64,000 nt of DNA from the NCBI GenBank assembly GCA_937915675.1, contig CALGID010000001.1, positions 23,504-87,503 on the forward strand, read 5' to 3'. How positions within the stretch are numbered: position 1 is the first letter of the stretch; every line of letters begins with the position of its first letter. Both the position numbers and the translations under genes were made by a program. Shown here piece after piece: positions 1-64,000 of the stretch. The notes beneath the pieces are model-generated. The model had not been told where the DNA came from. It was given only the letters and a program-made list of their open reading frames with translations, and did no database searches. Origin of the DNA: an uncultured Anaerolineaceae bacterium (lineage in GTDB: Bacteria > Chloroflexota > Anaerolineae > Anaerolineales > Anaerolineaceae).

Positions 1-546
1 TTGGGCGTAGATCTTCAGGATGGGTACCAGGGTCATTTGCAGCGGCACGACTTGCAAGCCAACCAGGAGGGCAAAGAGGAAATAACGGCCCTTAAAGTCC
101 AGCCAGCTAAAGGCGTATGCCGCGAACGCCGCGATGAGAATCGGCAGGATCACCGCCGGGATCGTCACCAGCAGGGTGTTCACAAAGGCAATGCCCATCC
201 CGCGCGGGTTCAGCAGGTCCCTGGCGGTGCAGGTCAACCCGATACCCGGGGAGCCGCTGGCACATTCTGCGCGGTAGGTCTTGGTGCCCCGATAACCCAT
301 CAGCGAATCGATGTAGTTATCCAGGGTGAGTGTGGCAGCAGGGCTGCCATCGGCTTGCTTCACTTCCGGGTCCGGGGAAAACACCGTCCACCAGCCCGAT
401 GTGTTGATGCGCTGGATGGGGCGGAAGGAAGTAACAAAGAGCCCGATGGTGGGCAAAAGCCAGATCACCAGAATGATGATGATCAGGATATGCGTGCGCA
501 GCGGGGTGCGCGGCCCGCCGTCCGTGATTTTGCGAGCCTTTTTCAT
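1..546 (-). CDS. ABC sugar-transporter permease (MalG/CUT1-type), N-terminal part; the gene runs off the left edge
   Basis: Hand translation of the minus strand from ATG 546..544 gives MKKARKITDGGPRTPLRTHILIIIILVIWLLPTIGLFVTSF...AAFAAYAFSWLDFKGRYFLF and stays open to position 1. ATGA start/stop overlap with the upstream permease. Missing from the ORF track because there is no stop inside the window. The listed 1..564 (+) ORF is its antisense shadow. Confidence 0.7.
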   Translation of the reverse strand, partial: MKKARKITDGGPRTPLRTHILIIIILVIWLLPTIGLFVTSFRPIQRINTSGWWTVFSPDPEVKQADGSPAATLTLDNYIDSLMGYRGTKTYRAECASGSPGIGLTCTARDLLNPRGMGIAFVNTLLVTIPAVILPILIAAFAAYAFSWLDFKGRYFLFALLVGLQVVPLQMTLVPILKIYAQ

Positions 547-1505
547 CGTATCGCCTCCTGCTGAATGAAGCGCTTGATGTTCATGTAGATGAAGGGGATG
601 ATCAGGATGATCAGGATCACCGCGATGGCTGTCCCGCGCCCGGTGTTGTAGCTGCTGTACATTTCCCGGTACATGCGCGTGGCAATCACGTCGGTGCCAA
701 AGTTGCCGCCCGTCATCACGTAAACAATGTCGAAGAGTTTGAGGGTATTGATCACCATGGTCGTGATCACCACCACGATGGTCGGCGCGATGATGGGCAC
801 CATGATCTGCATGAAGACCTGCCACTCAGTGGCGCCGTCGATGCGGGATGCCTCGATCACTTCCTCGGGGATTGATTTAATGGCGGATGAAAGAATGGTC
901 ATGCAGAAGCCGGTCCACATCCAAACCCCCACGATGATCAGCATGAAGGTGTTCAGAATGGGTTGGGAGAGGAAGGGGATGGCCTTGCCGCCCAAGGCGG
1001 TGATAACCGCGTTGATCACGCCGATCTGCACCTGGGAGGTGCCATAGTTGTACATAAATTTCCAGATCACGCCCGCGCCTACGAATGAAATGGCCATAGG
1101 CATGAAAATGATCGATTTAGCTAGCGGTTCATATTTAACTTTATCGGCCAAAACGGCAAAAACCAGGCCGATGATAACAGTGCCGGCAACCATAAAGACC
1201 ATCCATTTGATGGTGTTGCCGTAGGATGAAGTCCAGAAAGTGTTCCAGGCGGTGAGCGGCGTGCTGGTATTGATCTCGTTGGTGAGCGCGTAGCGGTAGT
1301 TCTCAAGCGCGCCCCAGCAGGCTTCCCCTTCAACACAGGTGGTGGCAGCGGAGGCGCTGGAATCTTTGTTTAAAAAGCTCAGTCCAACGGTATTGATCAT
1401 CGGATAAACGATAAATACGGTCATGATGATCAGGGCTGGTAACACATAGAACCAGGGGGTCCATTTGCCCTGTTTCATGACCGTGGCCACGCGTGGGCTT
1501 GCCAT
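543..1505 (-). CDS. ABC sugar-transporter permease (MalF/CUT1-type)
   Basis: ORF 543..1541 is a multi-TM protein with a binding-protein-dependent permease loop (IKSIPEEVIEASRIDGATEWQVF). Start placed at ATG 1505, which is preceded by AAGGAGG 4 nt upstream. Confidence 0.85.
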   Translation of the reverse strand: MASPRVATVMKQGKWTPWFYVLPALIIMTVFIVYPMINTVGLSFLNKDSSASAATTCVEGEACWGALENYRYALTNEINTSTPLTAWNTFWTSSYGNTIKWMVFMVAGTVIIGLVFAVLADKVKYEPLAKSIIFMPMAISFVGAGVIWKFMYNYGTSQVQIGVINAVITALGGKAIPFLSQPILNTFMLIIVGVWMWTGFCMTILSSAIKSIPEEVIEASRIDGATEWQVFMQIMVPIIAPTIVVVITTMVINTLKLFDIVYVMTGGNFGTDVIATRMYREMYSSYNTGRGTAIAVILIILIIPFIYMNIKRFIQQEAIR

Positions 1506-1567
1506 TTTCCCTCCTTTAAAGATTAGGAAGGAGGCGGCCATTGGCCGCCTCCGCTAAAACCAGAAAA

Positions 1568-2875
1568 CTATTTGGTGCCTTCGGCTTGTGCAGCTGCGAT
1601 GGTGCTCAAAATCTGGGCAAGATCGCCGCCATTGACCCAATCGGTCACGCCGCGGAATTCCGTTACGCCAAAGCCGGGGATGGCATCGCCAATATCGGCA
1701 ACGAAGCCAGTGGTGGCTGCTAGCATCTCGGCCTTTTTGGCCAGGGAAGCATCTTCGTAGGTGGTGGTGCCGGCTTTGTTCGGGGTGAGATCGAAGCCGA
1801 CCTTGGCCCATTCTTCGCCGCCCTTATTGGAGGCCAGGTAGGCAAACAAGGCTTTCACTGCGGGTTTATCGCTGAAGGCCATGCCCCAGTCGGCGCCGCC
1901 CTGCAGGCCCTTCACGCCAGGTACCTGGAAGAAGTCAAAATCTTCGCCGTAAACCAGGGTGGGGTAGGTGGTGGTGATTTGTCCGGCAGCAAAACCGCTC
2001 TGTTTGACCATCATGGCCTCGGGCGGAGTGCTGAAGACTTTGTTGATCGCGTCGTTGAAGTTGGTTGAAACAGTACCCGCGGCGCCGCCGATGGTGTACT
2101 TTTCGTCCTTGGCCCATTTGCCGTAGATTTCGTAGGCTTCCTGCACGCCGGGATCGTTGTAGGGGGTAGTGCCGGCAATGACGGCATCCACGTATTCGGG
2201 GCCTTGCTTCACCAGGATGATGTCCTCGATGAAGTCGGTTCCGGTCCAGCCGGTGGCGTCGCCGGATTCCATACCCATGGACCACGGCACTTTGCCATCA
2301 GCAACCATCTTTTCTACCAGGGCGTCCAGTTCTTCCCAGGTGGTGGGAACGGTGTAGCCGGCTTCCGTGAAGGCCTTAGGAGAGTACCAAACGATGCTCT
2401 TGATATCGGCCTTAACAGGCAGACCCAGCAGTTTGCCATCAATGGTGCCCATGGCTTTCCAGTAGTCGGCATAGTTGGCGGCATCCACGCCGAGGGCGTC
2501 CATGGCAACCAGTTTTTCCGCGTACTGCTTGAGCTGCGTGGAACCCCAGAAAACAACATCCGGCGGTGTGCCGGCCTGCACTTTGGTGTCCAGCAGGGCT
2601 TGGTCGCGCGAGGCTTCAGGCACGATGGCAACGCCGCAGGCATCCACAAAGGGTTTCAGGATGGCATTCAGCCTTTCTTCTTCCTGGCCAGACCACTGGT
2701 AAAGCATGCTGATCTGGTCGCCAGCCGTAACGCCTTCGCAGGAAATATCGCTCGGGGCGGGCTGCGGCTGGGGTTGCGGGGCGGCGGTTGGGGCCGGGGT
2801 GGCGCAGGCAGCCAGCAGCATGCTGGCAACGAGCACTACCGAAAGGATGGCCCAAAACTTGCTTTTCTTAAACAT
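1568..2875 (-). CDS. Extracellular solute-binding lipoprotein of a sugar ABC transporter (family 1)
   Basis: ORF 1568..2935. Start moved to ATG 2875 (AAAGGAG 5 nt upstream), giving MFKKSKFWAILSVVLVASMLLAAC with lipobox LLAAC. Lies directly upstream of two permease genes. Confidence 0.85.
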   Translation of the reverse strand: MFKKSKFWAILSVVLVASMLLAACATPAPTAAPQPQPQPAPSDISCEGVTAGDQISMLYQWSGQEEERLNAILKPFVDACGVAIVPEASRDQALLDTKVQAGTPPDVVFWGSTQLKQYAEKLVAMDALGVDAANYADYWKAMGTIDGKLLGLPVKADIKSIVWYSPKAFTEAGYTVPTTWEELDALVEKMVADGKVPWSMGMESGDATGWTGTDFIEDIILVKQGPEYVDAVIAGTTPYNDPGVQEAYEIYGKWAKDEKYTIGGAAGTVSTNFNDAINKVFSTPPEAMMVKQSGFAAGQITTTYPTLVYGEDFDFFQVPGVKGLQGGADWGMAFSDKPAVKALFAYLASNKGGEEWAKVGFDLTPNKAGTTTYEDASLAKKAEMLAATTGFVADIGDAIPGFGVTEFRGVTDWVNGGDLAQILSTIAAAQAEGTK

Positions 2876-2939
2876 TGTGACTCCTTTAGGGTTTGAATAA
2901 GATTGGGACGACGAATTTCTTCTTGCTTGAAACATTTGG

Positions 2940-3971
2940 CTAAGCCTTCAGAGCCCGCACAGAAGCGCGGGTAACCAGTTCGGTCGGAAGTTTGATCATA
3001 TGGCTCTCGGGGGCATCGCCTTTCATTAAGCGCATCAGCAAATGGCAGGACTCTCTTGCGATCTCATTGCTGGGCATGTCAACAGTAGTAAGGGGTGGGT
3101 TGGTATAGGCGGAAAAGGGCAGGTTATCGAAGCCGACCACCGAAATATCGCCCGGGATCGTAAGCCCGGCGGCATGGATGGCCTGGATGGCACCCAGGGC
3201 CACGTTATCGGAGGCAACGAAGACTGCCGTAAACGTCTGGCGGCTGGCCAGCAGGTCCTGCATCTGCGTATAGCCGCTTTCAGGGTCAAAATCAGCATGA
3301 CGTACCAGCTGATCGGAATAGGGCAAACCGGCTTCTTTGAGCGCCTGGCGGTAACCTTGCAGGCGTTCGTAGGCCGATGAATAGGGCGAAGGGGCATTGG
3401 TGATGCAGGCGATTTGGCTGTGCCCGTTGGCAATGAGGTGGTCCACCGCCATTTTGGCCGAGGCCACGTTGTCAACGTCCACAGCGTAAAGCTTGGAGCC
3501 GGGCACATGGCCCATGAGCACCGCCGGGATTCCGTATTCTTCGATGGCTTTCAGGCCGGCATCGTCGAAACGCGGGGTCATCAGGATCATCCCGTCGATA
3601 TGCTTGGATTTAGTAAGGTCCTGGTAAACGCGGGCTTGTTGGCCTACCTCTACCAGTTCGATGAGCAGCGAGAGATTATCGGCCTTGGTCACGTCGATCA
3701 GGCCGGCAATGATTTGGCTGAGGAAGGGGTCGGAGGAAATATAGCGCGGGTTGCGGGTGATGATCAGGCCGATGGCCTTGGCCTGGTCCGAGGCGAGGGC
3801 GCGGGCGGAAGCATTGGGCACGTAACCCAGTTCTTGGGCAGCCTGGTGCACTTTGGCGCGGGTTTCGGGGCGGATGGAGAAACGCTTGACATCATTCAGC
3901 ACGAACGAAACGGTGGTGCGGGAAACACCTGCCCGATCGGCTACATCCTGACTTGTGACCCGTTTCTGCAT
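2940..3971 (-). CDS. LacI/GalR-family transcriptional regulator
   Basis: N-terminal HTH VTSQDVADRAGVSRTTVSFVLN followed by a periplasmic-binding-fold effector domain. It heads the sugar ABC operon. Confidence 0.9.
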   Translation of the reverse strand: MQKRVTSQDVADRAGVSRTTVSFVLNDVKRFSIRPETRAKVHQAAQELGYVPNASARALASDQAKAIGLIITRNPRYISSDPFLSQIIAGLIDVTKADNLSLLIELVEVGQQARVYQDLTKSKHIDGMILMTPRFDDAGLKAIEEYGIPAVLMGHVPGSKLYAVDVDNVASAKMAVDHLIANGHSQIACITNAPSPYSSAYERLQGYRQALKEAGLPYSDQLVRHADFDPESGYTQMQDLLASRQTFTAVFVASDNVALGAIQAIHAAGLTIPGDISVVGFDNLPFSAYTNPPLTTVDMPSNEIARESCHLLMRLMKGDAPESHMIKLPTELVTRASVRALKA

Positions 3972-4141
3972 GCTCTCCCTTCCCTAGCAGGTTATTAACG
4001 CGGGTTAATAGGATGTTTTTAGTATAGCGAGTCTTTTGGGAAGAGTCAAGCAGAATCACAATATTTGTGAAATGTGACTTCTAGGATCGTGTGTTGGGTA
4101 GGGTAGAGACGATCGCTCACCGGTAATCACAGGCGCGTAGG

Positions 4142-4176
4142 GTAGGGGAGAGACAACCATCGGGAGGCTCTCCCGC
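4142..4176. repeat. Hairpin repeat, GTAGGGGAGAGAC...CTCTCCCGC family, copy 1
   Basis: GTAGGGGAGAGACAACCATCGGGAGGCTCTCCCGC. The GGGAGAG/CTCTCCC arms can pair. Lies in a 556-bp non-coding gap. Confidence 0.6.
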
Positions 4177-4326
4177 AAGTGCCGAAAGTCCTGGAGAGTT
4201 CGGTTGTCAGGACCACTTGTTCTATCGGGACGACCTCACTCTGTTCGATCGTCCCCAACCCGACGGGTTTTCGATTTACCACGTTCGCTGTCCTTGCAAC
4301 CGTTGAAAAACTGCCAAGAGCGTCTG

Positions 4327-4361
4327 GTAGGGGAGAGACGACCACGGGGAGGCTCTCCCGC
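4327..4361. repeat. Hairpin repeat, GTAGGGGAGAGAC...CTCTCCCGC family, copy 2
   Basis: GTAGGGGAGAGACGACCACGGGGAGGCTCTCCCGC, near-identical to copy 1 and 185 bp away from it. Confidence 0.6.
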
Positions 4362-4527
4362 GCCTGGAGAAAATAATTGCGTGGAATGGGGCTTACGGTC
4401 TCCCCACCCTGTCCTGACGGACCACCCTCCCCGCAAGGGGAGGGCATTCACTCCGAATCCCTGAGATTTTTACAAAATATTCGTGGAGGGGAAATTACGC
4501 CCTGCGAAGGTCCTCCCCGCTAACCCA

Positions 4528-5823
4528 TCACTCGTATTTCAGCGCGTTGACCGGCACGAGCATTGCCGCATTGAGGGCTGGGTAAAGCCCGGAAAGCAAA
4601 CCCACAATCGTTGCAAAAAGCACACTAAAGATCGGCAGCCACCAGGGGGTAACCGTGGCCAAACTGCCGCCGCCCATCATCCCCATCGAACCCCCGCCCG
4701 TTTGCGATGAGGCGAAGGTGTTGATCACCACGCTGATCAGCAAGGCCAGCAAAACCCCGCCGATCCCGCCCAGGAAGCCGATCCCGGCTGCCTCGCCCAG
4801 GAAGATGCTTAAAATATTCTTGTTGGAAGCCCCAATGGCCTTCATGATCCCAATCTCGCGCGTACGCTCCAGGATCGCCATGGTCATCGTGTTGGCAATC
4901 CCGATGGCCGCGACCAGCAGCGAAATAGCCCCAACACCGCCAAAGACCACTTGCATCATCGTAAAGAAGGAGTTGATACCCTGCACCGTGGATTGCGGGC
5001 TGTAGGCCTGCAGGCCCAGGTCGTTGATCTGCTGGGTGATTTCCGTGGTTTGTTTGGGGTCGCTGGCCTTGACGATCAGCTGGTTGTAACCCTCCTTGCG
5101 CCGGTCTATCTTTTTGCCCGTCATCCACTCGTTCCAGGCATTCACCTCGTTCAGCGTCAGATAAATATTGCCGTCTGACGGCCCTCGGGTCTCCTTAAGC
5201 ACGCCAACCACTTCCAGCATTACGGTCTTCTTGCTTTCAACACCATCGGAACTCCACTTGGTGAGCACAATTTTCAATGTCTTGCCCATCAAGTCCGGCG
5301 GTTCGGGCGGGGGGTCGTTGGGCCGCTGCTGTGGGTTATAGAAGTTGCGAGGGATCCAGGAGCCAATCACCACCTTGCCGCGCTCGATCTTGGTCACACC
5401 CTGGCTGGCTTCCAGGCCCAGTTGGGCCATATCGTCAATGTTCACTCCCGCCAGGCTGGCATACGACTCCAACCGTTCAAAGCCAATGTTGGCTCCTCCG
5501 CGGAAGTAATCCTGAATCACCACCAGGCTCACGCCCGGGATGGCCTGAATTTTGGCAATGCTGCTGTCATCAATTTTCTTGATATCGCTTTCCGAGATCG
5601 CGCCTTGCATATTCTGCGGGTACCCCGGCGAAACCTGGATGGAGCTTAGATCACTGATGCCCCAAAGCTGGCTGGTAGCGTTTTTCTGCAGGCCCAGGCC
5701 CAGGGAAACCAGGGTCACCACCGCGGCGGTGCCGATGACCACGCCAACGGCAGTCAGCACCACGCGGCCTTTACGCCGGTTAAGGTTATCCAGTATCAGG
5801 CTGAACAGGTCAGAAAAACGCAT
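4528..5823 (-). CDS. MacB/FtsX-type ABC transporter permease
   Basis: 431 aa: N-terminal TM, a large extracytoplasmic domain, and a C-terminal FtsX-like TM bundle (LERTREIGIMKAIGASNKNI). Last gene of the operon that contains the ATPase at 7399..8127. Confidence 0.85.
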   Translation of the reverse strand: MRFSDLFSLILDNLNRRKGRVVLTAVGVVIGTAAVVTLVSLGLGLQKNATSQLWGISDLSSIQVSPGYPQNMQGAISESDIKKIDDSSIAKIQAIPGVSLVVIQDYFRGGANIGFERLESYASLAGVNIDDMAQLGLEASQGVTKIERGKVVIGSWIPRNFYNPQQRPNDPPPEPPDLMGKTLKIVLTKWSSDGVESKKTVMLEVVGVLKETRGPSDGNIYLTLNEVNAWNEWMTGKKIDRRKEGYNQLIVKASDPKQTTEITQQINDLGLQAYSPQSTVQGINSFFTMMQVVFGGVGAISLLVAAIGIANTMTMAILERTREIGIMKAIGASNKNILSIFLGEAAGIGFLGGIGGVLLALLISVVINTFASSQTGGGSMGMMGGGSLATVTPWWLPIFSVLFATIVGLLSGLYPALNAAMLVPVNALKYE

Positions 5824-5857
5824 GATCCTTCCTTTTAATTAAGTGGGCGGTGAAACC

Positions 5858-7402
5858 CTATCCGCCAAAATCTTTGGGCATGGGCATGTCGCTGGGGCCA
5901 GGGCCTTCAGGACCCGCGGGCGCGGGTGTTTCGCCTTTGCCGATGCCGAAGAAAGCCTTGATCGAAGTCCAAAGCTTGGCTAGAAAACCTTCTTCGGTCT
6001 CGGGTCCTTCAGGGCTCATGTTCATCCCAGGATCACCGGTTGGCATTCCCGTATTGGGGTCAATCCCGGGTTGCATCACGGGTTTTCCATCCGGGCCGAT
6101 GATCGGCTTGCCATCGGGGCCAAGCATGGGCATTTCCCCGGAACTCGCCGGACCGCCCTCTTCCACCTTGATCGTCTCCTCTGCATTGAAGGTGCGCAGT
6201 TGGTTGAAATCGTCCGTGTAGCGGATCTCGTACAGCAGTTTGTGCTCACCTGCGGTAGCAGGTGTGTAGTTCGCGTCCAGGGTAAAGTATCCGCCCGGGT
6301 CAAGCGTGCCCACCAGAACCGTGTTGTTTTCCACGTTGCCGTCGGTGGCTTTCACGGTGATGTTGCCCAGTACAACGGATTTGCGCGCCAGGTTGGTAAC
6401 CTGTATGGGCAGCGAGCTCATCTGCCCCGCGCTTAGCGGTCCCGGGTCGCGGTAGAAGCCGATCTCCAGCTGCGGCAGGGCATATACCAGCAGGGTGATG
6501 GATTGATCGTCGCTCAGGCGGTTGCCCTTGGGGTCCGTATAAACAAACGAGACCTTAAGCGGATAGGTGCCGGGTGTAGTGGAAACGTTGACGATGAAAT
6601 CCTGCAAGGTTTCCTTCGTGCCGGCCATAGGCATGTCGCCCAGCAGCACGATGTTGGAGGAGCCCAAGGGGGAGAAGTTGGTGGTATCCGCCCCGGAGCC
6701 GGATACGCCTCCGGGCTGAGGAGTGCCCTGCACTTCGCTGGTTTGCAGGGTGCCGCCGCCGTAAATCAGGGAGACGTTGCTGGCGTTGGCCTGGCCAACA
6801 TTGCCCACATGCAGCTTGAGTTTAAAACTGGTGCCCGGCTGCAGGGGGTTAACATCGGTCTCGAAGCTCTTAACCACCATCAAGGGCCGCGGGTCGGAAC
6901 TGGGGGTGGGCGTCTTGGTGGCCGCCGTGGTGCCTGCTTGTTCGATGGCGATGGTGAAAGTAAAGGATTGGGAATATGGATTGCCATCAGGGTCGGTGTA
7001 GGTCAAACTGGCTGTGAGCGGAGCGGTGTATTTCCAAGAACCCTCTGCTGATACTCGGAATGCGTGGTCAACCCGGGAAACATCAGGAGGTTTACCTTCT
7101 TCAGTCGGTTTAATGAAGGGTTGTGTCCATACGCCCCCGTCTAATGGCTCAAAATCCGCGCCTGAAAAGGAGAGGACGATGTTGTTCGCAGGTAATTTGC
7201 CATTGTTGGCAAGGTCGATTTGTATCGTGAAGGTCTTCCAAGGAGAAATTGCGACCCCTGGCCTTGGTTCATAACTCACGACATAAAGCATTGGCCTTTC
7301 CGTTGGCTGACTTTGCGCGTAGCCACGATTAATAATAATTGGGCTCAGCGTCAGTATCGCGACCAAAAAGAAGGGCAGCAATTTCAACAGCGATTTTTTC
7401 AT
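5858..7402 (-). CDS. Secreted repeat protein with CARDB/COG1361-like cell-surface beta-sandwich segments
   Basis: Signal peptide [21 protein letters not shown]. Recurring segments with N-x-G-x-x-x-A-x-N-V/I-x-L type motifs (LANNGKLPANNIVLSF, VGNVGQANASNVSLIY, VTNLARKSVVLGNITV). Pro/Gly-rich C-terminus. 4-nt overlap with the upstream ATPase gene. Confidence 0.6.
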   Translation of the reverse strand: MKKSLLKLLPFFLVAILTLSPIIINRGYAQSQPTERPMLYVVSYEPRPGVAISPWKTFTIQIDLANNGKLPANNIVLSFSGADFEPLDGGVWTQPFIKPTEEGKPPDVSRVDHAFRVSAEGSWKYTAPLTASLTYTDPDGNPYSQSFTFTIAIEQAGTTAATKTPTPSSDPRPLMVVKSFETDVNPLQPGTSFKLKLHVGNVGQANASNVSLIYGGGTLQTSEVQGTPQPGGVSGSGADTTNFSPLGSSNIVLLGDMPMAGTKETLQDFIVNVSTTPGTYPLKVSFVYTDPKGNRLSDDQSITLLVYALPQLEIGFYRDPGPLSAGQMSSLPIQVTNLARKSVVLGNITVKATDGNVENNTVLVGTLDPGGYFTLDANYTPATAGEHKLLYEIRYTDDFNQLRTFNAEETIKVEEGGPASSGEMPMLGPDGKPIIGPDGKPVMQPGIDPNTGMPTGDPGMNMSPEGPETEEGFLAKLWTSIKAFFGIGKGETPAPAGPEGPGPSDMPMPKDFGG

Positions 7403-8127
7403 CGTTTCACCTCATTAGCCAACTGCAAAGTGGCCTTTTGATATTCTTCAGTGCTCACGCGCTTCCCATCCAGCAGGTAGATCGTGTCGCTGGCAAAATT
7501 GAGCATGCGCGGGTCATGCGTTGCAACCAAAATGGTTTTCCCGGCTTGGTGCAGTTCGTCCAGCATTTGCATGATGGCAATGCCGCTGGCCGTATCCAGG
7601 TTGCCGGTAGGTTCATCGGCCAAAAGGATCTCCGGGTCGTTGATCAGAGCGCGGGCTACGGCCACGCGCTGCTGCTGTCCGCCGCTCAATTCGGTGGGGC
7701 GGTGCCCAATGCGGTTTTCAAGCCCCACGCGCTTCAGCAGCTTCACCGCGCGCTCATAGCGTTCTGCGCGGCGCACGCCCGAGAAGCGCAATGGAAAACT
7801 AACGTTGTCTTCGGCGGTCATTGTGGACACCAGGTTGAAGGATTGAAAAATAAAGCCGATCTTATCGCGGCGGTATTCGGCCAGGGCGTTTTCATCCATG
7901 CTTTCGATGGCTTCGCCATCCACTGTGATACTTCCGCTGGTGGGCCAGTCCAGCCCGCCGATCATGTAGAGCATGGTGCTCTTGCCGGAACCGCTGGGGC
8001 CCATCAGCACCGTAAATGAACCGCGCCTGATCTCCAGGTCAATGCCATCCAGGGCGTGTACCTCGGTCTCGCCCATCACGTAGGTTTTACGCAGGTCCTG
8101 CGTGGACACAAAAGCCGAATCGCTCAT
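7399..8127 (-). CDS. ABC transporter ATP-binding protein (MacB/LolD type)
   Basis: Walker [10 protein letters not shown], signature [15 protein letters not shown], Walker [13 protein letters not shown]. Confidence 0.92.
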
Positions 8128-8134
8128 GCTCTTC

Positions 8135-8941
8135 CTAGAAACTGGCGTTGCCTGCTGCCTTTCCCAGCCAGGAGTTGATCAAACCGGGAACCGCGCTAAG
8201 GATCAGCACCAGGACCACGCAGATTAAGGTAGCCCAGAAAGCTTTGGCAGGTTTTAATTGTGAAAGCGGAGCGGCCGCTACCAGGCAAAGGATGGCAAAC
8301 CACAGCCAATAGGCATCCATGCCAGCCAATACAAAGCGAATAAAACTCAGGAAACCGGTCGCGTCCGCGGCTACCCAGGTGGAAAGCCCGGTAGGCGCGC
8401 CAAGCGTTCGCGTGACCAAAGTGTTGATGATCTGAACCAAAACGCGCAGCACCAAGGGCAGCATGGCCCAGGCTACCACATTGCTCACCTTCACCCGCGC
8501 CACGCGTGAGCCGGTCAGGGTGAGGATGAGGTGCCAAATAGCGGCAAAAACGAACCAAAGCACCCAGTACCCGGTGATGCCCTTCAGCAGGGGGAAGACG
8601 ATCATGAACATCGGTCCCACCTTATTGTTCTGGCTCTCAAAGTACTTGGCCTGGTCGGCATCGCTCCACCACTGGAAGCCGTCCGGAACTTCACCGTTGC
8701 CGGCCTGGGCAATTTGGGTGCGAATGGGAGCAGCCACCAGGGCGCTGATGACCACGAGGACTGAGATGAGCAAAAGCGGGGTGAGCCAAACGGGTTTCTC
8801 CGCGGCGATCACCTTTTTCAGCGTGCTCCTGGGTTTGATAAAAATCCCGGGAATCCATGCAAAATTCCAAGCAATCGGCTGGCGTTTTGCTTTGGCTGGC
8901 TTGACCGGGGCTTCGCTGATCTCTTCTGTGTTCAATGTCAT
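8135..8941 (-). CDS. Yip1-domain-like integral membrane protein
   Basis: 268 aa with a polar N-terminus followed by several hydrophobic helices. Overall layout resembles Yip1-family proteins. First gene of the ABC operon, 7 nt from the ATPase gene. Confidence 0.55.
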   Translation of the reverse strand: MTLNTEEISEAPVKPAKAKRQPIAWNFAWIPGIFIKPRSTLKKVIAAEKPVWLTPLLLISVLVVISALVAAPIRTQIAQAGNGEVPDGFQWWSDADQAKYFESQNNKVGPMFMIVFPLLKGITGYWVLWFVFAAIWHLILTLTGSRVARVKVSNVVAWAMLPLVLRVLVQIINTLVTRTLGAPTGLSTWVAADATGFLSFIRFVLAGMDAYWLWFAILCLVAAAPLSQLKPAKAFWATLICVVLVLILSAVPGLINSWLGKAAGNASF

Positions 8942-9070
8942 AGCAACCTCAATTGACCTGTTGGCAGGTTTTTATTTAGACGCAGCAGCAGTGTCTATTG
9001 TTCCCGAAGGAACAATGGGATTATAGCCCCTGACCTGATTTTTCTTCAGATATGACAAATTTGTAATGAA

Positions 9071-9724
9071 TTAATCGGAACCATCCAGGGGCACGATTCC
9101 ATAGCGCAAGGCAATGATCACCGCCTGGGTACGGTCGGCAGCGCCTAGTTTGGCGAAGAGGCTGCTGAGGTAATTGCGCACTGTGCCTTCTGAAAGGTAA
9201 AGCCGCCCGGCGATCTCGCTATTGCTCAGCCCTGCACACAGCAGCTTCAGGATCTCCTGCTCGCGCTCGTTCAGGTCGAAATCACTTTCGATGATCGGCT
9301 GGCGGGCATGCTGGGCGCTTTGCATCACCCGGCCCGTGATCGCGGGGTCCAGGTAGTGGTTGCCTTCCAGGGTGCCCTTGATGGCAGCAATCAGTTCATC
9401 GCGGGGCCGGTCCTTTAAAAGGTAGCCGGAGGCGCCTTCACGCAGGGCATCAAAAAGCCAGTTATCGTCGGTGTAGGTGGTCAGCACCAGAATGGGCAGG
9501 TCCGGCTGGGTGGCGCGGATGCGCCGGATGGCCTGCACACCGTTCATGACCGGCATTTGCAGGTCCATAAGCACCAGGTCTGGCTTTAACCGGGCAGCCA
9601 GGTCTACCGCGTCCCTCCCATTGTGGGCAATCCCCGCGATGCTCAGTTCCGGGTCTGTCTCCAGGATACGCTGCAACCCGGCGCAAACAATTTCCTGGTC
9701 GTCACAAATCAAGAGGCGTTTCAT
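9071..9724 (-). CDS. LuxR/NarL-family response regulator
   Basis: Receiver domain (LLICDDQ...DLVLMDLQMP) plus a LuxR HTH (LNEREQEILKLLCAGLSNSEIAGRLYLSEGTVRNYL). Start moved to ATG 9724 (MKRLLICDD), overlapping the kinase stop. Confidence 0.9.
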   Translation of the reverse strand: MKRLLICDDQEIVCAGLQRILETDPELSIAGIAHNGRDAVDLAARLKPDLVLMDLQMPVMNGVQAIRRIRATQPDLPILVLTTYTDDNWLFDALREGASGYLLKDRPRDELIAAIKGTLEGNHYLDPAITGRVMQSAQHARQPIIESDFDLNEREQEILKLLCAGLSNSEIAGRLYLSEGTVRNYLSSLFAKLGAADRTQAVIIALRYGIVPLDGSD

Positions 9725-10967
9725 CGGCTTGCTCCCATTCCAGGACGATCTCGGTGCCCTCACCGGGCTGACTCTGGATTTCCAGTTCAGCGGCTATGGC
9801 TGTGGCGCGTTCGCGCAGGCCCCGCAGGCCAAACTGGTGCAGGGCGGCCTTTTCATGCGGGTCAAAGCCGCGGCCGTCGTCCTTGAGCACCAGGCGCAGT
9901 TTGCGGCCTTCCCAGCCCAGGTTCAGGCTCGCCAGGCTGGCTTCGGCGTGCCTGAAGATGTTCTCCGCGGCCTCCTGGGTGACGCGGTAGTAGGTTTGTT
10001 CCACCAGCGGCGGCAGGGTAACCTGACCCAGCCTGATCTCCACCTCAATGTTCACGCCAGTGCGTTCCGCCAGGTTGCGCATCGCTGCCCGCAGCGCTTC
10101 CTCCAGCCCAAGGTCGTCCAGGGGCTGCGAGCGCAGGTCCGCCAGGGCACGGCGGGTCTCTCCCAGGCCGTTGCGCACCGCGGAAAGCGAGTCGTTCAAC
10201 ATGGTTTGCAGCTGCTCATCCGCGGGAGGTACCAGGGTTTTCATCGCTTCCAGGTTCACGGCCGTGCCGCTGAGGGTGTGCGCCAGGGTATCGTGCAGCT
10301 CGCGGGCCAGGCGGTTGCGTTCCCGGCTGACGGCCAGGCGCTCCAGGGTTGCATTCATCTGGCCCAACTGTAGGTTGGCCTGCAGCAGCTGGCGTTTTTG
10401 GGCCCGCTGGGCTTGCATCAGCGAGGAAATGATATTGGCCACCGAGCCAAAGGCGAAGGCGCGCACCACCGGCAGGCCCAGGATGGGCAATATCTCCAGA
10501 TTGATGCGCTTGAAGACCAGCAAGCTCACGCTGATCTCCAGCGCCGTGGTAAACACGGTATAGATGAGGGCCGGACGAAAGCCGTATTGCCAGGCCAACA
10601 CCACCAGCACCACGATCTGTACCGGCATCAAAGACCAGGAGCGGGCGATGTAGAGGTATCGGTCCGGCGAGGACTCCAGCAGGTACATTAGGCTGCTGGT
10701 CATGCTGGCCAAGGTATAGGCGGCCAGCCCGATCGGCAAATAATAGCGCTTAAGTTTGCGTTCCAGAACTGGCAGGCTGAGGTAGGCAAAAAGGCCCGCG
10801 TTGGCGATCAGGTTGATCCAGGCCTGCACCTCCAGGGAAAAATTTCGTCCCATCGTGAGAAAGCCGTAAGCCCAGAGCAGGCAGAAGTAGATAAAGGCCA
10901 CGCCGCTGAAGTAGCGCAGCATCTTGATCAATCCCGGTTCCAGCGGACGCTGCAGATACCTGAACAT
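9702..10967 (-). CDS. Sensor histidine kinase, HisKA_3 class, with a polytopic N-terminal membrane domain
   Basis: About 190 aa of TM helices, then the H-box ERNRLARELHDTLAHTLS and an HATPase region (LVLKDDGRGFDP...GLRGLRERA). Confidence 0.9.
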   Translation of the reverse strand: MFRYLQRPLEPGLIKMLRYFSGVAFIYFCLLWAYGFLTMGRNFSLEVQAWINLIANAGLFAYLSLPVLERKLKRYYLPIGLAAYTLASMTSSLMYLLESSPDRYLYIARSWSLMPVQIVVLVVLAWQYGFRPALIYTVFTTALEISVSLLVFKRINLEILPILGLPVVRAFAFGSVANIISSLMQAQRAQKRQLLQANLQLGQMNATLERLAVSRERNRLARELHDTLAHTLSGTAVNLEAMKTLVPPADEQLQTMLNDSLSAVRNGLGETRRALADLRSQPLDDLGLEEALRAAMRNLAERTGVNIEVEIRLGQVTLPPLVEQTYYRVTQEAAENIFRHAEASLASLNLGWEGRKLRLVLKDDGRGFDPHEKAALHQFGLRGLRERATAIAAELEIQSQPGEGTEIVLEWEQADETPLDL

Positions 10968-11019
10968 AAAAAAATATTACCACCGTTGCACATCGGGGCG
11001 GCAGGGTAGCTGGCGGATA

Positions 11020-11046
11020 TGACATTTGTCACTGGTTTTAGTGACA
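11020..11046. promoter_or_regulatory. Candidate operator: overlapping palindromes TGACA-TT-TGTCA and TGTCACT-N6-AGTGACA in the divergent intergenic region
   Basis: Read directly from the sequence. It lies between the kinase start (10967) and the ABC-2 operon start (11123). NarL/LuxR-type regulators commonly bind inverted heptamers. Confidence 0.3.
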
Positions 11047-11122
11047 GCTGCTGGGCGGGAAACGGATTGCCGGCACTTGTGGCAGCGCGCGGCCTTTCCT
11101 ATAGTTAGGCCTGGAGAAAAAC

Positions 11123-12067
11123 ATGATGATCCAAACCCAGGCGCTTATTAAGCGCTACAACGGGCAAAAACAGAACGCGCTGAAAAACCTGGCCTTTAGC
11201 GTGCCCCAGAGCAGTCTCTACGGGCTGGTGGGGCCGGATGGCGCGGGTAAAACCACCTTGCTGCGTATTTTGGCTGGCGTTCTGCCCCCTACCAGCGGCA
11301 GCGTAAGCATCGCGGGCTTTAAAGTGGGTAAGGAGGCGGCCAGGATCCGCCCCTTGATGGGCTACATGCCTCAGGAATTCAGCCAATATCCGGACCTAAG
11401 CCTGGAAGAAAACCTGGACTTTTTTGCCCAGATCCAGCACGTACCCCGGGAGAAAAGGGCTGGCCGCATCCGCACATTGCTGGAATTCACCCAATTGGCG
11501 CCCTTTGCCAAACGCCGGGCTGGCAAGCTCTCCGGCGGGATGAAGAAAAAGTTGGCCCTGGCCTGCGCCATGGTGCATGAACCCCGGCTTTTGATCCTGG
11601 ATGAGCCCTCAACGGGTGTAGATCCTGTGAGCCGGCGCGAATTATGGGCTCTTTTGGGCCAGGTAGTCCAGGAGGGTGTGACCGTGCTGCTTTCCACCCC
11701 CTACATGGACGAAGCCGAGCGCTGCAGTCAGGTGAGCATGCTTTACGAAGGCCAGCTGCTGGTAAGCGGCGCGCCAAGCCAGATCACCCAGGCTTTGCCC
11801 TTCGAGATCCTGGAAGTAAAGGCCAAGCCCCGCAAACTGATGCGCTCCGTGGCGGATGAAACAGATGGCATTCTGGACTGGTATCCGGTGGGGGATTCGT
11901 TGCGCGTAGCCACTAAAGGCAATGGGTCTCAGGGGGCAATTCAGCAGAAGCTGGAAGCAGCTTACGCCGCCACTGGCGCTCAGGTGCTCAGCCTGCGCCC
12001 CGCGCGTAAAACGATGGAAGACGCTTTTGTCTACTACCTGCGCGAAGAGGAGGCCCCCAATGGCTGA
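11123..12067 (+). CDS. ABC-2-type transporter ATP-binding protein 1
   Basis: Walker A GPDGAGKTT, signature LSGGMKKKLALACAM, Walker B LILDEPSTGVD. Confidence 0.92.
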   Translation: MMIQTQALIKRYNGQKQNALKNLAFSVPQSSLYGLVGPDGAGKTTLLRILAGVLPPTSGSVSIAGFKVGKEAARIRPLMGYMPQEFSQYPDLSLEENLDFFAQIQHVPREKRAGRIRTLLEFTQLAPFAKRRAGKLSGGMKKKLALACAMVHEPRLLILDEPSTGVDPVSRRELWALLGQVVQEGVTVLLSTPYMDEAERCSQVSMLYEGQLLVSGAPSQITQALPFEILEVKAKPRKLMRSVADETDGILDWYPVGDSLRVATKGNGSQGAIQQKLEAAYAATGAQVLSLRPARKTMEDAFVYYLREEEAPNG

Positions 12068-13001
12068 TGCCGTTCAGGTCGATGCCTTATCCCGCAGCTT
12101 TGGCAGCTTTAAGGCGGTGGACCAGGTTTCCTTCACTATTCCTGAAGGCGAGATTTTTGGCTTGCTTGGCCCGAATGGGGCGGGGAAAACCACCACCATC
12201 CGCATGCTCTGCGGTCTCTTGCTGCCATCCAGCGGTTCGGCCAGGGTACTCGGCTACGATATCCGCAAAGAGCCGGAGGAGATCAAAAAGCGCATCGGCT
12301 ACATGTCCCAGAAGTTTTCACTTTACAACGATCTAAGCCCGGCGGAGAACCTGGCTTTCTATGCTTCCATCTATGGCTTGCGTGGGCATGCACAGCGCGG
12401 CCGCGTTGAGGAATTGTTGGAACTCTCCAAATTGCAGGAGATGCGCAACCGCCTCACCCGCAATCTTTCAGGCGCCTGGCGCCAGCGCCTGGCCCTGGTT
12501 TGCGCCATCGTGCACAAGCCGCGCATGATCTTCCTGGATGAAGCAACTGCCGGGGTGGACCCGGTGAGCCGGCGCAGCTTTTGGGACCTGATCTACCAGT
12601 TGGCCGGGCAGGGGGTGGGGGTGCTGGCCACCACCCACTACATGGATGAGGCCGACTACTGCAACACGATCGGCATGATGTACCAGGGCCGCTTGACCGC
12701 CCTGGCAACGCCGGACGAGATCAAAGACAGCCTCCCCGGCACCCTGGTGGAGTGGTACTCCGAGGAACCCGGCAAGGTCTACGACCTGTTGGTTAAGGAC
12801 CCGCGGGTGATCAACGCCAGCATCCATGGCGTTCAGGTGCACGCCGCCCTGCAAAACGCGGAGGACCAGGATGCCCTTGAAGAAAAAATGCGCCAGGCGG
12901 GTTTTTGCTTGGACCCCGGAATGGTCATCCAACCCTCCTTGGAAGATGCCTTTACCGCCATCGTCAGCCAGGAACGCCCGCAAGAAAAGGAAGCCCTATG
13001 A
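12060..13001 (+). CDS. ABC-2-type transporter ATP-binding protein 2
   Basis: Walker A GPNGAGKTT, signature LSGAWRQRLALVCAI, Walker B IFLDEATAGVD. Start set at ATG 12060 (MADAVQVDAL), overlapping the previous stop. The longer 11922 start lies inside the upstream gene. Confidence 0.9.
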   Translation: MADAVQVDALSRSFGSFKAVDQVSFTIPEGEIFGLLGPNGAGKTTTIRMLCGLLLPSSGSARVLGYDIRKEPEEIKKRIGYMSQKFSLYNDLSPAENLAFYASIYGLRGHAQRGRVEELLELSKLQEMRNRLTRNLSGAWRQRLALVCAIVHKPRMIFLDEATAGVDPVSRRSFWDLIYQLAGQGVGVLATTHYMDEADYCNTIGMMYQGRLTALATPDEIKDSLPGTLVEWYSEEPGKVYDLLVKDPRVINASIHGVQVHAALQNAEDQDALEEKMRQAGFCLDPGMVIQPSLEDAFTAIVSQERPQEKEAL

Positions 13002-14131
13002 ACAGGATTTGGACGATCATGAAAAAGGAGCTGCTGCACATATGGCGCGACCCGCGCACGATGGTGCTCATTGTTGGCTTGCCGGCCATCCTGCTGCTCC
13101 TGCTCGGTTACGGCATCTCCGGAGACAGCTTGAACATCAGCATGGGCGTGGTAGATATGAGCAAAAGCGATGCCAGCCGCGCCTTTGTGCAGCGCTTTAC
13201 CGCCAGCCAGGACTTTAATTTGCGTTACGAAGCCCTCAGCGAGGCTGAGCTGCAAACCCTGATCGAGATCGACGAAGTGGATGTGGGCATCCTGATCCCC
13301 GAAAGCTTCAGTCGCGACTTGCTGGCCGGGAACCAGGTACGCGTGCAGATCCTGGTGGACGGCAGCGCCAACCCCACCGATTCGATGACCATCCAGCTTA
13401 AACTGGCTTCGATCGCCTCGATGGCCTCGCAGGACATCCTCCTGGAACAGTACAAGCTGGCGGCCTTGGGCCAAAAGCTGGCCATGCCCATCGATGCCAA
13501 TGTGCGTACGCTCTATAACCCCAGCAGCAGTTCCACGCTGTACATGATCCCGGGGCTCATCCCCATTATTTTGCAGGTGCAAACCCTGCTTCTTGCTTCG
13601 CTGGCCATCGTGCGCGAGCGTGAACAGGGCACCATGGAACAGCTGATCGTTACACCCATCAAAACCTGGGAGCTGATGCTCGGCAAGATCATCCCCTACC
13701 TCTTCATCTGCATCATAGACCTCTTGATGATGCTGGCCCTGGGCGAGTGGCTTTTCAACGTGAGCGTCCGCGGCAACTTCGGCCAGCTGATGGGCCTGAG
13801 CGTGATTTTCATCCTGGGCTCTTTGGGCATGGGTGTGCTCATCTCCAATATCTCCCAGTCGCAGATGCAGGCGGTTTACATTTCGGTCTTTGTGGTCATC
13901 ATCCCGGCCATCATCCTTTCCGGCCTGATGTTCAGCCGCGAGAGCATGCCATCGGTTACCTACTGGTACAGCGAGCTCCTGCCGGTCACCCAGTACTTGG
14001 AAATAACGCGGGGCATCATCGTGCGCGGCACGAATGCCGATACGCTTTTGTATACATCCACCATCCCCATGGTGGCGATGAGCATATTTTATTTTGTGGC
14101 TTCCATCTTCGCCTTTCGGAAGCACATTTAA
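12998..14131 (+). CDS. ABC-2-type transporter permease
   Basis: Start at ATG 12998 (MNRIWTIMKKELLHIWRDPRT) with an ATGA overlap to the previous stop. N-terminal TM, a large extracytoplasmic loop, then a C-terminal cluster of TM helices typical of the ABC-2 family. Confidence 0.85.
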   Translation: MNRIWTIMKKELLHIWRDPRTMVLIVGLPAILLLLLGYGISGDSLNISMGVVDMSKSDASRAFVQRFTASQDFNLRYEALSEAELQTLIEIDEVDVGILIPESFSRDLLAGNQVRVQILVDGSANPTDSMTIQLKLASIASMASQDILLEQYKLAALGQKLAMPIDANVRTLYNPSSSSTLYMIPGLIPIILQVQTLLLASLAIVREREQGTMEQLIVTPIKTWELMLGKIIPYLFICIIDLLMMLALGEWLFNVSVRGNFGQLMGLSVIFILGSLGMGVLISNISQSQMQAVYISVFVVIIPAIILSGLMFSRESMPSVTYWYSELLPVTQYLEITRGIIVRGTNADTLLYTSTIPMVAMSIFYFVASIFAFRKHI

Positions 14132-14142
14132 TGGAGGAAGTT

Positions 14143-15462
14143 ATGCGGAAAAATGGGTTGATTCTGATCGTATTCGTCTTGAGTGCCAGTTTGCTTCTGG
14201 CTGCCTGCCAGCCGGCCGATGCCAATGGGCTTAAGGCCACCGGTTATCTGACGGCCAGGGAAGTGAAAGTAGCCCCGGAACTGGCCGGCAAAGTGATCGA
14301 GGTCCTTGTGAGCGAGGGCGATGAAGTGCAGACAGGCGAAATACTATTGCGTCTGGACGATGAAGTCCTGCTGGCCCAAAAGGCTCAGGCCCAGGCCGCA
14401 GTGGACTCTGCAAAGGCTGCGCTGGCTGCGGCGGAAACACAGGTGGGATACGCCCGCAGTCAGCGCGACCTGGCCTTGCAAGGCGCGCGCCTGCAGGACA
14501 TGCAAAGCCGCCTTGGCGCCTGGGCTACCCCCATGCCCGATGACTATCGCCCGGCCTGGTACTTTCAGAAAAGCGAGCAGCTGGCCGCTGCCCATAAAGC
14601 CCTTAGCAACGCCCGCGTGGAAGTGGATGAGAAGACAGAGGCCCTGGATAAAGTGCTCAAGGATAGCAGCAACCGAAACTTTGTTGACATTGAAAAGCGC
14701 CTCATCGATGCCCAAACTGCCTGGGACCAGGCCAAGGCCGCGCTGAAGAAGGCCGAGACCGCCCGTGATGAAGACCTCACGAAAGCCGCCGAGGACGCCG
14801 CCGACCTGGCTGAATCCAATTTTGATTTGGCGCTCAAGGCTTATGATGGCGCGCTGAACGACCGCGATGCCCAGGCCGTGAACAAGGCCCGTGCTGAGTT
14901 GGCCGTAGCCCGTGCCGCCGCGGATAGCGCTCAGGACCACCTCTCCAGCCTGGAGGTGGGGGACGATTCCACGCAGGTGGAGGTGGCGCTTGCCGGCCTG
15001 GAACAAGCCCAGGCAGCCGTAGAGCAAGCCAAAGCCGGCCAGGCCCAGGCTGAAGCGGCCCTGAGTTTGCTGGAATTGCAGTTGGCCCGCGCGGAGCTTA
15101 AAGCACCCATTGGCGGCACCGTGATGAACCTGGCTGTCCGCCAGGGAGAACTGACCGCCGCCGGCGCGCCTTTGGTGAGTTTGGCCCCCCTCTCGGACCT
15201 GGAGTTGGTGGTTTACCTGCCGGAGGACCGCTACGGCAAGGTACAGTTGGGCGATAGCGTGGACATCCGGGTGGATTCTTATTCCGGTGAAACCTTTAAG
15301 GGCACAGTGCTCAAGATAGCAGATTCAGCTCAGTTCACACCGCGCAATGTGCAAACCGTGGAAGGCCGCGGCTCGTCGGTGTATGCCGTAACCCTGGCAG
15401 TTGCCAACCCCAGCTTGAAGCTCAAACCCGGCATGCCCGCGGATGTGGATTTTAGGAAATAG
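14143..15462 (+). CDS. HlyD-family membrane-fusion/periplasmic adaptor lipoprotein
   Basis: MRKNGLILIVFVLSASLLLAAC lipobox. Long Ala/Gln/Glu-rich coiled-coil centre. C-terminal beta-barrel motif (APIGGTVMNL...PGMPADVDF). GGAGG lies 5 nt upstream of ATG 14143. Confidence 0.85.
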   Translation: MRKNGLILIVFVLSASLLLAACQPADANGLKATGYLTAREVKVAPELAGKVIEVLVSEGDEVQTGEILLRLDDEVLLAQKAQAQAAVDSAKAALAAAETQVGYARSQRDLALQGARLQDMQSRLGAWATPMPDDYRPAWYFQKSEQLAAAHKALSNARVEVDEKTEALDKVLKDSSNRNFVDIEKRLIDAQTAWDQAKAALKKAETARDEDLTKAAEDAADLAESNFDLALKAYDGALNDRDAQAVNKARAELAVARAAADSAQDHLSSLEVGDDSTQVEVALAGLEQAQAAVEQAKAGQAQAEAALSLLELQLARAELKAPIGGTVMNLAVRQGELTAAGAPLVSLAPLSDLELVVYLPEDRYGKVQLGDSVDIRVDSYSGETFKGTVLKIADSAQFTPRNVQTVEGRGSSVYAVTLAVANPSLKLKPGMPADVDFRK

Positions 15463-15729
15463 ACCAACAATTGCTTTTCTCATAAGCAACACCGGTCAAA
15501 ATGAACTCAGCTGTTTCCTATATGGTTAACAGAGTGGGAAGGTGATCCAGCAGACTGAAGGATTCCGAAGGCCCCACATTTGGCGAAGCCTTCAATACTG
15601 ACTGAATGGGCCATACCGGCCTGAACCGCGGGGGCATTCAGTACAAATCAGCCTCCCCGGTGCATTTTCCAACGCAAGCTGCCAGCGCGGGCTATACTTA
15701 AGCGGTTAATTCATACGGAGGAGACTACA

Positions 15730-17184
15730 GTGAAGCAAGAACTGGAAAAGGAAATCGCCAAGATTCAAGACCGCGGCGCCGCCTACGTAGACGCGCGTTA
15801 TTACCCGTACGAGGAATCCAACACGCTCTACATGTGGAACGGCAACCTCAAGGAACTCAACAACTCCTGGCAGAGCGGGGTGGGCGTCCGGGTACTTTAC
15901 AAAGGCGCCTGGGGCTTCGCCGCCAGCTCGGACCTGGGCAGGGTGGGCAATATCTTCGAAAAAGCCCTCGATAACGCCAGGGTTGCCGCCGAGCGCGTTA
16001 CTTTTCCCGTGCGCCTCGCCGAGAAGGACGCCCTGCAGGCCAGCTTCAACAGCCCTAACGCCATCGACCCCTTCAGCATCGGCCTGGACGAGAAGGTTGC
16101 CTTCCTGCAAAAGATGGACTCAGCCCTGGCCCAGGAAGGCGTTGCCCAGCGCAGCGCCTGGATGCAATTCATGAAGAAGCAGATCGTCTTCCTGGATTCG
16201 GAGGGCAGCGAGATCGAAAAGAATATCATCGAAGTCTTCCCCGGTCTGGAAGTAAGCGGCCTGGATAAAGATGGCGGCATGCAGTCCCGCAAATGGCTGC
16301 CCCCTCGCCAAGGCGCCACCCGCGGCTGGGAAACCATCAACGAAGCCGAGTTCCTGGAAAACGCCCAGCGCATCCTGCGCGAACTGAGCGAACTGCAGCA
16401 GGCAGAGGATTGCCCCAAGGACCAGCGCTCAGTCATTTTGCTCCCGGGCATCATGTACCTGCAAACCCACGAGACCATCGGCCACGCCTTGGAGCTGGAC
16501 CGCATCCTGGGCTACGAGCTCAGTTTTGCCGGCGGTTCCTTTGTGCGACTGGAGGATTTTGGCCGCCTGCGCTACGGCAGCGAAAAACTGACCGCCCGGG
16601 CCAACGCCACCGAGCCCAACAGCCCCGGCAGTTTTGGCTACGATGATGACGGCGTGCCCGCCCAGGATAACCTCCTGATCGATCAGGGCATTTTGGTCGG
16701 CGCGATCAACAGCCGCCAGATGGTGGAAGAAGCCAACGCCAAAGCCAAACGCCAGATCTTCGCAGGCAGCAGCGGCGCCAACCGGGCCACCGCTTTCTAC
16801 CGCGTCCCCATCGAACGCATGACCAATATCAACATCGATCCGGGCACGGATGGCAGCCTGGAAGACATCATCGCCAATACGGAACACGGCGTGGTGCTGG
16901 ACGGCGATAAAAGCTGGAGTATCGGCAGCAACCGCGAACAATTCCATTTCGCCACCGATATCGGCTGGCGCGTAGAGGACGGCAAGGTGACCGGCGTGGT
17001 CAAGAACGCCACCTACAAGGGCGACACCGTACCCTTTTACAACTCGCTCTCGATGGTGGGCGATGCAAGCACCTGGCAACTGATGTACGTGGATAACTGC
17101 GGCAAGGGTGCCCCGGGCCAGGTGATGCAGTTGGGCCACGGTATACCCGTCTGCCGCTTTGACAACGTAACGGTGGGAGAGTAA
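15730..17184 (+). CDS. tldD: TldD-family metalloprotease (peptidase U62)
   Basis: 484 aa with the HExxxH motif HETIGHALE. GTG start 6 nt after GGAGGAG. Paired with a PmbA-like gene. Confidence 0.85.
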   Translation: MKQELEKEIAKIQDRGAAYVDARYYPYEESNTLYMWNGNLKELNNSWQSGVGVRVLYKGAWGFAASSDLGRVGNIFEKALDNARVAAERVTFPVRLAEKDALQASFNSPNAIDPFSIGLDEKVAFLQKMDSALAQEGVAQRSAWMQFMKKQIVFLDSEGSEIEKNIIEVFPGLEVSGLDKDGGMQSRKWLPPRQGATRGWETINEAEFLENAQRILRELSELQQAEDCPKDQRSVILLPGIMYLQTHETIGHALELDRILGYELSFAGGSFVRLEDFGRLRYGSEKLTARANATEPNSPGSFGYDDDGVPAQDNLLIDQGILVGAINSRQMVEEANAKAKRQIFAGSSGANRATAFYRVPIERMTNINIDPGTDGSLEDIIANTEHGVVLDGDKSWSIGSNREQFHFATDIGWRVEDGKVTGVVKNATYKGDTVPFYNSLSMVGDASTWQLMYVDNCGKGAPGQVMQLGHGIPVCRFDNVTVGE

Positions 17185-18572
17185 TGATGGAAAAAGCAAC
17201 GATTGCCCTCTTGAAGGACCTGCGCGCTTACGCCCTCAATAAGGGCCTGACCGCCGTGATCCGCTACCATGCGGAGCGCAGCCACCTGATGCGCTTTGCC
17301 AACAGCGCCATCTCCCTGAACACCAGCGAGGACCTGACACGCTTTGAGATCTACGTGTACGATGGCCGCCGGCGGGCAAATTACAGCCTCATTGCGGACC
17401 CCTCCAACCTGGAAGCCCTGCACCGCGGGATCGATACGGCCGCCGATATGGTCAGGCATGCCCAAGCCCTCTCTTACGAGCCCAGCGTGGCGGAATACAA
17501 GGAAGACGTTGTTGACACCCGCGCTTACGACCCCGCTTTGGCAGCCTTGACCAACGCGGAATGCCTGGCTTACTTCAATCAGGCCGCGGCAGGTTTGGAA
17601 AACGCTGACCTGCAGCTCAGCGGTAACTTCATGAACGGCGAAACTTTTACCGCCCAAATCAGCACCCTGTCCGAACACACCCAATTTTTCGCCAGCACGG
17701 ACGCTCAGATCACTGTAGTGATCTCGTCCCTCTCCCAAAAATGGGAAGTGAATGGGGAGCGCAGCGCCCAAAAAGCCAGCGACCTCGATGCCGCGGACCT
17801 GCATGCCAACCTGGCTTTCCTGGTAGATAAGTACCGGAATTGCCCGCCCGTGCAGCTGCCCTTGGGCAAGTACCGCATCGTGCTGGGGCCAGCCGCCACG
17901 GCTGAGCTGCTTAATTTCATGACCTGGATCGGCCCGAATGGGGCTGCGCTCAAGCGCGGTTATTCCTTCTTAAAGGAAGAGGATCAAGGCAAGCAGATCT
18001 TCTCCCGGCAATTTACCCTTACGGATGACCCGTGTGAAGCCCAGCTTTTTGCCCAAAGCCACGATGAAAGCGGCCTGCGCCGCCAACGTTTTGCCTTTTT
18101 TGACGCAGGCATCTTCAAGGATTTTATTTGGGATCAGGATACCGCGGACGAGTTCGATAAAACCCCAACCGGTCACGATGTGATGCATGGTTCCCTGGTG
18201 CTCGAGGGCGGCCAGCAGGATTGCGGCAGCCTGGAGGCATTGGCAGCCCTGGCCAAAGACCAGGACATTCTCTACGTGCCCTACATCCACTATATGAACG
18301 CAGTGAACCCCAGCAAAGGCCTGCTCACTGGCAGCAGCCGTTTTGGCGCCTTGTTTTTCAAGCGCGATGGCAGCATCGAAGTGCCCTACAACGTCCGCCT
18401 CACCCACAGCTTCCAGGACTTTTTTGGCGATCAACTGGCCTGGATGAGCCGGCAGCAAGCGGTCTACAATGCCAGCGCCTCCTACGAGCGCCGCAATCCC
18501 ACCGCCTTTTTGCTGCCGCGCTTTGTCTGCGTGGATGGTTTGGAGGTATCGCACTCAAATAGCAGTTACTAG
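17184..18572 (+). CDS. pmbA: PmbA/TldE-family protein (peptidase U62 partner subunit)
   Basis: 462 aa. Start overlaps the tldD stop (TAATGATGG). Family resemblance and the canonical tldD-pmbA pairing. Confidence 0.75.
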   Translation: MMEKATIALLKDLRAYALNKGLTAVIRYHAERSHLMRFANSAISLNTSEDLTRFEIYVYDGRRRANYSLIADPSNLEALHRGIDTAADMVRHAQALSYEPSVAEYKEDVVDTRAYDPALAALTNAECLAYFNQAAAGLENADLQLSGNFMNGETFTAQISTLSEHTQFFASTDAQITVVISSLSQKWEVNGERSAQKASDLDAADLHANLAFLVDKYRNCPPVQLPLGKYRIVLGPAATAELLNFMTWIGPNGAALKRGYSFLKEEDQGKQIFSRQFTLTDDPCEAQLFAQSHDESGLRRQRFAFFDAGIFKDFIWDQDTADEFDKTPTGHDVMHGSLVLEGGQQDCGSLEALAALAKDQDILYVPYIHYMNAVNPSKGLLTGSSRFGALFFKRDGSIEVPYNVRLTHSFQDFFGDQLAWMSRQQAVYNASASYERRNPTAFLLPRFVCVDGLEVSHSNSSY

Positions 18573-18650
18573 GACGTCCGGTTTAATCCTGACCGGGGTA
18601 AGCCCCCCGCCCTGAACTGCAAAGGAACGGATAGAAAAAGGAATTGAATA

Positions 18651-19337
18651 ATGCAGAATGAAAATAACGAGTTCACTCGCCTGATCTTTGTACGCCATGG
18701 GCAAATCGATTCGAATACGGCCAATAAAATGGCTGTTTTGGATGAGGAGCCCCTGAACGCCAAAGGTATCGGGCAGGTTGAACTGGCCGCCCAGCGCCTT
18801 GCCCGCGAGTTTGAACCCAATATCCTGCTTTGCAGTCCTGTATATCGCGCGCGGCAAAGCGCGGAAATCGTCAGCGCGGCAACCGGCCTGCCCGCCCAAG
18901 AGCTCGCGGACTTGAGCGAGATTGACTTTGGGTCGCTTTCGGGGCTTACATTCCCAGAGATCTCCGAACGCTTCCCCCAAAAGTACGCGGAGCTGCGGGC
19001 CTTTGTGGAAACCCCTGACCAAAGCCAGGTAGAGCGGCCCCAGTTCCCGGATGGGGAAACTTACGCGCAGATCACAGCCAGGGTCCAGCGTCTCACCCAG
19101 CGCGTGCTGGCGGAATGGCCAGGCAAAACCCTGGTTGCCGTAGCCCATGGGGGCATCATTAAATGCGCGCTGATGCTCTATGCTGGGGGCAGCTTTTCCC
19201 GCAGTGTGCCCTTTGCCATCGATAATGCCAGTTTAAGTGTGGTGGATTTTTATCGCGGCAAGCCCATGATCCGCCTGGTGAACGATATCAGCCATCTGGG
19301 AACAAAACTCAAGTACGTTAAAACCCGCCTGCTATAA
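18651..19337 (+). CDS. Histidine phosphatase family protein (phosphoglycerate-mutase-like)
   Basis: RHG motif LIFVRHGQIDSN and a second catalytic His region VAVAHGGIIK. Confidence 0.85.
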   Translation: MQNENNEFTRLIFVRHGQIDSNTANKMAVLDEEPLNAKGIGQVELAAQRLAREFEPNILLCSPVYRARQSAEIVSAATGLPAQELADLSEIDFGSLSGLTFPEISERFPQKYAELRAFVETPDQSQVERPQFPDGETYAQITARVQRLTQRVLAEWPGKTLVAVAHGGIIKCALMLYAGGSFSRSVPFAIDNASLSVVDFYRGKPMIRLVNDISHLGTKLKYVKTRLL

Positions 19338-19392
19338 ACCCCGATGGTCAGGCAGGGACGCCTGAGCCCATTCTTATCTACTTAATTAAAGG

Positions 19393-19420
19393 AAGAGGCA
19401 CGCTTGATAGCGTGCCTCTT
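19393..19420. terminator. Stem-loop between convergent genes (possible bidirectional terminator)
   Basis: AAGAGGCACGC-TTGATA-GCGTGCCTCTT, an 11-bp perfect stem followed by TGATCTT on the plus strand. Confidence 0.5.
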
Positions 19421-19434
19421 TGATCTTCTAACGC

Positions 19435-19740
19435 CTATTTGGCGAATTTTTTATCCAGTCCTTCGGCGATGATCTTTTCTTTGATCTCAGCGGCAGACAT
19501 CACGTTCCGTAAACCGATCACGTGCACGCCCTTTTTGATAGCGCCTTCAAACATGTTCAAAAAGGTGTTGGGCACAAAAACCATCTCGAATTGCGTGGCG
19601 ATGCTCTTCGCCTCCGATATGGGTGAATGCGTGACCTTGGTCACGTTCATATTCAATTCTTTCACTACCTTTTCAACAGCCATCTTCATCAGGAGGCTGG
19701 AACCCGCGCCGTTAGCGCATGCTGCCAATATTGTTGCCAT
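19435..19740 (-). CDS. PTS EIIB component, ascorbate (UlaB/SgaB) family
   Basis: 101 aa. N-terminal MATILAACANGAGSSLLMK with an active-site Cys in the typical position. Adjacent to a UlaA-like EIIC gene. Confidence 0.8.
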   Translation of the reverse strand: MATILAACANGAGSSLLMKMAVEKVVKELNMNVTKVTHSPISEAKSIATQFEMVFVPNTFLNMFEGAIKKGVHVIGLRNVMSAAEIKEKIIAEGLDKKFAK

Positions 19741-19870
19741 TGTCTTCCTTTCTTTGCCTTACGGTTTGCACTATTATACCAACAGGGGCGCTCGTGCAAG
19801 GGCGCCCCTGTTTGATTTTCCTTAGAATGTACAAGTGGCCAGCCTAATTAAACCTGGCCTTTCAGTCTAA

Positions 19871-21370
19871 TTAATCGTCGCCAGCAGCGGCGTGCTGCGC
19901 GGCTTCTTTTTCGGCCTTCTTAGCCTTGTAGGCTTCGTAGTCCTCGGTGACCAGGAAGTAGGTATCCGGGTTGGCGCGGTACTGCAGCTGCGGGATAACC
20001 AGCAGAGCAACAGCGATGAGGGCAACACCAGCGAAGCTGAGGTATTTCATCACGGCCGTGAACACGGGCCAGAGCACAGCCCAGTCCCACATGCCCAGGT
20101 AACCGCCGTAGGCAGCCATGCCCACCCAGCTGGCGATAAATGCCGAGCCAAATACCTGACACAGACCGGCAACAAAGGGCCAGAGCATGGCCGCTTTAAT
20201 ACCGCCCTTATTGTTGGCGAACACACCAATGGTGGCATTATCGAAGAACACAGGCACAAAGCCCGCGATCACAACTACCGGGCTGCGCAGCGCGATGAGG
20301 GCTGCGATGGCCAGGAACTGACCCAGGGCGCCGAAGAGGAAGCCGATGGTGACCGCGTTGGGGGAACCGAAACCGTAGGAGACGGCACAGTCCACACCGG
20401 GAACGGCACCGGGCAGCAGGCGTTCCTGAATACCATGGAACGAAGCGGAGAGTTCGGCAACGAATGTGCGCACACCCAGCTGCAGGATGGCCAGATACAC
20501 GGCAAAGTTCAGCGAGGTGGTCAGCACGTAGAACAGGAAGCTCTTATCAGCGGCCAGGAATTTCTGCTCCACCAGATAGGGCTTGCCCAGGATAACCAGG
20601 ATGGTGCCGAAGAAAATCGTCATCAGAATGGAAGTGGCAACCATGTTCTCGTTGAAGATGGAAAGCCAGCCAGGCAGGTTGAGGTCTTCCAGGCGTTTGC
20701 TCTTGCCCTGTCCGCTCTTATTCATCTTTTCAGAGAGCCAGGAGAAGAGGCGCAGGCCGAACATCTGCTGGTGGGCGATGGCAAATCCGGCGCCGTCAGT
20801 AAGGTCCTGCGTGGGCTCAACGGTAAGGTTGGAACCCACAGCCCAGTAAAGGCCGAGGATCAAGCCCATGATCAGCAGAATGGAGGTGTCGCCCAGGTTG
20901 GGGAAGGCAAACAGGATCAGCCAGAAAGCGGTTGAGGCCTGCTGCACCTGAACGTGACCGGTGGTGAAAATGGAGCGCAGTTTGGTAACTTTGCGCAAGG
21001 CCACCAGAACGATGTTAAAGATGAAGGCAATCAGCACCAGGATCATCACCTGACCAAAGGTGCGGCCGAACACTTCTTCAACGCCAGCGGTGACCGCGTT
21101 TTGGCCAAAGTACGGGTCGATGACCATGGCGTCCAGATTGAAGCGGTCCTTGAGGCCCACAAGAATGGGGCGGAAGTTGTTGACCAAACCGCCGGAACCA
21201 ACACCCAGGATAAGGTAACCAACGATGGCTTTAATTACCCCGGCAAGCACTTCGTGCCAGGGTTTTCTGAGCAAAACGTAACCAAGCAGTACCAACAAAC
21301 CAATAAAGTATGCCGGCTGAGTAAGAATGTTATTGACAATAAGTGCCCAAGCAGATTGAAGGAATTGCAT
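19871..21370 (-). CDS. PTS EIIC component, ascorbate (UlaA/SgaT) family
   Basis: 499-aa polytopic membrane protein. The N-terminus NNILTQPAYFIGLLVLLGYVLLRK resembles UlaA. AGGAG Shine-Dalgarno upstream. Confidence 0.8.
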   Translation of the reverse strand: MQFLQSAWALIVNNILTQPAYFIGLLVLLGYVLLRKPWHEVLAGVIKAIVGYLILGVGSGGLVNNFRPILVGLKDRFNLDAMVIDPYFGQNAVTAGVEEVFGRTFGQVMILVLIAFIFNIVLVALRKVTKLRSIFTTGHVQVQQASTAFWLILFAFPNLGDTSILLIMGLILGLYWAVGSNLTVEPTQDLTDGAGFAIAHQQMFGLRLFSWLSEKMNKSGQGKSKRLEDLNLPGWLSIFNENMVATSILMTIFFGTILVILGKPYLVEQKFLAADKSFLFYVLTTSLNFAVYLAILQLGVRTFVAELSASFHGIQERLLPGAVPGVDCAVSYGFGSPNAVTIGFLFGALGQFLAIAALIALRSPVVVIAGFVPVFFDNATIGVFANNKGGIKAAMLWPFVAGLCQVFGSAFIASWVGMAAYGGYLGMWDWAVLWPVFTAVMKYLSFAGVALIAVALLVIPQLQYRANPDTYFLVTEDYEAYKAKKAEKEAAQHAAAGDD

Positions 21371-22006
21371 TTTTTACTCCTGTATGAACCCGAAATAAGT
21401 GAAATAACTGGGAATAGGACTGCGGATTATGCTATCTGGATACTGCCTCCTTTTCTAAAAGTCTTTTTTCGCGGCATTCCGCGCGATCAGCGAAACTAAT
21501 AACCAAATCTTAAACTAGGTTTAATTATAGAAATACCGTCCAATTTGGGCAACAAATTTTGAAAATAATGCACATAAGTGCGCTTAATTCATCTCATCTT
21601 GCCCTGTTTGTCCAATTCTGCAGGTTCTGTGCCAGAAATAAACGCAAATTCGTGCTAATTACGAACTATTTATATCACATTGGATAGTAATATTTCTTTG
21701 TCATTATACCTTGTCAATTTTCAGATTCCTAAACTATAATCTTCAAACTTACTTGATAAGTTCTATACACTATCTTTACTAAATACTAATAAGCAGGATC
21801 ATGGATAGAGACAGTCAGTCTTCCAGACCACGCAACCCCATTTACCTTAGTCCAGCACAGCCCATTTAGGCTGCATATATAACCAAGCGAACTCACCATC
21901 GCAAGAGAGTCAGGTATCAGATGGTCGAATTATCAGTACCCACCAGAACAATCAAGGCCAAACATTTTTTATTATTGATTCTGCAAACTAGCCCGGGAAA
22001 AAACTC

Positions 22007-25000
22007 ATGAAAAAATTATCTGCATTGATCGTAAGTTTGCTCATCTTCTCCATGCTCTTTGGTTCGGTAAGCGCGGCCACCCTGCCGCCCGGGCCTCAGG
22101 GTATGGAAGGAAGAGGCAGCCTGGAAGTTAATAAGTTCCAAGCTGCAGAGGTAGAACAGCTTGACTTTGCGTCTGAAACGGGACGCTACATCGTCACCTT
22201 CGAACAGCCCCCTGTGGCTGCTTCGCAAGTGTGGCAGGGCAAAATTGACCCCCATGCTGAACAGACCGAGCGGTCCCACGCTTATCAAAACGAGCTGGAC
22301 GCCGCTGCCGCACGTCTGGAGGCGTACCAGCGGGACAAGGTACAGGAAATGCGCTCCTACCTTAATAAAGGTGAGCTCAATGCCTTCTACCACTACACCT
22401 ATGTGCTCAATGGTGTCTCGGTGGCACTCTCCTCCCAGGAAGCCTTGCGTGTGATGCGCATGCCCGGTGTAAAAGCGGTGTACCCGGTCACCCTGGAACA
22501 GCCGCTCACCGATGCCGGTCCGCAGTGGGTTGGGGCTGGCGGCATTTGGGATGACACCATGGCGCCAGACAATCTTGGCACCAAGGGCGAAGGGGTTTTG
22601 GTTGGCATCCTGGACACGGGTATCAACTTCGACCATCCCTCCTTTAGCGATCAGCCTGCGGATGGCTTCCAGTACTTCTGGCCTGGCTCCTATAGAGGTG
22701 TGTGCAACGCCTACGATCCCCAGGCCGCGGCTAATCCGGGCTATACCGCTATGTGCAACAACAAACTCGTAGGCGCCTTTTCCTATACCAAGGAAACGCT
22801 GAGCCCCGAAGATGCCGACGGCCATGGCACGCATACTGCCAGCACCGTTGCCGGCAACGCCGTGGAAGTTGAGGTCAAGGGCGTTACCACTACCATGAGC
22901 GGCGTTGCTCCGCATGCCCAGGTTATCGCCTTCGATGTATGCGATGCCACCGGCTGCTGGGGTGATGCCTCCGTCAAGGCCGTGAACGATGCCTTGCGCG
23001 AGGGCGTGGACGCCTTGAACTACTCCATTTCGGGCGGCAAGTCTCCTTACGGTGACGCTGTTGAGCAGGCCTTTCTGGAGGCTACCGCGGCCGGTGTGTT
23101 TGTGGCTGCCTCAGGTGGCAACCTACGCACTGAGCCCACGGTTGATGGCAATGTGAACCATGTGAGCCCCTGGGTGATGACCGTGGCGGCCTCGAGCCAT
23201 AACCGTAAATTCTCACCCGCCTTCTCCGTAACCAGCCCCGCTGGCTCGCCCTGGGCGAATATGGTGCTCATCCCGAGCAGCAGCCCCCAGCCCTGGGTCC
23301 CAACACCCGACATCGAAATTGTTTGGGGCGGTGATTACCAACTCAGTGCCGCAACCGATAACCGGGATGGCTGCGCGGCTTTCCCGGCCGCATTCTTTGC
23401 CGGCAAGGTGGCGGCGCTCAACCGCGGCGTTTGCAGTTTCGCCATTAAAGTGACTAACGCGGTCAACGCCGGCGCTGTTGGCGTGATCGGCCTGGCAGAT
23501 AACCGGCCTCCCATCTCCTGGGGCGGCCTCGATGAAGATTCCGCAACTGCGATTCTTTCCCCTATTCCGGTGGGAACCCTGTATTACACCGTGGATGAAA
23601 CTCGCGCCTTCGAAGCCTTCCTTACAGCTAACAAGCCCGTTCGGATGAGCATCAGCGATAACCAGCGCCTGGTGAACGATGTCTGGGGTGATATCAAAGC
23701 CGATTTCTCCTTCAGAGGGCCCAGCGCGAACAATCTGCCGGTGATCAAGCCGGATATCACCGCCCCTGGCCTGGAAATTCTGGCCGCTTATAAAGATGGT
23801 GATACCGCGGCAAACGGCTCAGCCGAAGTAGACCTCCTGCAGGGCACCTCCATGTCTTCGCCGCATGTTGCTGGTTTGGGAGCCTTGATGAAGGCCTTGC
23901 ATCCCAGCTGGAGCGTCTCGGAGATCAAGAGCGCCCTGATGATGACGGCGATCACCGATAACCTCAAAAAGACCGACATGGTCACCCCGGCCGACCCCTT
24001 CGACTACGGTTCCGGCCGGGCCTGGATCAGCGGTGCCGCGAATGCCGGCATGGTCCTCAGCGAATCGGTAGCCAATTACAAAGCTGCCGACCCAAGCAAT
24101 GGCGGCGACCCGCGTACCCTCAACCTGGCATCCATGCAGGAAAATCTCTGCCTGGGCTCCTGTTCATGGACGCGCACCTTTAAATCCGTGGCGGATGAAC
24201 CTGTGCAATATGTGGTTGAAGCCCCTGCCTGGGTCACGGTAAGTCCGGCAAACTTCATCATCCAACCCGGAGCCAGCCAAACCGTGACGATCACGGCAAA
24301 TGCCCTGGACTTCGAGGCAGGCACCTGGCAATATGCCTATGTCTTCTTTAAGGTTGTTCCGCCAGTAAAACCTGCCCTGCCTTTCAAGTTCTTTTTGCCC
24401 TTCGTCTCAACTGACCCCGAGGAAACGCCTCCGCCGCTTCCCAAAACACCGCCAGCATATAGCGACCTGCACCTCAGCCTCGCGATCATGCCCACAACCA
24501 GCACGCTCACGGATAAGATGGTCTTCGAGACACATCGCGATGCCGATACAGGCCTCATCCCCAATGTGCAGGCCATGGCCATCACGGATCTCACTGTGGA
24601 CAGATTCGGCTGGGTAAAGGGCACCAAGCACACCATTGATCTGGCAAAGGATGCCACCCGGGACGAAGTCTTTGACGATGTAAGTCAGACCTACTACGAG
24701 GTCCTGCCAACCCAGGGAATAGACTACATGCGCTACGTGGTCGAGATCACCAGTACCACAGCCTCGGACCTGGACCTTTTCTGGGGCTACGATATTAATG
24801 GTAACGGCCTGCCTGAGGAATCGGAAGCCTGGGGCATGTCTGCCACGCCTTCTGCCCTGGAATACATCAGCGAAATCATGCCCTATCCGAATTTCGACCT
24901 CTGGTTCCTGATCCAGAACTGGGGAGGTTCCGCTGCACCCACCGACCAGATCACTTTCAGTTATGCTGTGGTTCCCTTTGGGCCCGACCCCGGCAATATG

Positions 25001-26830
25001 ACCGTGAATGCCGAAGTGAATGGCGCACCCACCGCCAGTATCCCGGCAGGCCAACCCTTTGACCTGCGTGTGGGCTGGGACGTGCCCACCGAACCGGAAG
25101 ACCGCCTGTATGGTCTGATCAATGTCTTCACTGACCCCACTTACGCAACCAATCTGGGTTACACCGTACTGGACGTACGCGTTGGCGCCGATGATGTGGT
25201 GAAAACCGCCTCGCCTACTCTGGCCGGCCCTGGCGACACGGTAACTTTCAACCTCAACATCACCAATTACTATCCCACCGAGATGGCCTATACCTTAAGC
25301 GACCCCATCCCGGCAGGAATGACCTATGTTGACGGCTCAGCCACTGGCGGTGCTGTTTATGACCCCGTCGCCAATGCGGTGACTTGGGCGGGAACGATCA
25401 GTGGGCCGGTGACCCCGCATTACGAGATGACCACCTCGGATGATGACCCGGATTGCACGGGCTGGTATTTGGATTTGGCGGTCCTCGGTATTAAAGCCAA
25501 CCCTAACATTTCAGGCGATGAGGGTCTCTGGGCGCCTGCAGCCGGTGATATTCCCTTCAACTTCTTTGGCCGTGATTATCCTGCGGTAGGCTTCACGGAT
25601 GATGCCATGCTGGTCTACGATTACCGGACGAACTGGGTGCCCGCGGAGAGCATTGCCCCCACCAACCTGCCCAACCCGGCCTTGCCCAATAATTTCATGT
25701 CCCCGCTCTGGCAGGACATGGAGGTTGTTTATGATGCTGCTGCGAATAAAGGTGTCACTATTGCAACATCTGGTAAACCTCCTGTGACACATATAATCGA
25801 ATATGACGACGTGCAGGTGAAGGGCAACCCTGCCCAAACTTACGACCTGCAGATCTGGCTGGAACACCAACCCGATAAAACAAGCTATCCAGAGATCGTC
25901 TTTGCTTACAACAACATCACCGGGCCAACCACGGCAGCCAAAATTGGCGTGGAAGACCCCGATGGCGCAACGGCAACGGTGTTCTCAAATGGTGGGGCAA
26001 CGATCCGTAACGGCTTCAACATCTGCTTCGACTGGTTTGCGCCTAGCTCTTCGGAGACGATCAGTTTCAAGGCCACGGTTGATGCCGGCGCGAGCTTCCC
26101 GCTGACCAATACCGTGAACCACGATAATGAGCATCCTGGCACCCGTCTGGAAGCTGCCGCGGTCACTCTGGAACGCGACCCCGCGAACGTGGATGTGACC
26201 GACGAAGCTACTCTGCGCGCTGCCCTGGCCAACCCGGATGTCACAACCATCAACGTCAAAAACGATTTTCCAGTGGCTAGCAGTGTCGTTCTGGACCGTC
26301 CCCTCACGTTCAATGGCGGTGGGTTTACCCTCAGCTTTAGCGATGGGCCCGGTAGCCGCGTGATCATCACCGCTGAGTCGGTGGTCAATGACCTCAAAGT
26401 CAACGCCGGCCTAACCAATCCAGCCGCCTGGAACAGCGCCTACGGCATCCAGGTGTATAACACCAAAGCCACCCTCAATAACCTGAGCGCCTCAGGCGGA
26501 AACGCCGGCCTGATGGTCAATAGTTCAGATGTAACCCTCAAAGGTACAATCACGCTTTCCGGAAACGGCTTTGGCGGGATGGAAGTTTCGCAGAGCCCAA
26601 CGCTGGCCCCAGCCCGCAAGCCCAGCTTGACTGGTGCGAATGTGACCTTCGTCAACGCGGATGATGCATCGCTCAAGCCCACGATCTGGGTGGATAAATA
26701 CGCCGCGGACTTTGGCAGCCTCACACCGGTGGCACTGACCGGTGGAACGCAATTCACCCAGACAACGCTCACCACAGCAGCTGATGGCAAGGACCAGCTG
26801 CAATACAATATTGTGGTCCCAGTACCTTAA
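22007..26830 (+). CDS. Giant secreted subtilisin-like serine protease (S8) with a PA domain, a DUF11-like repeat and a C-terminal beta-helix-like region
   Basis: Signal peptide MKKLSALIVSLLIFSMLFGSVSA. Catalytic triad contexts VGILDTGI, DGHGTHTAST, GTSMSSPHVAG. PA insert FAGKVAALNRGVCSFAIKV. DUF11-like TVTFNLNITNYYP...SDPIPAGMTYVDGS. Confidence 0.9.
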   Translation: MKKLSALIVSLLIFSMLFGSVSAATLPPGPQGMEGRGSLEVNKFQAAEVEQLDFASETGRYIVTFEQPPVAASQVWQGKIDPHAEQTERSHAYQNELDAAAARLEAYQRDKVQEMRSYLNKGELNAFYHYTYVLNGVSVALSSQEALRVMRMPGVKAVYPVTLEQPLTDAGPQWVGAGGIWDDTMAPDNLGTKGEGVLVGILDTGINFDHPSFSDQPADGFQYFWPGSYRGVCNAYDPQAAANPGYTAMCNNKLVGAFSYTKETLSPEDADGHGTHTASTVAGNAVEVEVKGVTTTMSGVAPHAQVIAFDVCDATGCWGDASVKAVNDALREGVDALNYSISGGKSPYGDAVEQAFLEATAAGVFVAASGGNLRTEPTVDGNVNHVSPWVMTVAASSHNRKFSPAFSVTSPAGSPWANMVLIPSSSPQPWVPTPDIEIVWGGDYQLSAATDNRDGCAAFPAAFFAGKVAALNRGVCSFAIKVTNAVNAGAVGVIGLADNRPPISWGGLDEDSATAILSPIPVGTLYYTVDETRAFEAFLTANKPVRMSISDNQRLVNDVWGDIKADFSFRGPSANNLPVIKPDITAPGLEILAAYKDGDTAANGSAEVDLLQGTSMSSPHVAGLGALMKALHPSWSVSEIKSALMMTAITDNLKKTDMVTPADPFDYGSGRAWISGAANAGMVLSESVANYKAADPSNGGDPRTLNLASMQENLCLGSCSWTRTFKSVADEPVQYVVEAPAWVTVSPANFIIQPGASQTVTITANALDFEAGTWQYAYVFFKVVPPVKPALPFKFFLPFVSTDPEETPPPLPKTPPAYSDLHLSLAIMPTTSTLTDKMVFETHRDADTGLIPNVQAMAITDLTVDRFGWVKGTKHTIDLAKDATRDEVFDDVSQTYYEVLPTQGIDYMRYVVEITSTTASDLDLFWGYDINGNGLPEESEAWGMSATPSALEYISEIMPYPNFDLWFLIQNWGGSAAPTDQITFSYAVVPFGPDPGNMTVNAEVNGAPTASIPAGQPFDLRVGWDVPTEPEDRLYGLINVFTDPTYATNLGYTVLDVRVGADDVVKTASPTLAGPGDTVTFNLNITNYYPTEMAYTLSDPIPAGMTYVDGSATGGAVYDPVANAVTWAGTISGPVTPHYEMTTSDDDPDCTGWYLDLAVLGIKANPNISGDEGLWAPAAGDIPFNFFGRDYPAVGFTDDAMLVYDYRTNWVPAESIAPTNLPNPALPNNFMSPLWQDMEVVYDAAANKGVTIATSGKPPVTHIIEYDDVQVKGNPAQTYDLQIWLEHQPDKTSYPEIVFAYNNITGPTTAAKIGVEDPDGATATVFSNGGATIRNGFNICFDWFAPSSSETISFKATVDAGASFPLTNTVNHDNEHPGTRLEAAAVTLERDPANVDVTDEATLRAALANPDVTTINVKNDFPVASSVVLDRPLTFNGGGFTLSFSDGPGSRVIITAESVVNDLKVNAGLTNPAAWNSAYGIQVYNTKATLNNLSASGGNAGLMVNSSDVTLKGTITLSGNGFGGMEVSQSPTLAPARKPSLTGANVTFVNADDASLKPTIWVDKYAADFGSLTPVALTGGTQFTQTTLTTAADGKDQLQYNIVVPVP

Positions 26831-26849
26831 ACCAAATTCTTCGACTGAT

Positions 26850-26880
26850 AGAGCGGGCTTGTAAGGCCCGCTCTTCCTTT
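26850..26880 (+). terminator. Rho-independent terminator candidate
   Basis: AGAGCGGGC-TTGTAAG-GCCCGCTCT followed by TCCTTT, 20 nt after the protease stop. Confidence 0.6.
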
Positions 26881-27111
26881 AATAACCCGGATCTGGCGGC
26901 TGCCTGCCAGCCCTAACCACTCGCTGGGGGTACCTCCCAGCGCAACTCTAACTTCCTGATAAACACTTGCCCAAGAAAATAATGCGGATTTATAATTTAC
27001 AAGGCCTTGGACGCCATTTTGATTTCCTCACACCTAACCAGTTCTGATTAATCTGTAATTTGCTCGACGCAGGGGATAATTTTAAAGGTTAACTTAACAG
27101 AGGAGCACGAA

Positions 27112-30100
27112 ATGAAATTTTTTAAACTACTGGCCTTCATCTTGATCATCGCAATGCTCACAAGCCCGGTTGCGGCACAAAGTTCCTTCCCGCCAGCTGA
27201 GGATCTTCCCCCAAAAGAACTCCCCATCAGGCCTGTTCCAGAAGAGTTCAAGGCGGCCTTTAGGGAGGGTATGTCCATCGAGGAGTTTATCCAAAACTTT
27301 AAGGGGCCCATCCCGCGGGCGCTCTGGCCCTATACGGACCTGCCTCTCACCGTCATCGTTGAGCTGGATGACGAACCCCTAGTTCCTCGCCTCAAAGCCC
27401 TCGCGGCAGAATGCGAAGACCTGGCCGATGTGCAGAAGCGCCACCCGGAGCTGACGAACGCGGTTAAGCTCCAGCAAGATCTGCTCCTGGACCGTATCGC
27501 GCGCACAAACACCAGCTTCGCCCGGATGGTCCACGAGGCCGACTTCTCGCGTTACTCACTTGTGCTCAATGGCTACCGCATGTCTGTTCCCGCCAGCCAG
27601 ATTGCTAGTCTGGAGAAGGTTCCCGGTGTGAAACGCGTCAGCATCGCCCGGGAATACCTGCCAAACCTGGCTTATAGCGTCCCATTGATCAAAGCCGACC
27701 AGGTGTGGTCCATGATCGATGGCACAACCGGATATACCGGAAAAGGGGTCACCGTTGCGGTCATCGATACCGGCATCGATTACACCCACATGATGTTTGG
27801 TACAACCGGGAATCCAGCCCTCTATGCCAACAACGACCCGACCGTGATCGAGAACGGGTCCTTCCCAACCTTCAAAGTGGTGGGTGGGATTGACCTGGCC
27901 GGCACAAATTACAATGCGTCCAACCGCACCGATCCGGCTGTCTATACCCCAATGCCAGACCCAGACCCACTGGATGAGAACGGCCATGGCACGCATGTGG
28001 CCTCCACTGTGGCGGGCCTGAATGCTGGCTGGGGAACCGGCGTTGCCCCGGACGTAGAGCTGGTGGCAATCAAGATCTTTGGGGCAAACGGCTCCACGAA
28101 CCTGGTGATCGATGGCATCGAACGGGCAATGGACCCCAACGCCGACGGTTTTATCAACGATAAGGTGGATATTGCCAACCTCAGCGTTGGATCGGCCTGG
28201 GGTGTGGCCGACCCGGACGATCCTGAAATGCAGGCGGTTGAAAATGCCAGCGCTGCAGGCGTGTTCATGGCCATCAGCGCCGGCAACGAAGGGGATAACT
28301 CTTATATCGCTGGCGCCCCAAGCGTTTCGGATTCAGGTATATCCGTGGCCTCCACGGCTACAGGTCAATCTGCATTACCTTGGGTGAGCTTTAATAGCCC
28401 CACGGGCGACACGCTAAAAGTACACTACATGCCCACTGCTAACACCATTAGTAACCGCGTAGGCGGAGACCTGGTTTATGCCGGGACCGTTGTGACGGAT
28501 GGGAATGCCAGGCTGTGTGATGCTGGTAAATTGACCAGCCCCGATGCCTTCCAGGGCAAGGTGGCTTTGATCCTGCGCGGGACATGCACCTTCGAGACCA
28601 AGTTGAACAATGCCCAAGCGGCAGGAGCGATCTTTGCCCTGGTCTTCGACGCTGCATCCAAGGACCGGATGACCATGGCGGTTGGAGATGCAACGTTGCC
28701 AGCCGGTTTCATAACCGCGACCGAAGCCGGATTGTTAAGGAGCTTGGCGCCGGTGCCAGTGCTGGTGGGTACCCCGGGAGATGCGGAATACATCGCAACA
28801 GAAGCTGCTGTTAATACCATCAGCGACTTCTCCTCAAGGGGACCGCGCGGTTATGATTCGAAGCTCAAGCCCGAAATCAGCGCCCCCGGCGGCGGTATCT
28901 TTGCCGCCATGATGGGCAGCGGGAATAAGGGCGTGACCATGAGCGGCACTTCGATGGCAGCCCCGCACGTGGCAGGTGTGGCAGCGCTGGTCAAGGAAGC
29001 ACACCCCAACTGGACCGTAGAGCAGATCAAGGCGGCCTTGATGAACACAGCCGCACCTTTTACAGCTGAACCAGTGGATATTGCCCGTCAGGGCGCGGGG
29101 CATGTGGACGCTTTTGCGGCTGTGTCAACAGACGTGGTAGCGATCGGTGACCCCAAGTTGGTTTCACTAAGTTGGGGACTGGTGGAGATGGGGCCTGGCA
29201 TGTTCGAATCAACAAAACAGATCCACCTACGCAATTTCGGTACGGCAGCGGCGACCTACGCAATAGGCTTCGAATTCAGCAGGAGTGATGCACCCGGCTT
29301 GGGCTTCAGTTTTGGTGTCGGCGATTTGGTTGTTCCGCCCAATGGCGGCATGACATCCAGAGACATTACATTGAGCATAGATCCGAGCCTGCTGCCGCCT
29401 TATAAATACTACGGCTATGGGCTTGAACAGGTTCTGCTGCCCAATGAGTTTTCTGGTTTTCTAACGCTTACCGAGAACACGACCGGGCAGGTGCTGCGCA
29501 TCCCCTGGATGGTGGTGGTGCGACCGTATGAGGTAGTGTCTTTGCTGCCAGATACGCCAGCCGCAGAAATTGATTACCGGGTCGACGGTGAGAAGATCGT
29601 AAACCGGGACCCGTATGCGGATAATTATGCTGGGGCCCTGGAAACCGCCACCGTCTACATGACCAGCCCGAACGACCCCATGTTCAAGGATGCTGCCGAG
29701 GTGCGGTATGTTGGTTTTGACTATTTGGAGTCAATCGGCATCAACGTTGTCAATTTTGCCATGTGGGGTCCGGTGCACAGCCCGCAGCCTTATTTTGATG
29801 AAATTGACCTGCTGGTGGATGTGGACCGGGACGGGGAGGTAGATTACACTTTCTTCAACTTTAATCTGCAGAACCTGGGTTACAGTGATGACGCCAACTT
29901 GTGGTGGCTGGCAGTTGTGGACGCCAAGGCGGGTACTGTTGACTATGCTGGTGATTGGGCAAATATCTACACCGATTTCAACAGCGGTTGGCAGCAATGG
30001 TTCCTGGAGCTGGACCTGTACGGCATTGATGACACAGCTACGGTCCTGGTAGCAAGTTTCGATGGCTTGGGCCAGGCCAAGGTGGTGGGCCAGGCCGATA

Positions 30101-30330
30101 TCAACCTCCGGCAAGTGCCCTTGGGTTCGAGTTTATTTCCATTAATGCCGGATGGGACCCGCTATTGGATGCCTTTCTGGGTCAATGACCTGGGGGCCTA
30201 TCTGTTAAACAAACCTTTGGGTGTGATGCTGCTGGCCCCGTATGGGAAGGCAGGCGTGGGGCAGGCTTATTTCGTCCCGATCAAAGTGACTGGCTACCCA
30301 ATCCAATACATGCCAGTGATTAGCAAGTAG
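27112..30330 (+). CDS. Secreted subtilisin-like serine protease (S8) with a PA domain
   Basis: Signal peptide MKFFKLLAFILIIAMLTSPVAAQ. Triad contexts VAVIDTGID, NGHGTHVAST, GTSMAAPHVAG. PA insert FQGKVALILRGTCTFETK. Ends in QYMPVISK. Confidence 0.9.
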   Translation: MKFFKLLAFILIIAMLTSPVAAQSSFPPAEDLPPKELPIRPVPEEFKAAFREGMSIEEFIQNFKGPIPRALWPYTDLPLTVIVELDDEPLVPRLKALAAECEDLADVQKRHPELTNAVKLQQDLLLDRIARTNTSFARMVHEADFSRYSLVLNGYRMSVPASQIASLEKVPGVKRVSIAREYLPNLAYSVPLIKADQVWSMIDGTTGYTGKGVTVAVIDTGIDYTHMMFGTTGNPALYANNDPTVIENGSFPTFKVVGGIDLAGTNYNASNRTDPAVYTPMPDPDPLDENGHGTHVASTVAGLNAGWGTGVAPDVELVAIKIFGANGSTNLVIDGIERAMDPNADGFINDKVDIANLSVGSAWGVADPDDPEMQAVENASAAGVFMAISAGNEGDNSYIAGAPSVSDSGISVASTATGQSALPWVSFNSPTGDTLKVHYMPTANTISNRVGGDLVYAGTVVTDGNARLCDAGKLTSPDAFQGKVALILRGTCTFETKLNNAQAAGAIFALVFDAASKDRMTMAVGDATLPAGFITATEAGLLRSLAPVPVLVGTPGDAEYIATEAAVNTISDFSSRGPRGYDSKLKPEISAPGGGIFAAMMGSGNKGVTMSGTSMAAPHVAGVAALVKEAHPNWTVEQIKAALMNTAAPFTAEPVDIARQGAGHVDAFAAVSTDVVAIGDPKLVSLSWGLVEMGPGMFESTKQIHLRNFGTAAATYAIGFEFSRSDAPGLGFSFGVGDLVVPPNGGMTSRDITLSIDPSLLPPYKYYGYGLEQVLLPNEFSGFLTLTENTTGQVLRIPWMVVVRPYEVVSLLPDTPAAEIDYRVDGEKIVNRDPYADNYAGALETATVYMTSPNDPMFKDAAEVRYVGFDYLESIGINVVNFAMWGPVHSPQPYFDEIDLLVDVDRDGEVDYTFFNFNLQNLGYSDDANLWWLAVVDAKAGTVDYAGDWANIYTDFNSGWQQWFLELDLYGIDDTATVLVASFDGLGQAKVVGQADINLRQVPLGSSLFPLMPDGTRYWMPFWVNDLGAYLLNKPLGVMLLAPYGKAGVGQAYFVPIKVTGYPIQYMPVISK

Positions 30331-30349
30331 TTCCTAAGATTCTTGCATG

Positions 30350-30384
30350 GCAGGGCTGAGCAAACTCAGCCCTGCTTTTGTATT
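30350..30384 (+). terminator. Rho-independent terminator
   Basis: GCAGGGCTGAG-CAAA-CTCAGCCCTGC followed by TTTTGTATT. Confidence 0.8.
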
Positions 30385-30546
30385 GCTGGAATAGGGAAAC
30401 CTGCAATGGATGCTCTGGGTATGCTTATCCTGGCTGACGCACCGCCTTGCAGCACCCAGTTGCTTTATACACCCCGGGCAATGCCCCTCGCATCGGCTAT
30501 CCCGGATGGGTATACTTGCAAATCATGCCCCATAAAAAGGAAAACC

Positions 30547-31536
30547 ATGCTCTTTATTGACAACGAAAACCAACACGACGCCCGCGTCAACCTCGCCATC
30601 GAAGAATACATCATCCGCAATATTGCCCCCCAGGAGGAGATCCTCTTCTTCTACATCAACGGGCCTTCCATCATCATCGGCCGCAACCAAAACACGATCG
30701 AAGAGATCAACGTGGACCACGTGGAGGCAAACGGCATCACGGTCGTGCGGCGCCTATCCGGCGGAGGAGCGGTCTATCACGATCTGGGCAACCTGAATTT
30801 CAGCTTCATTGCCCCCAATTCAGTGGGCAATTTCCATAACTTCCGCAAATTTACCCAACCCGTAATCGATGTCCTGCAAGCCATGGGCGTGCCAGCCGAA
30901 CTCTCCGGCCGCAATGACATTTTGGCCGATGGCCGCAAGATCAGCGGAAATGCCCAGTACGTCAGCGGACCGCGCATGGTCAGCCACGGCACCCTGCTCT
31001 GGGATACTGACCTGAGCGTGGTGGGGGAGAGCCTGCGCGTCAAGCAGGCCAAAATTGAAAGCAAGGGCATCAAGAGCGTGCGCAGCCGGGTGGCCAACAT
31101 CACTGAATTCCTGCCCGAACCGCACATGGACATCATGGCCTTTCGGCAGAAGATCATCGATGGTGTTTTTGCCGGCGGTGAATTGCGCCAGTACCAGCTC
31201 ACCGCGGATGACTGGAAAGGCATCATGGCCCTCTCCAAAAGCCGCTACCAAACCTGGGATTGGAATTACGGCCGCTCGCCGGCCTTTAACCTCAAGCGCG
31301 AAACCCGTTACCCGGGCGGCGGCATCGAGGCTTTGCTTGAAGTGGAAAAAGGCAGGGTCCAGGGCCTGAAGTTTTACGGCGACTTTTTCGGTCAGCGCGA
31401 TGTAGCCGAACTGGAGCAAAAGCTGCTGGGCTGCCGCTACGAGCCGGAAGCGCTGCGGGCTTGCCTGGGCGGCGTGGAAATTGGGAATTACTTCGTGAAC
31501 TTCGGCCTGGACGAACTTATCAGCCTGCTTTATTGA
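30547..31536 (+). CDS. lplA: Lipoate-protein ligase A
   Basis: Start at ATG 30547 (MLFIDNENQHDARVNLAIEEYI). GRNQN and RRLSGGGAVYHD motifs typical of LplA. The N-terminal extension in the ORF track has no homolog-like sequence. Confidence 0.85.
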   Translation: MLFIDNENQHDARVNLAIEEYIIRNIAPQEEILFFYINGPSIIIGRNQNTIEEINVDHVEANGITVVRRLSGGGAVYHDLGNLNFSFIAPNSVGNFHNFRKFTQPVIDVLQAMGVPAELSGRNDILADGRKISGNAQYVSGPRMVSHGTLLWDTDLSVVGESLRVKQAKIESKGIKSVRSRVANITEFLPEPHMDIMAFRQKIIDGVFAGGELRQYQLTADDWKGIMALSKSRYQTWDWNYGRSPAFNLKRETRYPGGGIEALLEVEKGRVQGLKFYGDFFGQRDVAELEQKLLGCRYEPEALRACLGGVEIGNYFVNFGLDELISLLY

Positions 31537-31543
31537 GCGCACC

Positions 31544-31596
31544 TTATCGTATTACGATAATTATATATTGACAAACGATAAATTATCATTTATACT
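31544..31596 (+). promoter_or_regulatory. Sigma-70-like promoter (TTGACA-17-TATACT) flanked and overlapped by palindromic operators
   Basis: -35 TTGACA at 31568..31573, 17-nt spacer, -10 TATACT at 31591..31596. Perfect 17-bp palindrome TTATCGTA-T-TACGATAA at 31544..31560. Related ACGATAA-A-TTATCAT at 31575..31589, inside the spacer. GGAGGTG Shine-Dalgarno before ATG 31618. Confidence 0.6.
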
Positions 31597-31617
31597 TCGG
31601 GTATTGACGGAGGTGAA

Positions 31618-32088
31618 ATGAATCGTTTGCGCACAATTATCATGCAAGTGGGGGTGGGCTTGGGGGTCATGATCCTGCTCTACCTGATGGCTTTCAGCCT
31701 TGAGTATTCAGTTGCCTATGCCCAGAACTACCCGGAGCTCGCCCACATGCGCGGCCCAGTAGTTTTTCTGGTCATTTGCGCGCTGGCAGCCGGCACCGCC
31801 ATCCTGGTACTGGGGTTCCTGCTCCTGGAGCGCGTCCGGCGGAACATCGCCTTCGCGCCTCAAACAGTAAAGCTGCTGCGGGCGATCGCCTGGATTTCCT
31901 TTGGCGCGGTTCTGCCGCTGCTCTTGCTTGGCGTTTACACCGAGGCCAACGTGGCTTCTTCCATTACCAACCTCTATGTTTATGGCCTGATGGCCCTCGC
32001 GTTCATGCTGGGCAACCTCTTTATGCTTCTGGCAGCCTTGTTCCAGAACGCGGTGAGCTACAAGCAGGAAGTAGACCTCACGGTGTAG
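31618..32088 (+). CDS. DUF2975-like membrane protein
   Basis: 156 aa with four hydrophobic helices. Immediately followed (2-nt gap) by a YozG-type HTH gene, the usual DUF2975 partner. Confidence 0.6.
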   Translation: MNRLRTIIMQVGVGLGVMILLYLMAFSLEYSVAYAQNYPELAHMRGPVVFLVICALAAGTAILVLGFLLLERVRRNIAFAPQTVKLLRAIAWISFGAVLPLLLLGVYTEANVASSITNLYVYGLMALAFMLGNLFMLLAALFQNAVSYKQEVDLTV

Positions 32089-32089
32089 C

Positions 32090-32308
32090 ATGGCGATCAT
32101 CGTGAACCTGGATGTAGTGCTCGCTCAACGCAAAATGTCGCTCACAGAGCTCTCTGAACGGGTGGGTATCACCCTGGCCAATCTTTCCAACCTCAAAACG
32201 GGGAAGGCCCAGGCAGTGCGTTTCAGCACCCTGGATGCCATCTGCAAAGCCCTGGATTGCCAGCCTGGGGAAATTTTGGAGTACCGGCCTGAAACCTGCC
32301 GTTCTTAA
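32090..32308 (+). CDS. XRE/YozG-type small HTH transcriptional regulator
   Basis: 72 aa. MAIIVNLDVVLAQRKMSLTELSERVGITLANLSNLKTGKAQAVRFSTLDAICKALDCQPGEILEY matches the COG3655-type layout. Confidence 0.8.
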   Translation: MAIIVNLDVVLAQRKMSLTELSERVGITLANLSNLKTGKAQAVRFSTLDAICKALDCQPGEILEYRPETCRS

Positions 32309-33348
32309 CGGCTTGAACTTGCCTGATCGTTCAGATCGCCCGATTCCCGGCCCGGCCCATCATCTGGCGATCCTGGAGGCAGGGGCGCCCGCAGCTTTTG
32401 AGCGGCGGCACGCTTGCTCTCCTCGGAACGCCGGTCGTAACGCCGGGTCGTGTCGGTGGAGGCATGCCCGGCAATCGCGCTCACCGTTAACACGTCCACT
32501 TCGGCGTCCAGCAAATGAGTGATGGCCGTACGCCGCAGGTCGTGCGGGCTGAAGGCCTCCAGGCCGGCCTGCAGCGCGCGGCGGCCAAGCAGGTAGTAGA
32601 TGGCCTGCGGGCTCAGCCGGCGCAATACGATTTTCCCGCCCTTGCTCACCCGGCAAAACAGCGGGCCCAGTCGCCGGCCGCGCAAATCCAGCCAGCTCTG
32701 CAAACTCAATAGCGCGGAAGGCGAAAGATACACGTACCGCCGCTTGCTCCCCTTGCCCTGAACGCGCAGGCGGGCTTCCTCCACGGAAAGGTCCGCCAGG
32801 TTCAGGTCCACAACTTCCTGGCGGCGTAAGGCGCCAACATAAAGCGTTGAGATTAGGGCTGCATCGCGCACGCCCAGGTTGGGGTTGCCTTCGTCCGCCA
32901 GGCAAGCCGCCACCAGGGCTTGCAGTTCATCTTCCTTCAAAGCCCTTCCGCGCGGAAGGGCTTCATTGCGCAGGGAGCGCACCGCGGCCGCCTGGTAGTA
33001 GCTGTTGTGGTCGCTGTAAAGCCCCAGGCGGTAGGCTTCTTCCAGCACCCGGCGCAACGCAACCAGGTGCTTGTTCACCGAGGATTTGGCGTAGCCAATA
33101 TCCACCATGTAAGCTGCCAGGCTGGAGGTCTGTTCGTAGCGCAGGTTCTGCCAGGCGAATTGCAGCGGGTCGTCCAATTTGCCTTCAGAAAAAATCCCCG
33201 CCAGGTTGGCCAGTGCCGTGGCCTGCGTGCGCCTGCCGCTGGGGGAGAGCGTGTTCAGGTAAGCTTCGGCCGGGGAAGGCTGCCCGGCTTCTGCCCAAAC
33301 CAGCTGGGCAGTCAGGGGGGTAGGGTGGGGTTTAGCGCTTGCAGGCAT
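32305..33348 (-). CDS. Tyrosine site-specific recombinase/integrase
   Basis: Catalytic signature regions GALRRQEV, HDLRRTAITHLL and GHASTDTTRRY. An N-terminal SAM-like domain. An unusual Pro/Ser/Gly-rich C-terminal extension. Confidence 0.88.
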   Translation of the reverse strand: MPASAKPHPTPLTAQLVWAEAGQPSPAEAYLNTLSPSGRRTQATALANLAGIFSEGKLDDPLQFAWQNLRYEQTSSLAAYMVDIGYAKSSVNKHLVALRRVLEEAYRLGLYSDHNSYYQAAAVRSLRNEALPRGRALKEDELQALVAACLADEGNPNLGVRDAALISTLYVGALRRQEVVDLNLADLSVEEARLRVQGKGSKRRYVYLSPSALLSLQSWLDLRGRRLGPLFCRVSKGGKIVLRRLSPQAIYYLLGRRALQAGLEAFSPHDLRRTAITHLLDAEVDVLTVSAIAGHASTDTTRRYDRRSEESKRAAAQKLRAPLPPGSPDDGPGRESGDLNDQASSSR

Positions 33349-33351
33349 ACC

Positions 33352-33370
33352 GTATTCTCATAAGTAATTA
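33352..33370 (+). repeat. 19-bp exact direct repeat, copy 1 (GTATTCTCATAAGTAATTA), 4 nt from the integrase start codon
   Basis: Identical 19-mer found again at 34034..34052. Confidence 0.9.
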
Positions 33371-33447
33371 TAAATGCACCTGCCCCTTAGTGTTCCGGAA
33401 AACCGGTGGGGAGTAAAATTGTCGTCAAAAGAATACCGGAGGGGATA

Positions 33448-33831
33448 ATGATCGATTTCAGCAATAAAGTTTTATTCAAATTAAAGCCCGTAGACAATCG
33501 CTCTTTTTGGAATATGATTGCGCCGCTCTTCCTGCCAGGTGAGACGCTGCTCGCCTCGTTTCAGGCCTTGCGCGATGGCGTGGTCTTTACCAATAAGCGT
33601 ATTATTACCATCAACGTGCAGGGCATCACCGGGGCCAAAAAGGATTTCACCACATTGCCGTATTCCAAGATCCAGGCTTTCTCAGTAGAAACTGCCGGCA
33701 TTCTGGATAACGATAGCGAGCTGGACCTTTGGTTCGCCAACCTTGGCCGCGTCCGCCTGGAATTTACCCGCGGGACGGACGTAGCTGGAATCTGCCGCAC
33801 GATCAGTGAATTTACCCTGCAGTCAGCGTAA
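33448..33831 (+). CDS. Bacterial PH-domain (YokE-like) protein
   Basis: Start at ATG 33448 after GGAGGGG. FTNKRIITINVQGITGAKKDFTTLPYSKIQAFSVETAG is typical of bacterial PH (bPH) domains. Confidence 0.65.
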   Translation: MIDFSNKVLFKLKPVDNRSFWNMIAPLFLPGETLLASFQALRDGVVFTNKRIITINVQGITGAKKDFTTLPYSKIQAFSVETAGILDNDSELDLWFANLGRVRLEFTRGTDVAGICRTISEFTLQSA

Positions 33832-34033
33832 AACTCCCCCTGGCCTGGGGCAAAAGTGCGGCCTTAAATTAACCTGAGCCATCCTGCGCGCTCATTCTGA
33901 CCCTCCGCAAGCCAAGAGGAGTTGAGCGGAAGAATTGATAGCGTGTTTCAGCTTCAATCTTTGCCTCAGTGGGGCTTCATGAAGCTACAATTGCCTATGC
34001 GCAAAAATAATCACCTATGACTATCGAGAATAT

Positions 34034-34052
34034 GTATTCTCATAAGTAATTA
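34034..34052 (+). repeat. 19-bp exact direct repeat, copy 2
   Basis: GTATTCTCATAAGTAATTA. Here it is preceded by GAGAATA, forming the inverted repeat GAGAATA-TG-TATTCTC (34026..34041). Confidence 0.9.
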
Positions 34053-34084
34053 GCTGGGTCCTTAAAACCCCTGACCCCCTGCCC

Positions 34085-34116
34085 AAAAGAAAAGCGTGGA
34101 AGAAGGTCTTCCACGC
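34085..34116 (-). terminator. Rho-independent terminator of hcp
   Basis: On the minus strand: GCGTGGAAG-ACCTT-CTTCCACGC followed by TTTTCTTTTGGG, 23 nt after the hcp stop. Confidence 0.8.
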
Positions 34117-34138
34117 TCCTTTGTCTAAAATCTTGGGG

Positions 34139-35815
34139 TTACGCGCCAGCCATCATTGCCGCCACGTCGGCTTCAGCCTCCTGGGTGGGCATGAGATCAT
34201 AGGCCTGTACGATGGTCGCGGCCACATTCGGCGAAAGGAAGGCCGGCAGCGTGGGGCCAAGCCGGATCTTCTTGACGCCCAGGGAAAGCAGCGCCAGCAA
34301 GACGATCACAGCCTTTTGCTCGTACCAGGCGATATCGAATGAAAGCGGCAGCTCGTTCACGCTGCAGCCAAAGGCCTCGGCCAAAGCCTGCGCGATCACC
34401 ACCAGGCTGTAGCTGTCGTTGCACTGGCCGGCATCCAAAACCCGCGGAATCCCGCCAATCTCGCCCAGGCCCAGCTTGTTATAGCGGTACTTGGCACACC
34501 CGGCAGTGAGGATCACCGTGTCCTTGGGCAGGGCCAGGGCTACATCGGTGAAATACTGGCGTTCCTTATGCCGGCCGTCGCAGCCGCCCATCACCACAAA
34601 GCGCTTGATGGCGCCGCTCTTCACAGCTTCAATCACCTTATCGGCTACGGAAAGCACGGTCGCATGGGCATAACCGATCGGCAAGGTGCCGGTCTCAAGT
34701 TCATCCGGTCCGGGCAGGGTCTTCGCCATCTCGATTACAGCGCTAAAGTCCTTATGGCCGCCTTCGGGCCGATCCGCGATGTGCGGAACACCGGGGTAAC
34801 CGGTCATGCCGGTGGTAAAGATGCGTTCGCGGTAGGAATCCTTCAGCGGGATGATGCAGTTGGTGGTCATGAGGATGGGGCCATTAAAGCTGCCAAACTC
34901 TTCGCCCTGGTGCCACCAGGAACCGCCGTAGTTCCCCACCAGGTGGGGGTATTTCTTCAGCTCGGGGTAGGCATTCGTGGGCAGCATCTCGCCGTGGGTG
35001 TACACGTTCACGCCGGTACCTTCGGTCTGCTGCAGCAGTTCTTCCAGGTCCGGAAGGTCGTGCCCGCTCACCAGAATGCCCGGGCCGGGGCGCACGCCAA
35101 TATTTACATTGGTGGGCTCGGGGTTGCCGTAGCGTTCAGTGTTGGATTTATCCAGCAGGGCCATGGCTTTTACGCCAAACTCGCCGGTTTTCTGCACCCA
35201 ATCCAAAAGCTGGCTTACGTTCAGGTCCTGGGTAGTGGCGTCCAGCGCTTCCTGCATAAAGCCCAGGATGCTGGAATCCCGCCCCCCCACCAGGTAAGCG
35301 TGGTCCGTATACGCGGCCATGCCCTTCAGGCCGATGACGATCAATTGGCGCAGGGAGCGCAGGTCGGGGTCTTCATTCGGGTCGTGCGTGATGCCCACGG
35401 TAACGGCCTTCGTGAGCAGAGTGTCCATTTCATAATTCTCGGGATGCCATGCAGCCCAATCCGGGCCGGAGCCGGAGCAGTTGCTCTTGTGCAGCTCGTT
35501 GCAGCGCGCCTGGGCGTCCACGTGCAGGGCATCGCGGCGTTCGATGGCTTCTTTGATCAGCTCGACGAAGCGCTCTTCGTCGAAGTTGGCATTGGTGATC
35601 GTGGCAAAGAGGGCTTTGGCCACAAAAAGGTCGGTTTCAGGATGCTCCACACCCATATTGCGCCCGCGGCTGCCCCAGAATGAAATCCCTTTCAGCAGAT
35701 AAATCAAAAGATCCTGGAGGTTGGCAACGTCGGCAACTTTGCCGCACATACCGCGCCGGGTGCAACCCTGGTTCTTCATGGTTTCCTGGCATTGGTAACA
35801 GAACATATCGGTCAT
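34139..35815 (-). CDS. hcp: Hybrid-cluster protein / hydroxylamine reductase
   Basis: N-terminal MFCYQCQET...CTRRGMCGK cysteine motif; 558 aa, the canonical length and layout. Confidence 0.92.
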
Positions 35816-36156
35816 AGACTGTCTCCTTGGTAGTTTTGCATTATTCTAAACGAAGTTTGTGTTTTTGTGGATTATTAATACCAAATTTAGTGTAATTAAG
35901 TTGCATCCATCGAATTAGTAGTTACGCGCAGTTTCTTGGTCTCCGCTTCGCCGTTAATGCCGCTGGCTGAGGGTGATTATTGCTCTCCTCTAACGCCACC
36001 AACTCCAAAAATATCACCTGTATCAAAGCGCCGCGCCTTCACTGGAAGGGATGCAGAGACATAGCAGCCAAAGCTTTTCACTGGATTTGACTGGGGTACT
36101 TTCAATCTGCTATCCTTTTTTCCTATCGGTCGAGGAATGGATGAAAGGAGCCTCGG

Positions 36157-37149
36157 ATGAAAACTTTTCTTGCTACTACCGGCAACGGCATCGCCCGGGC
36201 CGAACCCCAGGATGAGCACACCTGGAAAGTATCCCACCTGCTTGCCGGCCAACGGGTCTTCTGCCTGGCGGCCGACCCCCACGAACAAGGCGCCATTTTC
36301 GCCGGCACGGAAAGCAGCGGTGTGCTGCGCTCCGCCGATGGCGGCAAAACCTGGCTGCCCGCGGGCCTGGCGGACCAAAACGTCAAGGCCATCCAGGTCA
36401 GCCCCATCCTGCCCGGCACGGTCTACGCTGGCACCAAGCCCGCCATGATCTTCGTCTCGCGCGATCACGGCCAAAATTGGCAGGAGCTGCCTGCCTTTCG
36501 CCAGATCCCTTCCCGGCGCTTTTGGTTCTCGCCGGCAGAAAAGCCCCACCATGCCTACATCCAGGGGATCGCCCTCTCACCAACGGACGAAAATCTGATC
36601 CTGGCTGGAATCGAAGCCGGGGCGGTCGTGCGCAGCAGCGATGGCGGCCAAACCTGGGAAGACCACCGCAAGGGCGCCCTGCGGGACTGTCACAGCATCA
36701 CATTCCATCATTCTCTGGGCAACTGGGCCTATGAAGGCGGCGGCACTGGTGCAGGCAATGCCTTCAGCCAGGACGGGGGCGAAACCTGGACGCAAAACCG
36801 GGCTGAAAAGCGCCTGACCTACGGCTGGGCCTGCGCTGCCGACCCCTTGGATCCCCGTATCTTCTACTTTTCGGTTTCCCCCTCGCCGATGAAGGCCCAT
36901 AGCCAGGACGACGCGCGCGCTTACATCTTCCGTAGGGATGCCAGCGGTAATTGGGTGAAACTCGGCGGCGGTCTGCCCCAACCGCTTAAGCACATGCCCT
37001 ACGCCCTGCTTACCGATCCCGCCGCTCCCGGCCACCTCTACGCGGGGCTGAGCAATGGAGCTCTGTGGCATACCCCTGACCATGGAAACACCTGGCGGCA
37101 GCTGCCCCTCAACCTGGGGATCATCCATCGGGTCATGATCATGCTCTAA
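36157..37149 (+). CDS. BNR/Asp-box repeat beta-propeller protein (Ycf48/sialidase-like fold), no signal peptide
   Basis: Five Asp-box motifs: SADGGKTW, SRDHGQNW, SSDGGQTW, SQDGGETW, TPDHGNTW. AAAGGAG Shine-Dalgarno. Confidence 0.75.
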   Translation: MKTFLATTGNGIARAEPQDEHTWKVSHLLAGQRVFCLAADPHEQGAIFAGTESSGVLRSADGGKTWLPAGLADQNVKAIQVSPILPGTVYAGTKPAMIFVSRDHGQNWQELPAFRQIPSRRFWFSPAEKPHHAYIQGIALSPTDENLILAGIEAGAVVRSSDGGQTWEDHRKGALRDCHSITFHHSLGNWAYEGGGTGAGNAFSQDGGETWTQNRAEKRLTYGWACAADPLDPRIFYFSVSPSPMKAHSQDDARAYIFRRDASGNWVKLGGGLPQPLKHMPYALLTDPAAPGHLYAGLSNGALWHTPDHGNTWRQLPLNLGIIHRVMIML

Positions 37150-37182
37150 GGCAAGGCATCCCACCGGTCAAACCCTGGTATC

Positions 37183-38141
37183 GTTGTAGGGGTCGAGCCT
37201 ATAGACAGTCGTAGGGGTCGACCACTTGAGTCGACCCACAGCGATAGGCATCGGTACCGTTGTAGGGGTCGGGCAATAGGCCCGACCCACCCAATCACCC
37301 TCATCCAGCAGTGCCCTTAATGCCTAGTTGATCGTCGTAGGGGATCGGCCACTTGTGTCGACCCACGGCGATAGGCATCCCACCGGTACCGTTGTAGGGT
37401 CGGGCCTACCGCCCGACCCGCATGGGTGAACCTTCCTATTATTTCCCGAGCTCCAGACGATCAATGTAGGGGTCGACCACTTGTGTCGACCCGCGGTGGA
37501 GGGCCTCCCATCGGTACCGTTGTAGGGTCGGGCCTACCGCCCGACCCGCATAGGTGAACCTTCCTATTTTTCCCCGAGCTCCAGACGATCAATGTGAGGA
37601 TCGACCACTTGTGTCGACCCGCGGGAATGGGCCTCCCATCGGTAACGTTGTAGGGGTCGGGCCTACTGCCCGACCCGCATGGGTGAACCTTCCTATTTTT
37701 CCCCGAGCTCCAGACGATCAATGTGGGGATCGACCACTTGTGTCGACCCACGGCGATAGGCCTCCCACCAGTACCGTTGTTGGGGTCGGGCCTACAGCCC
37801 GACCCGCTAAATCACGCCCATCAAGCGGTGCCCTTATTGCCTAGTTGATAGTCGTAGGGGTCGACCACTTGTGTCGACCCACAGTGATAGGCCACCCGTC
37901 TCGCAGTTGTTGGGGTCGAGCCTATTGCCCGACCCGCATGGGTGAACCTTCCTATTATTTCCCGAACTCCAGACGATCAATGTGGGGATCGACCACTTGT
38001 GTCGACCCACGGCGACAGGCCTCCCACCAGTACCGTTGTTGGGGTCGGACCTACTGCCCGACCCGCTAAATCGCGCTCATCCAGCGGTGCCCTTAATGCC
38101 CAGTTGATAGTCGTAGGGGTCGACCACTTGTGTCGACCCCC
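37183..38141. repeat. Mosaic (BIME-like) array of two alternating hairpin repeats with two linker types
   Basis: Eight copies of hairpin A (GTAGGGGTCGAC-CACTTGT-GTCGACCC) alternate with eight copies of hairpin B (GTAGGGTCGGGC-CTACN-GCCCGACCC). Period is about 120-150 bp. The linkers are themselves conserved. Confidence 0.9.
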
Positions 38142-38173
38142 ATGGGTAATCCTTTTCCCAAAATAAGTACGCC

Positions 38174-39529
38174 TTAGCGCCCTACCCCAATCACCCGGAA
38201 ACCCAGCCGTTCCAATCGGCCGCGATCCAGATAATTGCGCCCATCAAGCACCGGTACCGGGTTGATCTTCTCCCAATCCAGCTCACGGTAATGCGGCCAA
38301 TGCGTCACCAGCACAATCGCCTCGGCTTCGTCCAGGGCATCTTCCACGTCCTGGCAAAAGGTCACGCCCAGGTCCGCGTACTGGCGCCGGGCGTTATCCA
38401 GCGCGATCGGGTCGTGCACGCGCACCAAGGCGCCGCGCAAGAGCAGCAGGCGGCTGATATCCAGGCTGGGAGCATCGCGCAGGTCATCCGTATCCGGCTT
38501 AAAGCTAAAGCCCAGCATCGCGATGCGCCTTCCTTTTAATATCTTCAGCGTTTCCTGCAGGGTATCCACCACCCAGGCGCGCTGGTTGTAGTTCACATCG
38601 CGGGCAGCCTGAATGATGGGCATCTCCAGCTTGTACTCATGCGCGGTCGAAACCAATGCCGCCGTGTCCTTCCCAAAGCACGACCCACCCCAGCCGATGC
38701 CCGCCTCCAAAAAGGCCGGACCGATGCGTTTATCCAGGCCGATGCCCCGGGCGATCGCGGTCACATCGCCTCCTACCTTCTGGGCCAGGTGGCCAACTTC
38801 GTTGATAAAGGAGATCTTCAGCGCCAGGAAGGCATTGGCGGCATACTTAATCACCTCCGCTGAGCTCAAATCGCAGACCAAAACGGGTACGCTGCCCATC
38901 CCCTCCGGACGCGGCAGGCCTTCAGGGGCCTCAAAATCCTGGAGGATCAAATGCTTGTAAAGTTCCTTAAGCTTTTCTGCGCCTTTTTCGTCCTCGCTGC
39001 CAATCACAATGCGGTCCGGGTAGAAAGAATCGTGCAGGGCGGCGCCCTGTTTGAGGAATTCCGGGTTGGAAACCACCGCGTAATGGCCGTTGGGCTTCTT
39101 GCCGTGGCTGCGCTCGTATTGGTCCTTGAGGATCGCCCCTACCCAGTTCCCCGAACCGATGGGCACGGTAGACTTGTTCACCACCACCGTAAAACCTTCC
39201 CCCATGCGCTCAGCTACCGATTCCGCCGCCTGGCGCACATACTCCAGATTTGCCGACCCGTCCGGCAGCGATGGCGTTCCCACCGCGATGAAGACCACAT
39301 CGGCCTCGGGAATTCCGGCATCATCGTAATCCGAGGTGAAGCGCATCCGCGGTCCCACAGTCTTGAAGAGGTTCTCCAGGTTCGGCTCGTAAAAAGGAAC
39401 CAGCCCGGCCTGCAGCAGTTTGATCTTCTCCGCATTCACGTCGATGCAGGTGACATCGTGCCCCAAATAAGCCAGCATCACGCCGGTGTTCAGCCCCACA
39501 TAGCCCGTACCAATGATCAGAATACGCAT
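38174..39529 (-). CDS. ugd: UDP-glucose 6-dehydrogenase
   Basis: N-terminal Rossmann MRILIIGTGYVGLNTGVMLA, catalytic Cys region GWGGSCFGKD, 451 aa. Confidence 0.88.
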   Translation of the reverse strand: MRILIIGTGYVGLNTGVMLAYLGHDVTCIDVNAEKIKLLQAGLVPFYEPNLENLFKTVGPRMRFTSDYDDAGIPEADVVFIAVGTPSLPDGSANLEYVRQAAESVAERMGEGFTVVVNKSTVPIGSGNWVGAILKDQYERSHGKKPNGHYAVVSNPEFLKQGAALHDSFYPDRIVIGSEDEKGAEKLKELYKHLILQDFEAPEGLPRPEGMGSVPVLVCDLSSAEVIKYAANAFLALKISFINEVGHLAQKVGGDVTAIARGIGLDKRIGPAFLEAGIGWGGSCFGKDTAALVSTAHEYKLEMPIIQAARDVNYNQRAWVVDTLQETLKILKGRRIAMLGFSFKPDTDDLRDAPSLDISRLLLLRGALVRVHDPIALDNARRQYADLGVTFCQDVEDALDEAEAIVLVTHWPHYRELDWEKINPVPVLDGRNYLDRGRLERLGFRVIGVGR

Positions 39530-39666
39530 AATTCTCCTGTCTGTGCTTTACTCCGCCCCATTCTAATCGATTGCCCCAAAATCGGAAGGTATTTAGCTCT
39601 TGACTTTAACTTTATTAAGGTTTACTATCATTATATTCAAACCATAATGAAAGGACTGTCATAATT

Positions 39667-39969
39667 ATGGCGATCACCAAGCTGCCGCAATGGATGCAGG
39701 ACCTGGAAGAGGAGGATCTGGTCTTCATTCGCCGCTTCCTGCTCAACTCCGGTTCCCTGAAAGAAACCGCCAAACTTTACGATGTCAGTTACCCCACCGT
39801 GCGCCTGCGGCTGGACCGCCTGATCCAAAAAATCCAGATGGCGGAGCAAAACCAGCACGAACCCTTTGTAGCCTTCATCCAAAAGCTGGTGCTCAATTAC
39901 AAGATGGACGTGGAAACTGGCCGCCAGGTGATTCGGGAATACCGCCAGAGTAGGGAGGAGAATCAATGA
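39667..39969 (+). CDS. DUF2089-like small HTH protein
   Basis: LVFIRRFLLNSGSLKETAKLYDVSYPTVRLRLDRLI resembles the DUF2089 C-terminal HTH. Confidence 0.55.
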   Translation: MAITKLPQWMQDLEEEDLVFIRRFLLNSGSLKETAKLYDVSYPTVRLRLDRLIQKIQMAEQNQHEPFVAFIQKLVLNYKMDVETGRQVIREYRQSREENQ

Positions 39970-40250
39970 CATCATTCGCTGAACCAATCTCGCTGCTGCT
40001 TTTAGGAGCAGGGCTGCTCCTGCTGATCGGGCTTTGCCTACTGGAGTGGTTTCTGGCCTTGCGCTCACCCCTGGCAGCCTTCGTGCTCGCGGGGAGCATG
40101 AGCGTCCTGGCCGTCTTTACCAGTTATTGGCCCCTGGTCTTCTCGCTGATCCTGTTTGCCATCTTCCAGTTTGCGGCCCGCAAGCGCAGCAAGCTCAGCA
40201 TGCAAGCCGCCGCCCTTCGAAATATGCAGGCCAAAGATCTGGGCCTCTAA
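39966..40250 (+). CDS. Small membrane protein (3 predicted TM helices)
   Basis: 94 aa and hydrophobic. 4-nt overlap with the DUF2089-like gene. Confidence 0.5.
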   Translation: MTSFAEPISLLLLGAGLLLLIGLCLLEWFLALRSPLAAFVLAGSMSVLAVFTSYWPLVFSLILFAIFQFAARKRSKLSMQAAALRNMQAKDLGL

Positions 40251-40276
40251 CCCCAAAATCCGGAAAGCGAGTTCTG

Positions 40277-40585
40277 ATGAGCTATCAACTTCTACTGATC
40301 CTGATGGGTGTCTCTCTGGCAGGTTTACTGGCTGCCAGCCTGGTCTGGCCGCGGGGCAAGCAAGGTTTTAATATCGTCTTGTTTCTGGCCTTGGGCCTGC
40401 TGGGCAGGCTTGCCTTGAGTACCCTGGGCAAATTCCAGGCTTGGGTGGCTGCGGCCCAAATTGAGCCCAGCCAGTTTGTCTTCCTGCCGCCCTTCGTTTT
40501 CCTGGCCCTGCTCCTGGGCTTGGCCGCTCCTTTCATCTACCTGGTGCGCTCCATGCGGCGCAACCCGGGTTATCTGGCCTTATAA
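40277..40585 (+). CDS. Small membrane protein
   Basis: In-frame ATG at 40277 (MSYQLLLILMGVSLAGLLAASL) inside ORF 40034..40585. Three hydrophobic segments. The upstream part of that ORF overlaps the previous gene. Confidence 0.45.
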   Translation: MSYQLLLILMGVSLAGLLAASLVWPRGKQGFNIVLFLALGLLGRLALSTLGKFQAWVAAAQIEPSQFVFLPPFVFLALLLGLAAPFIYLVRSMRRNPGYLAL

Positions 40586-40684
40586 GAACGCCTTGGCCTA
40601 AACCCGAAGCCGTCACCGCGCGCGGAGCCGCCTTTGCGCAGGCCCTTATGTTATGATTCCCGAATCCATTCACAGGAGCGCGGC

Positions 40685-40813
40685 ATGCAGCAGAATACCC
40701 GATTCCCCGGCAAATCAGGCAGCGTAACCCCGGGCCTTCATGGCCGGGAACTCCTGCCTGCACTGTTTCTCCCCGTTGCCAAAACCAGCACTCAGAAGAT
40801 GGCGGAAGCATGA
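40685..40813 (+). CDS. Possible 42-aa upstream ORF translationally coupled to the kinase gene
   Basis: AGGAG lies 6 nt before ATG 40685. Its TGA overlaps ATG 40810 as ATGA. Peptide MQQNTRFPGKSGSVTPGLHGRELLPALFLPVAKTSTQKMAEA. Below the ORF-track length cutoff. Confidence 0.2.
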   Translation: MQQNTRFPGKSGSVTPGLHGRELLPALFLPVAKTSTQKMAEA

Positions 40814-41673
40814 TGCTCAAAACCCTCGGCCTTGGCGATAACGTGGTGGATGAGTACCTGGATCAAGGCCGGCTATACCCCGGTGGGAATGCCCTCAATT
40901 TTGCCGTCTTCGCCGCCGAGTTGGGCTGCCAATCGGCATACATGGGCGTCTTCGGGGACGACCTCGCCGGCCAGCATGTCCGCCGGGCCGCCGCAGCCAA
41001 AGGCCTGGATATCAGCCAGTGCCGGGTTGAAAGGGGCGAGAACGGCCACGCCTACGTGGAGTTGCGGGAAGGCGAACGCCGTTTTCTGCGCAGCAATCGC
41101 GGTGGGGTCTCGCGTGAAAAGCCCCTGCAAATCGATGCCGCCGCTTTGGATTACATCGCGGGTTTTAACCTGGTGTGTACCAGTGTGCACAGCTATATCA
41201 ACCACGCCCTTCCTTTAATTAAAGCAACCGGCGTAAAACTGGCTTACGACCTATCGGAACGCCGCGATGCAGAGCTTCTGGCCGCGGTTTGCCCCCACTT
41301 GGATTTTGCCTTCAGTTCATGCGGCAAACTGAGCCCCTCCGAGACCCTGGATTTCATCCAAACTTTGCACGCCTGCGGCGCCCCAATGGTTTTAGCCACC
41401 CGCGGAGCGGAAGGAGCTCTATTTTCGGACAGCAGGCAGGTTTTTTCGCAAGCGGCAGTAAACTTGGACAGGGTCATTGACACAATGGCCGCCGGGGATG
41501 GCTTTTTGACCGCCTTCCTGGTCAATTTGCTTCAAAACCAGGCGGCATCACCTTGGGATCTAGCCGTGCAGGAAGCGCTGCGGTCTGCGGCGGCGTTCTC
41601 TGCCAAGGTTTGCCAGTGGGAAGGCTCCTGGGGCATGGGCTTGGATCTAAATTCCAATGACGGGACGGTTTGA
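40810..41673 (+). CDS. PfkB-family sugar kinase, fructoselysine 6-kinase (FrlD)-like
   Basis: N-terminus LKTLGLGDNVVDEYLDQGRLYPGGNALNFAVFAAELG resembles FrlD. C-terminal DTMAAGDGF PfkB motif. Followed by an FrlB-like gene. Confidence 0.65.
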   Translation: MMLKTLGLGDNVVDEYLDQGRLYPGGNALNFAVFAAELGCQSAYMGVFGDDLAGQHVRRAAAAKGLDISQCRVERGENGHAYVELREGERRFLRSNRGGVSREKPLQIDAAALDYIAGFNLVCTSVHSYINHALPLIKATGVKLAYDLSERRDAELLAAVCPHLDFAFSSCGKLSPSETLDFIQTLHACGAPMVLATRGAEGALFSDSRQVFSQAAVNLDRVIDTMAAGDGFLTAFLVNLLQNQAASPWDLAVQEALRSAAAFSAKVCQWEGSWGMGLDLNSNDGTV

Positions 41674-42625
41674 AATGGATGCTTCGCGGATCGTAAAAGA
41701 GATTTTGGCAAAAACACCAGGAGGCATTCAGGAGATCAATTACATTGGCTGCGGGGGCTCGCGGGCCTCGGTCTTTGCCGGGCACTACCTCATGAAGCAC
41801 GAGGCTAAAGCCATTGCCAGCAACTGGTTTAATAGCAACGAATTCGTCCACGCTGCTCCGCGTTCGCTGGGCCCGGGGAGCGTTTGCGTCGTCTGCTCGC
41901 TAAAGGCCACCCCCGAGAGCCTTGAAGCGCTCCGCCTGGCAAATGCCCGCGGGGCGGCGACCGTCGCCCTCACCGGCAGCCTGGATACCGGCCTGGCCAA
42001 AGAAGCCCAGTACCCCCTTGTGTATACAACGCGCGCGGATGGCAACCAGGCCCACGCTTTGCGCATCGGCTTTGAGCTCCTGCATCAGCAGGAAGCCTGG
42101 CGGCACTACGCCGAAGCCCAAACTGCCCTGGAAAAAGTGGACCCCCTGATCGCCGGCGCCCTGGAGCGCAGCCTTTCGGCAGCCCGGGAGTTCGGGCTCC
42201 TCTACAAGGACGATCAGCTCTTTCACATCCTGGCCAGCGGCAGCGCCTATAGCGCGGCTTACATCATGGCCTTCTGCCATCTGATGGAAATGCAGTGGAA
42301 GCATGCCGTGCCCATCCATAGCGGAGAATACTTCCATGGGCCCTTTGAAGCGACTGATAAGGACCTGCCAACGATTCTGATCAAATCCACCGGCCGCACC
42401 CGCCCCCTGGACGAGCGGGTGGAGCGTTTTTTAGCCCAATACGCCTCCCGCGTGACCATCATCGATACGGTCGAACTTGGCTTGCCCAGCCTGGGCGAGC
42501 ACGTTGCCGAATACTTTAATTCTGTGCTCATGCTTACCGTCGCCCACCAATACGTCGATGAGCTCAGCAAGCAAACTGGCCATCCCATGCAGCACCGCCG
42601 CTACATGTGGCAGTTTGACTACTAA
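41657..42625 (+). CDS. SIS-domain fructosamine-6-phosphate deglycase (FrlB)-like
   Basis: Two SIS halves. HSGEYFHGPFE and the C-terminal HRRYMWQFDY resemble E. coli FrlB ESGEFRHGPLE and RRYYGGLVEY. The start may instead be ATG 41675. Confidence 0.7.
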   Translation: MTGRFEMDASRIVKEILAKTPGGIQEINYIGCGGSRASVFAGHYLMKHEAKAIASNWFNSNEFVHAAPRSLGPGSVCVVCSLKATPESLEALRLANARGAATVALTGSLDTGLAKEAQYPLVYTTRADGNQAHALRIGFELLHQQEAWRHYAEAQTALEKVDPLIAGALERSLSAAREFGLLYKDDQLFHILASGSAYSAAYIMAFCHLMEMQWKHAVPIHSGEYFHGPFEATDKDLPTILIKSTGRTRPLDERVERFLAQYASRVTIIDTVELGLPSLGEHVAEYFNSVLMLTVAHQYVDELSKQTGHPMQHRRYMWQFDY

Positions 42626-42912
42626 TCAATATTATTCGAGTTAATTCGGAACAGACCTACTAATCCGGGTCGATTTGATCACTTCGGCCGTTTGGTGTGA
42701 TTTGAAGTAAAGGCTAACCTAATTATTGGTTTCATTGGTAATTCGTTGTTAAGTCCCCGAACTTTTTGGCAATAATGATGCCCTTAAGTCCTCCCGATGG
42801 TTTCTGAATCTCCTTTACCCAAGGAATATTCTTTCTATTAACCAAACCTGAAAAAACAAGATTGATAGTTTCATGATTTGTAAAGGTTGTATCGCTAAAT
42901 GAAACTAACTCG

Positions 42913-42940
42913 TTGACTAAAGGACCTAGGTGCCTATAAT
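42913..42940 (+). promoter_or_regulatory. Near-consensus sigma-70 promoter upstream of the IclR gene
   Basis: TTGACT (42913..42918), 16-nt spacer, TATAAT (42935..42940), about 100 nt before ATG 43041. Confidence 0.45.
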
Positions 42941-43040
42941 CATTGATATTGTTAATTAATTAACGCATTATTCACTAAAATTTAATTTTTAAATAGCCGA
43001 GTTAAATCTGTTAGTTCGAAATGAGGGAACTAATCCAGTT

Positions 43041-43802
43041 ATGAGTTCTACACTTACCAAGTCATTTAAGGTTCTTGAGTATGTAGCCGACATCCACAAT
43101 TTGGAGGCCTTGGCAAAAGCAACTGGGTTGACCAAATCTACCACCTATCGTATCGTCAATTCCCTTGCCCGCCTGGGGTATGTTGAACATGTGCCCAGGG
43201 AAGGATATTATCTGGGGCGGAAGCTGCTTTCCCTTGGCTTTAAGGCGTACTCACAATTACATTTGCCTTCTATTGCCCACCCCTATTTAGTAAAACTCGC
43301 GAATCTTACCCAGGAAACGGTTCATCTCGGTATTTTGGACGAGGATGATATCGTCTACATTGATAAAGTGGATGGAAATCGTGGCCTTCAAATGCGTTCA
43401 CGGATTGGAGCGCGTGTTCTGCCGCAATCCACCTCACTCGGAAAGATCCTGATTGCAGCTAAGGACGACACTGTTTGGTCAAGTTACTTCGATCCCAATT
43501 TGCGCCGAACCTCAAATACGATTGATAAGTTAGAGGATTTTCTAAACGAATTAAAAAAGGTTCGGTCAACCGGATATTCTCTTGATCTGGAGGAGAACGA
43601 GACTGGCATTTATTGTATTGGGGCAGAAGTAAAGGATGCGAGCAACCAAACGGTTGCGGCCCTCAGTCTGTCTGTTGCTAAGGTTTACCTAACGGACAAG
43701 AGATTCAACGAGTTGATCCCATTGGTCGTAGATTATGGTAAGCAGATCTCGTTTGAGTTGGGTTGGAAATCCGAGGGGTTATCCCAGGGAGAAGTGAGAT
43801 GA
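43041..43802 (+). CDS. IclR-family transcriptional regulator
   Basis: N-terminal wHTH (LAKATGLTKSTTYRIVNSLARLGYV) plus a C-terminal IclR effector domain; 253 aa. Confidence 0.88.
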   Translation: MSSTLTKSFKVLEYVADIHNLEALAKATGLTKSTTYRIVNSLARLGYVEHVPREGYYLGRKLLSLGFKAYSQLHLPSIAHPYLVKLANLTQETVHLGILDEDDIVYIDKVDGNRGLQMRSRIGARVLPQSTSLGKILIAAKDDTVWSSYFDPNLRRTSNTIDKLEDFLNELKKVRSTGYSLDLEENETGIYCIGAEVKDASNQTVAALSLSVAKVYLTDKRFNELIPLVVDYGKQISFELGWKSEGLSQGEVR

Positions 43803-43889
43803 GTGTTTCACCAACCTCGGTATTATATTTCAGCGAACATTTTTGTCAGCAAACAAATTTGACATGTTTTTTAGGTAATAGGAATTATT

Positions 43890-45341
43890 ATGCGTAGACA
43901 CTCTGACAACTATGAAGATACACTGGCAAACGTAAATACCTTTTCTTCACCATCCGACTTAAAAATAACCGATATGCGCTTCGTGAACCTGGAAGGCTGT
44001 CCCTTCCCAGCCGTAATCATGAAACTGTACACCAATCAAGGTATTGTCGGTTTTGGAGAAGTCCGAGATATGGGGTCCAAGACATACGCTTTGATGCTGA
44101 AAGGAAGGCTCCTCGGCGAAAACCCATGTAATGTGGACAAACTATTCCGGAGGATCAAACAATTTGGTTCCCACGGACGCCAGGGAGGCGGTGTATCCGC
44201 TATAGAAATTGCACTTTGGGACCTGGCTGGAAAAGCTTTTGGAGTGCCAGTTTACCAGATGCTGGGCGGCAAGTTTAGAGACTCGGTAAGGATTTACTGT
44301 GACACAGATGTAATGTTCGCTAGTGAAAGAAGCGCAGGCAAAGCCATGGGAGAAGCCCTTGCCCAGAGGCTGGAAAAAGGCTTCACCATGTTGAAAATGG
44401 ATCTGGGAATCAACCTTTTAGAGGGGCTCCCGGGGATGCTGAATGCTCCCCTCGGATATTTGGAAAGCCAAAGGGCTGCGTTTGATAAGGGCAATAAACT
44501 CTACCCCTCAGACCTCGCGCATGACCAGCAGGAACTAAGGAAGGCTATTCGAACTACCTCTTCTCTTGAGGATTTGATGGAGAGATTCGATGCTCGCAAT
44601 CGGTCCTATGAATTCCTGGCTCGTATACACCCCTTTACGGCGATCCAAATCACCGAAAAAGGCTTGGATTACTTAGAAAACTACGTCGCTGAAGTCAGAG
44701 ATGTGATTGGATATGAAGTTCCCCTTGCGCTTGATCACTTTGGGAAAATCGCAATCGAAGAAATCATCAAGCTTGCAAAGCGGCTAGAAAAATTTAATAT
44801 AGCATGGCTTGAGGACCCAATTCCTTGGCCACTTACAAATCAATGGAAACGCCTGGCTGACGCTACCACTATCCCCGTTTGTACTGGAGAAGAACTTTAT
44901 TTGGCCCAGAGTTTTGAACCAATTCTCGATGTTGGCGGCTTAAGTTATGTGCATCCGGACATGTTAACCCTGGGCGGCATTTACGAAACAAAGAAGTTGG
45001 GTGATTTGGCAGAACGCTACGGGGCCAAAATGGTTCTCCACCAAGCGGGCACCCCAATTCACGCTCTAGCCGCCGCCCATGCTGGAATTGCAACTGAAAA
45101 TTGTCTGGCAAGTGAATGGCACGCAAACGATGTGCCTTGGTGGGATGATCTCTATGTAGGAAAAATGGCGAAACCCCTGGTGAGATCCGGTTTTCTCGAA
45201 GTATCCAACGAGCCGGGTCTGGGGATTGAAGACCTAAACGATGAACTGATAAAAGAGAGAGTAAGCGCTTCGATCCCAGGAATGTGGGAACCAACGGATG
45301 AATGGAATTTTGAATACAGTTATGACGAAAGGTTAAATTGA
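43890..45341 (+). CDS. Enolase-superfamily enzyme (mandelate racemase/muconate lactonizing family), unusually long at 483 aa
   Basis: N-terminal capping domain with GFGEV and AIEIALWDLAGKAFGVPVYQMLGG. Barrel-domain metal-ligand contexts ALDHFG and WLEDP. Has a ~70-aa insertion relative to typical members. Confidence 0.75.
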   Translation: MRRHSDNYEDTLANVNTFSSPSDLKITDMRFVNLEGCPFPAVIMKLYTNQGIVGFGEVRDMGSKTYALMLKGRLLGENPCNVDKLFRRIKQFGSHGRQGGGVSAIEIALWDLAGKAFGVPVYQMLGGKFRDSVRIYCDTDVMFASERSAGKAMGEALAQRLEKGFTMLKMDLGINLLEGLPGMLNAPLGYLESQRAAFDKGNKLYPSDLAHDQQELRKAIRTTSSLEDLMERFDARNRSYEFLARIHPFTAIQITEKGLDYLENYVAEVRDVIGYEVPLALDHFGKIAIEEIIKLAKRLEKFNIAWLEDPIPWPLTNQWKRLADATTIPVCTGEELYLAQSFEPILDVGGLSYVHPDMLTLGGIYETKKLGDLAERYGAKMVLHQAGTPIHALAAAHAGIATENCLASEWHANDVPWWDDLYVGKMAKPLVRSGFLEVSNEPGLGIEDLNDELIKERVSASIPGMWEPTDEWNFEYSYDERLN

Positions 45342-45352
45342 TAGGTAAAACA

Positions 45353-46192
45353 ATGATCTTTGATTGCCACACACATTTGGCTCACCCCGATCACGTCGGT
45401 GGAGACTTTCTGGCAGATGCCAAGAGGGCCTGGGGGGAGAGTTATTCCATGCCCTGCAGCCCCGTAGAGCACCAAGAGGCTATGAAACAATGCGATGGCG
45501 CAATCGTTTTGGCCCTGGACGCCGAAGACGTCGGCTTCTATGTGCCTAATGAATATGTAGCTACCTATGTGAGCACAAACCCGGATTCCCTTGTTGGATT
45601 CGCAAGTGTAAATCCAAAAAGGTCCGATGCAATAGAACGGCTTGTTTATGCTAAAGAAGAGCTCGGTCTAAAGGGCCTCAAACTCGCCCCAATCTACCAG
45701 ATTTTCGACCCTGTATCGCCCGAGTATTTCCCCCTTTATGCAAAAGCAGAGGAACTAGAAATGCCGGTCATGTGGCATCAAGGCACGTCGTACATCAGGG
45801 TTGGGCCTCTAGATCTTAGCAATCCCGTTTTGATCGATGTAGTGGCACGCCATTTTCCAAAACTGAAGATGGTCATTGCTCATCTCGGCCACCCATGGAC
45901 CTCTGAAACTGCTTGTGTGATTCGAAAGCACCCAAATGTGTTTTCAGATGTTTCCGCACTCGTTACAAGGCCCTGGCAGTTTTACACCGCCATGCTGAGC
46001 ATGGTGGAATATGGTGTAACCAACAAACTATTGTTTGGAACAGATTTTCCGTTCTTTGATTGTGATCGCACCATCAAAGCATTCAGGAATATCAACCACA
46101 TCATTGAGGGTACTAACATGCCTCGCATTCCAGAGGAGGTGATCGAATCGATTATTCATGGAAACCCTCTGGAAAAACTAGGCTTAAATTAG
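45353..46192 (+). CDS. Amidohydrolase_2-family metal-dependent hydrolase/decarboxylase/hydratase (LigI/LigJ/ACMSD-like)
   Basis: MIFDCHTHL N-terminal HxH motif, HLGHPW, and a C-terminal FGTDFP. The start could also be TTG 45338. Confidence 0.75.
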   Translation: MIFDCHTHLAHPDHVGGDFLADAKRAWGESYSMPCSPVEHQEAMKQCDGAIVLALDAEDVGFYVPNEYVATYVSTNPDSLVGFASVNPKRSDAIERLVYAKEELGLKGLKLAPIYQIFDPVSPEYFPLYAKAEELEMPVMWHQGTSYIRVGPLDLSNPVLIDVVARHFPKLKMVIAHLGHPWTSETACVIRKHPNVFSDVSALVTRPWQFYTAMLSMVEYGVTNKLLFGTDFPFFDCDRTIKAFRNINHIIEGTNMPRIPEEVIESIIHGNPLEKLGLN

Positions 46193-46208
46193 AAAAAATC
46201 GGAGGAGA

Positions 46209-46871
46209 ATGAAAGTGACGGATAAAGAACTTTTTGAGTTAATGGAAAAACGGTTGTATACAGGGCTGCTTTGTGATGTCATGGACGAAATGGGCCTTAG
46301 AAACCAGGCGATGAACATCAACATCCGCCCATTAGAAGAAACCTCAGTAATGGCTGGCAGAGCCAAAACCATCCTTGCGGTCGATGTTTACGAAGTAGTC
46401 GATGAACCTTATAAAGTAGAAATCGCGGCCCTGGACAGCATAAAAGAAGACGAAATTCCCGTGATTTGCACCAATTCAAGTTCTAACAACGGAATTTGGG
46501 GTGAACTTCTTTCTACTGCGACAAGAATGCGTGGAGGTAGAGGTGCGGTAGTTGATGGCCTCATGAGGGACACAAAAAAAATCAGGGAGATGGGATTTCC
46601 AGTGTTCTCAGCAGGCTATAAACCTCTCGACTCTAAGGGTCGGGGGTTAGTCATTGATTTTGATTGCCCAGTCGTTGCGGGGGGAATACGCGTACTCCCA
46701 GGTGATGTTATTTTTGCGGATTTTGATGGTGTAGTAGTGGTGCCTAAAGACATTATCCATGAGGTCGTAAAAAAAGCTCTGGATAAGCTCGAGATGGAAA
46801 ATCATTCTCGCAATGAACTATTGGAAGGAAAACTATTGCAGGATGTTTATGACAAGTACGGAGTTTTATAA
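46209..46871 (+). CDS. RraA-family protein (HMG/CHA-aldolase / oxaloacetate decarboxylase-like)
   Basis: WGELLSTATRMRGGRGAVVDGLMRDTKKIREMGFPVFSAG is the RraA-fold signature. The start may be GTG 46215. Confidence 0.8.
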   Translation: MKVTDKELFELMEKRLYTGLLCDVMDEMGLRNQAMNINIRPLEETSVMAGRAKTILAVDVYEVVDEPYKVEIAALDSIKEDEIPVICTNSSSNNGIWGELLSTATRMRGGRGAVVDGLMRDTKKIREMGFPVFSAGYKPLDSKGRGLVIDFDCPVVAGGIRVLPGDVIFADFDGVVVVPKDIIHEVVKKALDKLEMENHSRNELLEGKLLQDVYDKYGVL

Positions 46872-46910
46872 AATCGCAATTCAAGACCACAAAAGAAACA
46901 AGGAGAAAAA

Positions 46911-48128
46911 ATGAAGCAGTTGAACAAGGTAGTAACCATTATAGTAAGTGTAATGCTAGCTATCGCAATCGTGGGGTGTAGCACAGCCGCGCCTGCACCC
47001 GCCGAGCCGCCCAAGCCAGCAGGAGACTCACAAGCTCCAAGCACCTCCGGCCCAACCTTCGATGGGGAAATCTATGTAGGCGTCACTGCCGGTATCACTG
47101 GTGATGCCCCATTAGAAGGCGAAGCTATGACTCGTGCCGTCACCCTTGCGTCCGAAATCATTAATGGTCAGGGCGGTGTCTTAGGGAAAAAATTAGTTCC
47201 GGTTATCGAGGATGATTCATACACACCAGAAGGTGCAATCACTGTCGCCAACAAGTTCATAGCCGACGAAAAAATTGTCGCAATGGCCGGCCCCGGCAGG
47301 TCCAGCTCCTTCATGGCAATCTCAGATCTGATCAAAGAAGCTGGCATGCCGATCGTAACACCAGCTACCAGCACAACTTTCTATAAACTCGACAACCCTT
47401 ACTGGTTCCGAGATAGAACTACTGATGGCGTGAATACCAATATCGCCACCCGGTTCCTTGTTGAAGAACTTGGGCTCAAGAACATTGGCGTTATGCTAAC
47501 GAATGATGACGCCGGTTTGGCTGCCCGGGCAGTGATCGAAAGCACCTTGAAGGAGTTAGGTGTAACCTATCAGATCATCGTCTACAACGGTGGGGAGATC
47601 GACTACAGTGGTCAGGTCTTACAGCTTCGCGATGCCGGCGCAGATGGCCTGGTGTTGTGGGGACATACCGTTGACTACGCTGTGATTTGCAGGAACATGT
47701 ATCAGCTGGGCTATGATATTCCGACAGTTGGAAATACCGGCTTTATGAGTGCAACTTTCCTTGATCTGGTCGATGATGAAGTAGCTGACGGCCTTTATGT
47801 AGTTACAGACATCAACCTTGAGAGCGAAGATCCTTACGTTAAGTATTTCCTCGATGAATATTCCAAACGCTACCCGGATATAAAGCCTGACGTCATTGAT
47901 GCGATCCACTTTGCCCACATGTTCCTGATCGCCGATGCGATTAAACGGGCTGGTGTGGCAGAGAGGCAAGCAATCGCTGATGCGTTGCATGAAACTAAAG
48001 ATATTCCAAGCGTACTTGGCCCCCTGACGTGTGACAAAAACCAGGACTGTGCCCACACTGCAACGGTTTTCCAGAACGAAGGAAAAGTTGCCCATGCAAT
48101 CAAAGCTATTACATTGGATGTTGAATAA
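46911..48128 (+). CDS. Periplasmic-binding lipoprotein of a Liv-type (branched-chain amino acid family) ABC transporter
   Basis: Signal plus lipobox AIAIVGCSTA. Type-I PBP layout. AAGGAG Shine-Dalgarno. Followed by LivH/M/G/F homologs. Confidence 0.85.
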   Translation: MKQLNKVVTIIVSVMLAIAIVGCSTAAPAPAEPPKPAGDSQAPSTSGPTFDGEIYVGVTAGITGDAPLEGEAMTRAVTLASEIINGQGGVLGKKLVPVIEDDSYTPEGAITVANKFIADEKIVAMAGPGRSSSFMAISDLIKEAGMPIVTPATSTTFYKLDNPYWFRDRTTDGVNTNIATRFLVEELGLKNIGVMLTNDDAGLAARAVIESTLKELGVTYQIIVYNGGEIDYSGQVLQLRDAGADGLVLWGHTVDYAVICRNMYQLGYDIPTVGNTGFMSATFLDLVDDEVADGLYVVTDINLESEDPYVKYFLDEYSKRYPDIKPDVIDAIHFAHMFLIADAIKRAGVAERQAIADALHETKDIPSVLGPLTCDKNQDCAHTATVFQNEGKVAHAIKAITLDVE

Positions 48129-48167
48129 TTCAAGACCTAACCAGTAGTTAGCAGCATAAATTTCAGA

Positions 48168-48199
48168 TCCATGTCCAGTCTCCAGAGACTGGACATGGA
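48168..48199 (+). other. Perfect intercistronic stem-loop between the binding-protein and permease genes
   Basis: TCCATGTCCAGTCTC-CA-GAGACTGGACATGGA: 15-nt arms that are perfectly complementary. Confidence 0.8.
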
Positions 48200-48233
48200 C
48201 CCAGGACAGAAGCATGTCCGGAGGCACAATAAC

Positions 48234-49109
48234 TTGGAAACTCTAATTCAATTAGCCATCAGCGGTCTCGCAATGGGTCTCATCTATTGCCTGGTTGCCA
48301 TCGAATTTACTTTAATTCTCAACACGAGCGGATTGATGAACTTTGGCCATGACAAATACATCATGTTCGGAGCATTTTTATTTGGTGGCACATTCGTGAT
48401 TCGTCTCGGTTGGGATTTTCTTCCATCAGCTGTTGCGTCTGTATTACTTATGGGCGTCGTGGGGATATTCATTGCAGTAATTGTTTTCTCACCCCTCCAA
48501 AAGCTCCCCCGGGTTTACGCGATGACAGGAACGATGGCTCTTTCAATGATCCTTCAGGAAGCTACTCGGTTAACTTATGGGGCAAGGTCATTTACCGTGC
48601 TGGGTTTTTTGAGTGGCACAATTAATTTTGGTTTTGTTTCTATTCAACGAGTCTATCTTTTCATCATTATTGTTACGACGATCTTGCTCATCTTCCAGAA
48701 TTTATTGATGATGAAAACAAAACTAGGACGTTCATTCAGAGCCGTAGCTCAAGATAAAGAAACAAGCAGCCTGATGGGGATTAATGTCAATACGATGCTG
48801 ATCGCCTCCGCGACTATGAGTTTGCTGATCTGTGGAATCATCGGTGTTCTGATCATTCCGGTCACTGGTATCACACTGGGTATGAGCAACATGATTGGAT
48901 CCAAAGGTTACATTGCCGGTGTTGTGGGTGGTATGGGTAGCCTCAATGGTGCAATTATCGGCGGATTGGTAGTAGGACTAACGGAAGCTCTTTTTCTCGC
49001 ATTTGGCGGGAACCCGGTCTATAAAGATGTCGTTTCCTTTGTGCTTGTTGTTCTTTTCCTGCTTTTGAAACCTGACGGTATTTTGAGCGAGAAGAAAGCG
49101 GCGATTTAA
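48234..49109 (+). CDS. LivH-type ABC permease
   Basis: Polytopic protein. Probable TTG start at 48234, 9 nt after GGAGG. The ORF-track start at 48171 lies inside the hairpin. Confidence 0.85.
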   Translation: METLIQLAISGLAMGLIYCLVAIEFTLILNTSGLMNFGHDKYIMFGAFLFGGTFVIRLGWDFLPSAVASVLLMGVVGIFIAVIVFSPLQKLPRVYAMTGTMALSMILQEATRLTYGARSFTVLGFLSGTINFGFVSIQRVYLFIIIVTTILLIFQNLLMMKTKLGRSFRAVAQDKETSSLMGINVNTMLIASATMSLLICGIIGVLIIPVTGITLGMSNMIGSKGYIAGVVGGMGSLNGAIIGGLVVGLTEALFLAFGGNPVYKDVVSFVLVVLFLLLKPDGILSEKKAAI

Positions 49110-49130
49110 GATGGGAAGGAACACTGATTC

Positions 49131-50129
49131 ATGAAAGAAAACATCCTCCAGTTCATGTCAGCCCGATGGAAGGCACTGCTCGGATTAGGCTTTTTAATCC
49201 TTTTGCCTCTGTTCATAGATAGCTCCTACCATCAAATAATATTGAATAAGATCATTATCCACTCCATCGTAGTATTAGGCCTCAACTTTATTACCGGATT
49301 GGTAGGACAACTCAACACTGGTACCGCGGGGATGTATGCCTTGGGTGCGTATACATCAGCATTATTGACTACACGGCTCGGGGTATCTCCCTGGATAGGT
49401 TTGATCGCCTCCGTTTTTATGGGGATCCTTATAGGCTACTTACTGGGATACCCAAGTTTACGCGTCTCAGGTGTCTATCTCGTTCTAACAACCTTATCCT
49501 TTGCTGAAGTAGTGAGAATGCTCTTAACCAATATGATTCCGATTACCGGTGGAGCTTTAGGCATCACCAGTATTCCCGAGTTCACTATTTTTGGCGTGAA
49601 GCTCGGTAGAAGCTCGGTAGGTTTCTATTTTATGCTTGCAGCGATCTTAGTGCTCTTTATACTGATCAGCAATCGTTTGATCAATTCGAAGTGGGGCAGG
49701 GCATTCAAAGCTGTACGCGACAACCCCGAATCAGCGGAAACAGCCGGAATTCAAATCTCGACTATCAAGATTGGTGCATTCACACTTGCTTCAGTGTTCG
49801 GTTGCGTAGCTGGCGCATTATATGGAACTCTCATGGGTTTCATCTCCCCAGTTGAATTCACTACCTTAATGTCTGTTCGGTTTATCATGATGTTAATGGT
49901 TGGAGGAATTGGTACTATTGGAGGGAGTATTGCCGGTGCCACGCTTGTAACTCTTTTGCCAGAACTATTGCGGTTCATGGGCGAAAGTTATTGGTTATTC
50001 TTTTCCCTGATTGTCTTGTTAAGTGCAATCTTTGCACCTAACGGCTTGTATTCCTTGTATACCTTTTTCAGGAATCAGGCAAATAAGTACATTTCAAAGT
50101 TAGGTGGAAAAGCTAGTGGAAGCATCTAA
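49131..50129 (+). CDS. LivM-type ABC permease
   Basis: 332-aa polytopic protein with a typical LivM region (GQLNTGTAGMYALGAYTSALL). Confidence 0.85.
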   Translation: MKENILQFMSARWKALLGLGFLILLPLFIDSSYHQIILNKIIIHSIVVLGLNFITGLVGQLNTGTAGMYALGAYTSALLTTRLGVSPWIGLIASVFMGILIGYLLGYPSLRVSGVYLVLTTLSFAEVVRMLLTNMIPITGGALGITSIPEFTIFGVKLGRSSVGFYFMLAAILVLFILISNRLINSKWGRAFKAVRDNPESAETAGIQISTIKIGAFTLASVFGCVAGALYGTLMGFISPVEFTTLMSVRFIMMLMVGGIGTIGGSIAGATLVTLLPELLRFMGESYWLFFSLIVLLSAIFAPNGLYSLYTFFRNQANKYISKLGGKASGSI

Positions 50130-50901
50130 AGATCTTTTAGTCATTCAAAATCTAACAAAGAGGTTTGGCGGGCTGACAGCTGTTCGCGACCTATCGATGA
50201 CGCTGACTCGCTCTGGGATTCATGCGCTTATCGGACCAAATGGTTCCGGCAAAACAACTACAGTGAACCTGATTACAGGCATGTTACCTGCCGATGAAGG
50301 CAGCATTATTTTTGATGAACATGAAATTCGCGGCAGAAAACCTTACTTAATTGCTCGTGCCGGAATCCGGCGGACATACCAGAACATAAAGCTGTTTTCA
50401 TCATTGACGATCAAAGAGAATATGATGGTCGGTGGCCACAGCTTGACCACCGCGGGCATGGTCCGAACGATTTTTGATTACAAGACACATAACGCTGAGG
50501 AGAGGATGTTGTCCGAGAAAGCCGACCAGATCCTTGAAACGGTTGGGTTGACTGGTGTTGCTAATCGCATTTCTGGGTCTCAGCCCTATGGCATCCAAAA
50601 AGTTAGTGAACTTGGCATTGCGCTGATGACTGACCCCAAGTTGATCTTGTTGGACGAACCAGCAGCAGGCCTAAACCCCTCAGAACGTTCTGCATTTATT
50701 GACAAAGTGCTCCATATTAAAGATCGCGGCATTAAGATTTTGCTCATCGAGCACAATATGGACGTTGTAATGAACCTGAGTGAGATCATTACGGTGCTGA
50801 GTTTTGGATCAAAAATCGCTGAAGGTACGCCTTCAGAAATACAGAATAATGACGATGTGATCAAAGCCTATCTCGGCAAGAAATATAAAAAGATCGGCTA
50901 A
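50104..50901 (+). CDS. LivG-type ABC ATP-binding protein
   Basis: Walker A GPNGSGKTT, Walker B LILLDEPAAGLN. The start is uncertain (GTG 50104 or GTG 50116). Confidence 0.9.
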   Translation: MEKLVEASKDLLVIQNLTKRFGGLTAVRDLSMTLTRSGIHALIGPNGSGKTTTVNLITGMLPADEGSIIFDEHEIRGRKPYLIARAGIRRTYQNIKLFSSLTIKENMMVGGHSLTTAGMVRTIFDYKTHNAEERMLSEKADQILETVGLTGVANRISGSQPYGIQKVSELGIALMTDPKLILLDEPAAGLNPSERSAFIDKVLHIKDRGIKILLIEHNMDVVMNLSEIITVLSFGSKIAEGTPSEIQNNDDVIKAYLGKKYKKIG

Positions 50902-50911
50902 GGAGTAAACC

Positions 50912-51625
50912 TTGTTAGAAATCGACAATATCCAGGTTTCCTATGGTGAAATCGAAGTGCTGCATGGCATTTCTATGTCCGTGAACGAGAGTGATCGTGT
51001 TGCAGTGATCGGGGCAAATGGTGCCGGAAAATCTACCTTAATGAAAACCATTATGGGCTTGCTTACACCTAAAGCGGGCAAAATACTCTTCAAAGGCGAA
51101 GCGATTCAGGGTCTGAAACCGCACCGTATCGTACCCAAAGGAATAGTGCTCGTTCCAGAAGGAAGAAAGATATTTCCCAAGTTGACGGTCAGAGAAAACT
51201 TGGAGATGGGCGCCTATACCCAAAATTACACGAAGCCTGAATTTAACTTGCGCCTGGAGCAATGCTACGACATTTTTCCTCGCCTCAAAGAGCGTGCTAA
51301 CCAACATGGGGGCACACTCAGTGGGGGCGAACAACAAATGTTGGCCATTTCCAGAGCCATCATGGGAGACCCCAAATTGTTGATGCTCGATGAACCATCC
51401 CTTGGGCTTGCGCCCGTAATCATGGATGAAGTATTTGAAGAGATCATGCGCATCAGCAATGAACTAAAGGTGCCCATTCTATTAGTTGAACAAAACGCTT
51501 ATAGTTCCCTTGAAATTTGTACTAAGGCTTACGTTCTGGAATTAGGGAAAATCTATAAGGAAGGCACAGGTGACGAACTCCTCAACGATCCTGCAATAAT
51601 CAATGCATACCTAGGAGGAAGTTAG
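50912..51625 (+). CDS. LivF-type ABC ATP-binding protein
   Basis: Walker A GANGAGKST, signature LSGGEQQMLAISRAI, Walker B LLMLDEPSLGLAP. TTG start 6 nt after AAGGAG. Confidence 0.9.
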   Translation: MLEIDNIQVSYGEIEVLHGISMSVNESDRVAVIGANGAGKSTLMKTIMGLLTPKAGKILFKGEAIQGLKPHRIVPKGIVLVPEGRKIFPKLTVRENLEMGAYTQNYTKPEFNLRLEQCYDIFPRLKERANQHGGTLSGGEQQMLAISRAIMGDPKLLMLDEPSLGLAPVIMDEVFEEIMRISNELKVPILLVEQNAYSSLEICTKAYVLELGKIYKEGTGDELLNDPAIINAYLGGS

Positions 51626-51632
51626 TTATATT

Positions 51633-52622
51633 ATGAATACAAAAGGCCATTTAACACCGAAAGTGTTTGTGTCTTTAGTTAATAGTTATTATGATACCAA
51701 TCCTGATTTTGTAAAAGATATTGAAAGGCTTGGATGTACTGTCAGCCTCCGGCTTGAAAATGAAGCTATTACTCAAGAAGCTCTCTTAGAGCAATGCAGA
51801 GATAGCGATGTTTTCGTAGCAAACGCTAAACCTGTAACAAAAGAAATGATGGAGACTTCCCCCAACCTAAAGCTTATTGCGGTGTTTGGGGCTGGCTACA
51901 ACCAAATCGATATTAAATACGCGAAGGAGCGCGGAATAACTGTGACCACTGCCCGGGGGGGCAGTGCAATAGCAGTAGCAGAATTGGCGTTTTCCCTTAT
52001 GCTGGCCCTAGCAAGAAAAACTGTGTTGGATGACTCAATGATGCGTAAGGACAAGTGGTTGAGTCCCATAGGTGTTGAGCTCTATCAAAAAACTTTGGGG
52101 GTCATCGGGTTGGGAGTCATCGGTAAGGAAGTTCTCCGTATCGGTAAAAATGGCTTTTCCATGGACGTTCTTGTTTTTGATCCTTTTCTTGATCCAACAG
52201 ATATCACAGAGTTAGGAGGCAGCCAGGTAGACCTGGACTATTTACTTGCCGAGTCTGATTTTGTAAGTGTACACGTGCCCCTCTCGGAAAAGACGAAACA
52301 CTTAATCAGCACTGAACAGCTGAATAAAATGAAAAGTTCAGCATTTTTAGTAGACCTATCTCGCGGTGGCATAATCGATGAAGCAGCCCTTATAAAAGCT
52401 CTTCGGGAGAACAAGGTTGCTGGCGCCGGGCTTGATGTGCACTCGAGCGAGCCAGTCTCTACTGAAAGCCCCAGCCCTTACAAGGATTTATCAAATGTGA
52501 TCCTCACTTCGCATGCTGGCGCTGGGTCCGAGGAAGCGGTTAGAAGAATTGGCCGGATAATCCTGGAGAACATTGAAGACACCTTAGAGGGTATGTCTCC
52601 CCGCCATAACGTCATTGTTTAA
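51633..52622 (+). CDS. D-isomer-specific 2-hydroxyacid dehydrogenase family protein
   Basis: NAD-binding GVIGLGVIGKEV. Catalytic region LSRGGIIDEAAL...AGLDV...SHAG. Confidence 0.85.
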   Translation: MNTKGHLTPKVFVSLVNSYYDTNPDFVKDIERLGCTVSLRLENEAITQEALLEQCRDSDVFVANAKPVTKEMMETSPNLKLIAVFGAGYNQIDIKYAKERGITVTTARGGSAIAVAELAFSLMLALARKTVLDDSMMRKDKWLSPIGVELYQKTLGVIGLGVIGKEVLRIGKNGFSMDVLVFDPFLDPTDITELGGSQVDLDYLLAESDFVSVHVPLSEKTKHLISTEQLNKMKSSAFLVDLSRGGIIDEAALIKALRENKVAGAGLDVHSSEPVSTESPSPYKDLSNVILTSHAGAGSEEAVRRIGRIILENIEDTLEGMSPRHNVIV

Positions 52623-52651
52623 AAATAATCACTAACGAGCAGGAGAAAACT

Positions 52652-54268
52652 ATGATTACTGACTTTGACATTCTTATCCGTAATGGCAAGGTGGTTGATG
52701 GCACTGGATGCCCTTGGTATAGATCGGATATCGGCATTAAAGGCGACCGAATCGTGGCAATGGGCAGCTTAAAGGATACAAAGTCGAAACTCATCATCGA
52801 TGCGTCATCGAAATTCGTAACACCCGGATTTATCGAATCTCATAGTCATAGCGATGCAACAATCGCAGAAAACCCATTCGCATACAGTAGTTTGCGCCAA
52901 GGCGTCACAACCGAGGTTGTTGGTCTATGCGGTGCCTCCTCAATTCCAATGAACGAAACTGGTAAAAAGTTTGGTGCTGGAGGATTCGGGAATTTCAAAA
53001 ATATCAAGACTTTATTCGGGTCAACCGGCGAAATATTTGAAAAACTTGAAGAAAATGGAATTTCCGAGAATGTTGTTTGGTTTGTAGGGCATAACACACT
53101 GCGGAAGCTGGTTGGTGCTTTAGGGGAAGAATGTACAACTGACCAATTAGCAGAGATGAAACAGATTCTGCGTACATCTCTAGAAGCTGGCGCGGTTGGC
53201 CTTTCCACCGGCTTGGAGTTCTTTCCGGGATCTCTCGCTCCTACATCTGAAATCTCCGAACTTCTGAATGTGGTTGCAGAATTTGATGGTGTTTATGCCA
53301 GCCACACCCGCAATCGCGATGAGCACATCCTTGAAGCTTCGGATGAATTCATACAACTCATCAGAAAGCACAATCTGAGGGGTATGTTCTCACACCTCAA
53401 CGTTCGCTATAACACCGGTGCCCCAGATGGTGCCTGGGAAACCGTGATCGGCATGATCGAAACGGCAAGAAAAGACGGTTTTACGATCCAGACCGATATG
53501 GGTTACATCGAAAAAGGAATAGGGAATGTTGCGGCTATCCTCCCGCAATGGGTACGCAAAGGGGGATGGAGGGAGACCCAAAACCGGCTGCGAGACCCTG
53601 ATGTTCGCAAAAAACTGAGAACTGATTGTGATCGATACTGGAGGTTCATACATCGGGGAGAATGGGACCGCCTGGCCATTCAAAGTAATCCGGCTCATCC
53701 GGAGATAAATGGGTTGTCTTTACCTGAAATAGCAAAACTTTGGAAAAAAGATGAATGGGATTGTTTATTCGATATTTTTGCCGATGCTGGGGAGAGCCTC
53801 GATAGTGTAGTTGGCCTTGGTAAAACCTTCACGGAAGAGCACATCATCGAGACTTTAACCCACCCACTTTATTCATACATCATTGATGGGTACACAACTA
53901 ATGTTGGTACTGTTCTTGCCGAACAAACCAGGTTTCCCCTACACTATTCGGGAATGGTAAGGTTGTTTACTGTATTAGTCAGAGAAAAAGGGGTGTTCAC
54001 CCTGGAAGAAGCGGTTAGAAAGGTAACCACGATGCCGGCTGGCTTTTATCACATATTTGATCGAGGACTATTACGGCCTGGGTGTTTTGCAGATATTAAT
54101 ATATTCGACTTAAACAACCTGAAAGAAAACGCAACTTACCAGGAACCTGCGCAATACTCAGAGGGTTTTGACTACGTGATAGTGAACGGGACTCCGGTGA
54201 TTGTAGAAGACAAACATACACTGGCAACGCCTGGTAAAAATATTCGATTTAATGTACCCGTGGAATAA
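52652..54268 (+). CDS. D-aminoacylase (N-acyl-D-amino-acid deacylase) family amidohydrolase
   Basis: DILIRNGKVVDGTG...DIGIKGDRIVAMG...TPGFIESHSHSD N-terminal pattern, a C-terminal beta-sandwich, 538 aa. Confidence 0.8.
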   Translation: MITDFDILIRNGKVVDGTGCPWYRSDIGIKGDRIVAMGSLKDTKSKLIIDASSKFVTPGFIESHSHSDATIAENPFAYSSLRQGVTTEVVGLCGASSIPMNETGKKFGAGGFGNFKNIKTLFGSTGEIFEKLEENGISENVVWFVGHNTLRKLVGALGEECTTDQLAEMKQILRTSLEAGAVGLSTGLEFFPGSLAPTSEISELLNVVAEFDGVYASHTRNRDEHILEASDEFIQLIRKHNLRGMFSHLNVRYNTGAPDGAWETVIGMIETARKDGFTIQTDMGYIEKGIGNVAAILPQWVRKGGWRETQNRLRDPDVRKKLRTDCDRYWRFIHRGEWDRLAIQSNPAHPEINGLSLPEIAKLWKKDEWDCLFDIFADAGESLDSVVGLGKTFTEEHIIETLTHPLYSYIIDGYTTNVGTVLAEQTRFPLHYSGMVRLFTVLVREKGVFTLEEAVRKVTTMPAGFYHIFDRGLLRPGCFADINIFDLNNLKENATYQEPAQYSEGFDYVIVNGTPVIVEDKHTLATPGKNIRFNVPVE

Positions 54269-54283
54269 ACAGAAAAGGTTCTC

Positions 54284-55426
54284 ATGAAAATTCAGAGCAT
54301 TGATACGATTATTCTCGAAAGTCCTTATGAATATGGCGTAAAAGCAGCAGAGCAAGAATCGACTGGACCGAAATATAGCTGTCTTGTGCGCATCAGAACT
54401 GACGAGGGCATCGAGGGCGTTGGCGATGTCGATTCTCACCCCCACGTCATCAAAGCGATGATAGACGCGCCAACAGCAACACCTGGGCTGATCGACGGGC
54501 TTCGAAATGTATTGATTGGTATGAATCCTTTGGAAACCGATCTTATCTGGAACAAATTGTATGAAGCCGGCTATTACTATGGTAGAAGGGGAGGCCACTT
54601 ACAGGCCATTAGCGGAATCGATATCGCACTCTGGGACATTAAAGGCAAGGTTTTAAATCAAAGCGTATCTGTCCTGCTCGGCGGAAGGTTTCATGAAAAA
54701 ATGAAGGCCTATGCTTCAACGCTTTTCCGGGATACTCCAGATAACATGAAGGCAGCCGTCAATAAATATCGGACCCTTGGATTCAAGGCCATCAAATTCG
54801 GGTGGGGCAGCTTTACTCAGAACCCCCGTTATGGGATTAGCCTGGTCGAAGCAGCCCGGAAAGAAGCTGGCGACGAAATCGATATCATGGTGGACGGATA
54901 TATCACAAATAACGACATCGTATTCGCCACAGAAATTGTCAACCGGCTAGCTGAGTTTGGGGTTTATTGGATGGAGGAACCTCTACCCTCAGACAACCTT
55001 ATAGGTTTCAGAAAGCTTTCAGAGAACGCAAAGGTGAGAATTGCCACAGGAGAGCAACTCGGCGGCACCTTTGAATACGCCGATCTTATTGAGAAAGGGA
55101 ATCCTGATATCGTGCAGTTCGATATATCCCGATGTGGAGGACTCACCGAAGCTAAAAAAATTGTTGAGATGGCTCGCATGCATTCCAAGTTGATCTGCCC
55201 TCACGCATGGACCTCAGACATTCTAACAGCAGCTTCATTGCACCTTAATTCCAACACGCCAGATGCAATATTCCAGGAATTCTGCACGAATGATACCCCT
55301 ACCAGCCGGGATATCGCCTTGAATCCCATAGAGCTTACACCGGATGGGTACATTAACGTTCCAACACTTCCTGGGCTTGGCATCAGTCTCAATGAGGAAA
55401 TAATTGAACGTTACAAGGTTGTGTAA
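54284..55426 (+). CDS. Enolase-superfamily enzyme, mandelate-racemase-subgroup-like (acid-sugar dehydratase or racemase)
   Basis: ISGIDIALWDIKGKVLNQSVSVLLGG; metal-ligand contexts MVDGY, WMEEP, VQFDISRCGG; a His context CPHAW. Confidence 0.78.
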   Translation: MKIQSIDTIILESPYEYGVKAAEQESTGPKYSCLVRIRTDEGIEGVGDVDSHPHVIKAMIDAPTATPGLIDGLRNVLIGMNPLETDLIWNKLYEAGYYYGRRGGHLQAISGIDIALWDIKGKVLNQSVSVLLGGRFHEKMKAYASTLFRDTPDNMKAAVNKYRTLGFKAIKFGWGSFTQNPRYGISLVEAARKEAGDEIDIMVDGYITNNDIVFATEIVNRLAEFGVYWMEEPLPSDNLIGFRKLSENAKVRIATGEQLGGTFEYADLIEKGNPDIVQFDISRCGGLTEAKKIVEMARMHSKLICPHAWTSDILTAASLHLNSNTPDAIFQEFCTNDTPTSRDIALNPIELTPDGYINVPTLPGLGISLNEEIIERYKVV

Positions 55427-55479
55427 GCATATCAGGCCGCATTAATGTATCAACCAGCCCCTTAATAGAACAACTGGAA

Positions 55480-55511
55480 CTGGACAGGTTAGCGCCTGTC
55501 CAGTTTTCTTT
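55480..55511 (+). terminator. Rho-independent terminator closing the low-GC gene cluster
   Basis: CTGGACAGG-TTAGCG-CCTGTCCAG followed by TTTTCTTT. Confidence 0.85.
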
Positions 55512-55638
55512 GCACTTTTTGATTGATTTCTTAACTCGTTCGGTTTATTACTGCGACCATATTTAACGTGTTATCGGCAAGGGGCCTGCTGGCGGGTTGA
55601 TATGCTTCAACTCGCCGCAGCCAGAACCGATGAAGGCC

Positions 55639-57068
55639 TTACCTCCTGATCAGCGGCATGTAAGCCGGATAAAACTGCCTGGCCACCATCACCGCCTGCA
55701 ACTTATCCACTGCGCTGTTATCCAGCCGGTTATACGCCACGGCAATGCGTCCATCCGGGTAGGTGGCAATACTGCTGTAGGTACCCTTGAGGATGTCATG
55801 GGTGGCATCCTTCCAACCATAATCCACCTCCGCGCAGAACCAGGTGCGGTTGCCCGCGAAGAGCGGCCCGCAGTTTTCCCTGCCTACCGCCAGCGCCGGC
55901 CGCATCATCATCAGGCTGTTATTCGTAACGCCTCCCCCCCAAACCGAATAAGTTTGAAAAGTAATGACCTCGTAGTTGTTTTTGTCCACCACCAGGTCGA
56001 TGGTGTTGTAAATACTGTTACTGTTTACACCATCACTAAGCTCCTCACAGGTAAACGCCGAGTTCCCCACGCAGTTACCCCCCGGTCCTGAATACCAGAT
56101 ATGGCGCAGTTTATTATTGGCCAAACCAGCAGTTGTATATATCACCGAAAAGCGATCCTTCGCGTTCTGGCGCGCGTGCACGGCCAGGCTGCTGGTATCG
56201 TTGCTGATCACTTCCAAAGTGGTGCATCCCCAAGCCGAATCCGAGGCACAAGGGGTGGCCGTGCCGATGGGATGCTGCGCCGCGCGGATGCTGGGGTGGT
56301 CCGAATCGTTGTATACAATCTGGGTACACCCTCATACGAAATCTCCATATCCATGTTGGTACCAAAATTTGTATCATTTCCGTAAGCAACGGCGTGATAT
56401 TCAAAGGACTGATCCGGGCCTAACCACCCTTTTCCCGGGCCGAGATAAGGCAAGGCAATGACCGTCCGGCGGCCATCGTCCAAAACCCAATGGAAAGCAA
56501 TCGTAGGGTAACCGCTCGTGGGGTCGTACTTGAGCACCACCCGGGCCTCCCCGATGGTGATATTTTTGGTGGTTTGCGATTTCAGCACCGTAATGATATT
56601 CCATGCCGGGTAAGGGTCTAAGATGGCGATATCTTTCCAGGCATATTTAATGGCATTATTGGTGATATCCACATAGGCGATGCCAATGCGCGTGTAACTC
56701 AGCAAGGGGAGGGTGCTGTTGAACACCCGCACAATATCCATCGAGGCCTGGTAGCCCACATTGCCCAGGTAATCCACCGTGCTGCACTGGAAGTTGTGGT
56801 TATTGCCGCAGTTGCCGGCACCGGGTTCCACCTCGTAGGCCAGCTTGAGGTCCGCATTGTTGGTATCGTGATAGGCTACGTAAAGGCGGGCAGTATAAGG
56901 GTCATACTTGGCGGTCACATCGCGGGTAAAAAAGAGCTGGGGTGTCGAATCAACAACAACCTTTTCCCAGGGCAGCGGCGGGCCTGCCGGCGCGGCGGCA
57001 TAGGCAGGAAGGCTTCCGAAGCCCAATGCCAGGATGAGGATGGCAATCAGCAGTATCTTGCGGTTCAT
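55639..57068 (-). pseudogene. Secreted Cys-rich repeat protein, paralog B, split by a frameshift near 56320..56335
   Basis: ORFs 56208..57098 and 55639..56217 overlap in different frames. My translation shows the downstream frame is open from 56331 (GCTQIVYNDSDHPSIRAAQHPIGTATPCASDSAWGCTTLEVISND...) and is homologous to paralog A. Signal peptide MNRKILLIAILILALGFGSLPAYA follows AAGGAG (start 57068). Confidence 0.65.
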
Positions 57069-57257
57069 TCTTGCTCCTTTGATCTCAAGATCACTCATTT
57101 AGTGTCTGAATCACATGGTCTGTCAGTCATCTTTCATTAAGGTCACGCACATCTGCCCCGCCGTCTGGCCCGGGATTTACTAGCAGGCGGCGTGTACCTG
57201 CCTCACTCTAGCGGAGGGCAGCCGGGGCAGCAGCAGCTGCCCTCCACGCAAAAAGCG

Positions 57258-58685
57258 CTAACGGCGGATGAGGGGCAGGAAATTTCCAAAACCAGTTCGC
57301 AGTACATACAAGCCCTGAAAGGGAACCGTACCGGTATCCATGCGAGTGTAAGCCAGTGCCAGACCCCCATTGGGATAAACTGCTAACGAAGAAAAGGCGC
57401 CGAACGAAGGGGAGGATACTGCTGTCTCCGGGGCGCTGTCCAGAGAGGTGCAAACCCAGGTGAACTTTCCCAGGAACGGATTGCAGTTAGGGGTCTCACC
57501 AGGAACTGCCGCGAGCGGCCGGGCCAGCATCAGTTCGGAGGTATTCGCGCCGGTCAAGCGCCGGTAAGAAATCATGGGAAAACCTTTCAGGTCGTTTTCC
57601 ATGTCCGTGCGCGCCCAAACCGGGCCCAGCCCATCCTGGATGGTGGCCAGCCAGTAATTGGGGTTCGTAGCGCCGTTGCCGCCGCCATCCCCGACCAATG
57701 TCAGCAGTTTCAAGGCGCCAGCATCCGGGTCAAGGGCAGCGATGCGCCGGGTGTCCGCACCGCTCTTCGCCGCGTGGATGCTCAGGGCATCCGCCGTCAT
57801 CGTGTGCACCACATTGCACATCCATTTCACGGTTTCAGAACAGCCCGTATTGGTGCTGCCGTGAACATACACGGCCAGCTTCACGGCAGGCGGAACGGGA
57901 GAACCTTGAACCACCGCGGCAAAATAGGCGATCTCGATATTCCCCGTGGCGTTGATATCCATATCCATCGGATAGCCGTAACCCGCCGAGGCAGCCGAGT
58001 CGATCAGCCGGCATTCGTACTTTAAGTTCGTTCCGCAGGCAGCAGTATGGTCGATGGGGTCCCCATCCACGTGTTCGATCACCCAGGCAACTTAGCCTTT
58101 TTCCGCTCCGGTCGTTGGCTCACTGATTTGGGCTGCAAAAACCGCCAGATGGCTCACCGGCATGTACTTTAAACTCAAAGACCGGCCCTCCCCTGCAGGT
58201 GCCCAACTGCTGAAATCTCCTGCTGTATCGGTGGTCCAAGTCGGGTTAGGGGTCAGGGCGCTGAATGTTTTTTGCGTGTACATCAGGCTCTGAGTATTAT
58301 TATCAATGTAGGCCACCCCTACTTGGGTATAGCTGATCTGCCCGATGAAATAGTTCTGAATATCAAGCGCCACGCCGCCAATATTCGAGCCCTGAAAAAG
58401 CACCTCACAATTAAAATGATTGTTCCGGCTGCAATTGCCCGTGCCCGGCTGGGTCTCAACAGCCAATTCCACATTATGGGAGGAAGGGTCGTAATACGCC
58501 AGGTGGAGCAAGCCGTTTTGCGGATTCACTTTGGCAGAAACATACAAACCATATTCCATCGAGCCGGCGTGAATGTACTCCTTTTGCAGGAACATCGCTG
58601 GCACGGGGCTCTGGGCAGAGGCAAAAGCAGTACTGCTTAGAAGGCTGAGAGTGAGCAACAAAAGTAATAATATTTTGCGTTGCAT
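57258..58685 (-). pseudogene. Secreted Cys-rich repeat protein, paralog A, interrupted by an in-frame TAA at 58092..58094
   Basis: ORFs 58092..58685 and 57258..58082 are in the same frame, separated only by TAA plus 3 sense codons (GAEKG*VAWVIEH). Paralog B is continuous across this point. Signal peptide MQRKILLLLLLTLSLLSSTAFA. Confidence 0.65.
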
Positions 58686-58927
58686 GAGGCTTCCTTTCGT
58701 GAGCGATGCACCATTCAGATGATGCGAAAACCTGCCCCGCCTTCTGGAACATCTGAATCATACGCCCCAGGCTTCGGCGGATATAGTAGAATTTTCAGTA
58801 CATTCAGTAATAAAATGAAAAATATTGAAGCAGGAGCGGCTGGTTTTCTACGAAAAGAGCGCCTTGTCAGCACATCGGGGCAAGTGCAGGCTTTGATCAG
58901 GAATTTGATTATTAAGGGGGCGGGGCC

Positions 58928-59713
58928 ATGGATCATCCGATAAATGAACTGGAGAAAGCTGCCAGAGCAGACCAAGAAGCGCAATTTCTAAGCGAGGGAG
59001 ACTTTCGCCGGATACTGGAAAACAGCCCGGGCCATTGCCTGGTTTACAACACCCGCGGCGATCTGATCTACCTCACCCCAGCCACACAGCGGCTCTTTCA
59101 TATTAAGGACCTCAGCCAGGTGTTGGGCCAGGTGAACGTGCTTAAGGACCCCAGCCTAAGCTACGCCGGCCTGGACATGCGCGGCATATTCCAACGGGCA
59201 ATGGCGCGTGAGCGCTTCAACCTCTATAATGTGCGCACCCCGGTCCGGGAAATCACGGAGCGCTTCGGCAGCGGCGAGCCGGAACGCCTCAGCGAGTTCA
59301 CTACTTTTTATGTCTTCCCGCTCTATGACCAGGCCGGCCAGGTCAGCCATGTGGTCACAATGATGATGCCCCAGCAGTTCTTCAAAGGCGACCCTCTTGC
59401 CCTGGCCTGCCGCGAATACCTGGAGGAGCATTGGCAGGAGCCCTTCGATAACCTGGCGCTGGCACGCAGGGTAGCCATGTCCCGCTCGCAGGTGAACAAG
59501 GTCTTCGAAAACGCCTTCGGCCTCACGCCATTTGCCTACTACCGGCGCAAGAAGATCGATCACCTCAAGGAAGCACTGCTTCAGCCTGGGGTATCGGTCA
59601 AGCAGGCCTACACCGCCTGCGGCCTCACCTATAACGGCAGCCTCGCCCGGGATTTTGCCAAAAGCACAGGCTACACCCCCAAAGCCTTCCAGTACCTTCA
59701 GCGCGATGCTTGA
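58928..59713 (+). CDS. AraC-family transcriptional regulator with an N-terminal PAS-like sensor domain
   Basis: PAS-like FRRILENSPGHCLVYNTRGDLIYLTPA. C-terminal AraC HTH (LARRVAMSRSQVNKVFENAFGLTPFAYYRR...ARDFAKSTGYTPKAF). Confidence 0.85.
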   Translation: MDHPINELEKAARADQEAQFLSEGDFRRILENSPGHCLVYNTRGDLIYLTPATQRLFHIKDLSQVLGQVNVLKDPSLSYAGLDMRGIFQRAMARERFNLYNVRTPVREITERFGSGEPERLSEFTTFYVFPLYDQAGQVSHVVTMMMPQQFFKGDPLALACREYLEEHWQEPFDNLALARRVAMSRSQVNKVFENAFGLTPFAYYRRKKIDHLKEALLQPGVSVKQAYTACGLTYNGSLARDFAKSTGYTPKAFQYLQRDA

Positions 59714-59762
59714 ACGAAACGCAATAGATCCTTGCGTATTACCCTATCCTAGGCCCGTGATC

Positions 59763-59793
59763 TAGGAGAGTCGAGCGAACGCCAGGCTCTCCC
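59763..59793. repeat. Third, diverged member of the GGAGAG...AGGCTCTCCCG hairpin family
   Basis: TAGGAGAGTCGAGCGAACGCCAGGCTCTCCCGG. Shares the AGGCTCTCCCG arm with the copies at 4142 and 4327. Confidence 0.4.
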
Positions 59794-59961
59794 GGGAACA
59801 AAACACTCAGGGATCAGTACGGGCATTATGCCTGACCCGTACGCGAGGGTCCTTGTAAACATCCTTTTCCAAGGAGCCCAATTAACCTCTTAGCGGTTTC
59901 CAACCCTTGGAAATAAGTCTCCAAACGCAAAATCCGTCCTGCGGCCTTCCCTGCAAACATC

Positions 59962-59996
59962 GCAAAATCACAAAGGCCGGGCGGTCTGCCCGGCCC
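59962..59996 (-). terminator. Rho-independent terminator of the tryptophanase-like gene
   Basis: On the minus strand: GGGCCGGGC-AGACC-GCCCGGCC followed by TTTGTGATTTTGCG. Confidence 0.75.
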
Positions 59997-60038
59997 ATGC
60001 AAATCTTCGGACCTTATTAACTCATTAATAGGAAGGGT

Positions 60039-61421
60039 CTAGCCTTCAATTTCCTCCAGCTTGGCCATAAAGTGCCGCAGCACCTCCGGCGCCCAAACCA
60101 CTCGCGTACCTTTCACCAGCTCTGGTTGGCGCATCAATTCGGCCGCTGCTTCGCCAATGTAATCCAGATGGCTGCGGGTGTAGACCCGCCGTGGAATGGC
60201 AAAGCGCACCAGCTCCAACGGCGCGAACTGCTGCAAGCCGGTCACCGGATCAGTATGTTCAAACATCAAAGAACCAATTTCAACCGTGCGGATGCCCCCA
60301 ACCAGATAAAGCGCGTTGGCCAGGCCAACCGCCGGGAATTGCTGGGGTGGAATATTGGGGAAGGCCTTGCCCGCGTCCACGTATACGGCATGTCCGCCGG
60401 TGGGTTTATAAACCGGCATCCCCGCCGCACTGAGCACCTCGCCCAGGTAACGCGTATGCGCCTCGCGGTAAGCCAGATAATCCTCTTCCACCACCTCGTT
60501 TAGCCCAATAGCCAGGGCATCCAGGTCGCGCCCAGCCAGGCCGCCGTAGGTCAGAAAACCCTCATGCACGATCAGGTTCGCCCCAATTCGGGCCTTAAGC
60601 GCTTCGTCCCTGAAGGCGATGAACCCGCCGATGTTCACCAACCCGTCCTTCTTGGCGCTCATCGTGCAGCCATCGGCATAGCTGAATTGCTCGCGCACGA
60701 TCTCGCGCACGGGCACATCCTTGTACTTCGGATCCCGCAGTTTGATGAACCAGGCGTTCTCGGCAAAGCGCGCGGCGTCGATGAAGAAGGGGATGCCGTG
60801 CCTGTGGTAGATCTCGGCCGTCCCGCGGATGTTGCCCATCGAAACCGGCTGGCCCGCGGCGCTGTTATTGGTGATCGTGAGCATCCCGAGGGGGATGTTC
60901 TCCACACCCGTCTCCCGGATGAAAGCCTCCAGCTTTTCAAGGTCCATATCGCCCTTAAACGGAGCCTCCAGGCTGGAATCTTCGGATTCGGCGATGGGCA
61001 GGTCCACCGGGTTCACGCCCAGCACCTGCAGGTTGCCCATCGTGGTATCGAAGTGGCGGTTGCTGGGCACGCTCTGGCCGGCTTTGACCAATGAACTGAA
61101 GAGCATTCCCTCGGCGGCGCGGCCCTGGTGAGTGGGCAGCACGTAGGGGAAACCCAGCACTTCCTGGATTGCCTGCTCAAAGCGGAACCAGCTCTTCGAG
61201 CCGGCATAGGCCTCGTCACCGCGCATGATGCCCGCCCACTGGGCATCGCTCATCGCGCCGGTGCCGCTATCCGTCAGCATGTCAATAAACACGTCCTCCG
61301 CTGGCACCATAAAAAGATTGAAATGCGCTGCCTTCAGGGCGGCTTCACGCTCGGCGCGCGTGGTCAGCTTAACTTTTTCCACTACCTTGATCCGAAATGG
61401 CTCGATGAACGGGATACTCAT
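60039..61421 (-). CDS. tnaA: Tryptophanase-like beta-eliminating lyase (PLP-dependent)
   Basis: EPFRIKVVEKVKLTTRAEREAAL, IDMLTDSGTGAMSDAQWAGIMRGDEAYAGS, ARFAENAWFIK, PLP-Lys motif SAKKD, and a C-terminal VLRHFMAKLEE. By recollection these are closer to E. coli TnaA (SAKKD, ARFAENAYFIK) than to tyrosine phenol-lyase (SGKKD). Confidence 0.75.
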   Translation of the reverse strand: MSIPFIEPFRIKVVEKVKLTTRAEREAALKAAHFNLFMVPAEDVFIDMLTDSGTGAMSDAQWAGIMRGDEAYAGSKSWFRFEQAIQEVLGFPYVLPTHQGRAAEGMLFSSLVKAGQSVPSNRHFDTTMGNLQVLGVNPVDLPIAESEDSSLEAPFKGDMDLEKLEAFIRETGVENIPLGMLTITNNSAAGQPVSMGNIRGTAEIYHRHGIPFFIDAARFAENAWFIKLRDPKYKDVPVREIVREQFSYADGCTMSAKKDGLVNIGGFIAFRDEALKARIGANLIVHEGFLTYGGLAGRDLDALAIGLNEVVEEDYLAYREAHTRYLGEVLSAAGMPVYKPTGGHAVYVDAGKAFPNIPPQQFPAVGLANALYLVGGIRTVEIGSLMFEHTDPVTGLQQFAPLELVRFAIPRRVYTRSHLDYIGEAAAELMRQPELVKGTRVVWAPEVLRHFMAKLEEIEG

Positions 61422-61444
61422 GCACTCTCCTTATGTGAATATGG

Positions 61445-62668
61445 TCAAAGGCCGGGCGCAGCAAAGGCTTTGCCGGCCAAAATTCCGCTCGCGAAGGCGA
61501 AGTGCAGGTTGTATCCGCCGCAGGGGCCGGCCACGTCCAGAACTTCACCCACCAAACTCAGTTCGGGCAGTTTGAGCGAGCGCATCGTTACCGGGTGCAC
61601 CTCGTTCACCGCCACGCCGCCCACCTTGACCTGCGAATTTTCAAAATTGCCTGCCCCGCTCACCTTGAAGCGCAGATCGCTCAGGCCCTTTACCAGGGCC
61701 ATCCCCTCACGCATATTCAGCTGCCCCACATGCTTGTGGGGCTGCAGCCCCGCCATCTGTAGAAGAACTGGCACGGCTTTAGGCGCAAAGAACATCGACA
61801 GCAAAGCGCCCAGGCTGCAGCGCGCGCTCATCAGGCCCTGCTCCAAACGCTTGCGCCTGGTGCCCAGCAAGTCCAGGCTAAGGCTGAGGGCTTGGCTGCC
61901 ATGCACCCCAACAAGGTGGCTCAGGTTCATCACACCCGGGCCATTAAACCCCTCAGCGATCACGATCAGGTTCCCCTCCGAGCTGCCGAGCAGCTCTTCC
62001 CCCGCGTAAATGGCAGTCCGGGCATCGAAGCGCTGGCCCTTAAGTGCGGCAAAAGCACCCAATTCAGCATAGATCGGGCCTAGCGCGGGCAAGGGCGGCC
62101 GGACAGTATGCCCCAGTTCCCGCAGCAGCGGAAAGAGCGCGCCGTCAGAACCCAGGCGCGGATAGGCCCGCCCGCCGCTGGCCAGCACCAGGTGGTCGCA
62201 AGCCGCGCTGGGGGCATCCGGGCCGTCCAAATGCAGTTTCCATCCTCCCCCACCCCGACTGCGTTCAAACCGCTTCACCCTTGTGGCTACGCGCAATATT
62301 ACGCCGGCATTACGCAGCTGTTCCTCTAAAATAGCCACCACGGCGCCAGCCGATTCAGAAAGCGGATACACCCAGCCATCTGGTGTTGCAAAACTGGGAA
62401 TGCCCCAGCCATCCAGGGTGGCCAGAAGCGCCTCCGGAGGCATCGCCTCCAGGGTCTGCGCCAACCAGCTTGGATCCGGGCAGGTATAAACCCCGGCGGA
62501 AACAGCGTGATTGCTCAGGTTGCAGCGGCCGCTGCCGGTCACCAGCAGTTTGCGCCCCAGGGCCTCTTTTTGCTCATAAAGGGTAACAGTTTCACCGCCG
62601 CGCGCGGCAGCCAGCGCGAAGGCCATGCCCGCTGGACCAGCCCCAATAACAGCGATCTTCATAGGCAT
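61445..62668 (-). CDS. HI0933/BaiN-like FAD-dependent oxidoreductase
   Basis: IAVIGAGPAGMAFALAAARGG...GRKLLVTGSGRCNLSN N-terminal signature of the HI0933 family; 407 aa. Confidence 0.8.
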   Translation of the reverse strand: MPMKIAVIGAGPAGMAFALAAARGGETVTLYEQKEALGRKLLVTGSGRCNLSNHAVSAGVYTCPDPSWLAQTLEAMPPEALLATLDGWGIPSFATPDGWVYPLSESAGAVVAILEEQLRNAGVILRVATRVKRFERSRGGGGWKLHLDGPDAPSAACDHLVLASGGRAYPRLGSDGALFPLLRELGHTVRPPLPALGPIYAELGAFAALKGQRFDARTAIYAGEELLGSSEGNLIVIAEGFNGPGVMNLSHLVGVHGSQALSLSLDLLGTRRKRLEQGLMSARCSLGALLSMFFAPKAVPVLLQMAGLQPHKHVGQLNMREGMALVKGLSDLRFKVSGAGNFENSQVKVGGVAVNEVHPVTMRSLKLPELSLVGEVLDVAGPCGGYNLHFAFASGILAGKAFAAPGL

Positions 62669-62873
62669 GATTATACCTTCACGCTAACAAAATCAAGCAA
62701 ATGTGCGCGTCCAGGCGAATAAAAGCCTTGAAAATTAATCTTCGTTAATTAGCGCGGAACAAGGCTCCAACTGCAAATTCTAATGGTCATGAATTACCAG
62801 AACAGGACGCCATTAAACCCCTCAGCAGGACCTATTGGGTGGAACCGCCGGCAAATTACCGCGCCTTTGCTCA

Positions 62874-62911
62874 TTAAAAAGAACAGGAGCCGGCATCAAT
62901 GCCAGCCCCTG
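62874..62911 (-). terminator. Rho-independent terminator candidate
   Basis: On the minus strand: CAGGGGCUGGCAU-UG-AUGCCGGCUCCUG (two G-U pairs) followed by TTCTTTTT. Confidence 0.6.
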
Positions 62912-62925
62912 CCCAAGAAAACTGC

Positions 62926-64000
62926 CTAGCGGGTGACGACAGGCAAGTAAATAGCCGGCAAGTCGTAAAAGACGATCGTCTCCCCCGACGTCCCATCAAA
63001 GCTGAAAAGCGATATGCTGGAACCTGCCTGCATCTGCTTGATCAGCTCATCCTTGATGGTCCACCCTCCAGCCACCACGGAAACAAAATCACTGCTCTGT
63101 GTGTACCAATTGACGTAAAGGCCATAGCTCAACCATTTGTTGGGCTCGATGGTGCCAGAAGCCTGGCCCAGTTTAAGGTCTACGCCGTCGATCTTAAGAT
63201 CCACCACCTGATGCGCTACCGTATGGAGCCCATCCGTAGCTGCCACGGTCTCTCCCGCTTGGATGTCCGTATCGCTCAATTTCTGGAAAGCATACCCGTA
63301 GGCATCCACCGGGATATTTCGCCCAATACCGCCAACCGTTACTGAGACCGCACTATTTTGTGGCCAGGAAAACAACTCCACGGCGTCTATTTGCGGATAA
63401 ATAGCCAGAAACGGCCAGGGAATCAACCAATTTACAACCGTGGCATTCCCATTGGCATCAAACTCTGCCACGGTTCCCCTGCTGCCTCCGGAAAGGAACA
63501 AAACCGGTGCGTATGTGATGCTCCAATTCCCGTTGGTGTCTGCGTTGAGGCCTGCATTCTGCTCGCTCGTCATATCCGATGCCCACAGTTCCAGCGGGGC
63601 GTTCGCTGCTGCAGTCCCCGAAACCGTGCCGGTCGATTGGTTCACACTGGTCACCTTCACAGTCAATACGGTATGCTCCGTTCCATAGGCGCCTTGCTGG
63701 ACGATCACCTTATCCCCTGGCACAAGGTCATGCCCCTTTGTTTCAACATGTGCAAAGCCCTGACGGTCAGCGTTAAAGTCCCAGGTTTTTAATCCGATGC
63801 TTAAAGTGCCGCTTTGGCTCGGTTCCAATTGCCTGATTTCCACAAAGTCAGCCAGTGGATAGGCCTTCACTGCTGGATAAGGCAGATACCAATAAAAAGA
63901 GCTTGCGTTCCCAGCCGCATCAGTCTGGATCGCAAAGCCCCAACTATTGGGGGCAATGTTCGTGATCCCGGCGAAGCTGTAACTCCAATTCCCCTCCGCG
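62926..64000 (-). CDS. Secreted/cell-surface protein of unknown function, C-terminal part; the gene continues beyond the right edge
   Basis: The ORF track begins at GTG 63870, but my translation of 63871..63999 in the same frame has no stop (AEGNWSYSFAGITNIAPNSWGFAIQTDAAGNASSFYWYLPYPAVK...). Beta-rich, Thr/Ser/Gly-rich composition. Ends in IYLPVVTR. Confidence 0.6.
   Translation of the reverse strand, partial: AEGNWSYSFAGITNIAPNSWGFAIQTDAAGNASSFYWYLPYPAVKAYPLADFVEIRQLEPSQSGTLSIGLKTWDFNADRQGFAHVETKGHDLVPGDKVIVQQGAYGTEHTVLTVKVTSVNQSTGTVSGTAAANAPLELWASDMTSEQNAGLNADTNGNWSITYAPVLFLSGGSRGTVAEFDANGNATVVNWLIPWPFLAIYPQIDAVELFSWPQNSAVSVTVGGIGRNIPVDAYGYAFQKLSDTDIQAGETVAATDGLHTVAHQVVDLKIDGVDLKLGQASGTIEPNKWLSYGLYVNWYTQSSDFVSVVAGGWTIKDELIKQMQAGSSISLFSFDGTSGETIVFYDLPAIYLPVVTR

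Follow-up and report, generated by a model that had tools for sequence, protein, structure and literature searches.

Four exported proteins encoded in a 64,000-nucleotide stretch of an Anaerolineaceae contig (hereafter the window) appear to end in the same short peptide, which raises the question whether this tail is a signal and, if so, what it is for. The original prediction had located all four tails correctly, and a stop codon comes immediately after each. Subtilase 2 ends in YMPVISK (30307..30327, forward strand), a divergent YMP variant with a terminal K that precedes a TAG stop at 30328-30330. On the reverse strand, paralog B ends in YMPLIRR (55642..55662, then TAA), paralog A in FLPLIRR (57261..57281, then TAG), and a 556-aa protein in (I)YLPVVTR (62929..62949, then TAG), a canonical form of what is named the YLP-box below. 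A six-frame translation of the whole 64 kb window contains exactly four matches to the regular expression [FY][LM]P[LVF][IV].[RK], and all four are terminal (p about 5e-6, under a null that gives a random match a 3/64 chance of preceding a stop). Relaxing the expression yielded no additional tail on window ORFs of at least 80 aa. The tail in the window is real and conserved.

The proteins that carry it differ in size and domain content. Subtilase 2 (27112..30330, forward strand) is an exported S8 peptidase of 1072 aa that also has a PA domain (Pfam Peptidase_S8, 1.8e-56; PA, 3e-13) and the signal peptide MKFFKLLAFILIIAMLTSPVAAQS; an identical protein is present on JGI, NCBI and ENA contigs. 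Subtilase 1 (22007-26830) has the same S8 and PA core and a hydrophobic, signal-peptide-like N-terminus, and ends without the tail. The C-terminal 357 aa of the 556-aa exported protein are encoded at 62926..64000 (reverse strand) and its N-terminus lies past the window end; its whole length and its Sec-type signal peptide, MKKIRFVISCIVLMSLVLLAGSPVKAQT, were read from L004 (8073-9743). Sequence comparison revealed nothing but the tail in common between the carrier proteins of the window, with one exception. The four had been described as different proteins, which is correct for all but paralogs A and B; these two are homologous (26-31% identity), so that the window holds three independent carrier families rather than four. 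A fourth family is represented by a 1704-aa protein ending in LKLFLPAINR just beyond the window end, which brings the number of unrelated carrier families to four within about 40 kb of the contig.

Two of the four carriers, paralogs A and B, are encoded by disrupted genes in this strain. Paralog B, a β-propeller family protein, is split into a 192-aa C-terminal fragment (55639..56217, reverse strand) and an N-terminal fragment (56208..57098, reverse strand), of which the listed ORF begins 10 codons upstream of the signal peptide MNRKILLIAILILALGFGSLPAYAAAP; the cause is a 1-bp deletion, with the frameshift near 56325/56326. Paralog A consists of a 274-aa C-terminal fragment (57258..58082, reverse strand) and a 197-aa N-terminal fragment with the signal peptide MQRKILLLLLLTLSLLSSTAFASAQS (58092..58685, reverse strand), separated by a premature in-frame TAA at 58092-58094 where the intact allele has TCA (Ser). 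The nonsense codon in A and the deletion in B thus sever the tail-bearing ORFs from the N-terminal parts that hold the signal peptides. Another assembly (L006) contains intact A/B alleles of 475 and 476 aa, paralog B being the 476-aa protein at 7914-9344. In their intact forms, all window carriers (subtilase 2, the 556-aa protein and paralogs A and B) have signal-peptide N-termini. An ortholog of paralog A that is 92% identical ends in SFLPLISR, and 84 of the 122 members of the A/B family, which was collected without seeding on the motif, have a tail of this type at their end. The C-terminal fragment of paralog A is predicted to form β-propeller blades (AlphaFold2, 63-sequence alignment, mean pLDDT 83.7), for which Foldseek returns propeller lectins and sialidases. 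Its last ~12 residues are predicted to be unstructured, with residues 263-274 modeled as coil and pLDDT falling from 71 to 51.

The tail had been thought to lie outside the named C-terminal sorting signals. This proved incorrect, as two NCBIfam models already cover it, NF053834.1 (ultrashort_CTERM) and NF050076.1 (sort_motif_YLP). Each is annotated as "YLP-box putative sorting motif-containing protein", a motif assigned to Chloroflexota. Like the tail, these models are short (10-11 positions) and extend to the very C-terminal residue. The tail of the 556-aa protein scores 15.2-16.1 bits against NF053834, above the cutoff of 10, and 12.8-13.6 bits against NF050076, below the cutoff of 15; its matches run to the final model position and the final residue of the protein. 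The tails of subtilase 2, paralog A and paralog B have no reported match to either model, possibly because HMMER filters drop them, and FLP, HLP, YMP and K-ending variants are generally without a reported match. Nevertheless, it is very likely that all four tails are instances of the curated YLP-box, with the consensus [VIL]-[YF]-[LM]-P-[LV]-[IV]-x-[RK], located at the protein end or within about four residues of it. In a set of 77 canonical carriers taken from Chloroflexota genomes, NF050076 and NF053834 are the two commonest NCBIfam matches (36/77 and 19/77, respectively). As the models are silent on FLP, YMP and K-ending variants, carriers may be undercounted in current annotation. Our literature search found no paper, experiment, mechanism or partner for the YLP-box, and we therefore count the tail as a known kind by virtue of its database entry alone.

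Many Sec-exported proteins of Chloroflexota carry the tail, including those of Anaerolineae, Caldilineae, Thermoflexales and Chloroflexia. Codon-specific scanning of 185,579 species genomes identified at least 120 loci. Among the matches listed, 92 of 120 loci carry a Chloroflexota name, the remaining 28 consist mostly of chance hits to ORFs below 60 aa, and the tail is found at the ends of long ORFs. Of the 25 matches in 657 kb of related Chloroflexota loci that had not seeded the search, 14 are terminal (binomial p = 7e-13), and in another five the protein ends just 1-16 residues after the motif. Enrichment on secreted proteins, the check suggested at the outset, was borne out: in the related genomes, N-termini resembling signal peptides occur in 38 of 45 carriers and in 95 of 245 other ORFs (Fisher p = 9e-9; by a crude hydrophobicity heuristic with a background of 39%), so that the tail is not equally frequent on proteins that lack a signal peptide.

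We also looked for one larger shared C-terminal domain that could explain the similarity, and found none; the carriers are of unrelated architecture, and the 77 carriers cover 79 Pfam families, none of which is present in more than five of them. Most are repeat or adhesin-like proteins and not enzymes, and many others are peptidases (S8, C25, M23). Conservation is at the level of the peptide, with codons varying synonymously and all three stops in use (TGA 6, TAG 4, TAA 4), and the DNA downstream of the tails has no shared sequence. Proline is enriched 1.5-fold in the 20 residues upstream of the tail, R, K or Q is often found at positions -9 and -10, and most carrier sets end in Arg more often than in Lys. 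The basic residue may be followed by one to five polar residues, which implies that a free carboxylate on R/K cannot on its own define the tail. In a PorU-like C25 family that was not seeded on the motif, Y/F (78%), L (69%), P (80%) and R/K (85%) occur at fixed positions from the end, and in alignment A4 the proline of the tail reaches 90% or more.

The position of the tail on homologous proteins is informative with respect to its role. Among the best 120 homologs of one PD40-propeller carrier, 33 have YLP-like tails at their end, 15 have PEP-CTERM-like tails and four have T9SS domains (TIGR04183, e.g., P0263 with 27.5 bits). Five of the 15 PEP-CTERM-like tails were tested against TIGR02595; three scored above the cutoff, one at 0.1 bit below it, and one gave no match. 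In the C-terminal sequences listed, these endings sit after a conserved ...ADQDTDxVxELY motif or an additional C-terminal domain. As judged from these sequences, the YLP-box is interchangeable with PEP-CTERM and T9SS domains on one passenger family, and such anchor swapping in the same slot provides what we consider the strongest functional evidence for the tail. In addition, a choice-of-anchor Q domain is present in nine of the 77 carriers. Anchor swapping on common passenger families may also be a practical route to more unnamed C-terminal tags.

The PEP-CTERM/exosortase, LPXTG/sortase, GlyGly-CTERM/rhombosortase and MYXO-CTERM/myxosortase signals are, like the YLP-box, C-terminal, modular and lineage-specific, and occur on many unrelated Sec-exported surface proteins; PEP-CTERM even shares with it a slot on homologs of one PD40 propeller family. 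In contrast to these tripartite signals, the YLP-box lacks a transmembrane helix, contains no more than one or two basic residues and is eight instead of about 25-35 residues long, and we know of no cognate membrane enzyme. None of the four window proteins matches PEP-CTERM, LPXTG or similar NCBIfam models, and a tripartite signal is excluded by the presence of just four residues after the proline, with no transmembrane helix or basic cluster. A T9SS C-terminal domain was likewise rejected for the window proteins (no match to TIGR04183 or PF18962). Such a domain folds into a β-sandwich of about 70-80 residues and is recognized at an outer-membrane translocon; the PorU sortase itself carries one. 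In a similar way, PorU-like C25 peptidases of Chloroflexia themselves end in YLP-type tails.

Ultrashort C-terminal signals do exist elsewhere. KDEL/HDEL and PTS1 (SKL) are eukaryotic and serve different compartments, and the C-terminal Lys of Braun lipoprotein is linked to peptidoglycan by L,D-transpeptidases. In all of these, as probably in the YLP-box, a few extreme C-terminal residues suffice as a signal without a membrane helix. The YLP-box differs in tolerating extra residues after the basic one, and since its last residue is more often Arg than Lys, it is unlikely to be linked through a lysine side chain as Lpp is.

The proposal of a short C-terminal sorting or processing tag is supported by the terminal lock, the enrichment on exported proteins, the unrelated carriers, the conservation at the peptide level and the anchor interchange. 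Of its two options, we think that the tail is probably a sorting or anchoring (retention) tag without a transmembrane helix that is read after Sec export. Judging from the signal peptides, carriers would be exported via Sec by their N-terminal signal peptide. The last eight residues form a flexible appendage outside the fold of the passenger, as shown by the structure prediction, the proline-rich linkers that precede many tails and the diversity of the carriers. Following translocation, a putative trans-acting factor in the envelope would read the near-terminal peptide, and would retain, attach or hand over the protein in the multilayered envelope. The tail would thereby take the role that PEP-CTERM, LPXTG or T9SS domains have elsewhere, minus the membrane-spanning helix. 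Several observations weigh against a sorting tag. Three of the four window tails lack a match to the curated models. Well-studied prokaryotic C-terminal sorting signals, to our knowledge, all rely on a membrane helix that holds the substrate at the membrane, and the tail is without one. Finally, no recognizing enzyme or receptor was found beside the carriers: the largest cluster of non-carrier genes is present in 3 of 92 loci, and no Pfam family among neighboring genes in more than 2 of 111.

It is unlikely that the tail serves processing or turnover instead of localization, as a site for a C-terminal protease or carboxypeptidase or as a degron for copies that fail export or folding. Its lock to the C-terminus does resemble the signals of tail-specific proteases and the ssrA tag, which are read at the C-terminal end. 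Tails with one to five extra residues could be cut back to a shared end, the C-terminus leaves the cytoplasm last, and the many peptidases among the carriers would be harmful there. However, the slot on homologs holds bona fide sorting domains and not known degrons, the choice-of-anchor Q domain co-occurs with the tail, repeat and adhesin-like proteins outnumber enzymes among the carriers, and no protease gene is linked to them. Anchoring could also be passive, if a short hydrophobic peg with basic flanks sticks to the membrane surface or to anionic wall polymers and no dedicated reader is involved. Six mostly hydrophobic residues followed by R/K, the frequent R, K or Q at -9 and -10, and the lack of a partner gene fit this explanation. 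We nevertheless judge it quite unlikely, since Pro at -5 and an aromatic residue at -7 keep a fixed spacing in the non-seeded C25 family and Pro does so in A4, which is more specific than generic hydrophobicity would demand. Moreover, seven residues with a central proline are not expected to span a bilayer or form an amphipathic helix, and the motif is limited to one lineage among the matches listed, although any bacterium could use such a peg.

A function at the level of translation or nucleic acid, either arrest of the nascent peptide at termination, by which release would be coupled to export, or a DNA/RNA element overlapping the gene ends, is very improbable. By analogy with known arrest peptides, the fixed distance to the stop and a conserved proline within the stretch held in the ribosomal exit tunnel could be read in its favor. 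Against it stand the synonymous codon variation with three different stops, the unrelated downstream DNA and the residues between motif and stop in many family members; furthermore, arrest peptides normally reside in dedicated leader ORFs, not in hundreds of large structural proteins. Chance similarity, or inheritance of one larger homologous C-terminal domain, is refuted by the terminal position of all four window matches and has a negligible probability. The tails of A and B may share descent, as these proteins are homologous over their whole length, but no similarity exists upstream of the tail among subtilase 2, the A/B family, and the 556-aa and 1704-aa proteins. The breadth of Pfam families among carriers points the same way, as does subtilase 1, which shares the S8 and PA core of subtilase 2 but not its ending.

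A sorting or retention tag thus remains the reading that we prefer. More tentatively, the YLP-box could be the signal of an undescribed, helix-free sorting pathway that acts after Sec, in which a putative receptor or transpeptidase would deliver proteins to the shared outer layers of filamentous Chloroflexota. The PorU-like C25 peptidases, which are themselves tailed, may be one lead for the putative reader. T9SS depends on an outer-membrane translocon. Filamentous Chloroflexota, in contrast, are considered monoderm, with a multilayered envelope of which the outermost layer surrounds the whole filament (PMC13319060). An eight-residue tag without a membrane helix would need a different mechanism of reading, and such a pathway, if it exists, would represent a new mechanistic class of prokaryotic sorting signal. 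In that case, the FLP, YMP and HLP variants and sister C-terminal modules (...DGFExGD..W...) would hint at more undescribed ultrashort tags. Wastewater sludge, hot springs and sediments all harbor abundant Chloroflexota. Given its presence on a large and diverse exported set of peptidases, adhesin-like repeat proteins and propellers, the tail defines the likely surface or extracellular proteome of these bacteria.

Six-frame translation of all 64 kb of the window yields exactly four matches to the pattern [FY][LM]P[LVF][IV].[RK], and all four are terminal, each directly followed by a stop codon, at the coordinates of the original prediction: YMPVISK (30307–30327, + strand) of subtilase 2, YMPLIRR (55642–55662, − strand) and FLPLIRR (57261–57281, − strand) of the beta-propeller paralogs B and A, and YLPVVTR (62929–62949, − strand) of the protein at the window end (62926–64000, − strand), which is partial there and at its full length of 556 aa carries a Sec signal peptide. 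With a 3/64 chance of a stop codon after a random match, four terminal matches out of four have p ~5e-6 in the window. A relaxed pattern found no additional tail on window ORFs of at least 80 aa.

The carriers had been described as four different proteins. This holds in that no similarity is detectable upstream of the tail, with the exception of paralogs A and B, which are homologous (26–31% identity). A larger shared C-terminal domain as the source of the likeness was therefore rejected, as there is no upstream similarity beyond this pair. Subtilase 2 (27112–30330), an exported peptidase, combines an S8 and a PA domain; the adjoining subtilase 1 shares this core, and its N-terminus is hydrophobic and resembles a signal peptide, but it lacks the tail. 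Just past the high end of the window, on the same contig (L004, 2258–7372), an exported 1704-aa He_PIG/beta-helix protein adjoining the 556-aa carrier has a fifth tail, LKLFLPAINR, with Ala at position −4.

Contrary to the expectation that the tail is absent from the named C-terminal sorting motifs, it is of an already curated kind. When short C-terminal pieces were scanned against NCBIfam, IYLPVVTR scored 15.2–16.1 bits on NF053834.1 (ultrashort_CTERM, cutoff 10) and 12.8–13.6 bits on NF050076.1 (sort_motif_YLP, cutoff 15), both described as "YLP-box putative sorting motif-containing protein". These models are seen only with short C-terminal pieces, and Pfam and NCBIfam scans of the full-length window proteins gave no known sorting domain. 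For the YMP and FLP tails the scan of short pieces reported no match to either YLP model; the window thus adds YMP, FLP and K-ending variants, which go unreported by the curated models. Literature searches for the YLP-box, for Chloroflexota sorting signals and for the tail sequences returned nothing relevant and, in the library searched, no paper mentioning the motif, so that its known status rests on a curated database entry and not on a published mechanism.

The C-terminal lock of the motif extends to related genomes. In 657 kb of Chloroflexota loci, with the sites that seeded the collection excluded from the count, the general motif occurs 25 times, of which 14 are terminal (binomial p = 7e-13) and a further five are followed by only 1–16 residues. 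At position −8, unconstrained by the seed, 79 of 98 carriers have V, I or L. The tail is encoded by synonymously varying codons and followed by any of the three stop codons, which places the constraint on the peptide; selection acts on its sequence, and a DNA or RNA element was rejected on the same grounds. Using a crude heuristic, signal-peptide-like N-termini were found in 38/45 carriers versus 95/245 other ORFs (p = 9e-9), so that the predicted enrichment among proteins with signal peptides is borne out. The finding is real, and its interpretation as a short C-terminal tag on secreted proteins is supported. The tag is modular: 77 carriers matched 79 Pfam families, each found in at most five of them (among others beta-helix, CarboxypepD_reg, peptidases C25, M23 and S8, SdrD_B, Kelch, Calx-beta, FG-GAP and SBP_bac_5). 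Their commonest NCBIfam matches were the two YLP models (36 and 19), with the choice-of-anchor Q domain (9) next.

Tail-bearing genes tend to cluster, two or three in tandem and often unrelated in sequence. Such tandem carriers are present at loci L075, L090, L018, L021, L043, L050, L085, L110 and L125 and in the window, where A lies beside B and the 556-aa protein beside the 1704-aa protein.

For the distribution of the tail, we scanned one genome from each of 185,579 species with the pattern TAYCTGCCNCTGRTBNNNCGNTRA (Y-L-P-L-[IVM]-x-R-stop), whose fixed codons bias the sample to the Leu codon CTG and to R-ending tails. At least 120 loci were found, against an estimated ~100 chance matches in the whole collection. 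Among the matches listed, 92 of 120 are from named Chloroflexota, including Anaerolineae/Anaerolineales, Thermoflexales, Caldilineaceae, Litorilinea, Chloroflexaceae, Roseiflexus, Oscillochloris, Viridilinea and Chloroploca, and here the ORFs that the match terminates mostly have from hundreds to over 2000 codons. The 28 other loci listed are mostly chance matches, at the ends of ORFs shorter than 60 codons. Exceptions are two metagenome-assembled genomes labelled "uncultured delta proteobacterium", each with several genuine tails: L041 encodes three tandem proteins (204–818, 1086–2861 and 4315–5982, + strand) ending in LYLPLIVR, LYLPLILK and LYLPLIER, and L023 (− strand ORFs at 2–610 and 3481–5139 in reverse-complement coordinates) has the tails VYLPLMLR and LFLPLILKY. 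Unless these bins carry the wrong label, the motif reaches beyond Chloroflexota.

A word-indexed homolog search with paralog A gave one match only, and an exhaustive profile search was needed to recover the family. The A/B C-terminal profile, searched against 1.84 billion representative proteins, identified 239 relatives (representatives at 50% identity), mostly exported beta-propeller proteins of ~470 aa, that have no Pfam or NCBIfam model. Alignments of the family (A3, A4) show a repeat module, GNCG..W.C..IAYYD..LKYA, with conserved cysteines. A tail of the form hydrophobic-[LMV]-P-hydrophobic-hydrophobic-x-[RK] closes 84 of the 122 aligned relatives, with K about as common as R; the tail is the exact end in 55 of these, and in the other 29 a few (mostly 1–3) polar residues follow, such as NH, DP, NGP or SG. 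An AlphaFold2 model of the C-terminal 274 aa of paralog A, based on the family alignment, has confident propeller blades (mean pLDDT 83.7), and Foldseek matched it to propeller lectins and sialidases, both of which the fold resembles. In this model the last ~12 residues form a coil of falling confidence, in line with a flexible tail, and do not support the tail as the closing "velcro" strand of the propeller.

Both paralog genes (55639–58685, − strand) are disrupted in the window: A carries TAA at 58092–58094 (− strand), a codon that reads TCA in an intact allele, and a single base pair is deleted from B near 56325/56326 (− strand, GGTGT-ACCC). Several independent assemblies share the split forms, and others contain intact forms of 475 and 476 aa. 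The disruptions look like a real polymorphism or the recent pseudogenisation of two adjacent genes for surface proteins, and not like an assembly error.

The best available argument, from sequence comparison, that the YLP-box may be a sorting or anchoring signal comes from a PD40 propeller carrier (L090, 912–2519), whose best 120 homologs were grouped by their endings. In the C-terminal sequences listed, what precedes the ending is either the conserved ...ADQDTDxVxELY or an additional C-terminal domain. The endings comprise YLP-like tails (33, including HLPLIL[KR]QG), PEP-CTERM-like endings (15), ...DGFExGD..W... (13), the T9SS domain PF18962 (4), CFPIK..NG..ICL (4), GMMLDGLPGM (4) and other or truncated endings (47). 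TIGR02595 matched three of five PEP-CTERM-like tails above the cutoff (P0212, P0292, P0313), a fourth (P0230) fell 0.1 bit below it and P0265 gave no match; the T9SS domain of P0263 scored 27.5 bits on TIGR04183. The endings sort by lineage where a source is named: named sources of the YLP forms are Chloroflexota and Ardenticatenaceae, those of the PEP-CTERM forms Pirellulales, and those of the DGFE forms Xanthomonadales and Thermoanaerobaculia. The tail is thus interchangeable with known anchors, and stands where an established sorting signal is found elsewhere.

The ending ...[FW].DGFE.GD(T/L)..W(S/D)...P substitutes for the YLP tail in two unrelated passenger families, the PD40 family (P0219, P0239, P0245, P0253, P0257, P0266, P0268, P0319) and the paralog A/B family (~14 homologs, among them P0094, P0105, P0136, P0145, P0147 and P0167). 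NCBIfam has no match for it, and it may represent a further C-terminal tag that still lacks a name. C[FV]P[IV]K..NG...[IF]C[LF] and GMMLDGLPGM are two more recurrent endings.

As to how the tail might act, carriers would be exported through Sec, after which a trans-acting envelope factor would read the near-terminal peptide and retain, attach or pass on the protein. The fixed aromatic-L-P core and terminal basic residue of this end-locked, eight-residue peptide speak for a specific reader and against generic stickiness. Tolerance of 1–5 extra residues means that R/K need not strictly present a free carboxylate, as would fit a tail that is either trimmed or cut within the motif. A PDZ-type reading of the C-terminus is unlikely, given that the last residue is basic and extensions past it are tolerated, and so is an Lpp-like linkage via a terminal lysine, because Arg predominates. 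No recurrent partner family was found near carriers by all-against-all BLAST of 437 ORFs or by a Pfam scan of 111 immediate neighbours.

PorU carries a T9SS domain. Almost all PorU-like C25 peptidases of Chloroflexaceae, Roseiflexaceae and Kouleothrix (L013, L025, L039, L064, L113; P0322–P0441) end in ...LLGDPLTxARVxPAxR[VS][YF]LPxxxR, with the YLP-type tail ~10 residues past the conserved LLGDPLT; a few orthologs end without it. Counted from the end across all 120 sequences, Y/F is present in 78%, L in 69%, P in 80% and R/K in 85%. By analogy with PorU, these peptidases make candidate readers of the tail, though only as a lead.

The mechanism of the YLP-box is a testable question of moderate interest, to which the window gives no decisive clue. 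Exported proteins of filamentous Chloroflexota do need sorting between envelope layers. These bacteria are considered monoderm and have a multilayered envelope, the outermost layer of which surrounds the whole filament (PMC13319060).

What the first reader, a model, noticed from the sequence alone, without database searches (positions are those of the whole stretch)
33352..34052. Exact 19-bp direct repeats bracket a single PH-domain gene immediately next to a tyrosine integrase (cassette-like layout)
GTATTCTCATAAGTAATTA occurs at 33352..33370, 4 nt from the integrase ATG (integrase on the opposite strand), and again at 34034..34052. The two copies enclose 663 bp that contain only the PH-domain gene, which is transcribed away from the integrase. 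A chance exact 19-mer repeat in 64 kb is very unlikely (expectation roughly 0.01-0.02). The second copy is extended into the inverted repeat GAGAATA-TG-TATTCTC. The geometry formally resembles an integron platform: recombinase outside, a site adjacent to its 5' end, and a promoter-distal cassette ending in a second site. The sites do not look like classical attC. Alternatives are attL/attR of a tiny integrated element or a duplicated target.
Basis: partly seen in the sequence, partly recalled or inferred. Interest (0 to 1): 0.62.

Follow-up and report, generated by a model that had tools for sequence, protein, structure and literature searches.

The report
Xer-like recombinase sites flanking a passenger gene
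The two 19-base repeats are binding arms for the neighbouring Xer-like recombinase, one in a complete dif/lox-type site and one in a half-site at the enzyme's own promoter, and the stretch between them holds different passenger genes in related Anaerolineae, so this is a new variant of a known system, not an integron.

Summary
The repeat is real: an exact 19-mer at 33352-33370 and 34034-34052, with no third copy even at 3 mismatches. It is not an att scar, an attC site or a dispersed repeat.

On the recombinase strand it reads TAA-TTACTTATGAGAA-TAC, which is one 13-bp arm plus half the spacer of a 13-6-13 dyad.
- **Distal copy:** part of a complete site, TTACTTATGAGAA-TACATA-TTCTCGATAGTCA (34018-34049).
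- **Proximal copy:** a half-site next to a TATAAT hexamer, 3 nt from the recombinase ATG.

Homologous recombinases (40-97% identity, about 85 loci plus cyanobacterial plasmids) carry the same kind of dyad just upstream of their gene, and the arms co-vary.

One monophyletic Anaerolineaceae clade shares the layout hcp, full site, variable interval, half-site, recombinase, often followed by LplA. The interval holds nothing, a decayed PH gene, the intact PH gene (here) or 1-4 other genes. Multi-gene intervals have no internal sites.

The enzyme is Xer-like, not IntI-like. Within this species the PH gene is fixed, and no excision junction was seen.

Best reading: a resolution-type (dif/res-like) site plus an autoregulatory half-site, with the PH gene as a stable passenger. 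Capture of the gene by site-specific recombination remains possible but is unproven.

The parts
32305..33348 (-). Xer-like simple tyrosine recombinase, 347 aa. The catalytic residues R175, K199, H269, R272, H295 and Y304 are conserved.
   Evidence: PF00589 E 4.6e-27. These residues are invariant in a 31-sequence alignment. Best solved relatives are XerD (1e-28), XerC-like/XerA and XerH. The XerC, XerA, XerD and XerS models hit but fall far below their cut-offs.
33355..33367 (-). Proximal half-site: a single recognition arm, TTACTTATGAGAA on the minus strand. There is no partner arm. It lies inside 19-mer copy 1 (33352-33370).
   Evidence: The same half-site, preceded by TATAA, lies just upstream of the recombinase start in 10 of the 11 loci of the two-site clade; the called or estimated start is -6 to -65 from the arm.
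33367..33372 (-). TATAAT hexamer (-10-like) abutting the half-site arm on the recombinase strand. It is a putative recombinase promoter element.
   Evidence: Read directly from the sequence. TATAA precedes the arm in most clade members. In distant members (L028 group) a TTGAAA-17-TAAAAT promoter sits directly before the dyad. The consensus scan did not call a full -35/-10 pair here.
33448..33831 (+). Passenger gene: a 127-aa bacterial PH-domain protein (bPH_1), divergent from the recombinase.
   Evidence: PF08000 E 2e-35. It is fixed in 22 conspecific contigs in the same context. It is half-deleted in a strain whose recombinase is 97% identical (L007/L012) and absent in L008, L013 and L098.
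33832..34017 (.). Non-coding stretch between the PH stop codon and the full site. It is partly conserved with L008 and L012, for example TTTGCGCATAG and GCGCAGGATGGCTCAGG.
   Evidence: No Rfam family matches. The stretch is not conserved in clade members whose cargo genes fill the interval.
34018..34049 (-). Complete 13-6-13 core site on the minus strand: TTACTTATGAGAA-TACATA-TTCTCGATAGTCA. It contains most of 19-mer copy 2 (34034-34052).
   Evidence: It is the only AT-rich dyad of this type in the 64 kb. Equivalent full sites occur in all clade members, and single sites occur upstream of distant homologues. Arm covariation is shown.
34139..35815 (-). Hybrid-cluster protein gene (hcp), with its terminator at 34093-34117. 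This is the conserved outer flank of the full site.
   Evidence: Prismane E 7.6e-167. Terminator hairpin found. hcp lies upstream of the full site, at distances from about 0.2 to 1.8 kb, in L013, L020, L096 and L097 as well.

Best explanation
The 19-mer is the recognition arm of a dif/lox-type core site for the adjacent Xer-like tyrosine recombinase. It comprises 13 bp plus 3 nt of spacer and 3 nt of outer flank.

**The two copies**
- The distal copy belongs to a complete 32-bp site: two inverted 13-bp arms and a 6-bp spacer. Two recombinase molecules can bind there and exchange strands with an identical site. Such a partner would be on a sister chromosome or a dimer, as at dif, difSL or a plasmid res site. 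This step is inferred.
- The proximal copy is a single arm fused to a TATAAT hexamer, 3 nt from the recombinase ATG. It most likely binds one recombinase molecule and acts as an autoregulatory operator. This step is also inferred.

**Why the PH gene stays put**
- The half-site has no second arm, so the two direct copies are not a competent excision pair.
- The DNA between them is therefore kept stably. The PH-domain gene is a passenger in an interval that gains and loses genes over evolutionary time.

**Shown**
- The anatomy of both sites.
- Their linkage to this recombinase family.
- Covariation of the arms.
- Conserved flanks.
- Variable content of the interval in relatives.

**Inferred**
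- Binding of the recombinase to the arms.
- Resolution-type recombination at the full site.
- Autoregulation at the half-site.
For: 1. **Linkage of site and gene.** A dyad of the same architecture lies 20-130 nt upstream of homologous recombinase genes, in the same orientation, in most loci that have enough upstream sequence. Dyads with at least 10 of 13 complementary positions occur in 28 of 73 upstream regions. The controls gave 2 of 73 (shuffled) and 4 of 50 (downstream).
2. **Arm covariation.** Over 37 sites, 10 of 13 pairs change on both sides. That is 41 cells against 10.6 +/- 2.8 in shuffles and at most 16 in slid controls. Examples are GAGAA/TTCTC, GCGAA/TTCGC, GACAA/TTGTC, GGTAA/TTACC and CAGAA/TTCTG.
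3. **Three arms change together in L097.** The variant TTATTTATGAGAA appears in the distal left arm, is mirrored in the distal right arm (TTCTCGATAATAA) and also appears in the proximal half-site. This is expected if one protein reads all three arms, and not expected for a hairpin.
4. **Enzyme type.** It is a simple Xer-like recombinase with an intact catalytic set.
5. **Vertical inheritance.** LplA lies close downstream of the gene in most loci at 55% identity or more (within a few kb), and hcp lies upstream of the full site in five. The two-site clade is monophyletic.
6. **Plasmid relatives.** The closest relatives in the plasmid collection are on cyanobacterial plasmids (43-45% identity, 90% coverage). 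Family-like dyads lie upstream in two of the three loci examined (L116, L114); L115 shows only separated arm-like motifs. A plasmid recombinase next to its own site is the usual layout of multimer-resolution modules, and xerS lies next to difSL as one module (PMC5357621).
7. **Stability.** The PH gene and both copies are identical in the conspecific contigs inspected (7 checked for the sites; 22 carry the identical PH protein). Contigs of 16 metagenome runs show no joint between the copies.
Against: - No experiment or read-level evidence shows binding or recombination.
- Dif status is untested. GC skew and gene orientation in 64 kb show no switch at the site. I could not check whether canonical XerC/XerD and a separate dif exist in the same genomes.
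- The sister clade's dyads have 5-nt, not 6-nt, inner spacing, which is odd for one conserved recombination mechanism.
- Four distant loci carry a second, abutting dyad that resembles canonical dif and shows compensatory changes between near-identical loci. The family-type dyad might therefore be an operator there rather than the crossover site.
- The consensus scan did not call a full promoter at the half-site.
- The sites used for the covariation count were pre-selected for at least 9 of 13 complementary positions. This inflates pairing and may inflate double changes.
Confidence: 0.55

Rival explanations
1. IMEX-like capture. The PH segment, and the other cargos in relatives, entered as circular DNA. 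Recombinase-mediated exchange joined the chromosomal site to a partial site on the circle that shared one arm and part of the spacer. That left one intact and one degenerate site, as with LME-1, TLC and the gonococcal island.
For: - The form matches. One complete site and one site share an arm plus 3 nt of spacer but have a divergent second arm, as described for LME-1 and for GGI and TLC.
- Content between the copies differs among relatives: 0 to 4 genes and at least 7 states.
- L029, a 45%-identity member, independently has a partial site, one CoiA-like gene, a full site and then the recombinase.
- PH-region GC is lower, 0.47-0.56 against about 0.6.
Against: - Relatives with nothing between the copies still carry both the full site and the half-site (L008, L013, L098). 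No single-site 'empty' state exists inside the clade.
- The geometry is wrong for simple insertion into a promoter-proximal site. The arm-less copy, not the full one, is next to the gene and keeps the TATAAT.
- Multi-gene cargos have no internal site remnants.
- The nearest PH homologues (70% identity) sit in unrelated contexts, without the site or the recombinase.
- The interval downstream of the recombinase also gains and loses genes, so turnover is not specific to the site-bounded interval.
- No circle or deletion junction was seen, although only contigs were available.
Confidence: 0.2
2. Operator-only. The dyad and the half-site are transcriptional operators, bound by the recombinase acting as a repressor or by another regulator. 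No recombination takes place at them.
For: - The arm starts directly after a -10-like hexamer in the window clade and after a good TTGAAA-17-TAAAAT promoter in the L028 group.
- The sister clade's dyads overlap the ribosome-binding site and have 5-nt spacing.
- In the L028 group a separate, canonical dif-like dyad sits beside the family-type dyad.
Against: - In the window clade the complete dyad lies 0.36-3.4 kb from the promoter, next to the end of hcp, where an operator has no obvious target.
- The catalytic residues are strictly conserved, which argues for an active recombinase.
- The 13-6-13 architecture with a conserved internal asymmetry (pair 10/29) is that of tyrosine-recombinase core sites.
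Confidence: 0.12
3. Integron-like platform. The recombinase captures promoterless cassettes at a site next to its gene, and each cassette ends in a recombination site.
For: The recombinase lies outside the repeats, with a site at its 5' end. Cargo genes in all clade members are transcribed away from it.
Against: - There is no IntI insertion, and the integron-integrase models fail.
- The sites are short symmetric dyads, not attC.
- There is no site between the genes of 2-4-gene cargos.
- Empty members keep both sites.
- The cargo is not shared as cassettes elsewhere.
Confidence: 0.04

Closest known systems
XerS/difSL of streptococci and lactococci, with the other single-recombinase Xer systems (XerH/difH, XerA/dif, XerL/dif)
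   Same: - A single simple tyrosine recombinase.
- A site made of two imperfect inverted arms around a short spacer.
- The gene lies immediately beside its site, as one module (PMC5357621).
- The best sequence and structure relatives are XerD, XerA, XerC and XerH.
   Different: - Scores are far below every Xer equivalog cut-off.
- The arms are 13 bp with variable inner bases.
- In this clade the complete site has moved 0.36-3.4 kb from the gene, and a half-site remains at the promoter.
- Terminus location, FtsK dependence and dimer resolution are untested.
IMEX (LME-1 of Legionella, TLC and CTX phages, gonococcal genetic island)
   Same: DNA without its own recombinase is bracketed by one intact site and one degenerate site. 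The two share an arm and part of the spacer, which stabilises the insert.
   Different: - The two-site state is present even without cargo.
- The degenerate copy lies on the gene-proximal side.
- The cargo has no replication or mobility genes.
- No free or excised form was seen.
Plasmid multimer-resolution modules with their own tyrosine recombinase (Cre/loxP of P1, ResD/rfsF of F)
   Same: The recombinase gene lies next to a short dyad site. Cyanobacterial plasmid homologues at 43-45% identity carry family-like dyads upstream. The 13-bp arms recall loxP.
   Different: Here the module is chromosomal and vertically inherited. The resemblance to Cre and ResD rests on my own knowledge, not on a test.
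Integrons (IntI, attI, attC cassettes)
   Same: The recombinase lies outside the repeats, a site sits at its 5' end, and the cargo is transcribed away from it.
   Different: There is no IntI domain, there are no attC sites and no site-delimited arrays.
'Cyan' subgroup of simple tyrosine recombinases (Smyshlyaev et al. 2021, PMC8138268)
   Same: That paper describes Xer-related simple recombinases of cyanobacteria, proposed to stand in for Xer where no Xer or dif is found. The cyanobacterial homologues here are the nearest plasmid-borne relatives.
   Different: Membership was not tested, because no model of that subgroup was available. This is a lead only.

Membership tests
Integron | IntI-type integrase with the additional domain inserted in the catalytic region | tested here: not met
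   Residues 136-308 align to PF00589 positions 2-169 without a large insertion. TIGR02249 scores 37.7 bits against a cut-off of 265, and NF011946 scores 21.7 against 435.
Integron | attC sites ending each cassette (long imperfect palindromes with R''/L''/L'/R' boxes) | tested here: not met
   The sites are 32-bp 13-6-13 dyads. No arm-like sequence lies between the genes in 2-4-gene intervals of L010, L096, L097 and L093.
Integron | Variable cassette content at a fixed platform | tested here: met
   The interval between the two copies holds 0-4 different genes in relatives. The downstream interval varies too.
Single-recombinase Xer/dif module | Simple tyrosine recombinase (core-binding plus catalytic domain) with the R-K-H-R-H-Y catalytic set | tested here: met
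   R175, K199, H269, R272, H295 and Y304 are invariant. The best hits are XerD, XerA and XerH structures.
Single-recombinase Xer/dif module | Passes a curated Xer family model (XerC, XerD, XerS or XerA) | tested here: not met
   XerC 121 bits against 335, XerA 99 against 220, XerD 91.5 against 330, XerS 71 against 267.
Single-recombinase Xer/dif module | Site of two imperfect inverted arms around a 6-11 bp spacer, linked to the gene | tested here: met
   A 13-6-13 dyad lies upstream of homologues across the family, with covarying arms.
Single-recombinase Xer/dif module | One site per chromosome, at the replication terminus | tested here: inconclusive
   There is only one full site in the 64 kb. 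GC skew and gene orientation show no switch. No complete genome could be read.
Single-recombinase Xer/dif module | Resolves chromosome dimers; loss causes filamentation; FtsK control | not testable with these tools
   This needs genetics.
IMEX | Insert without its own recombinase, bracketed by an intact and a degenerate host-type site | tested here: met
   The full site is at 34018-34049. The half-site at 33355-33367 shares the arm and 3 nt of spacer.
IMEX | Relatives lacking the insert have a single, unoccupied site | tested here: not met
   L008, L013 and L098 lack cargo but keep both the full site and the half-site, 357-415 bp apart.
IMEX | Excised or circular form detectable | tested here: inconclusive
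   There is no joint between the copies in contigs of 16 runs. Contigs drop rare forms, and no raw-read runs were offered.
Integrated element with attL/attR | The integrase lies inside the repeats | tested here: not met
   The recombinase gene lies outside, and its flanks (LplA, hcp) are conserved across the clade.

The most novel reading that the evidence does not exclude
The recombinase family may be a previously undescribed single-recombinase resolution (dif-type) system of Anaerolineae, related to cyanobacterial plasmid enzymes. In one clade it would double as a chromosomal gene-capture platform. Circles carrying only one arm and part of the spacer would be integrated next to the full site and then locked in, because the second site is incomplete. 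That would be a Xer-based, double-strand-site counterpart of an integron.
Probability: 0.12. Interest if true: 0.8.

Novelty: new variant of a known kind. Interest (0 to 1): 0.48.

Why it matters
- **An uncharted recombinase family and its site.** The result ties a widespread, unannotated recombinase family of Anaerolineae, common in digesters and sludge, to a defined 32-bp site. I found no description of a recombinase-linked site of this kind for Anaerolineae in the searched literature. A 2011 survey predicted dif only in three Dehalococcoides genomes among Chloroflexi, and in no cyanobacteria.
- **A testable candidate.** If the site is the resolution site, it gives a candidate dif-equivalent for this group and possibly for cyanobacterial replicons.
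- **A natural stability design.** The full-site plus half-site layout would keep DNA stable between two directly repeated recombinase sites. The same principle stabilises IMEX elements.
- **Annotation value.** The finding shows that 'integrase next to direct repeats' need not mean a mobile cassette.

Tried and rejected
- **Rfam.** A scan of 31000-36500 at E up to 1 found nothing, so the conserved non-coding stretch is not a known RNA.
- **GC skew and gene orientation.** Across the window neither shows a usable terminus signal.
- **19-mer in species genomes.** The scan gave 6 hits, 5 of them in unrelated AT-rich taxa. That is chance level, so the 19-mer is not a dispersed repeat.
- **The one related hit (L004).** This Anaerolineaceae MAG shares a 22-mer with copy 1. 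It has no recombinase within 8 kb, no intact tRNA and no phage-family hits. It stays unexplained.
- **Viral contigs.** The scan gave 2 hits, about chance level. One of them is an ordinary recombinase-plus-site module.
- **Flank heterogeneity.** I first read the different continuations beyond the distal site in metagenome contigs as strain-level rearrangement at the site. I dropped this after one continuation proved to be the L008-type species in the same sample. The site is conserved enough for contigs of other species to lie on it.
- **Excision or circle junctions.** None were found in 16 runs. Only contigs were available, so this is weak negative evidence.
- **PH homologue contexts and PADLOC.** There is no link of the PH gene to recombinases, to the site or to defence systems.
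- **Split-site scenarios.** I worked through insertion into the spacer and integration of a circle into a promoter-proximal site. Neither reproduces the observed order (full site distal, TATAAT plus arm proximal), so I propose no simple origin.

Full report
**Observation**

The exact 19-mer GTATTCTCATAAGTAATTA is at 33352-33370 and 34034-34052. There is no third copy at up to 3 mismatches on either strand, and none appeared in 100 shuffles.

Between the copies lie 663 bp. Their only credible gene is a bPH_1 protein gene at 33448-33831 (+). To the left is a PF00589 tyrosine recombinase gene at 32305-33348 (-), whose ATG is 3 nt from copy 1. To the right are the terminator and 3' end of a hybrid-cluster protein gene, hcp.

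**What the repeat is**

Read on the recombinase strand, the repeat is TAA-TTACTTATGAGAA-TAC.

- **Distal copy.** It continues into TTACTTATGAGAA-TACATA-TTCTCGATAGTCA (window 34018-34049). This has two inverted 13-bp arms around a 6-bp spacer, and is the only AT-rich dyad of this kind in the window.
- **Proximal copy.** The arm is preceded by TATAA and followed by TACGGT-ATG, the recombinase start. There is no second arm.

So the repeat is one recognition arm plus half a spacer. One copy is a whole core site and the other is a half-site.

**Link to the recombinase family**

The recombinase has more than 700 homologues at E below 1e-10. Over 100 clusters have 60-97% identity, and those that are named come from Anaerolineaceae or Chloroflexi MAGs. 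I fetched about 85 loci.

- **Position.** A dyad of the same build lies 20-130 nt upstream of the gene, in the same orientation, in most loci with enough upstream DNA.
- **Enrichment.** Dyads with at least 10 of 13 complementary positions occur in 28 of 73 upstream regions. The controls gave 2 of 73 (shuffled) and 4 of 50 (downstream).
- **Consensus.** The consensus is TTACTTATGAGAA-N6-TTCTCGAAAGTAA.
- **Covariation.** The inner bases differ between loci but stay complementary: GAGAA/TTCTC, GCGAA/TTCGC, GACAA/TTGTC, GGTAA/TTACC, CAGAA/TTCTG. Over 37 sites, 10 of 13 arm pairs change on both sides. That is 41 cells against 10.6 +/- 2.8 in shuffles and at most 16 in slid controls. The caveat is that I pre-selected the sites for at least 9 of 13 complementary positions.
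- **L097.** A variant arm (TTATTTATGAGAA) appears in the distal left arm, is mirrored in the distal right arm and is repeated in the proximal half-site. That fits one protein reading all three arms better than a hairpin does.

**The enzyme**

It is a simple Xer-like recombinase.

- All catalytic residues are invariant.
- The nearest solved structures are XerD, XerC-like/XerA and XerH.
- The XerC, XerA, XerD and XerS models hit but fall far below their cut-offs. Integron-integrase models hit only a short C-terminal stretch.
- There is no IntI-type insertion.
- In phages, nothing exceeds about 31% identity.
- The nearest plasmid-borne relatives are on cyanobacterial plasmids, at 43-45% identity over 90% of the length. 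L116 and L114 have family-like dyads upstream of the gene; L115 has only separated arm-like motifs.

**The clade with two copies**

A neighbour-joining tree puts eleven loci in one clade: the window, L012, L008, L010, L013, L020, L093 and L095-L098. Its sister clade has a single dyad at the promoter.

All eleven have a full site. In five of them hcp lies further upstream, from about 0.2 kb (window, L013) to about 1.8 kb (L096) from the site. All but L020 have the TATAA-arm half-site just before the recombinase start. LplA usually lies downstream.

The interval between full site and half-site varies:

| Locus | Spacing (arm start to arm start) | Content |
|---|---|---|
| L013 | 357 bp | no gene |
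| L008 | 373 bp | no gene |
| L098 | 415 bp | no gene |
| L012 / L007 | 477 bp | PH gene with its N-terminal half deleted (recombinase 97% identical to the window's) |
| window / L011 | 682 bp | intact PH gene |
| L095 | 1080 bp | a 246-aa protein |
| L010 | 1732 bp | the 246-aa protein plus a GyrI-like gene |
| L097 | 2164 bp | the 246-aa protein plus glycerate kinase |
| L096 | 2810 bp | a 248-aa protein, a MerR-GyrI gene and a GyrI-like gene |
| L093 | 3441 bp | four genes, including an AAA_14/DUF4143 ATPase that matches candidate defence system PDC-S01 |

All cargo genes point away from the recombinase.

**Why this is not an integron or a fresh insertion**

- Multi-gene intervals contain no internal arm-like sequences.
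- Members with no cargo still carry both copies. The pair is an old feature of the clade, kept by selection, and not the scar of the PH insertion.
- The exact match between the two copies is 13-17 nt in L008, L013, L097 and L098, and is broken by an arm mismatch in L010, L093, L095 and L096. It always centres on the arm.
- The interval downstream of the recombinase also gains and loses genes. Examples are HTH_26 plus DUF2975 here and an acetyltransferase elsewhere. Gene turnover is thus not confined to the site-bounded interval.
- The nearest PH homologues are only 70% identical. They sit in unrelated contexts, without the site or the recombinase.
- Within this species, 22 contigs carry the identical PH protein, and the 10 places shown all have the same context. 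The 7 of these I checked for the arm carry both copies unchanged.
- Contigs from 16 metagenome runs show no joint between the copies. Only the co-occurring PH-remnant strain and other species that share the site appear. Contigs cannot exclude rare events.

**Most likely mechanism**

The full site is a resolution-type crossover site, like dif, difSL or a plasmid res or lox site. Recombinase dimers would act there on two identical copies. The half-site, fused to a -10-like hexamer, would bind a single molecule and tune the gene's own transcription. Without a second arm it cannot pair productively with the full site. DNA lying between the two direct copies is therefore stable, and the PH gene is a passenger.

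This rests on site anatomy, family-wide linkage, covariation and the literature. xerS lies next to difSL as one module, and large plasmids carry a recombinase beside its site (PMC5357621). Incomplete second sites stabilise inserts at dif (bioRxiv 10.1101/2021.09.12.459815). Binding, strand exchange and autoregulation are inferred. My confidence in this reading is about 0.55.

**What does not fit, or is open**

- Dif status is untested. I found no skew signal in 64 kb and had no access to whole genomes.
- The sister clade's dyads have 5-nt inner spacing and overlap the ribosome-binding site.
- L028, L030, L037 and L038 have two abutting dyads after a good promoter. The second (ATGGTTTCGATAA-TATACA-TTATGTTAACCAT) matches E. 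coli dif, as I recall it, at about 20 of 28 positions. It also shows a compensatory outer-arm change between near-identical loci. In those organisms the family-type dyad could be an operator beside a canonical dif.
- L029 independently shows a partial site, one gene, a full site and then the recombinase. This keeps an IMEX-like capture route alive, at about 0.2.
- I could not derive the observed order (full site far, TATAAT plus arm near) from any single insertion event.

**Novelty**

Searches of the paper library found no description of a recombinase-linked site of this kind in Anaerolineae or Chloroflexota. A 2011 survey predicted dif in three Dehalococcoides genomes only, and in no cyanobacteria. 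A 2021 classification mentions a 'Cyan' subgroup of simple recombinases that may replace Xer in some cyanobacteria, which may be related; I did not test this.

I rate the finding a new variant of a known kind: a Xer-type recombinase and site module, with an unusual split into a full site and a promoter half-site around a variable interval.

Noticed in passing
window 37214-38139: A tandem array of about 128-bp non-coding units (also scored with periods of 259 and 388). It has about 80% matches and roughly 7 copies, and lies 3 kb from the full site. Each unit contains a GC-rich hairpin (GGGTCGGGC...GCCCGACCC).
   Followed up: no
window about 42000-56000: A block of low GC (0.44-0.48, against 0.57-0.59 elsewhere) made of co-oriented + strand genes. 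It looks like a horizontally acquired island.
   Followed up: no
L028 3661-3723; L030 2563-2625; L037 3459-3521; L038 3842-3904: Two abutting 32-bp dyads lie between a TTGAAA-17-TAAAAT promoter and the recombinase gene. The second resembles canonical XerCD dif (TTATGTTAA arm, TATACA spacer). It shows a compensatory outer-arm change (ATGGTT/AACCAT to ATGCTT/AAGCAT) between near-identical loci.
   Followed up: partly
L004 1443-1477 (Anaerolineaceae MAG JAXGJN010000001.1): This is the only exact 19-mer hit in a related genome. It shares a 22-mer with copy 1, including TACGG of the spacer, and has a weak second arm (TTCCCATAAAAGG). There is no recombinase within 8 kb. It sits between unannotated small ORFs and an AT-rich repeat region with two tRNA-3'-end-like fragments, about 1.9 kb from an hcp gene.
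   Followed up: partly
window 31618-32308: A DUF2975 membrane protein gene and an HTH_26 regulator gene lie between LplA and the recombinase. The HTH gene's end overlaps the recombinase stop by 4 bp, convergently. The pair is absent at this position in L008 and L093, so it is a second recent insertion beside the recombinase.
   Followed up: partly
L093 4427-5692 (-): One cargo gene of the site-bounded interval in a relative is an AAA_14/DUF4143 ATPase that matches the candidate anti-phage system PDC-S01 (E 7e-61).
   Followed up: no
L093 1926-1938: A third, arm-only copy (TTACTTTTGAGAA) lies 570 bp beyond the distal full site, outside the main interval.
   Followed up: no
L010, L095, L096, L097 (246-248 aa) and L093 (231 aa), the gene next to the half-site: A conserved protein of unknown function is the recombinase-proximal, divergently transcribed cargo gene in five clade members. 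It has a weak MerR-type HTH at its N-terminus. It could be a partner or regulator of the recombinase.
   Followed up: partly
window 33355-33367 and 34037-34049 (minus strand): The recognition arm itself contains an ATG (TTACTT-ATG-AGAA). In L097 the gene caller used it as the recombinase start. In the window it is out of frame with the real start.
   Followed up: no

Follow-up and report, generated by a model that had tools for sequence, protein, structure and literature searches.

A low-GC catabolic operon very probably acquired by horizontal transfer in an Anaerolineaceae species

Organization of the low-GC block

The window, that is the whole 64-kb stretch of DNA analysed, contained a low-GC block extending approximately from position 42,626 to 55,600. 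Twelve genes were found in this block, all on the forward strand like the other elements of the block described here, and they were separated by 7–87 bp or overlapped, in agreement with the co-oriented and tightly spaced arrangement reported in the first-pass annotation. The left edge corresponded to an AT-rich leader of 415 bp (42,626–43,040, GC 0.345). The near-consensus promoter previously reported in this leader was visible at 42,913–42,940 (TTGACT-16-TATAAT, 11 of 12 consensus positions), but such sites were no commoner in the region than in shuffled sequences (18 found, 20 expected).

The first gene encoded an IclR-family regulator of the KdgR/PcaR-like type (43,041–43,802; Pfam HTH_IclR and IclR_C). 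Its best NCBIfam match was KdgR (4e-49, under the model cut-off), and it is probably the repressor of the operon. The second gene corresponded to a 483-aa enolase-superfamily enzyme of the acid-sugar dehydratase type (43,890–45,341; Pfam MR_MLE_N/C), with an extra segment of approximately 70 aa and with galactonate/mannonate-dehydratase-like proteins as best PDB and NCBIfam matches. It was followed by an Amidohydrolase_2 protein (45,338–46,192, with the start placed at 45,353 by the gene callers; Pfam PF04909, 2e-33), which has a fold also seen in sugar lactonases and decarboxylases and whose sole PDB match was the uncharacterised BB4693. The next protein, resembling class II aldolases/decarboxylases of the RraA fold (46,209–46,871; Pfam RraA-like), aligned with the HMG/CHA aldolase 3noj over residues 30–215 and kept the Arg-Asp pair.

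Five genes encoded a Liv/HAAT-type ABC importer (46,911–51,625). The binding protein (46,911–48,128; Pfam Peripla_BP_6) matched branched-chain amino-acid binding proteins in the PDB, and was followed by two permeases (48,171–49,109 and 49,131–50,129; Pfam BPD_transp_2) and two ATPases (50,104–50,901 and 50,912–51,625; Pfam ABC_tran). A D-isomer-specific 2-hydroxyacid dehydrogenase (51,633–52,622; Pfam 2-Hacid_dh and 2-Hacid_dh_C), glyoxylate/hydroxypyruvate reductase-like according to NCBIfam, came next. The 538-aa amidohydrolase of the D-aminoacylase fold (52,652–54,268; Pfam Amidohydro_3) is predicted from its family match to be a deacylase of N-acyl-D-amino acids or amino-sugar acids. Its PDB matches were the D-aminoacylase 1m7j, the N-acyl-D-Glu deacylase 3gip and PpOngB 9kb1. 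Residues H64, H66, C93, H218 and H248 aligned with the metal ligands of 1m7j (HxH, Cys, His, His) over a span that lies outside the catalytic Asp, and all five were invariant in alignment A2. The last gene encoded a 380-aa enolase-superfamily enzyme of the acid-sugar dehydratase/cycloisomerase type (54,284–55,426; Pfam MR_MLE), matching 3sjn at 7e-80 and the galactarolactone-cycloisomerase-like 4ggb in the PDB, and scoring 2e-58 with the NCBIfam galactonate dehydratase versus 7e-11 with the racemase DgcA. As regards the predicted acid-sugar dehydratase type, invariant acidic and His residues were present in the expected order (D282, E308, E334, D357, H384). The nearest structures of the enolase-superfamily proteins, 2qq6 and 3sjn, are both without known activity, and none of the block's enzymes reached the cut-off of an NCBIfam model.

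An intrinsic-terminator-like element at 55,480–55,511 marked the right end of the block. The hairpin (55,480–55,503) followed by a T-run had a fold of −23 kcal/mol (z = −6.1), which bears out the strong terminator noticed earlier, and was not listed by a simple terminator scan. No tRNA gene was found in the window, no mobility domain, such as an integrase or transposase, among the twelve block proteins, and no Rfam element; the longest word shared between the block boundaries was 9 bp. The earlier statement that integrase, transposase, tRNA and flanking repeats are missing thus holds for these searches. The nearest recombinase was a Xer-like gene, conserved in the genus and located approximately 9 kb upstream.

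Base composition and edges

The GC content of the segment 42,630–55,560 was 0.455, versus 0.564 for the whole genome (z of approximately −4.4, with a standard deviation of 0.025 between windows of 12.9 kb) and versus 0.578 and 0.565 in the flanks (30,000–42,625 and 55,561–64,000, respectively). GC3 ranged from 0.42 to 0.52 in the twelve block genes and from 0.58 to 0.74 in eight neighbouring genes. The raw tetranucleotide distance of the block from the genome had a z of 5.9; only six of 935 windows were equally deviant, all of them in one other island on contig C4. After normalisation for GC, the tetranucleotide signature of the block correlated with that of the genome at r = 0.81, compared to a reference of 0.955 ± 0.022, and three of the 935 windows gave a lower value. 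In steps of 100 bp, the GC content fell from 0.54 to 0.43 and 0.38 over 42,500–42,800, and rose from 0.44 to 0.57 at 55,599/55,600. Both edges were therefore sharp, being resolved to approximately 100 bp. The approximately 13 kb of lower-GC DNA with different codon usage and sharp bounds, initially noticed by eye, were thus recovered as a strong break by sliding GC, GC3 and tetranucleotide statistics.

Assembly integrity

Since the source genome is a MAG in 61 contigs, foreign DNA might have been joined to an Anaerolineaceae contig by mis-assembly or binning. However, the two junctions lie within a single 110-kb contig, and both were found again, with the full gene order, in at least six other assemblies, which are independent in that samples and assemblers differed (JGI 3300029822, ERZ724025, ERZ27283067, SRR27955147, SRR27955144, GCA_003504695.1, GCA_002407905.1). 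Because at least six independent assemblies share both junctions, the block is not a chimera, and the probability of an artefact is practically negligible.

Genomic site and distribution in the genus

The block lies between two conserved backbone genes, both on the reverse strand: the UDP-glucose 6-dehydrogenase gene (UDPG-DH, 38,174–39,529) to the left and a gene of the beta-eliminating lyase family (60,039–61,421) to the right. In the genus relatives G005, G006, G009 and G017, these two genes were only 84–85 bp apart, and the approximately 20.5 kb between them here (39,530–60,038) are therefore specific to the species. Two layers of host-like GC flank the block inside this stretch. The left layer (39,530–42,625, forward strand), which was absent at this site in ten genus relatives, encoded a DUF2089 protein, two small membrane proteins, a fructoselysine-kinase-like PfkB protein and an FrlB-like SIS protein; its composition was host-like and its divergence between strains was that of the backbone. 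The right layer (55,600–60,038) encoded an AraC regulator and a tandem pair of secreted-protein paralogues, which are broken in this strain; strain divergence was 1–4% again from position 55,732. The block itself was missing in each of the 30 other genus species sampled, where DNA searches matched the backbone only and among which empty outer sites were present, and no homologue of the 483-aa enolase was found in 24 genus genomes. The operon would have landed among accessory genes, at a locus that is variable across the genus.

Divergence between conspecific strains

Strain divergence amounted to 0.55% in the block versus 2.25% in the flanks (Fisher p = 1.4e-19). The breakpoints were located at 42,583/43,157 on the left and 55,090/55,732 on the right, that is, at both compositional edges. 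The leader was 99.5–100% identical between strains, while the adjacent SIS gene differed at 5–6% of third codon positions. More generally, the proportion of third-position differences was 0.05–0.08 in backbone and host-GC flank genes versus 0.00–0.03 in most block genes. The pattern inside the block was a mosaic, with a divergence of approximately 2% at 43,900–45,700, 0–0.3% at 48,400–53,200, and 12% in a hyper-divergent patch of 1 kb in the gene of the binding protein (47,345–48,401). Over 47,200–48,399 the divergence reached 11.7%, with mostly synonymous changes, and we infer that the patch is an allelic replacement inside the block, whose source was a more distantly related version of this operon. 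The divergence step must be read with the fact that a metagenome contig may be a consensus built as a mosaic from several strains living together, which could create or inflate it.

The entire 20.5-kb stretch might have arrived as one island with the low-GC part as its core, as it is missing as a whole between both conserved backbone genes in genus relatives, and as close orthologues of the SIS gene and of the secreted paralogues are missing from the genus. This scenario is quite improbable: the outer parts are host-like in GC, GC3 and tetranucleotides (r = 0.94, versus 0.81 for the core), they diverge between strains like the backbone whereas the core diverges four-fold less, and further members of the secreted-paralogue family occur both in this genome and elsewhere in the genus. 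The species-specific stretch is layered, the low-GC block being younger than the host-GC parts around it.

We infer that the arrival of the block, or its last homogenisation, postdates the divergence of the strain backbones. Its movement between strains probably relies on homologous recombination in the flanking DNA rather than on mobility genes of its own. It is also possible, although somewhat unlikely, that the block is ancestral in the species and that its low divergence stems from a recombination sweep that came afterwards (gene conversion between strains) or from mosaic assembly. The block was indeed present on every conspecific contig found, and its mosaic divergence would fit repeated recombination among pre-existing copies. 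None of these contigs showed an empty inner site, in which the SIS gene would adjoin the secreted paralogue, nor was any conspecific strain devoid of the block found, so that the insertion itself was not caught in the population. Against an ancestral block, the low-divergence tract stops at both compositional edges, as expected if the block was the exchanged unit, and the unameliorated GC3 argues for a short residence in a genome of 56% GC.

Phylogeny and origin of the block

All named matches of the flanking UDPG-DH belonged to Anaerolineaceae/Chloroflexi (71–79% identity). By contrast, the block's 483-aa enolase matched unnamed sequences at 75–79% and Clostridiales/Eubacteriales MAGs at 64–68%; among 400 genomes from the class of the host, only matches of 56–61% were found, none of them from the host's family or order. 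In the tree, it fell in a clade of 31 rows (SH-aLRT 99) in which the named rows were Clostridia MAGs only, and the five Chloroflexota rows were all in the other clade. The amidohydrolase tree showed no named sister group, the named matches being at approximately 50% identity in mixed phyla including Chloroflexota. The trees covered these two genes, and the cross-phylum signal was clear in one only, the 483-aa enolase. No donor was found among the matches; the closest proteins were 70–79% identical. Contig L035 (GC 0.44) carried 11 of the 12 block genes, nine in the same order, at 51–78% amino-acid identity, and its tetranucleotide signature correlated with that of the block at only r = 0.66.

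An operon ancestral to the genus, lost in all other species and owing its composition to selection, is hardly plausible. The absence of mobility genes, tRNA and repeats is the only observation in its favour. It would need many independent and precise losses leaving gaps of 84–85 bp, and would leave unexplained the deviant GC-normalised tetranucleotide signature, the Clostridia-affiliated enolase, the lack of close homologues in the 400 class genomes and the reduced strain divergence. Composition, absence in relatives and enolase phylogeny all support the horizontally acquired catabolic island proposed as probable in the first-pass annotation. Very likely, the Anaerolineaceae species acquired the block horizontally from a lineage of lower GC, as an operon complete in itself and including a regulator.

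Predicted function

Judging from the protein families encoded, the operon likely takes up an acid sugar or an N-acyl amino(sugar) acid and degrades it by a non-phosphorylative route, these two kinds of compound forming the most likely substrate class. In the model we propose, the IclR repressor would be released by a pathway metabolite and an amino-acid-like acid would be imported by the Liv-type ABC system. The D-aminoacylase-fold enzyme would remove the N-acyl group, and the Amidohydro_2 enzyme would open a lactone. Loss of water (or ammonia), catalysed by one or both enolase-superfamily enzymes, would yield a 2-keto-3-deoxy acid, which the RraA-fold enzyme would cleave or decarboxylate, and the 2-hydroxyacid dehydrogenase might handle the C2/C3 product. 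A module made of an enolase, an RraA protein, an enolase and a de-N-acylase recurred in contigs L032, L034 and L035; in L032 a PIG-L de-N-acetylase replaced the D-aminoacylase-fold enzyme.

Comparison with known systems

The block shares with classical metabolic genomic islands a deviant GC, GC3 and oligonucleotide composition, sharp borders, a patchy distribution with empty sites in relatives, a regulator, a transporter and enzymes forming one self-contained set, and at least one phylogenetically incongruent gene. Unlike them, it has no tRNA target, integrase, transposase or direct repeats, sits in an older variable region, and was apparently exchanged between strains via flanking homology.

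The RraA fold and the Arg-Asp pair are those of the HMG/CHA aldolase of aromatic meta-cleavage (LigK/PcmE; 3noj), but the island protein scored below the curated LigK cut-offs (116 versus 179 and 108 versus 304 bits), and no other protocatechuate or gallate pathway gene was present in the island. The D-aminoacylase-type metal site recalls N-acyl-D-amino-acid utilisation, which combines a D-aminoacylase with an N-acylamino-acid racemase. A racemase, OSBS or dipeptide-epimerase partner was considered and rejected, as the two enolases scored 2e-58 and 2e-48 as dehydratases versus 7e-11 for DgcA and 2e-9 for the Ala-Glu epimerase.

Non-phosphorylative acid-sugar routes use a lactonase, an enolase-superfamily dehydratase, and a 2-keto-3-deoxy-acid aldolase or dehydratase/decarboxylase. 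The island similarly combines an Amidohydro_2 protein and an RraA-fold enzyme with the Arg-Asp pair with two enolase-superfamily enzymes of the MR subgroup, whose best matches are galactonate/mannonate dehydratases and a cycloisomerase (all below curated cut-offs). It differs by an importer of the amino-acid (HAAT) type and an extra D-aminoacylase-fold enzyme, and its 12 genes include neither a mutarotase nor a lactone- or acid-producing sugar 1-dehydrogenase, the sole dehydrogenase being of the D-2-hydroxyacid type. In the oxidative DEHU pathway, FlDet shows that an RraA-family enzyme is able to act on a keto-deoxy acid sugar (PMC8563752).

In the ong pathway of Pseudoalteromonas prydzensis, oxidised chitin (GlcNAc1A) is deacetylated by OngB, then deaminated to KDG, which is processed by KdgK/KdgA (PMC9537276, PMC12017989). 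OngB has a D-aminoacylase fold able to deacetylate an amino-sugar acid (PMC12017989). Similarly, the island has a D-aminoacylase-fold metallo-amidohydrolase (9kb1/9kb3 match, 7e-45) beside predicted keto-deoxy-acid enzymes, and an N-acyl amino-sugar acid would suit its amino-acid-type importer. However, this putative deacylase resembles true D-aminoacylases no less closely (7e-52 versus 7e-45), and its metal ligands are common to both groups. Unlike in ong, the twelve genes include no KDG kinase (PfkB) and no Eda/KdgA/DHDPS-type aldolase; the neighbouring PfkB is fructoselysine-kinase-like and belongs to the older host-GC layer, outside the block. Two enolase-superfamily enzymes and the RraA-fold enzyme occupy the downstream places instead. 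A more speculative and unlikely reading is that the operon circulates across phyla among anaerobic-digester bacteria as a cassette free of mobility genes, recombining within species through its flanks with swaps of internal segments like the gene of the binding protein, and encodes an undescribed route for N-acyl amino-sugar acids. If so, enolase-superfamily enzymes and an RraA-fold lyase would stand in for the deaminase, kinase and aldolase of ong.

Location and Composition of the Low-GC Block

In 1-kb windows the GC content was 0.54–0.62 until 42 kb, 0.43–0.50 over 43–55 kb and 0.50–0.61 beyond. Steps of 100 bp placed the left edge of the block within 42,600–42,700 and the right edge at 55,599/55,600. 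The block had a GC content of 0.455, compared to 0.564 for the genome on average (standard deviation 0.025 for windows of 12.9 kb, z of about −4.4); within the 2.48-Mb assembly a single further region, at approximately 68–81 kb on contig C4, was lower. The GC3 of its 12 genes ranged from 0.42 to 0.52, compared to 0.58–0.74 in eight adjoining genes. The raw tetranucleotide distance to the genome corresponded to a z of 5.9, and six of 935 windows, all on C4, were equally deviant. The GC-normalised signature correlated with that of the genome at r = 0.81 versus 0.955 ± 0.022, a lower value being found in three of 935 windows. The sharp bounds and the different codon usage reported in the first-pass annotation were thus borne out, and its reading of a horizontally acquired catabolic island is supported.

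Three other deviant regions were observed in the host genome. The segment 66,000–84,000 of C4 (GC 0.43–0.46) had the largest raw tetranucleotide distance, positions 12,000–26,000 of contig C19 had a GC content of 0.42–0.49, and positions 1–15,000 of contig C42 combined a near-normal GC content with the lowest normalised signature correlation of the genome (0.79–0.82). The signature correlations between the block and the other low-GC regions were 0.69–0.87, values that do not decide on a common origin.

The block starts with a leader of 415 bp (42,626–43,040), with a GC content of 0.345 and the sequence TTGACT-16-TATAAT. The near-consensus promoter sequence proposed for this AT-rich leader is therefore present, but sites of this kind were not enriched over shuffled sequence. 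No Rfam match, riboswitch or other RNA element was found in the leader. The hairpin at the end of the block (55,480–55,511) folds at −23 kcal/mol (z = −6.1), in agreement with the strong terminator described in the first-pass annotation. The search for traces of mobility confirmed what had been read by eye: no tRNA gene in the window, no mobility domain among the block proteins, and no flanking repeat or target-site duplication at the boundaries beyond a 9-bp chance match.

The host genome is a MAG of 61 contigs, 95.7% complete, and a chimeric contig was considered. Independent assemblies were searched for identical copies of the block's first and last proteins and of the flanking FrlB-like SIS protein. 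At least six of these repeated the left junction (SIS to IclR), the gene order and the right junction, from the 380-aa enolase to the secreted paralogues, AraC and the lyase (JGI 3300029822, ERZ724025, ERZ27283067, SRR27955147, SRR27955144, GCA_003504695.1 and GCA_002407905.1). A chimera was excluded because the same junctions recurred in this way. An empty allele of the inner site was also sought via the exact SIS protein, and the block was present in every contig found. In one of the conspecific assemblies (L022; GCA_003504695.1, DNZM01000138.1, positions 1568–3202) the 483-aa enolase gene was called in two pieces, of 187 and 254 aa, that are separated by 300 bp; either the gene is truly disrupted in this strain or the assembly is at fault.

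A Variable Site in the Genus

A DNA search of 30 other species of the genus matched the conserved backbone alone (30.5–31.5, 32.4–33.3, 34.1–35.8 and 38.2–39.5 kb, then 60.05–61.55 kb onward). The UDP-glucose dehydrogenase (UDPG-DH; 38,174–39,529) and beta-eliminating lyase (60,039–61,421) genes were 84–85 bp apart in four of these relatives (G005, G006, G009 and G017), 194 bp in G011 and 353 bp in G023. Other DNA lay between them in G044 (1.1 kb), G043 (2.3 kb) and G018 (8.1 kb), and in the ten relatives examined the site had none of the accessory genes of the window. The 20.5 kb from 39,530 to 60,038 are therefore specific to the host species, and the junction of UDPG-DH and lyase has varied repeatedly across the genus; the comparison of synteny with related genomes thus agrees with an acquisition of the block. 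The insert of G018 (L013, G018:C2:88000-102000, positions 3372–10,735) is an operon for an F-type ATP synthase that also contains a gene resembling a cyclic-di-AMP receptor.

The block is enclosed in two outer layers, and this larger layered site goes beyond what the first-pass annotation had described. The left layer (39,530–42,625) encodes a DUF2089 protein, two membrane proteins, the fructoselysine-kinase-like PfkB and SIS; the right layer (55,600–60,038) encodes two secreted paralogues and AraC. Both showed a host-like GC3 and a signature correlation of 0.94 with the genome. The tandem secreted paralogues (55,639–58,685) are each split here (190 + 286 aa and 274 + 197 aa). Independent assemblies of this strain type, from JGI and ENA, have identical splits, and a divergent conspecific strain (L119:14007-17054) has intact copies of 476 and 475 aa, so sequencing errors are excluded and the pseudogenisation is real and strain-specific.

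Divergence between Conspecific Strains

The window was compared to the divergent conspecific strain represented by contig NODE_1295 of ERZ724025 (loci L020 and L119). Third-position differences were 0.05–0.08 in the backbone and host-GC flank (UDPG-DH, DUF2089, both small membrane genes, PfkB and SIS) and 0.000–0.029 in most genes of the block (IclR, Amidohydro_2, RraA, both permeases, both ATPases, the 2-hydroxyacid dehydrogenase and Amidohydro_3). The exceptions within the block were the 483-aa enolase (0.017–0.048) and the binding protein (0.224). On the left, the final flank difference was at 42,583 and the next one at 43,157; on the right, the final block difference was at 55,090 and the first flank difference at 55,732. 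Overall divergence was 2.25% in the flanks versus 0.55% in the block without a patch described below (Fisher p = 1.4e-19). This lower divergence suggests that the copies of the block share a more recent ancestor than their surroundings, with the provision that metagenome contigs may be consensus mosaics of co-occurring strains.

The patch, 1.06 kb in size (47,345–48,401), takes up two-thirds of the gene for the binding protein, on its 3′ side, and extends into the beginning of the first permease gene. Within a block that is otherwise near-identical it was 11.7% divergent, with 14, 3 and 91 differences at codon positions 1, 2 and 3, respectively, which is suggestive of an allelic replacement by a more distant operon copy. 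Assemblies L021 and L022 displayed the same pattern with a different enolase segment. The unit of exchange appears to coincide with the compositional unit, its interior being a putative recombination mosaic, and we take the pattern as a sign of recent spread and mosaicism of the block within the species.

Two other places varied between strains. The hairpin-repeat array at 37,000–38,200, between a BNR-like gene and UDPG-DH, was the most variable part of the backbone, with 11–25% divergence per 300 bp and some unalignable parts. The intergenic segment 40,600–40,899 upstream of the PfkB gene showed a local peak of 9%, compared to 2–4% nearby.

Predicted Function and Source of the Operon

The regulator belongs to the IclR family, with KdgR and PcaR closest, and the importer is of the Liv/HAAT type (a binding protein, two permeases and two ATPases). 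By their matches, the two enolase-superfamily proteins are of the acid-sugar dehydratase/cycloisomerase kind, neither being a racemase; NCBIfam scores led to the rejection of an N-acylamino-acid racemase for the 380-aa protein. No characterised close relative was found for the Amidohydro_2 protein. The RraA-fold protein aligns with HMG/CHA aldolase and keeps the Arg-Asp pair; a role in a protocatechuate/gallate pathway was rejected, as partner genes were lacking and scores were below threshold. A keto-deoxy acid sugar can be the substrate of FlDet, a protein of the RraA family (PMC8563752). The operon also encodes a D-2-hydroxyacid dehydrogenase. The D-aminoacylase-fold amidohydrolase has its HxH, Cys, His and His ligands, and matched about equally D-aminoacylases, N-acyl-D-glutamate deacylase and the GlcNAc1A deacetylase OngB, in which this fold was recruited for an N-acetyl amino-sugar acid (PMC12017989).

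We propose that the importer would take up an amino-acid-like acid, from which an N-acyl group would be removed and/or a lactone opened. Elimination would then yield a 2-keto-3-deoxy acid, to be cleaved by the RraA-fold enzyme, and the resulting fragment would enter a redox step. It is very probable that the operon serves the catabolism of an acid sugar or of a related hydroxy or amino acid; an N-acyl amino(sugar) acid in particular is a tentative suggestion. As a module, a large and a small enolase, RraA and a de-N-acylase also occur together in three metagenome contigs (L032, L034 and L035). L032 (4310–11,446) encodes a Zn-alcohol dehydrogenase, the small enolase, RraA-like, URO-D-like, a PIG-L de-N-acetylase, Amidohydro_2 and a large enolase 76% identical to that of the block. 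The non-homologous PIG-L-family enzyme takes the place of the D-aminoacylase-fold enzyme, and this swap would mildly favour an N-acetylated amino-sugar-type substrate.

Best-hit taxonomy accords with a foreign source. The named matches of the flanking UDPG-DH were all from Anaerolineaceae or Chloroflexi (71–79% identity), and the 483-aa enolase had no homologue in 24 genomes of the genus. Its closest relatives were metagenome proteins (75–79%), followed by Clostridiales MAGs (64–67%) and the Eubacteriales MAG GCA_031551255 (68%), with Paenibacillus, Cohnella and Alicyclobacillus further off (57–60%). The host's class was covered by 400 genomes from 216 genera; identity there reached 56–61% at best, with no match in the host's own family or order. 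In a tree of 113 rows this enolase fell inside a clade of 31 rows (SH-aLRT 99) in which every named row is from Clostridia, and the five Chloroflexota rows were all in the other clade, of 82 rows. The 538-aa amidohydrolase grouped with L035 and two unnamed proteins (support of 100 and 99), with no named sister group in the tree.

L035 (11.6 kb, GC 0.44) was the only operon-level relative found, with 11 of the 12 block genes, nine in the same order, at 51–78% amino-acid identity; its distance rules it out as the donor. A scan of named genomes for a donor gave only relatives at 52–59%, all without the operon, and a scan of JGI metagenomes with the tight amidohydrolase clade gave nothing above 48% among the matches listed. 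No taxonomic marker was found on L032, L034 and L035, the contigs of the closest enolase homologues. The source was probably in another phylum and is partly resolved; the best reading, resting mainly on one gene, is an origin of lower GC content and probably of Bacillota type.

Discussion

Anaerolineaceae are abundant and mostly uncultured in anaerobic digesters and sediments. To our knowledge, little has been established of the means by which they gain substrates. Here a whole unit, with its own regulator, transporter and enzymes, was imported, probably from another phylum, without any mobility gene, and the strain-level data suggest that its exchange and remodelling continue. The enzyme set combines a pair of enolase-superfamily proteins with a lyase of the RraA fold, a hydrolase of the D-aminoacylase fold and an importer of the amino-acid type. 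This set is also present in further uncultured bacteria and has no characterised member, which makes it a reasonable target for substrate discovery. The case would gain greater weight only if the substrate of the operon proves to be new. Among gene transfers recognised by their composition the case is an ordinary one, metabolic islands devoid of mobility genes being a known type.
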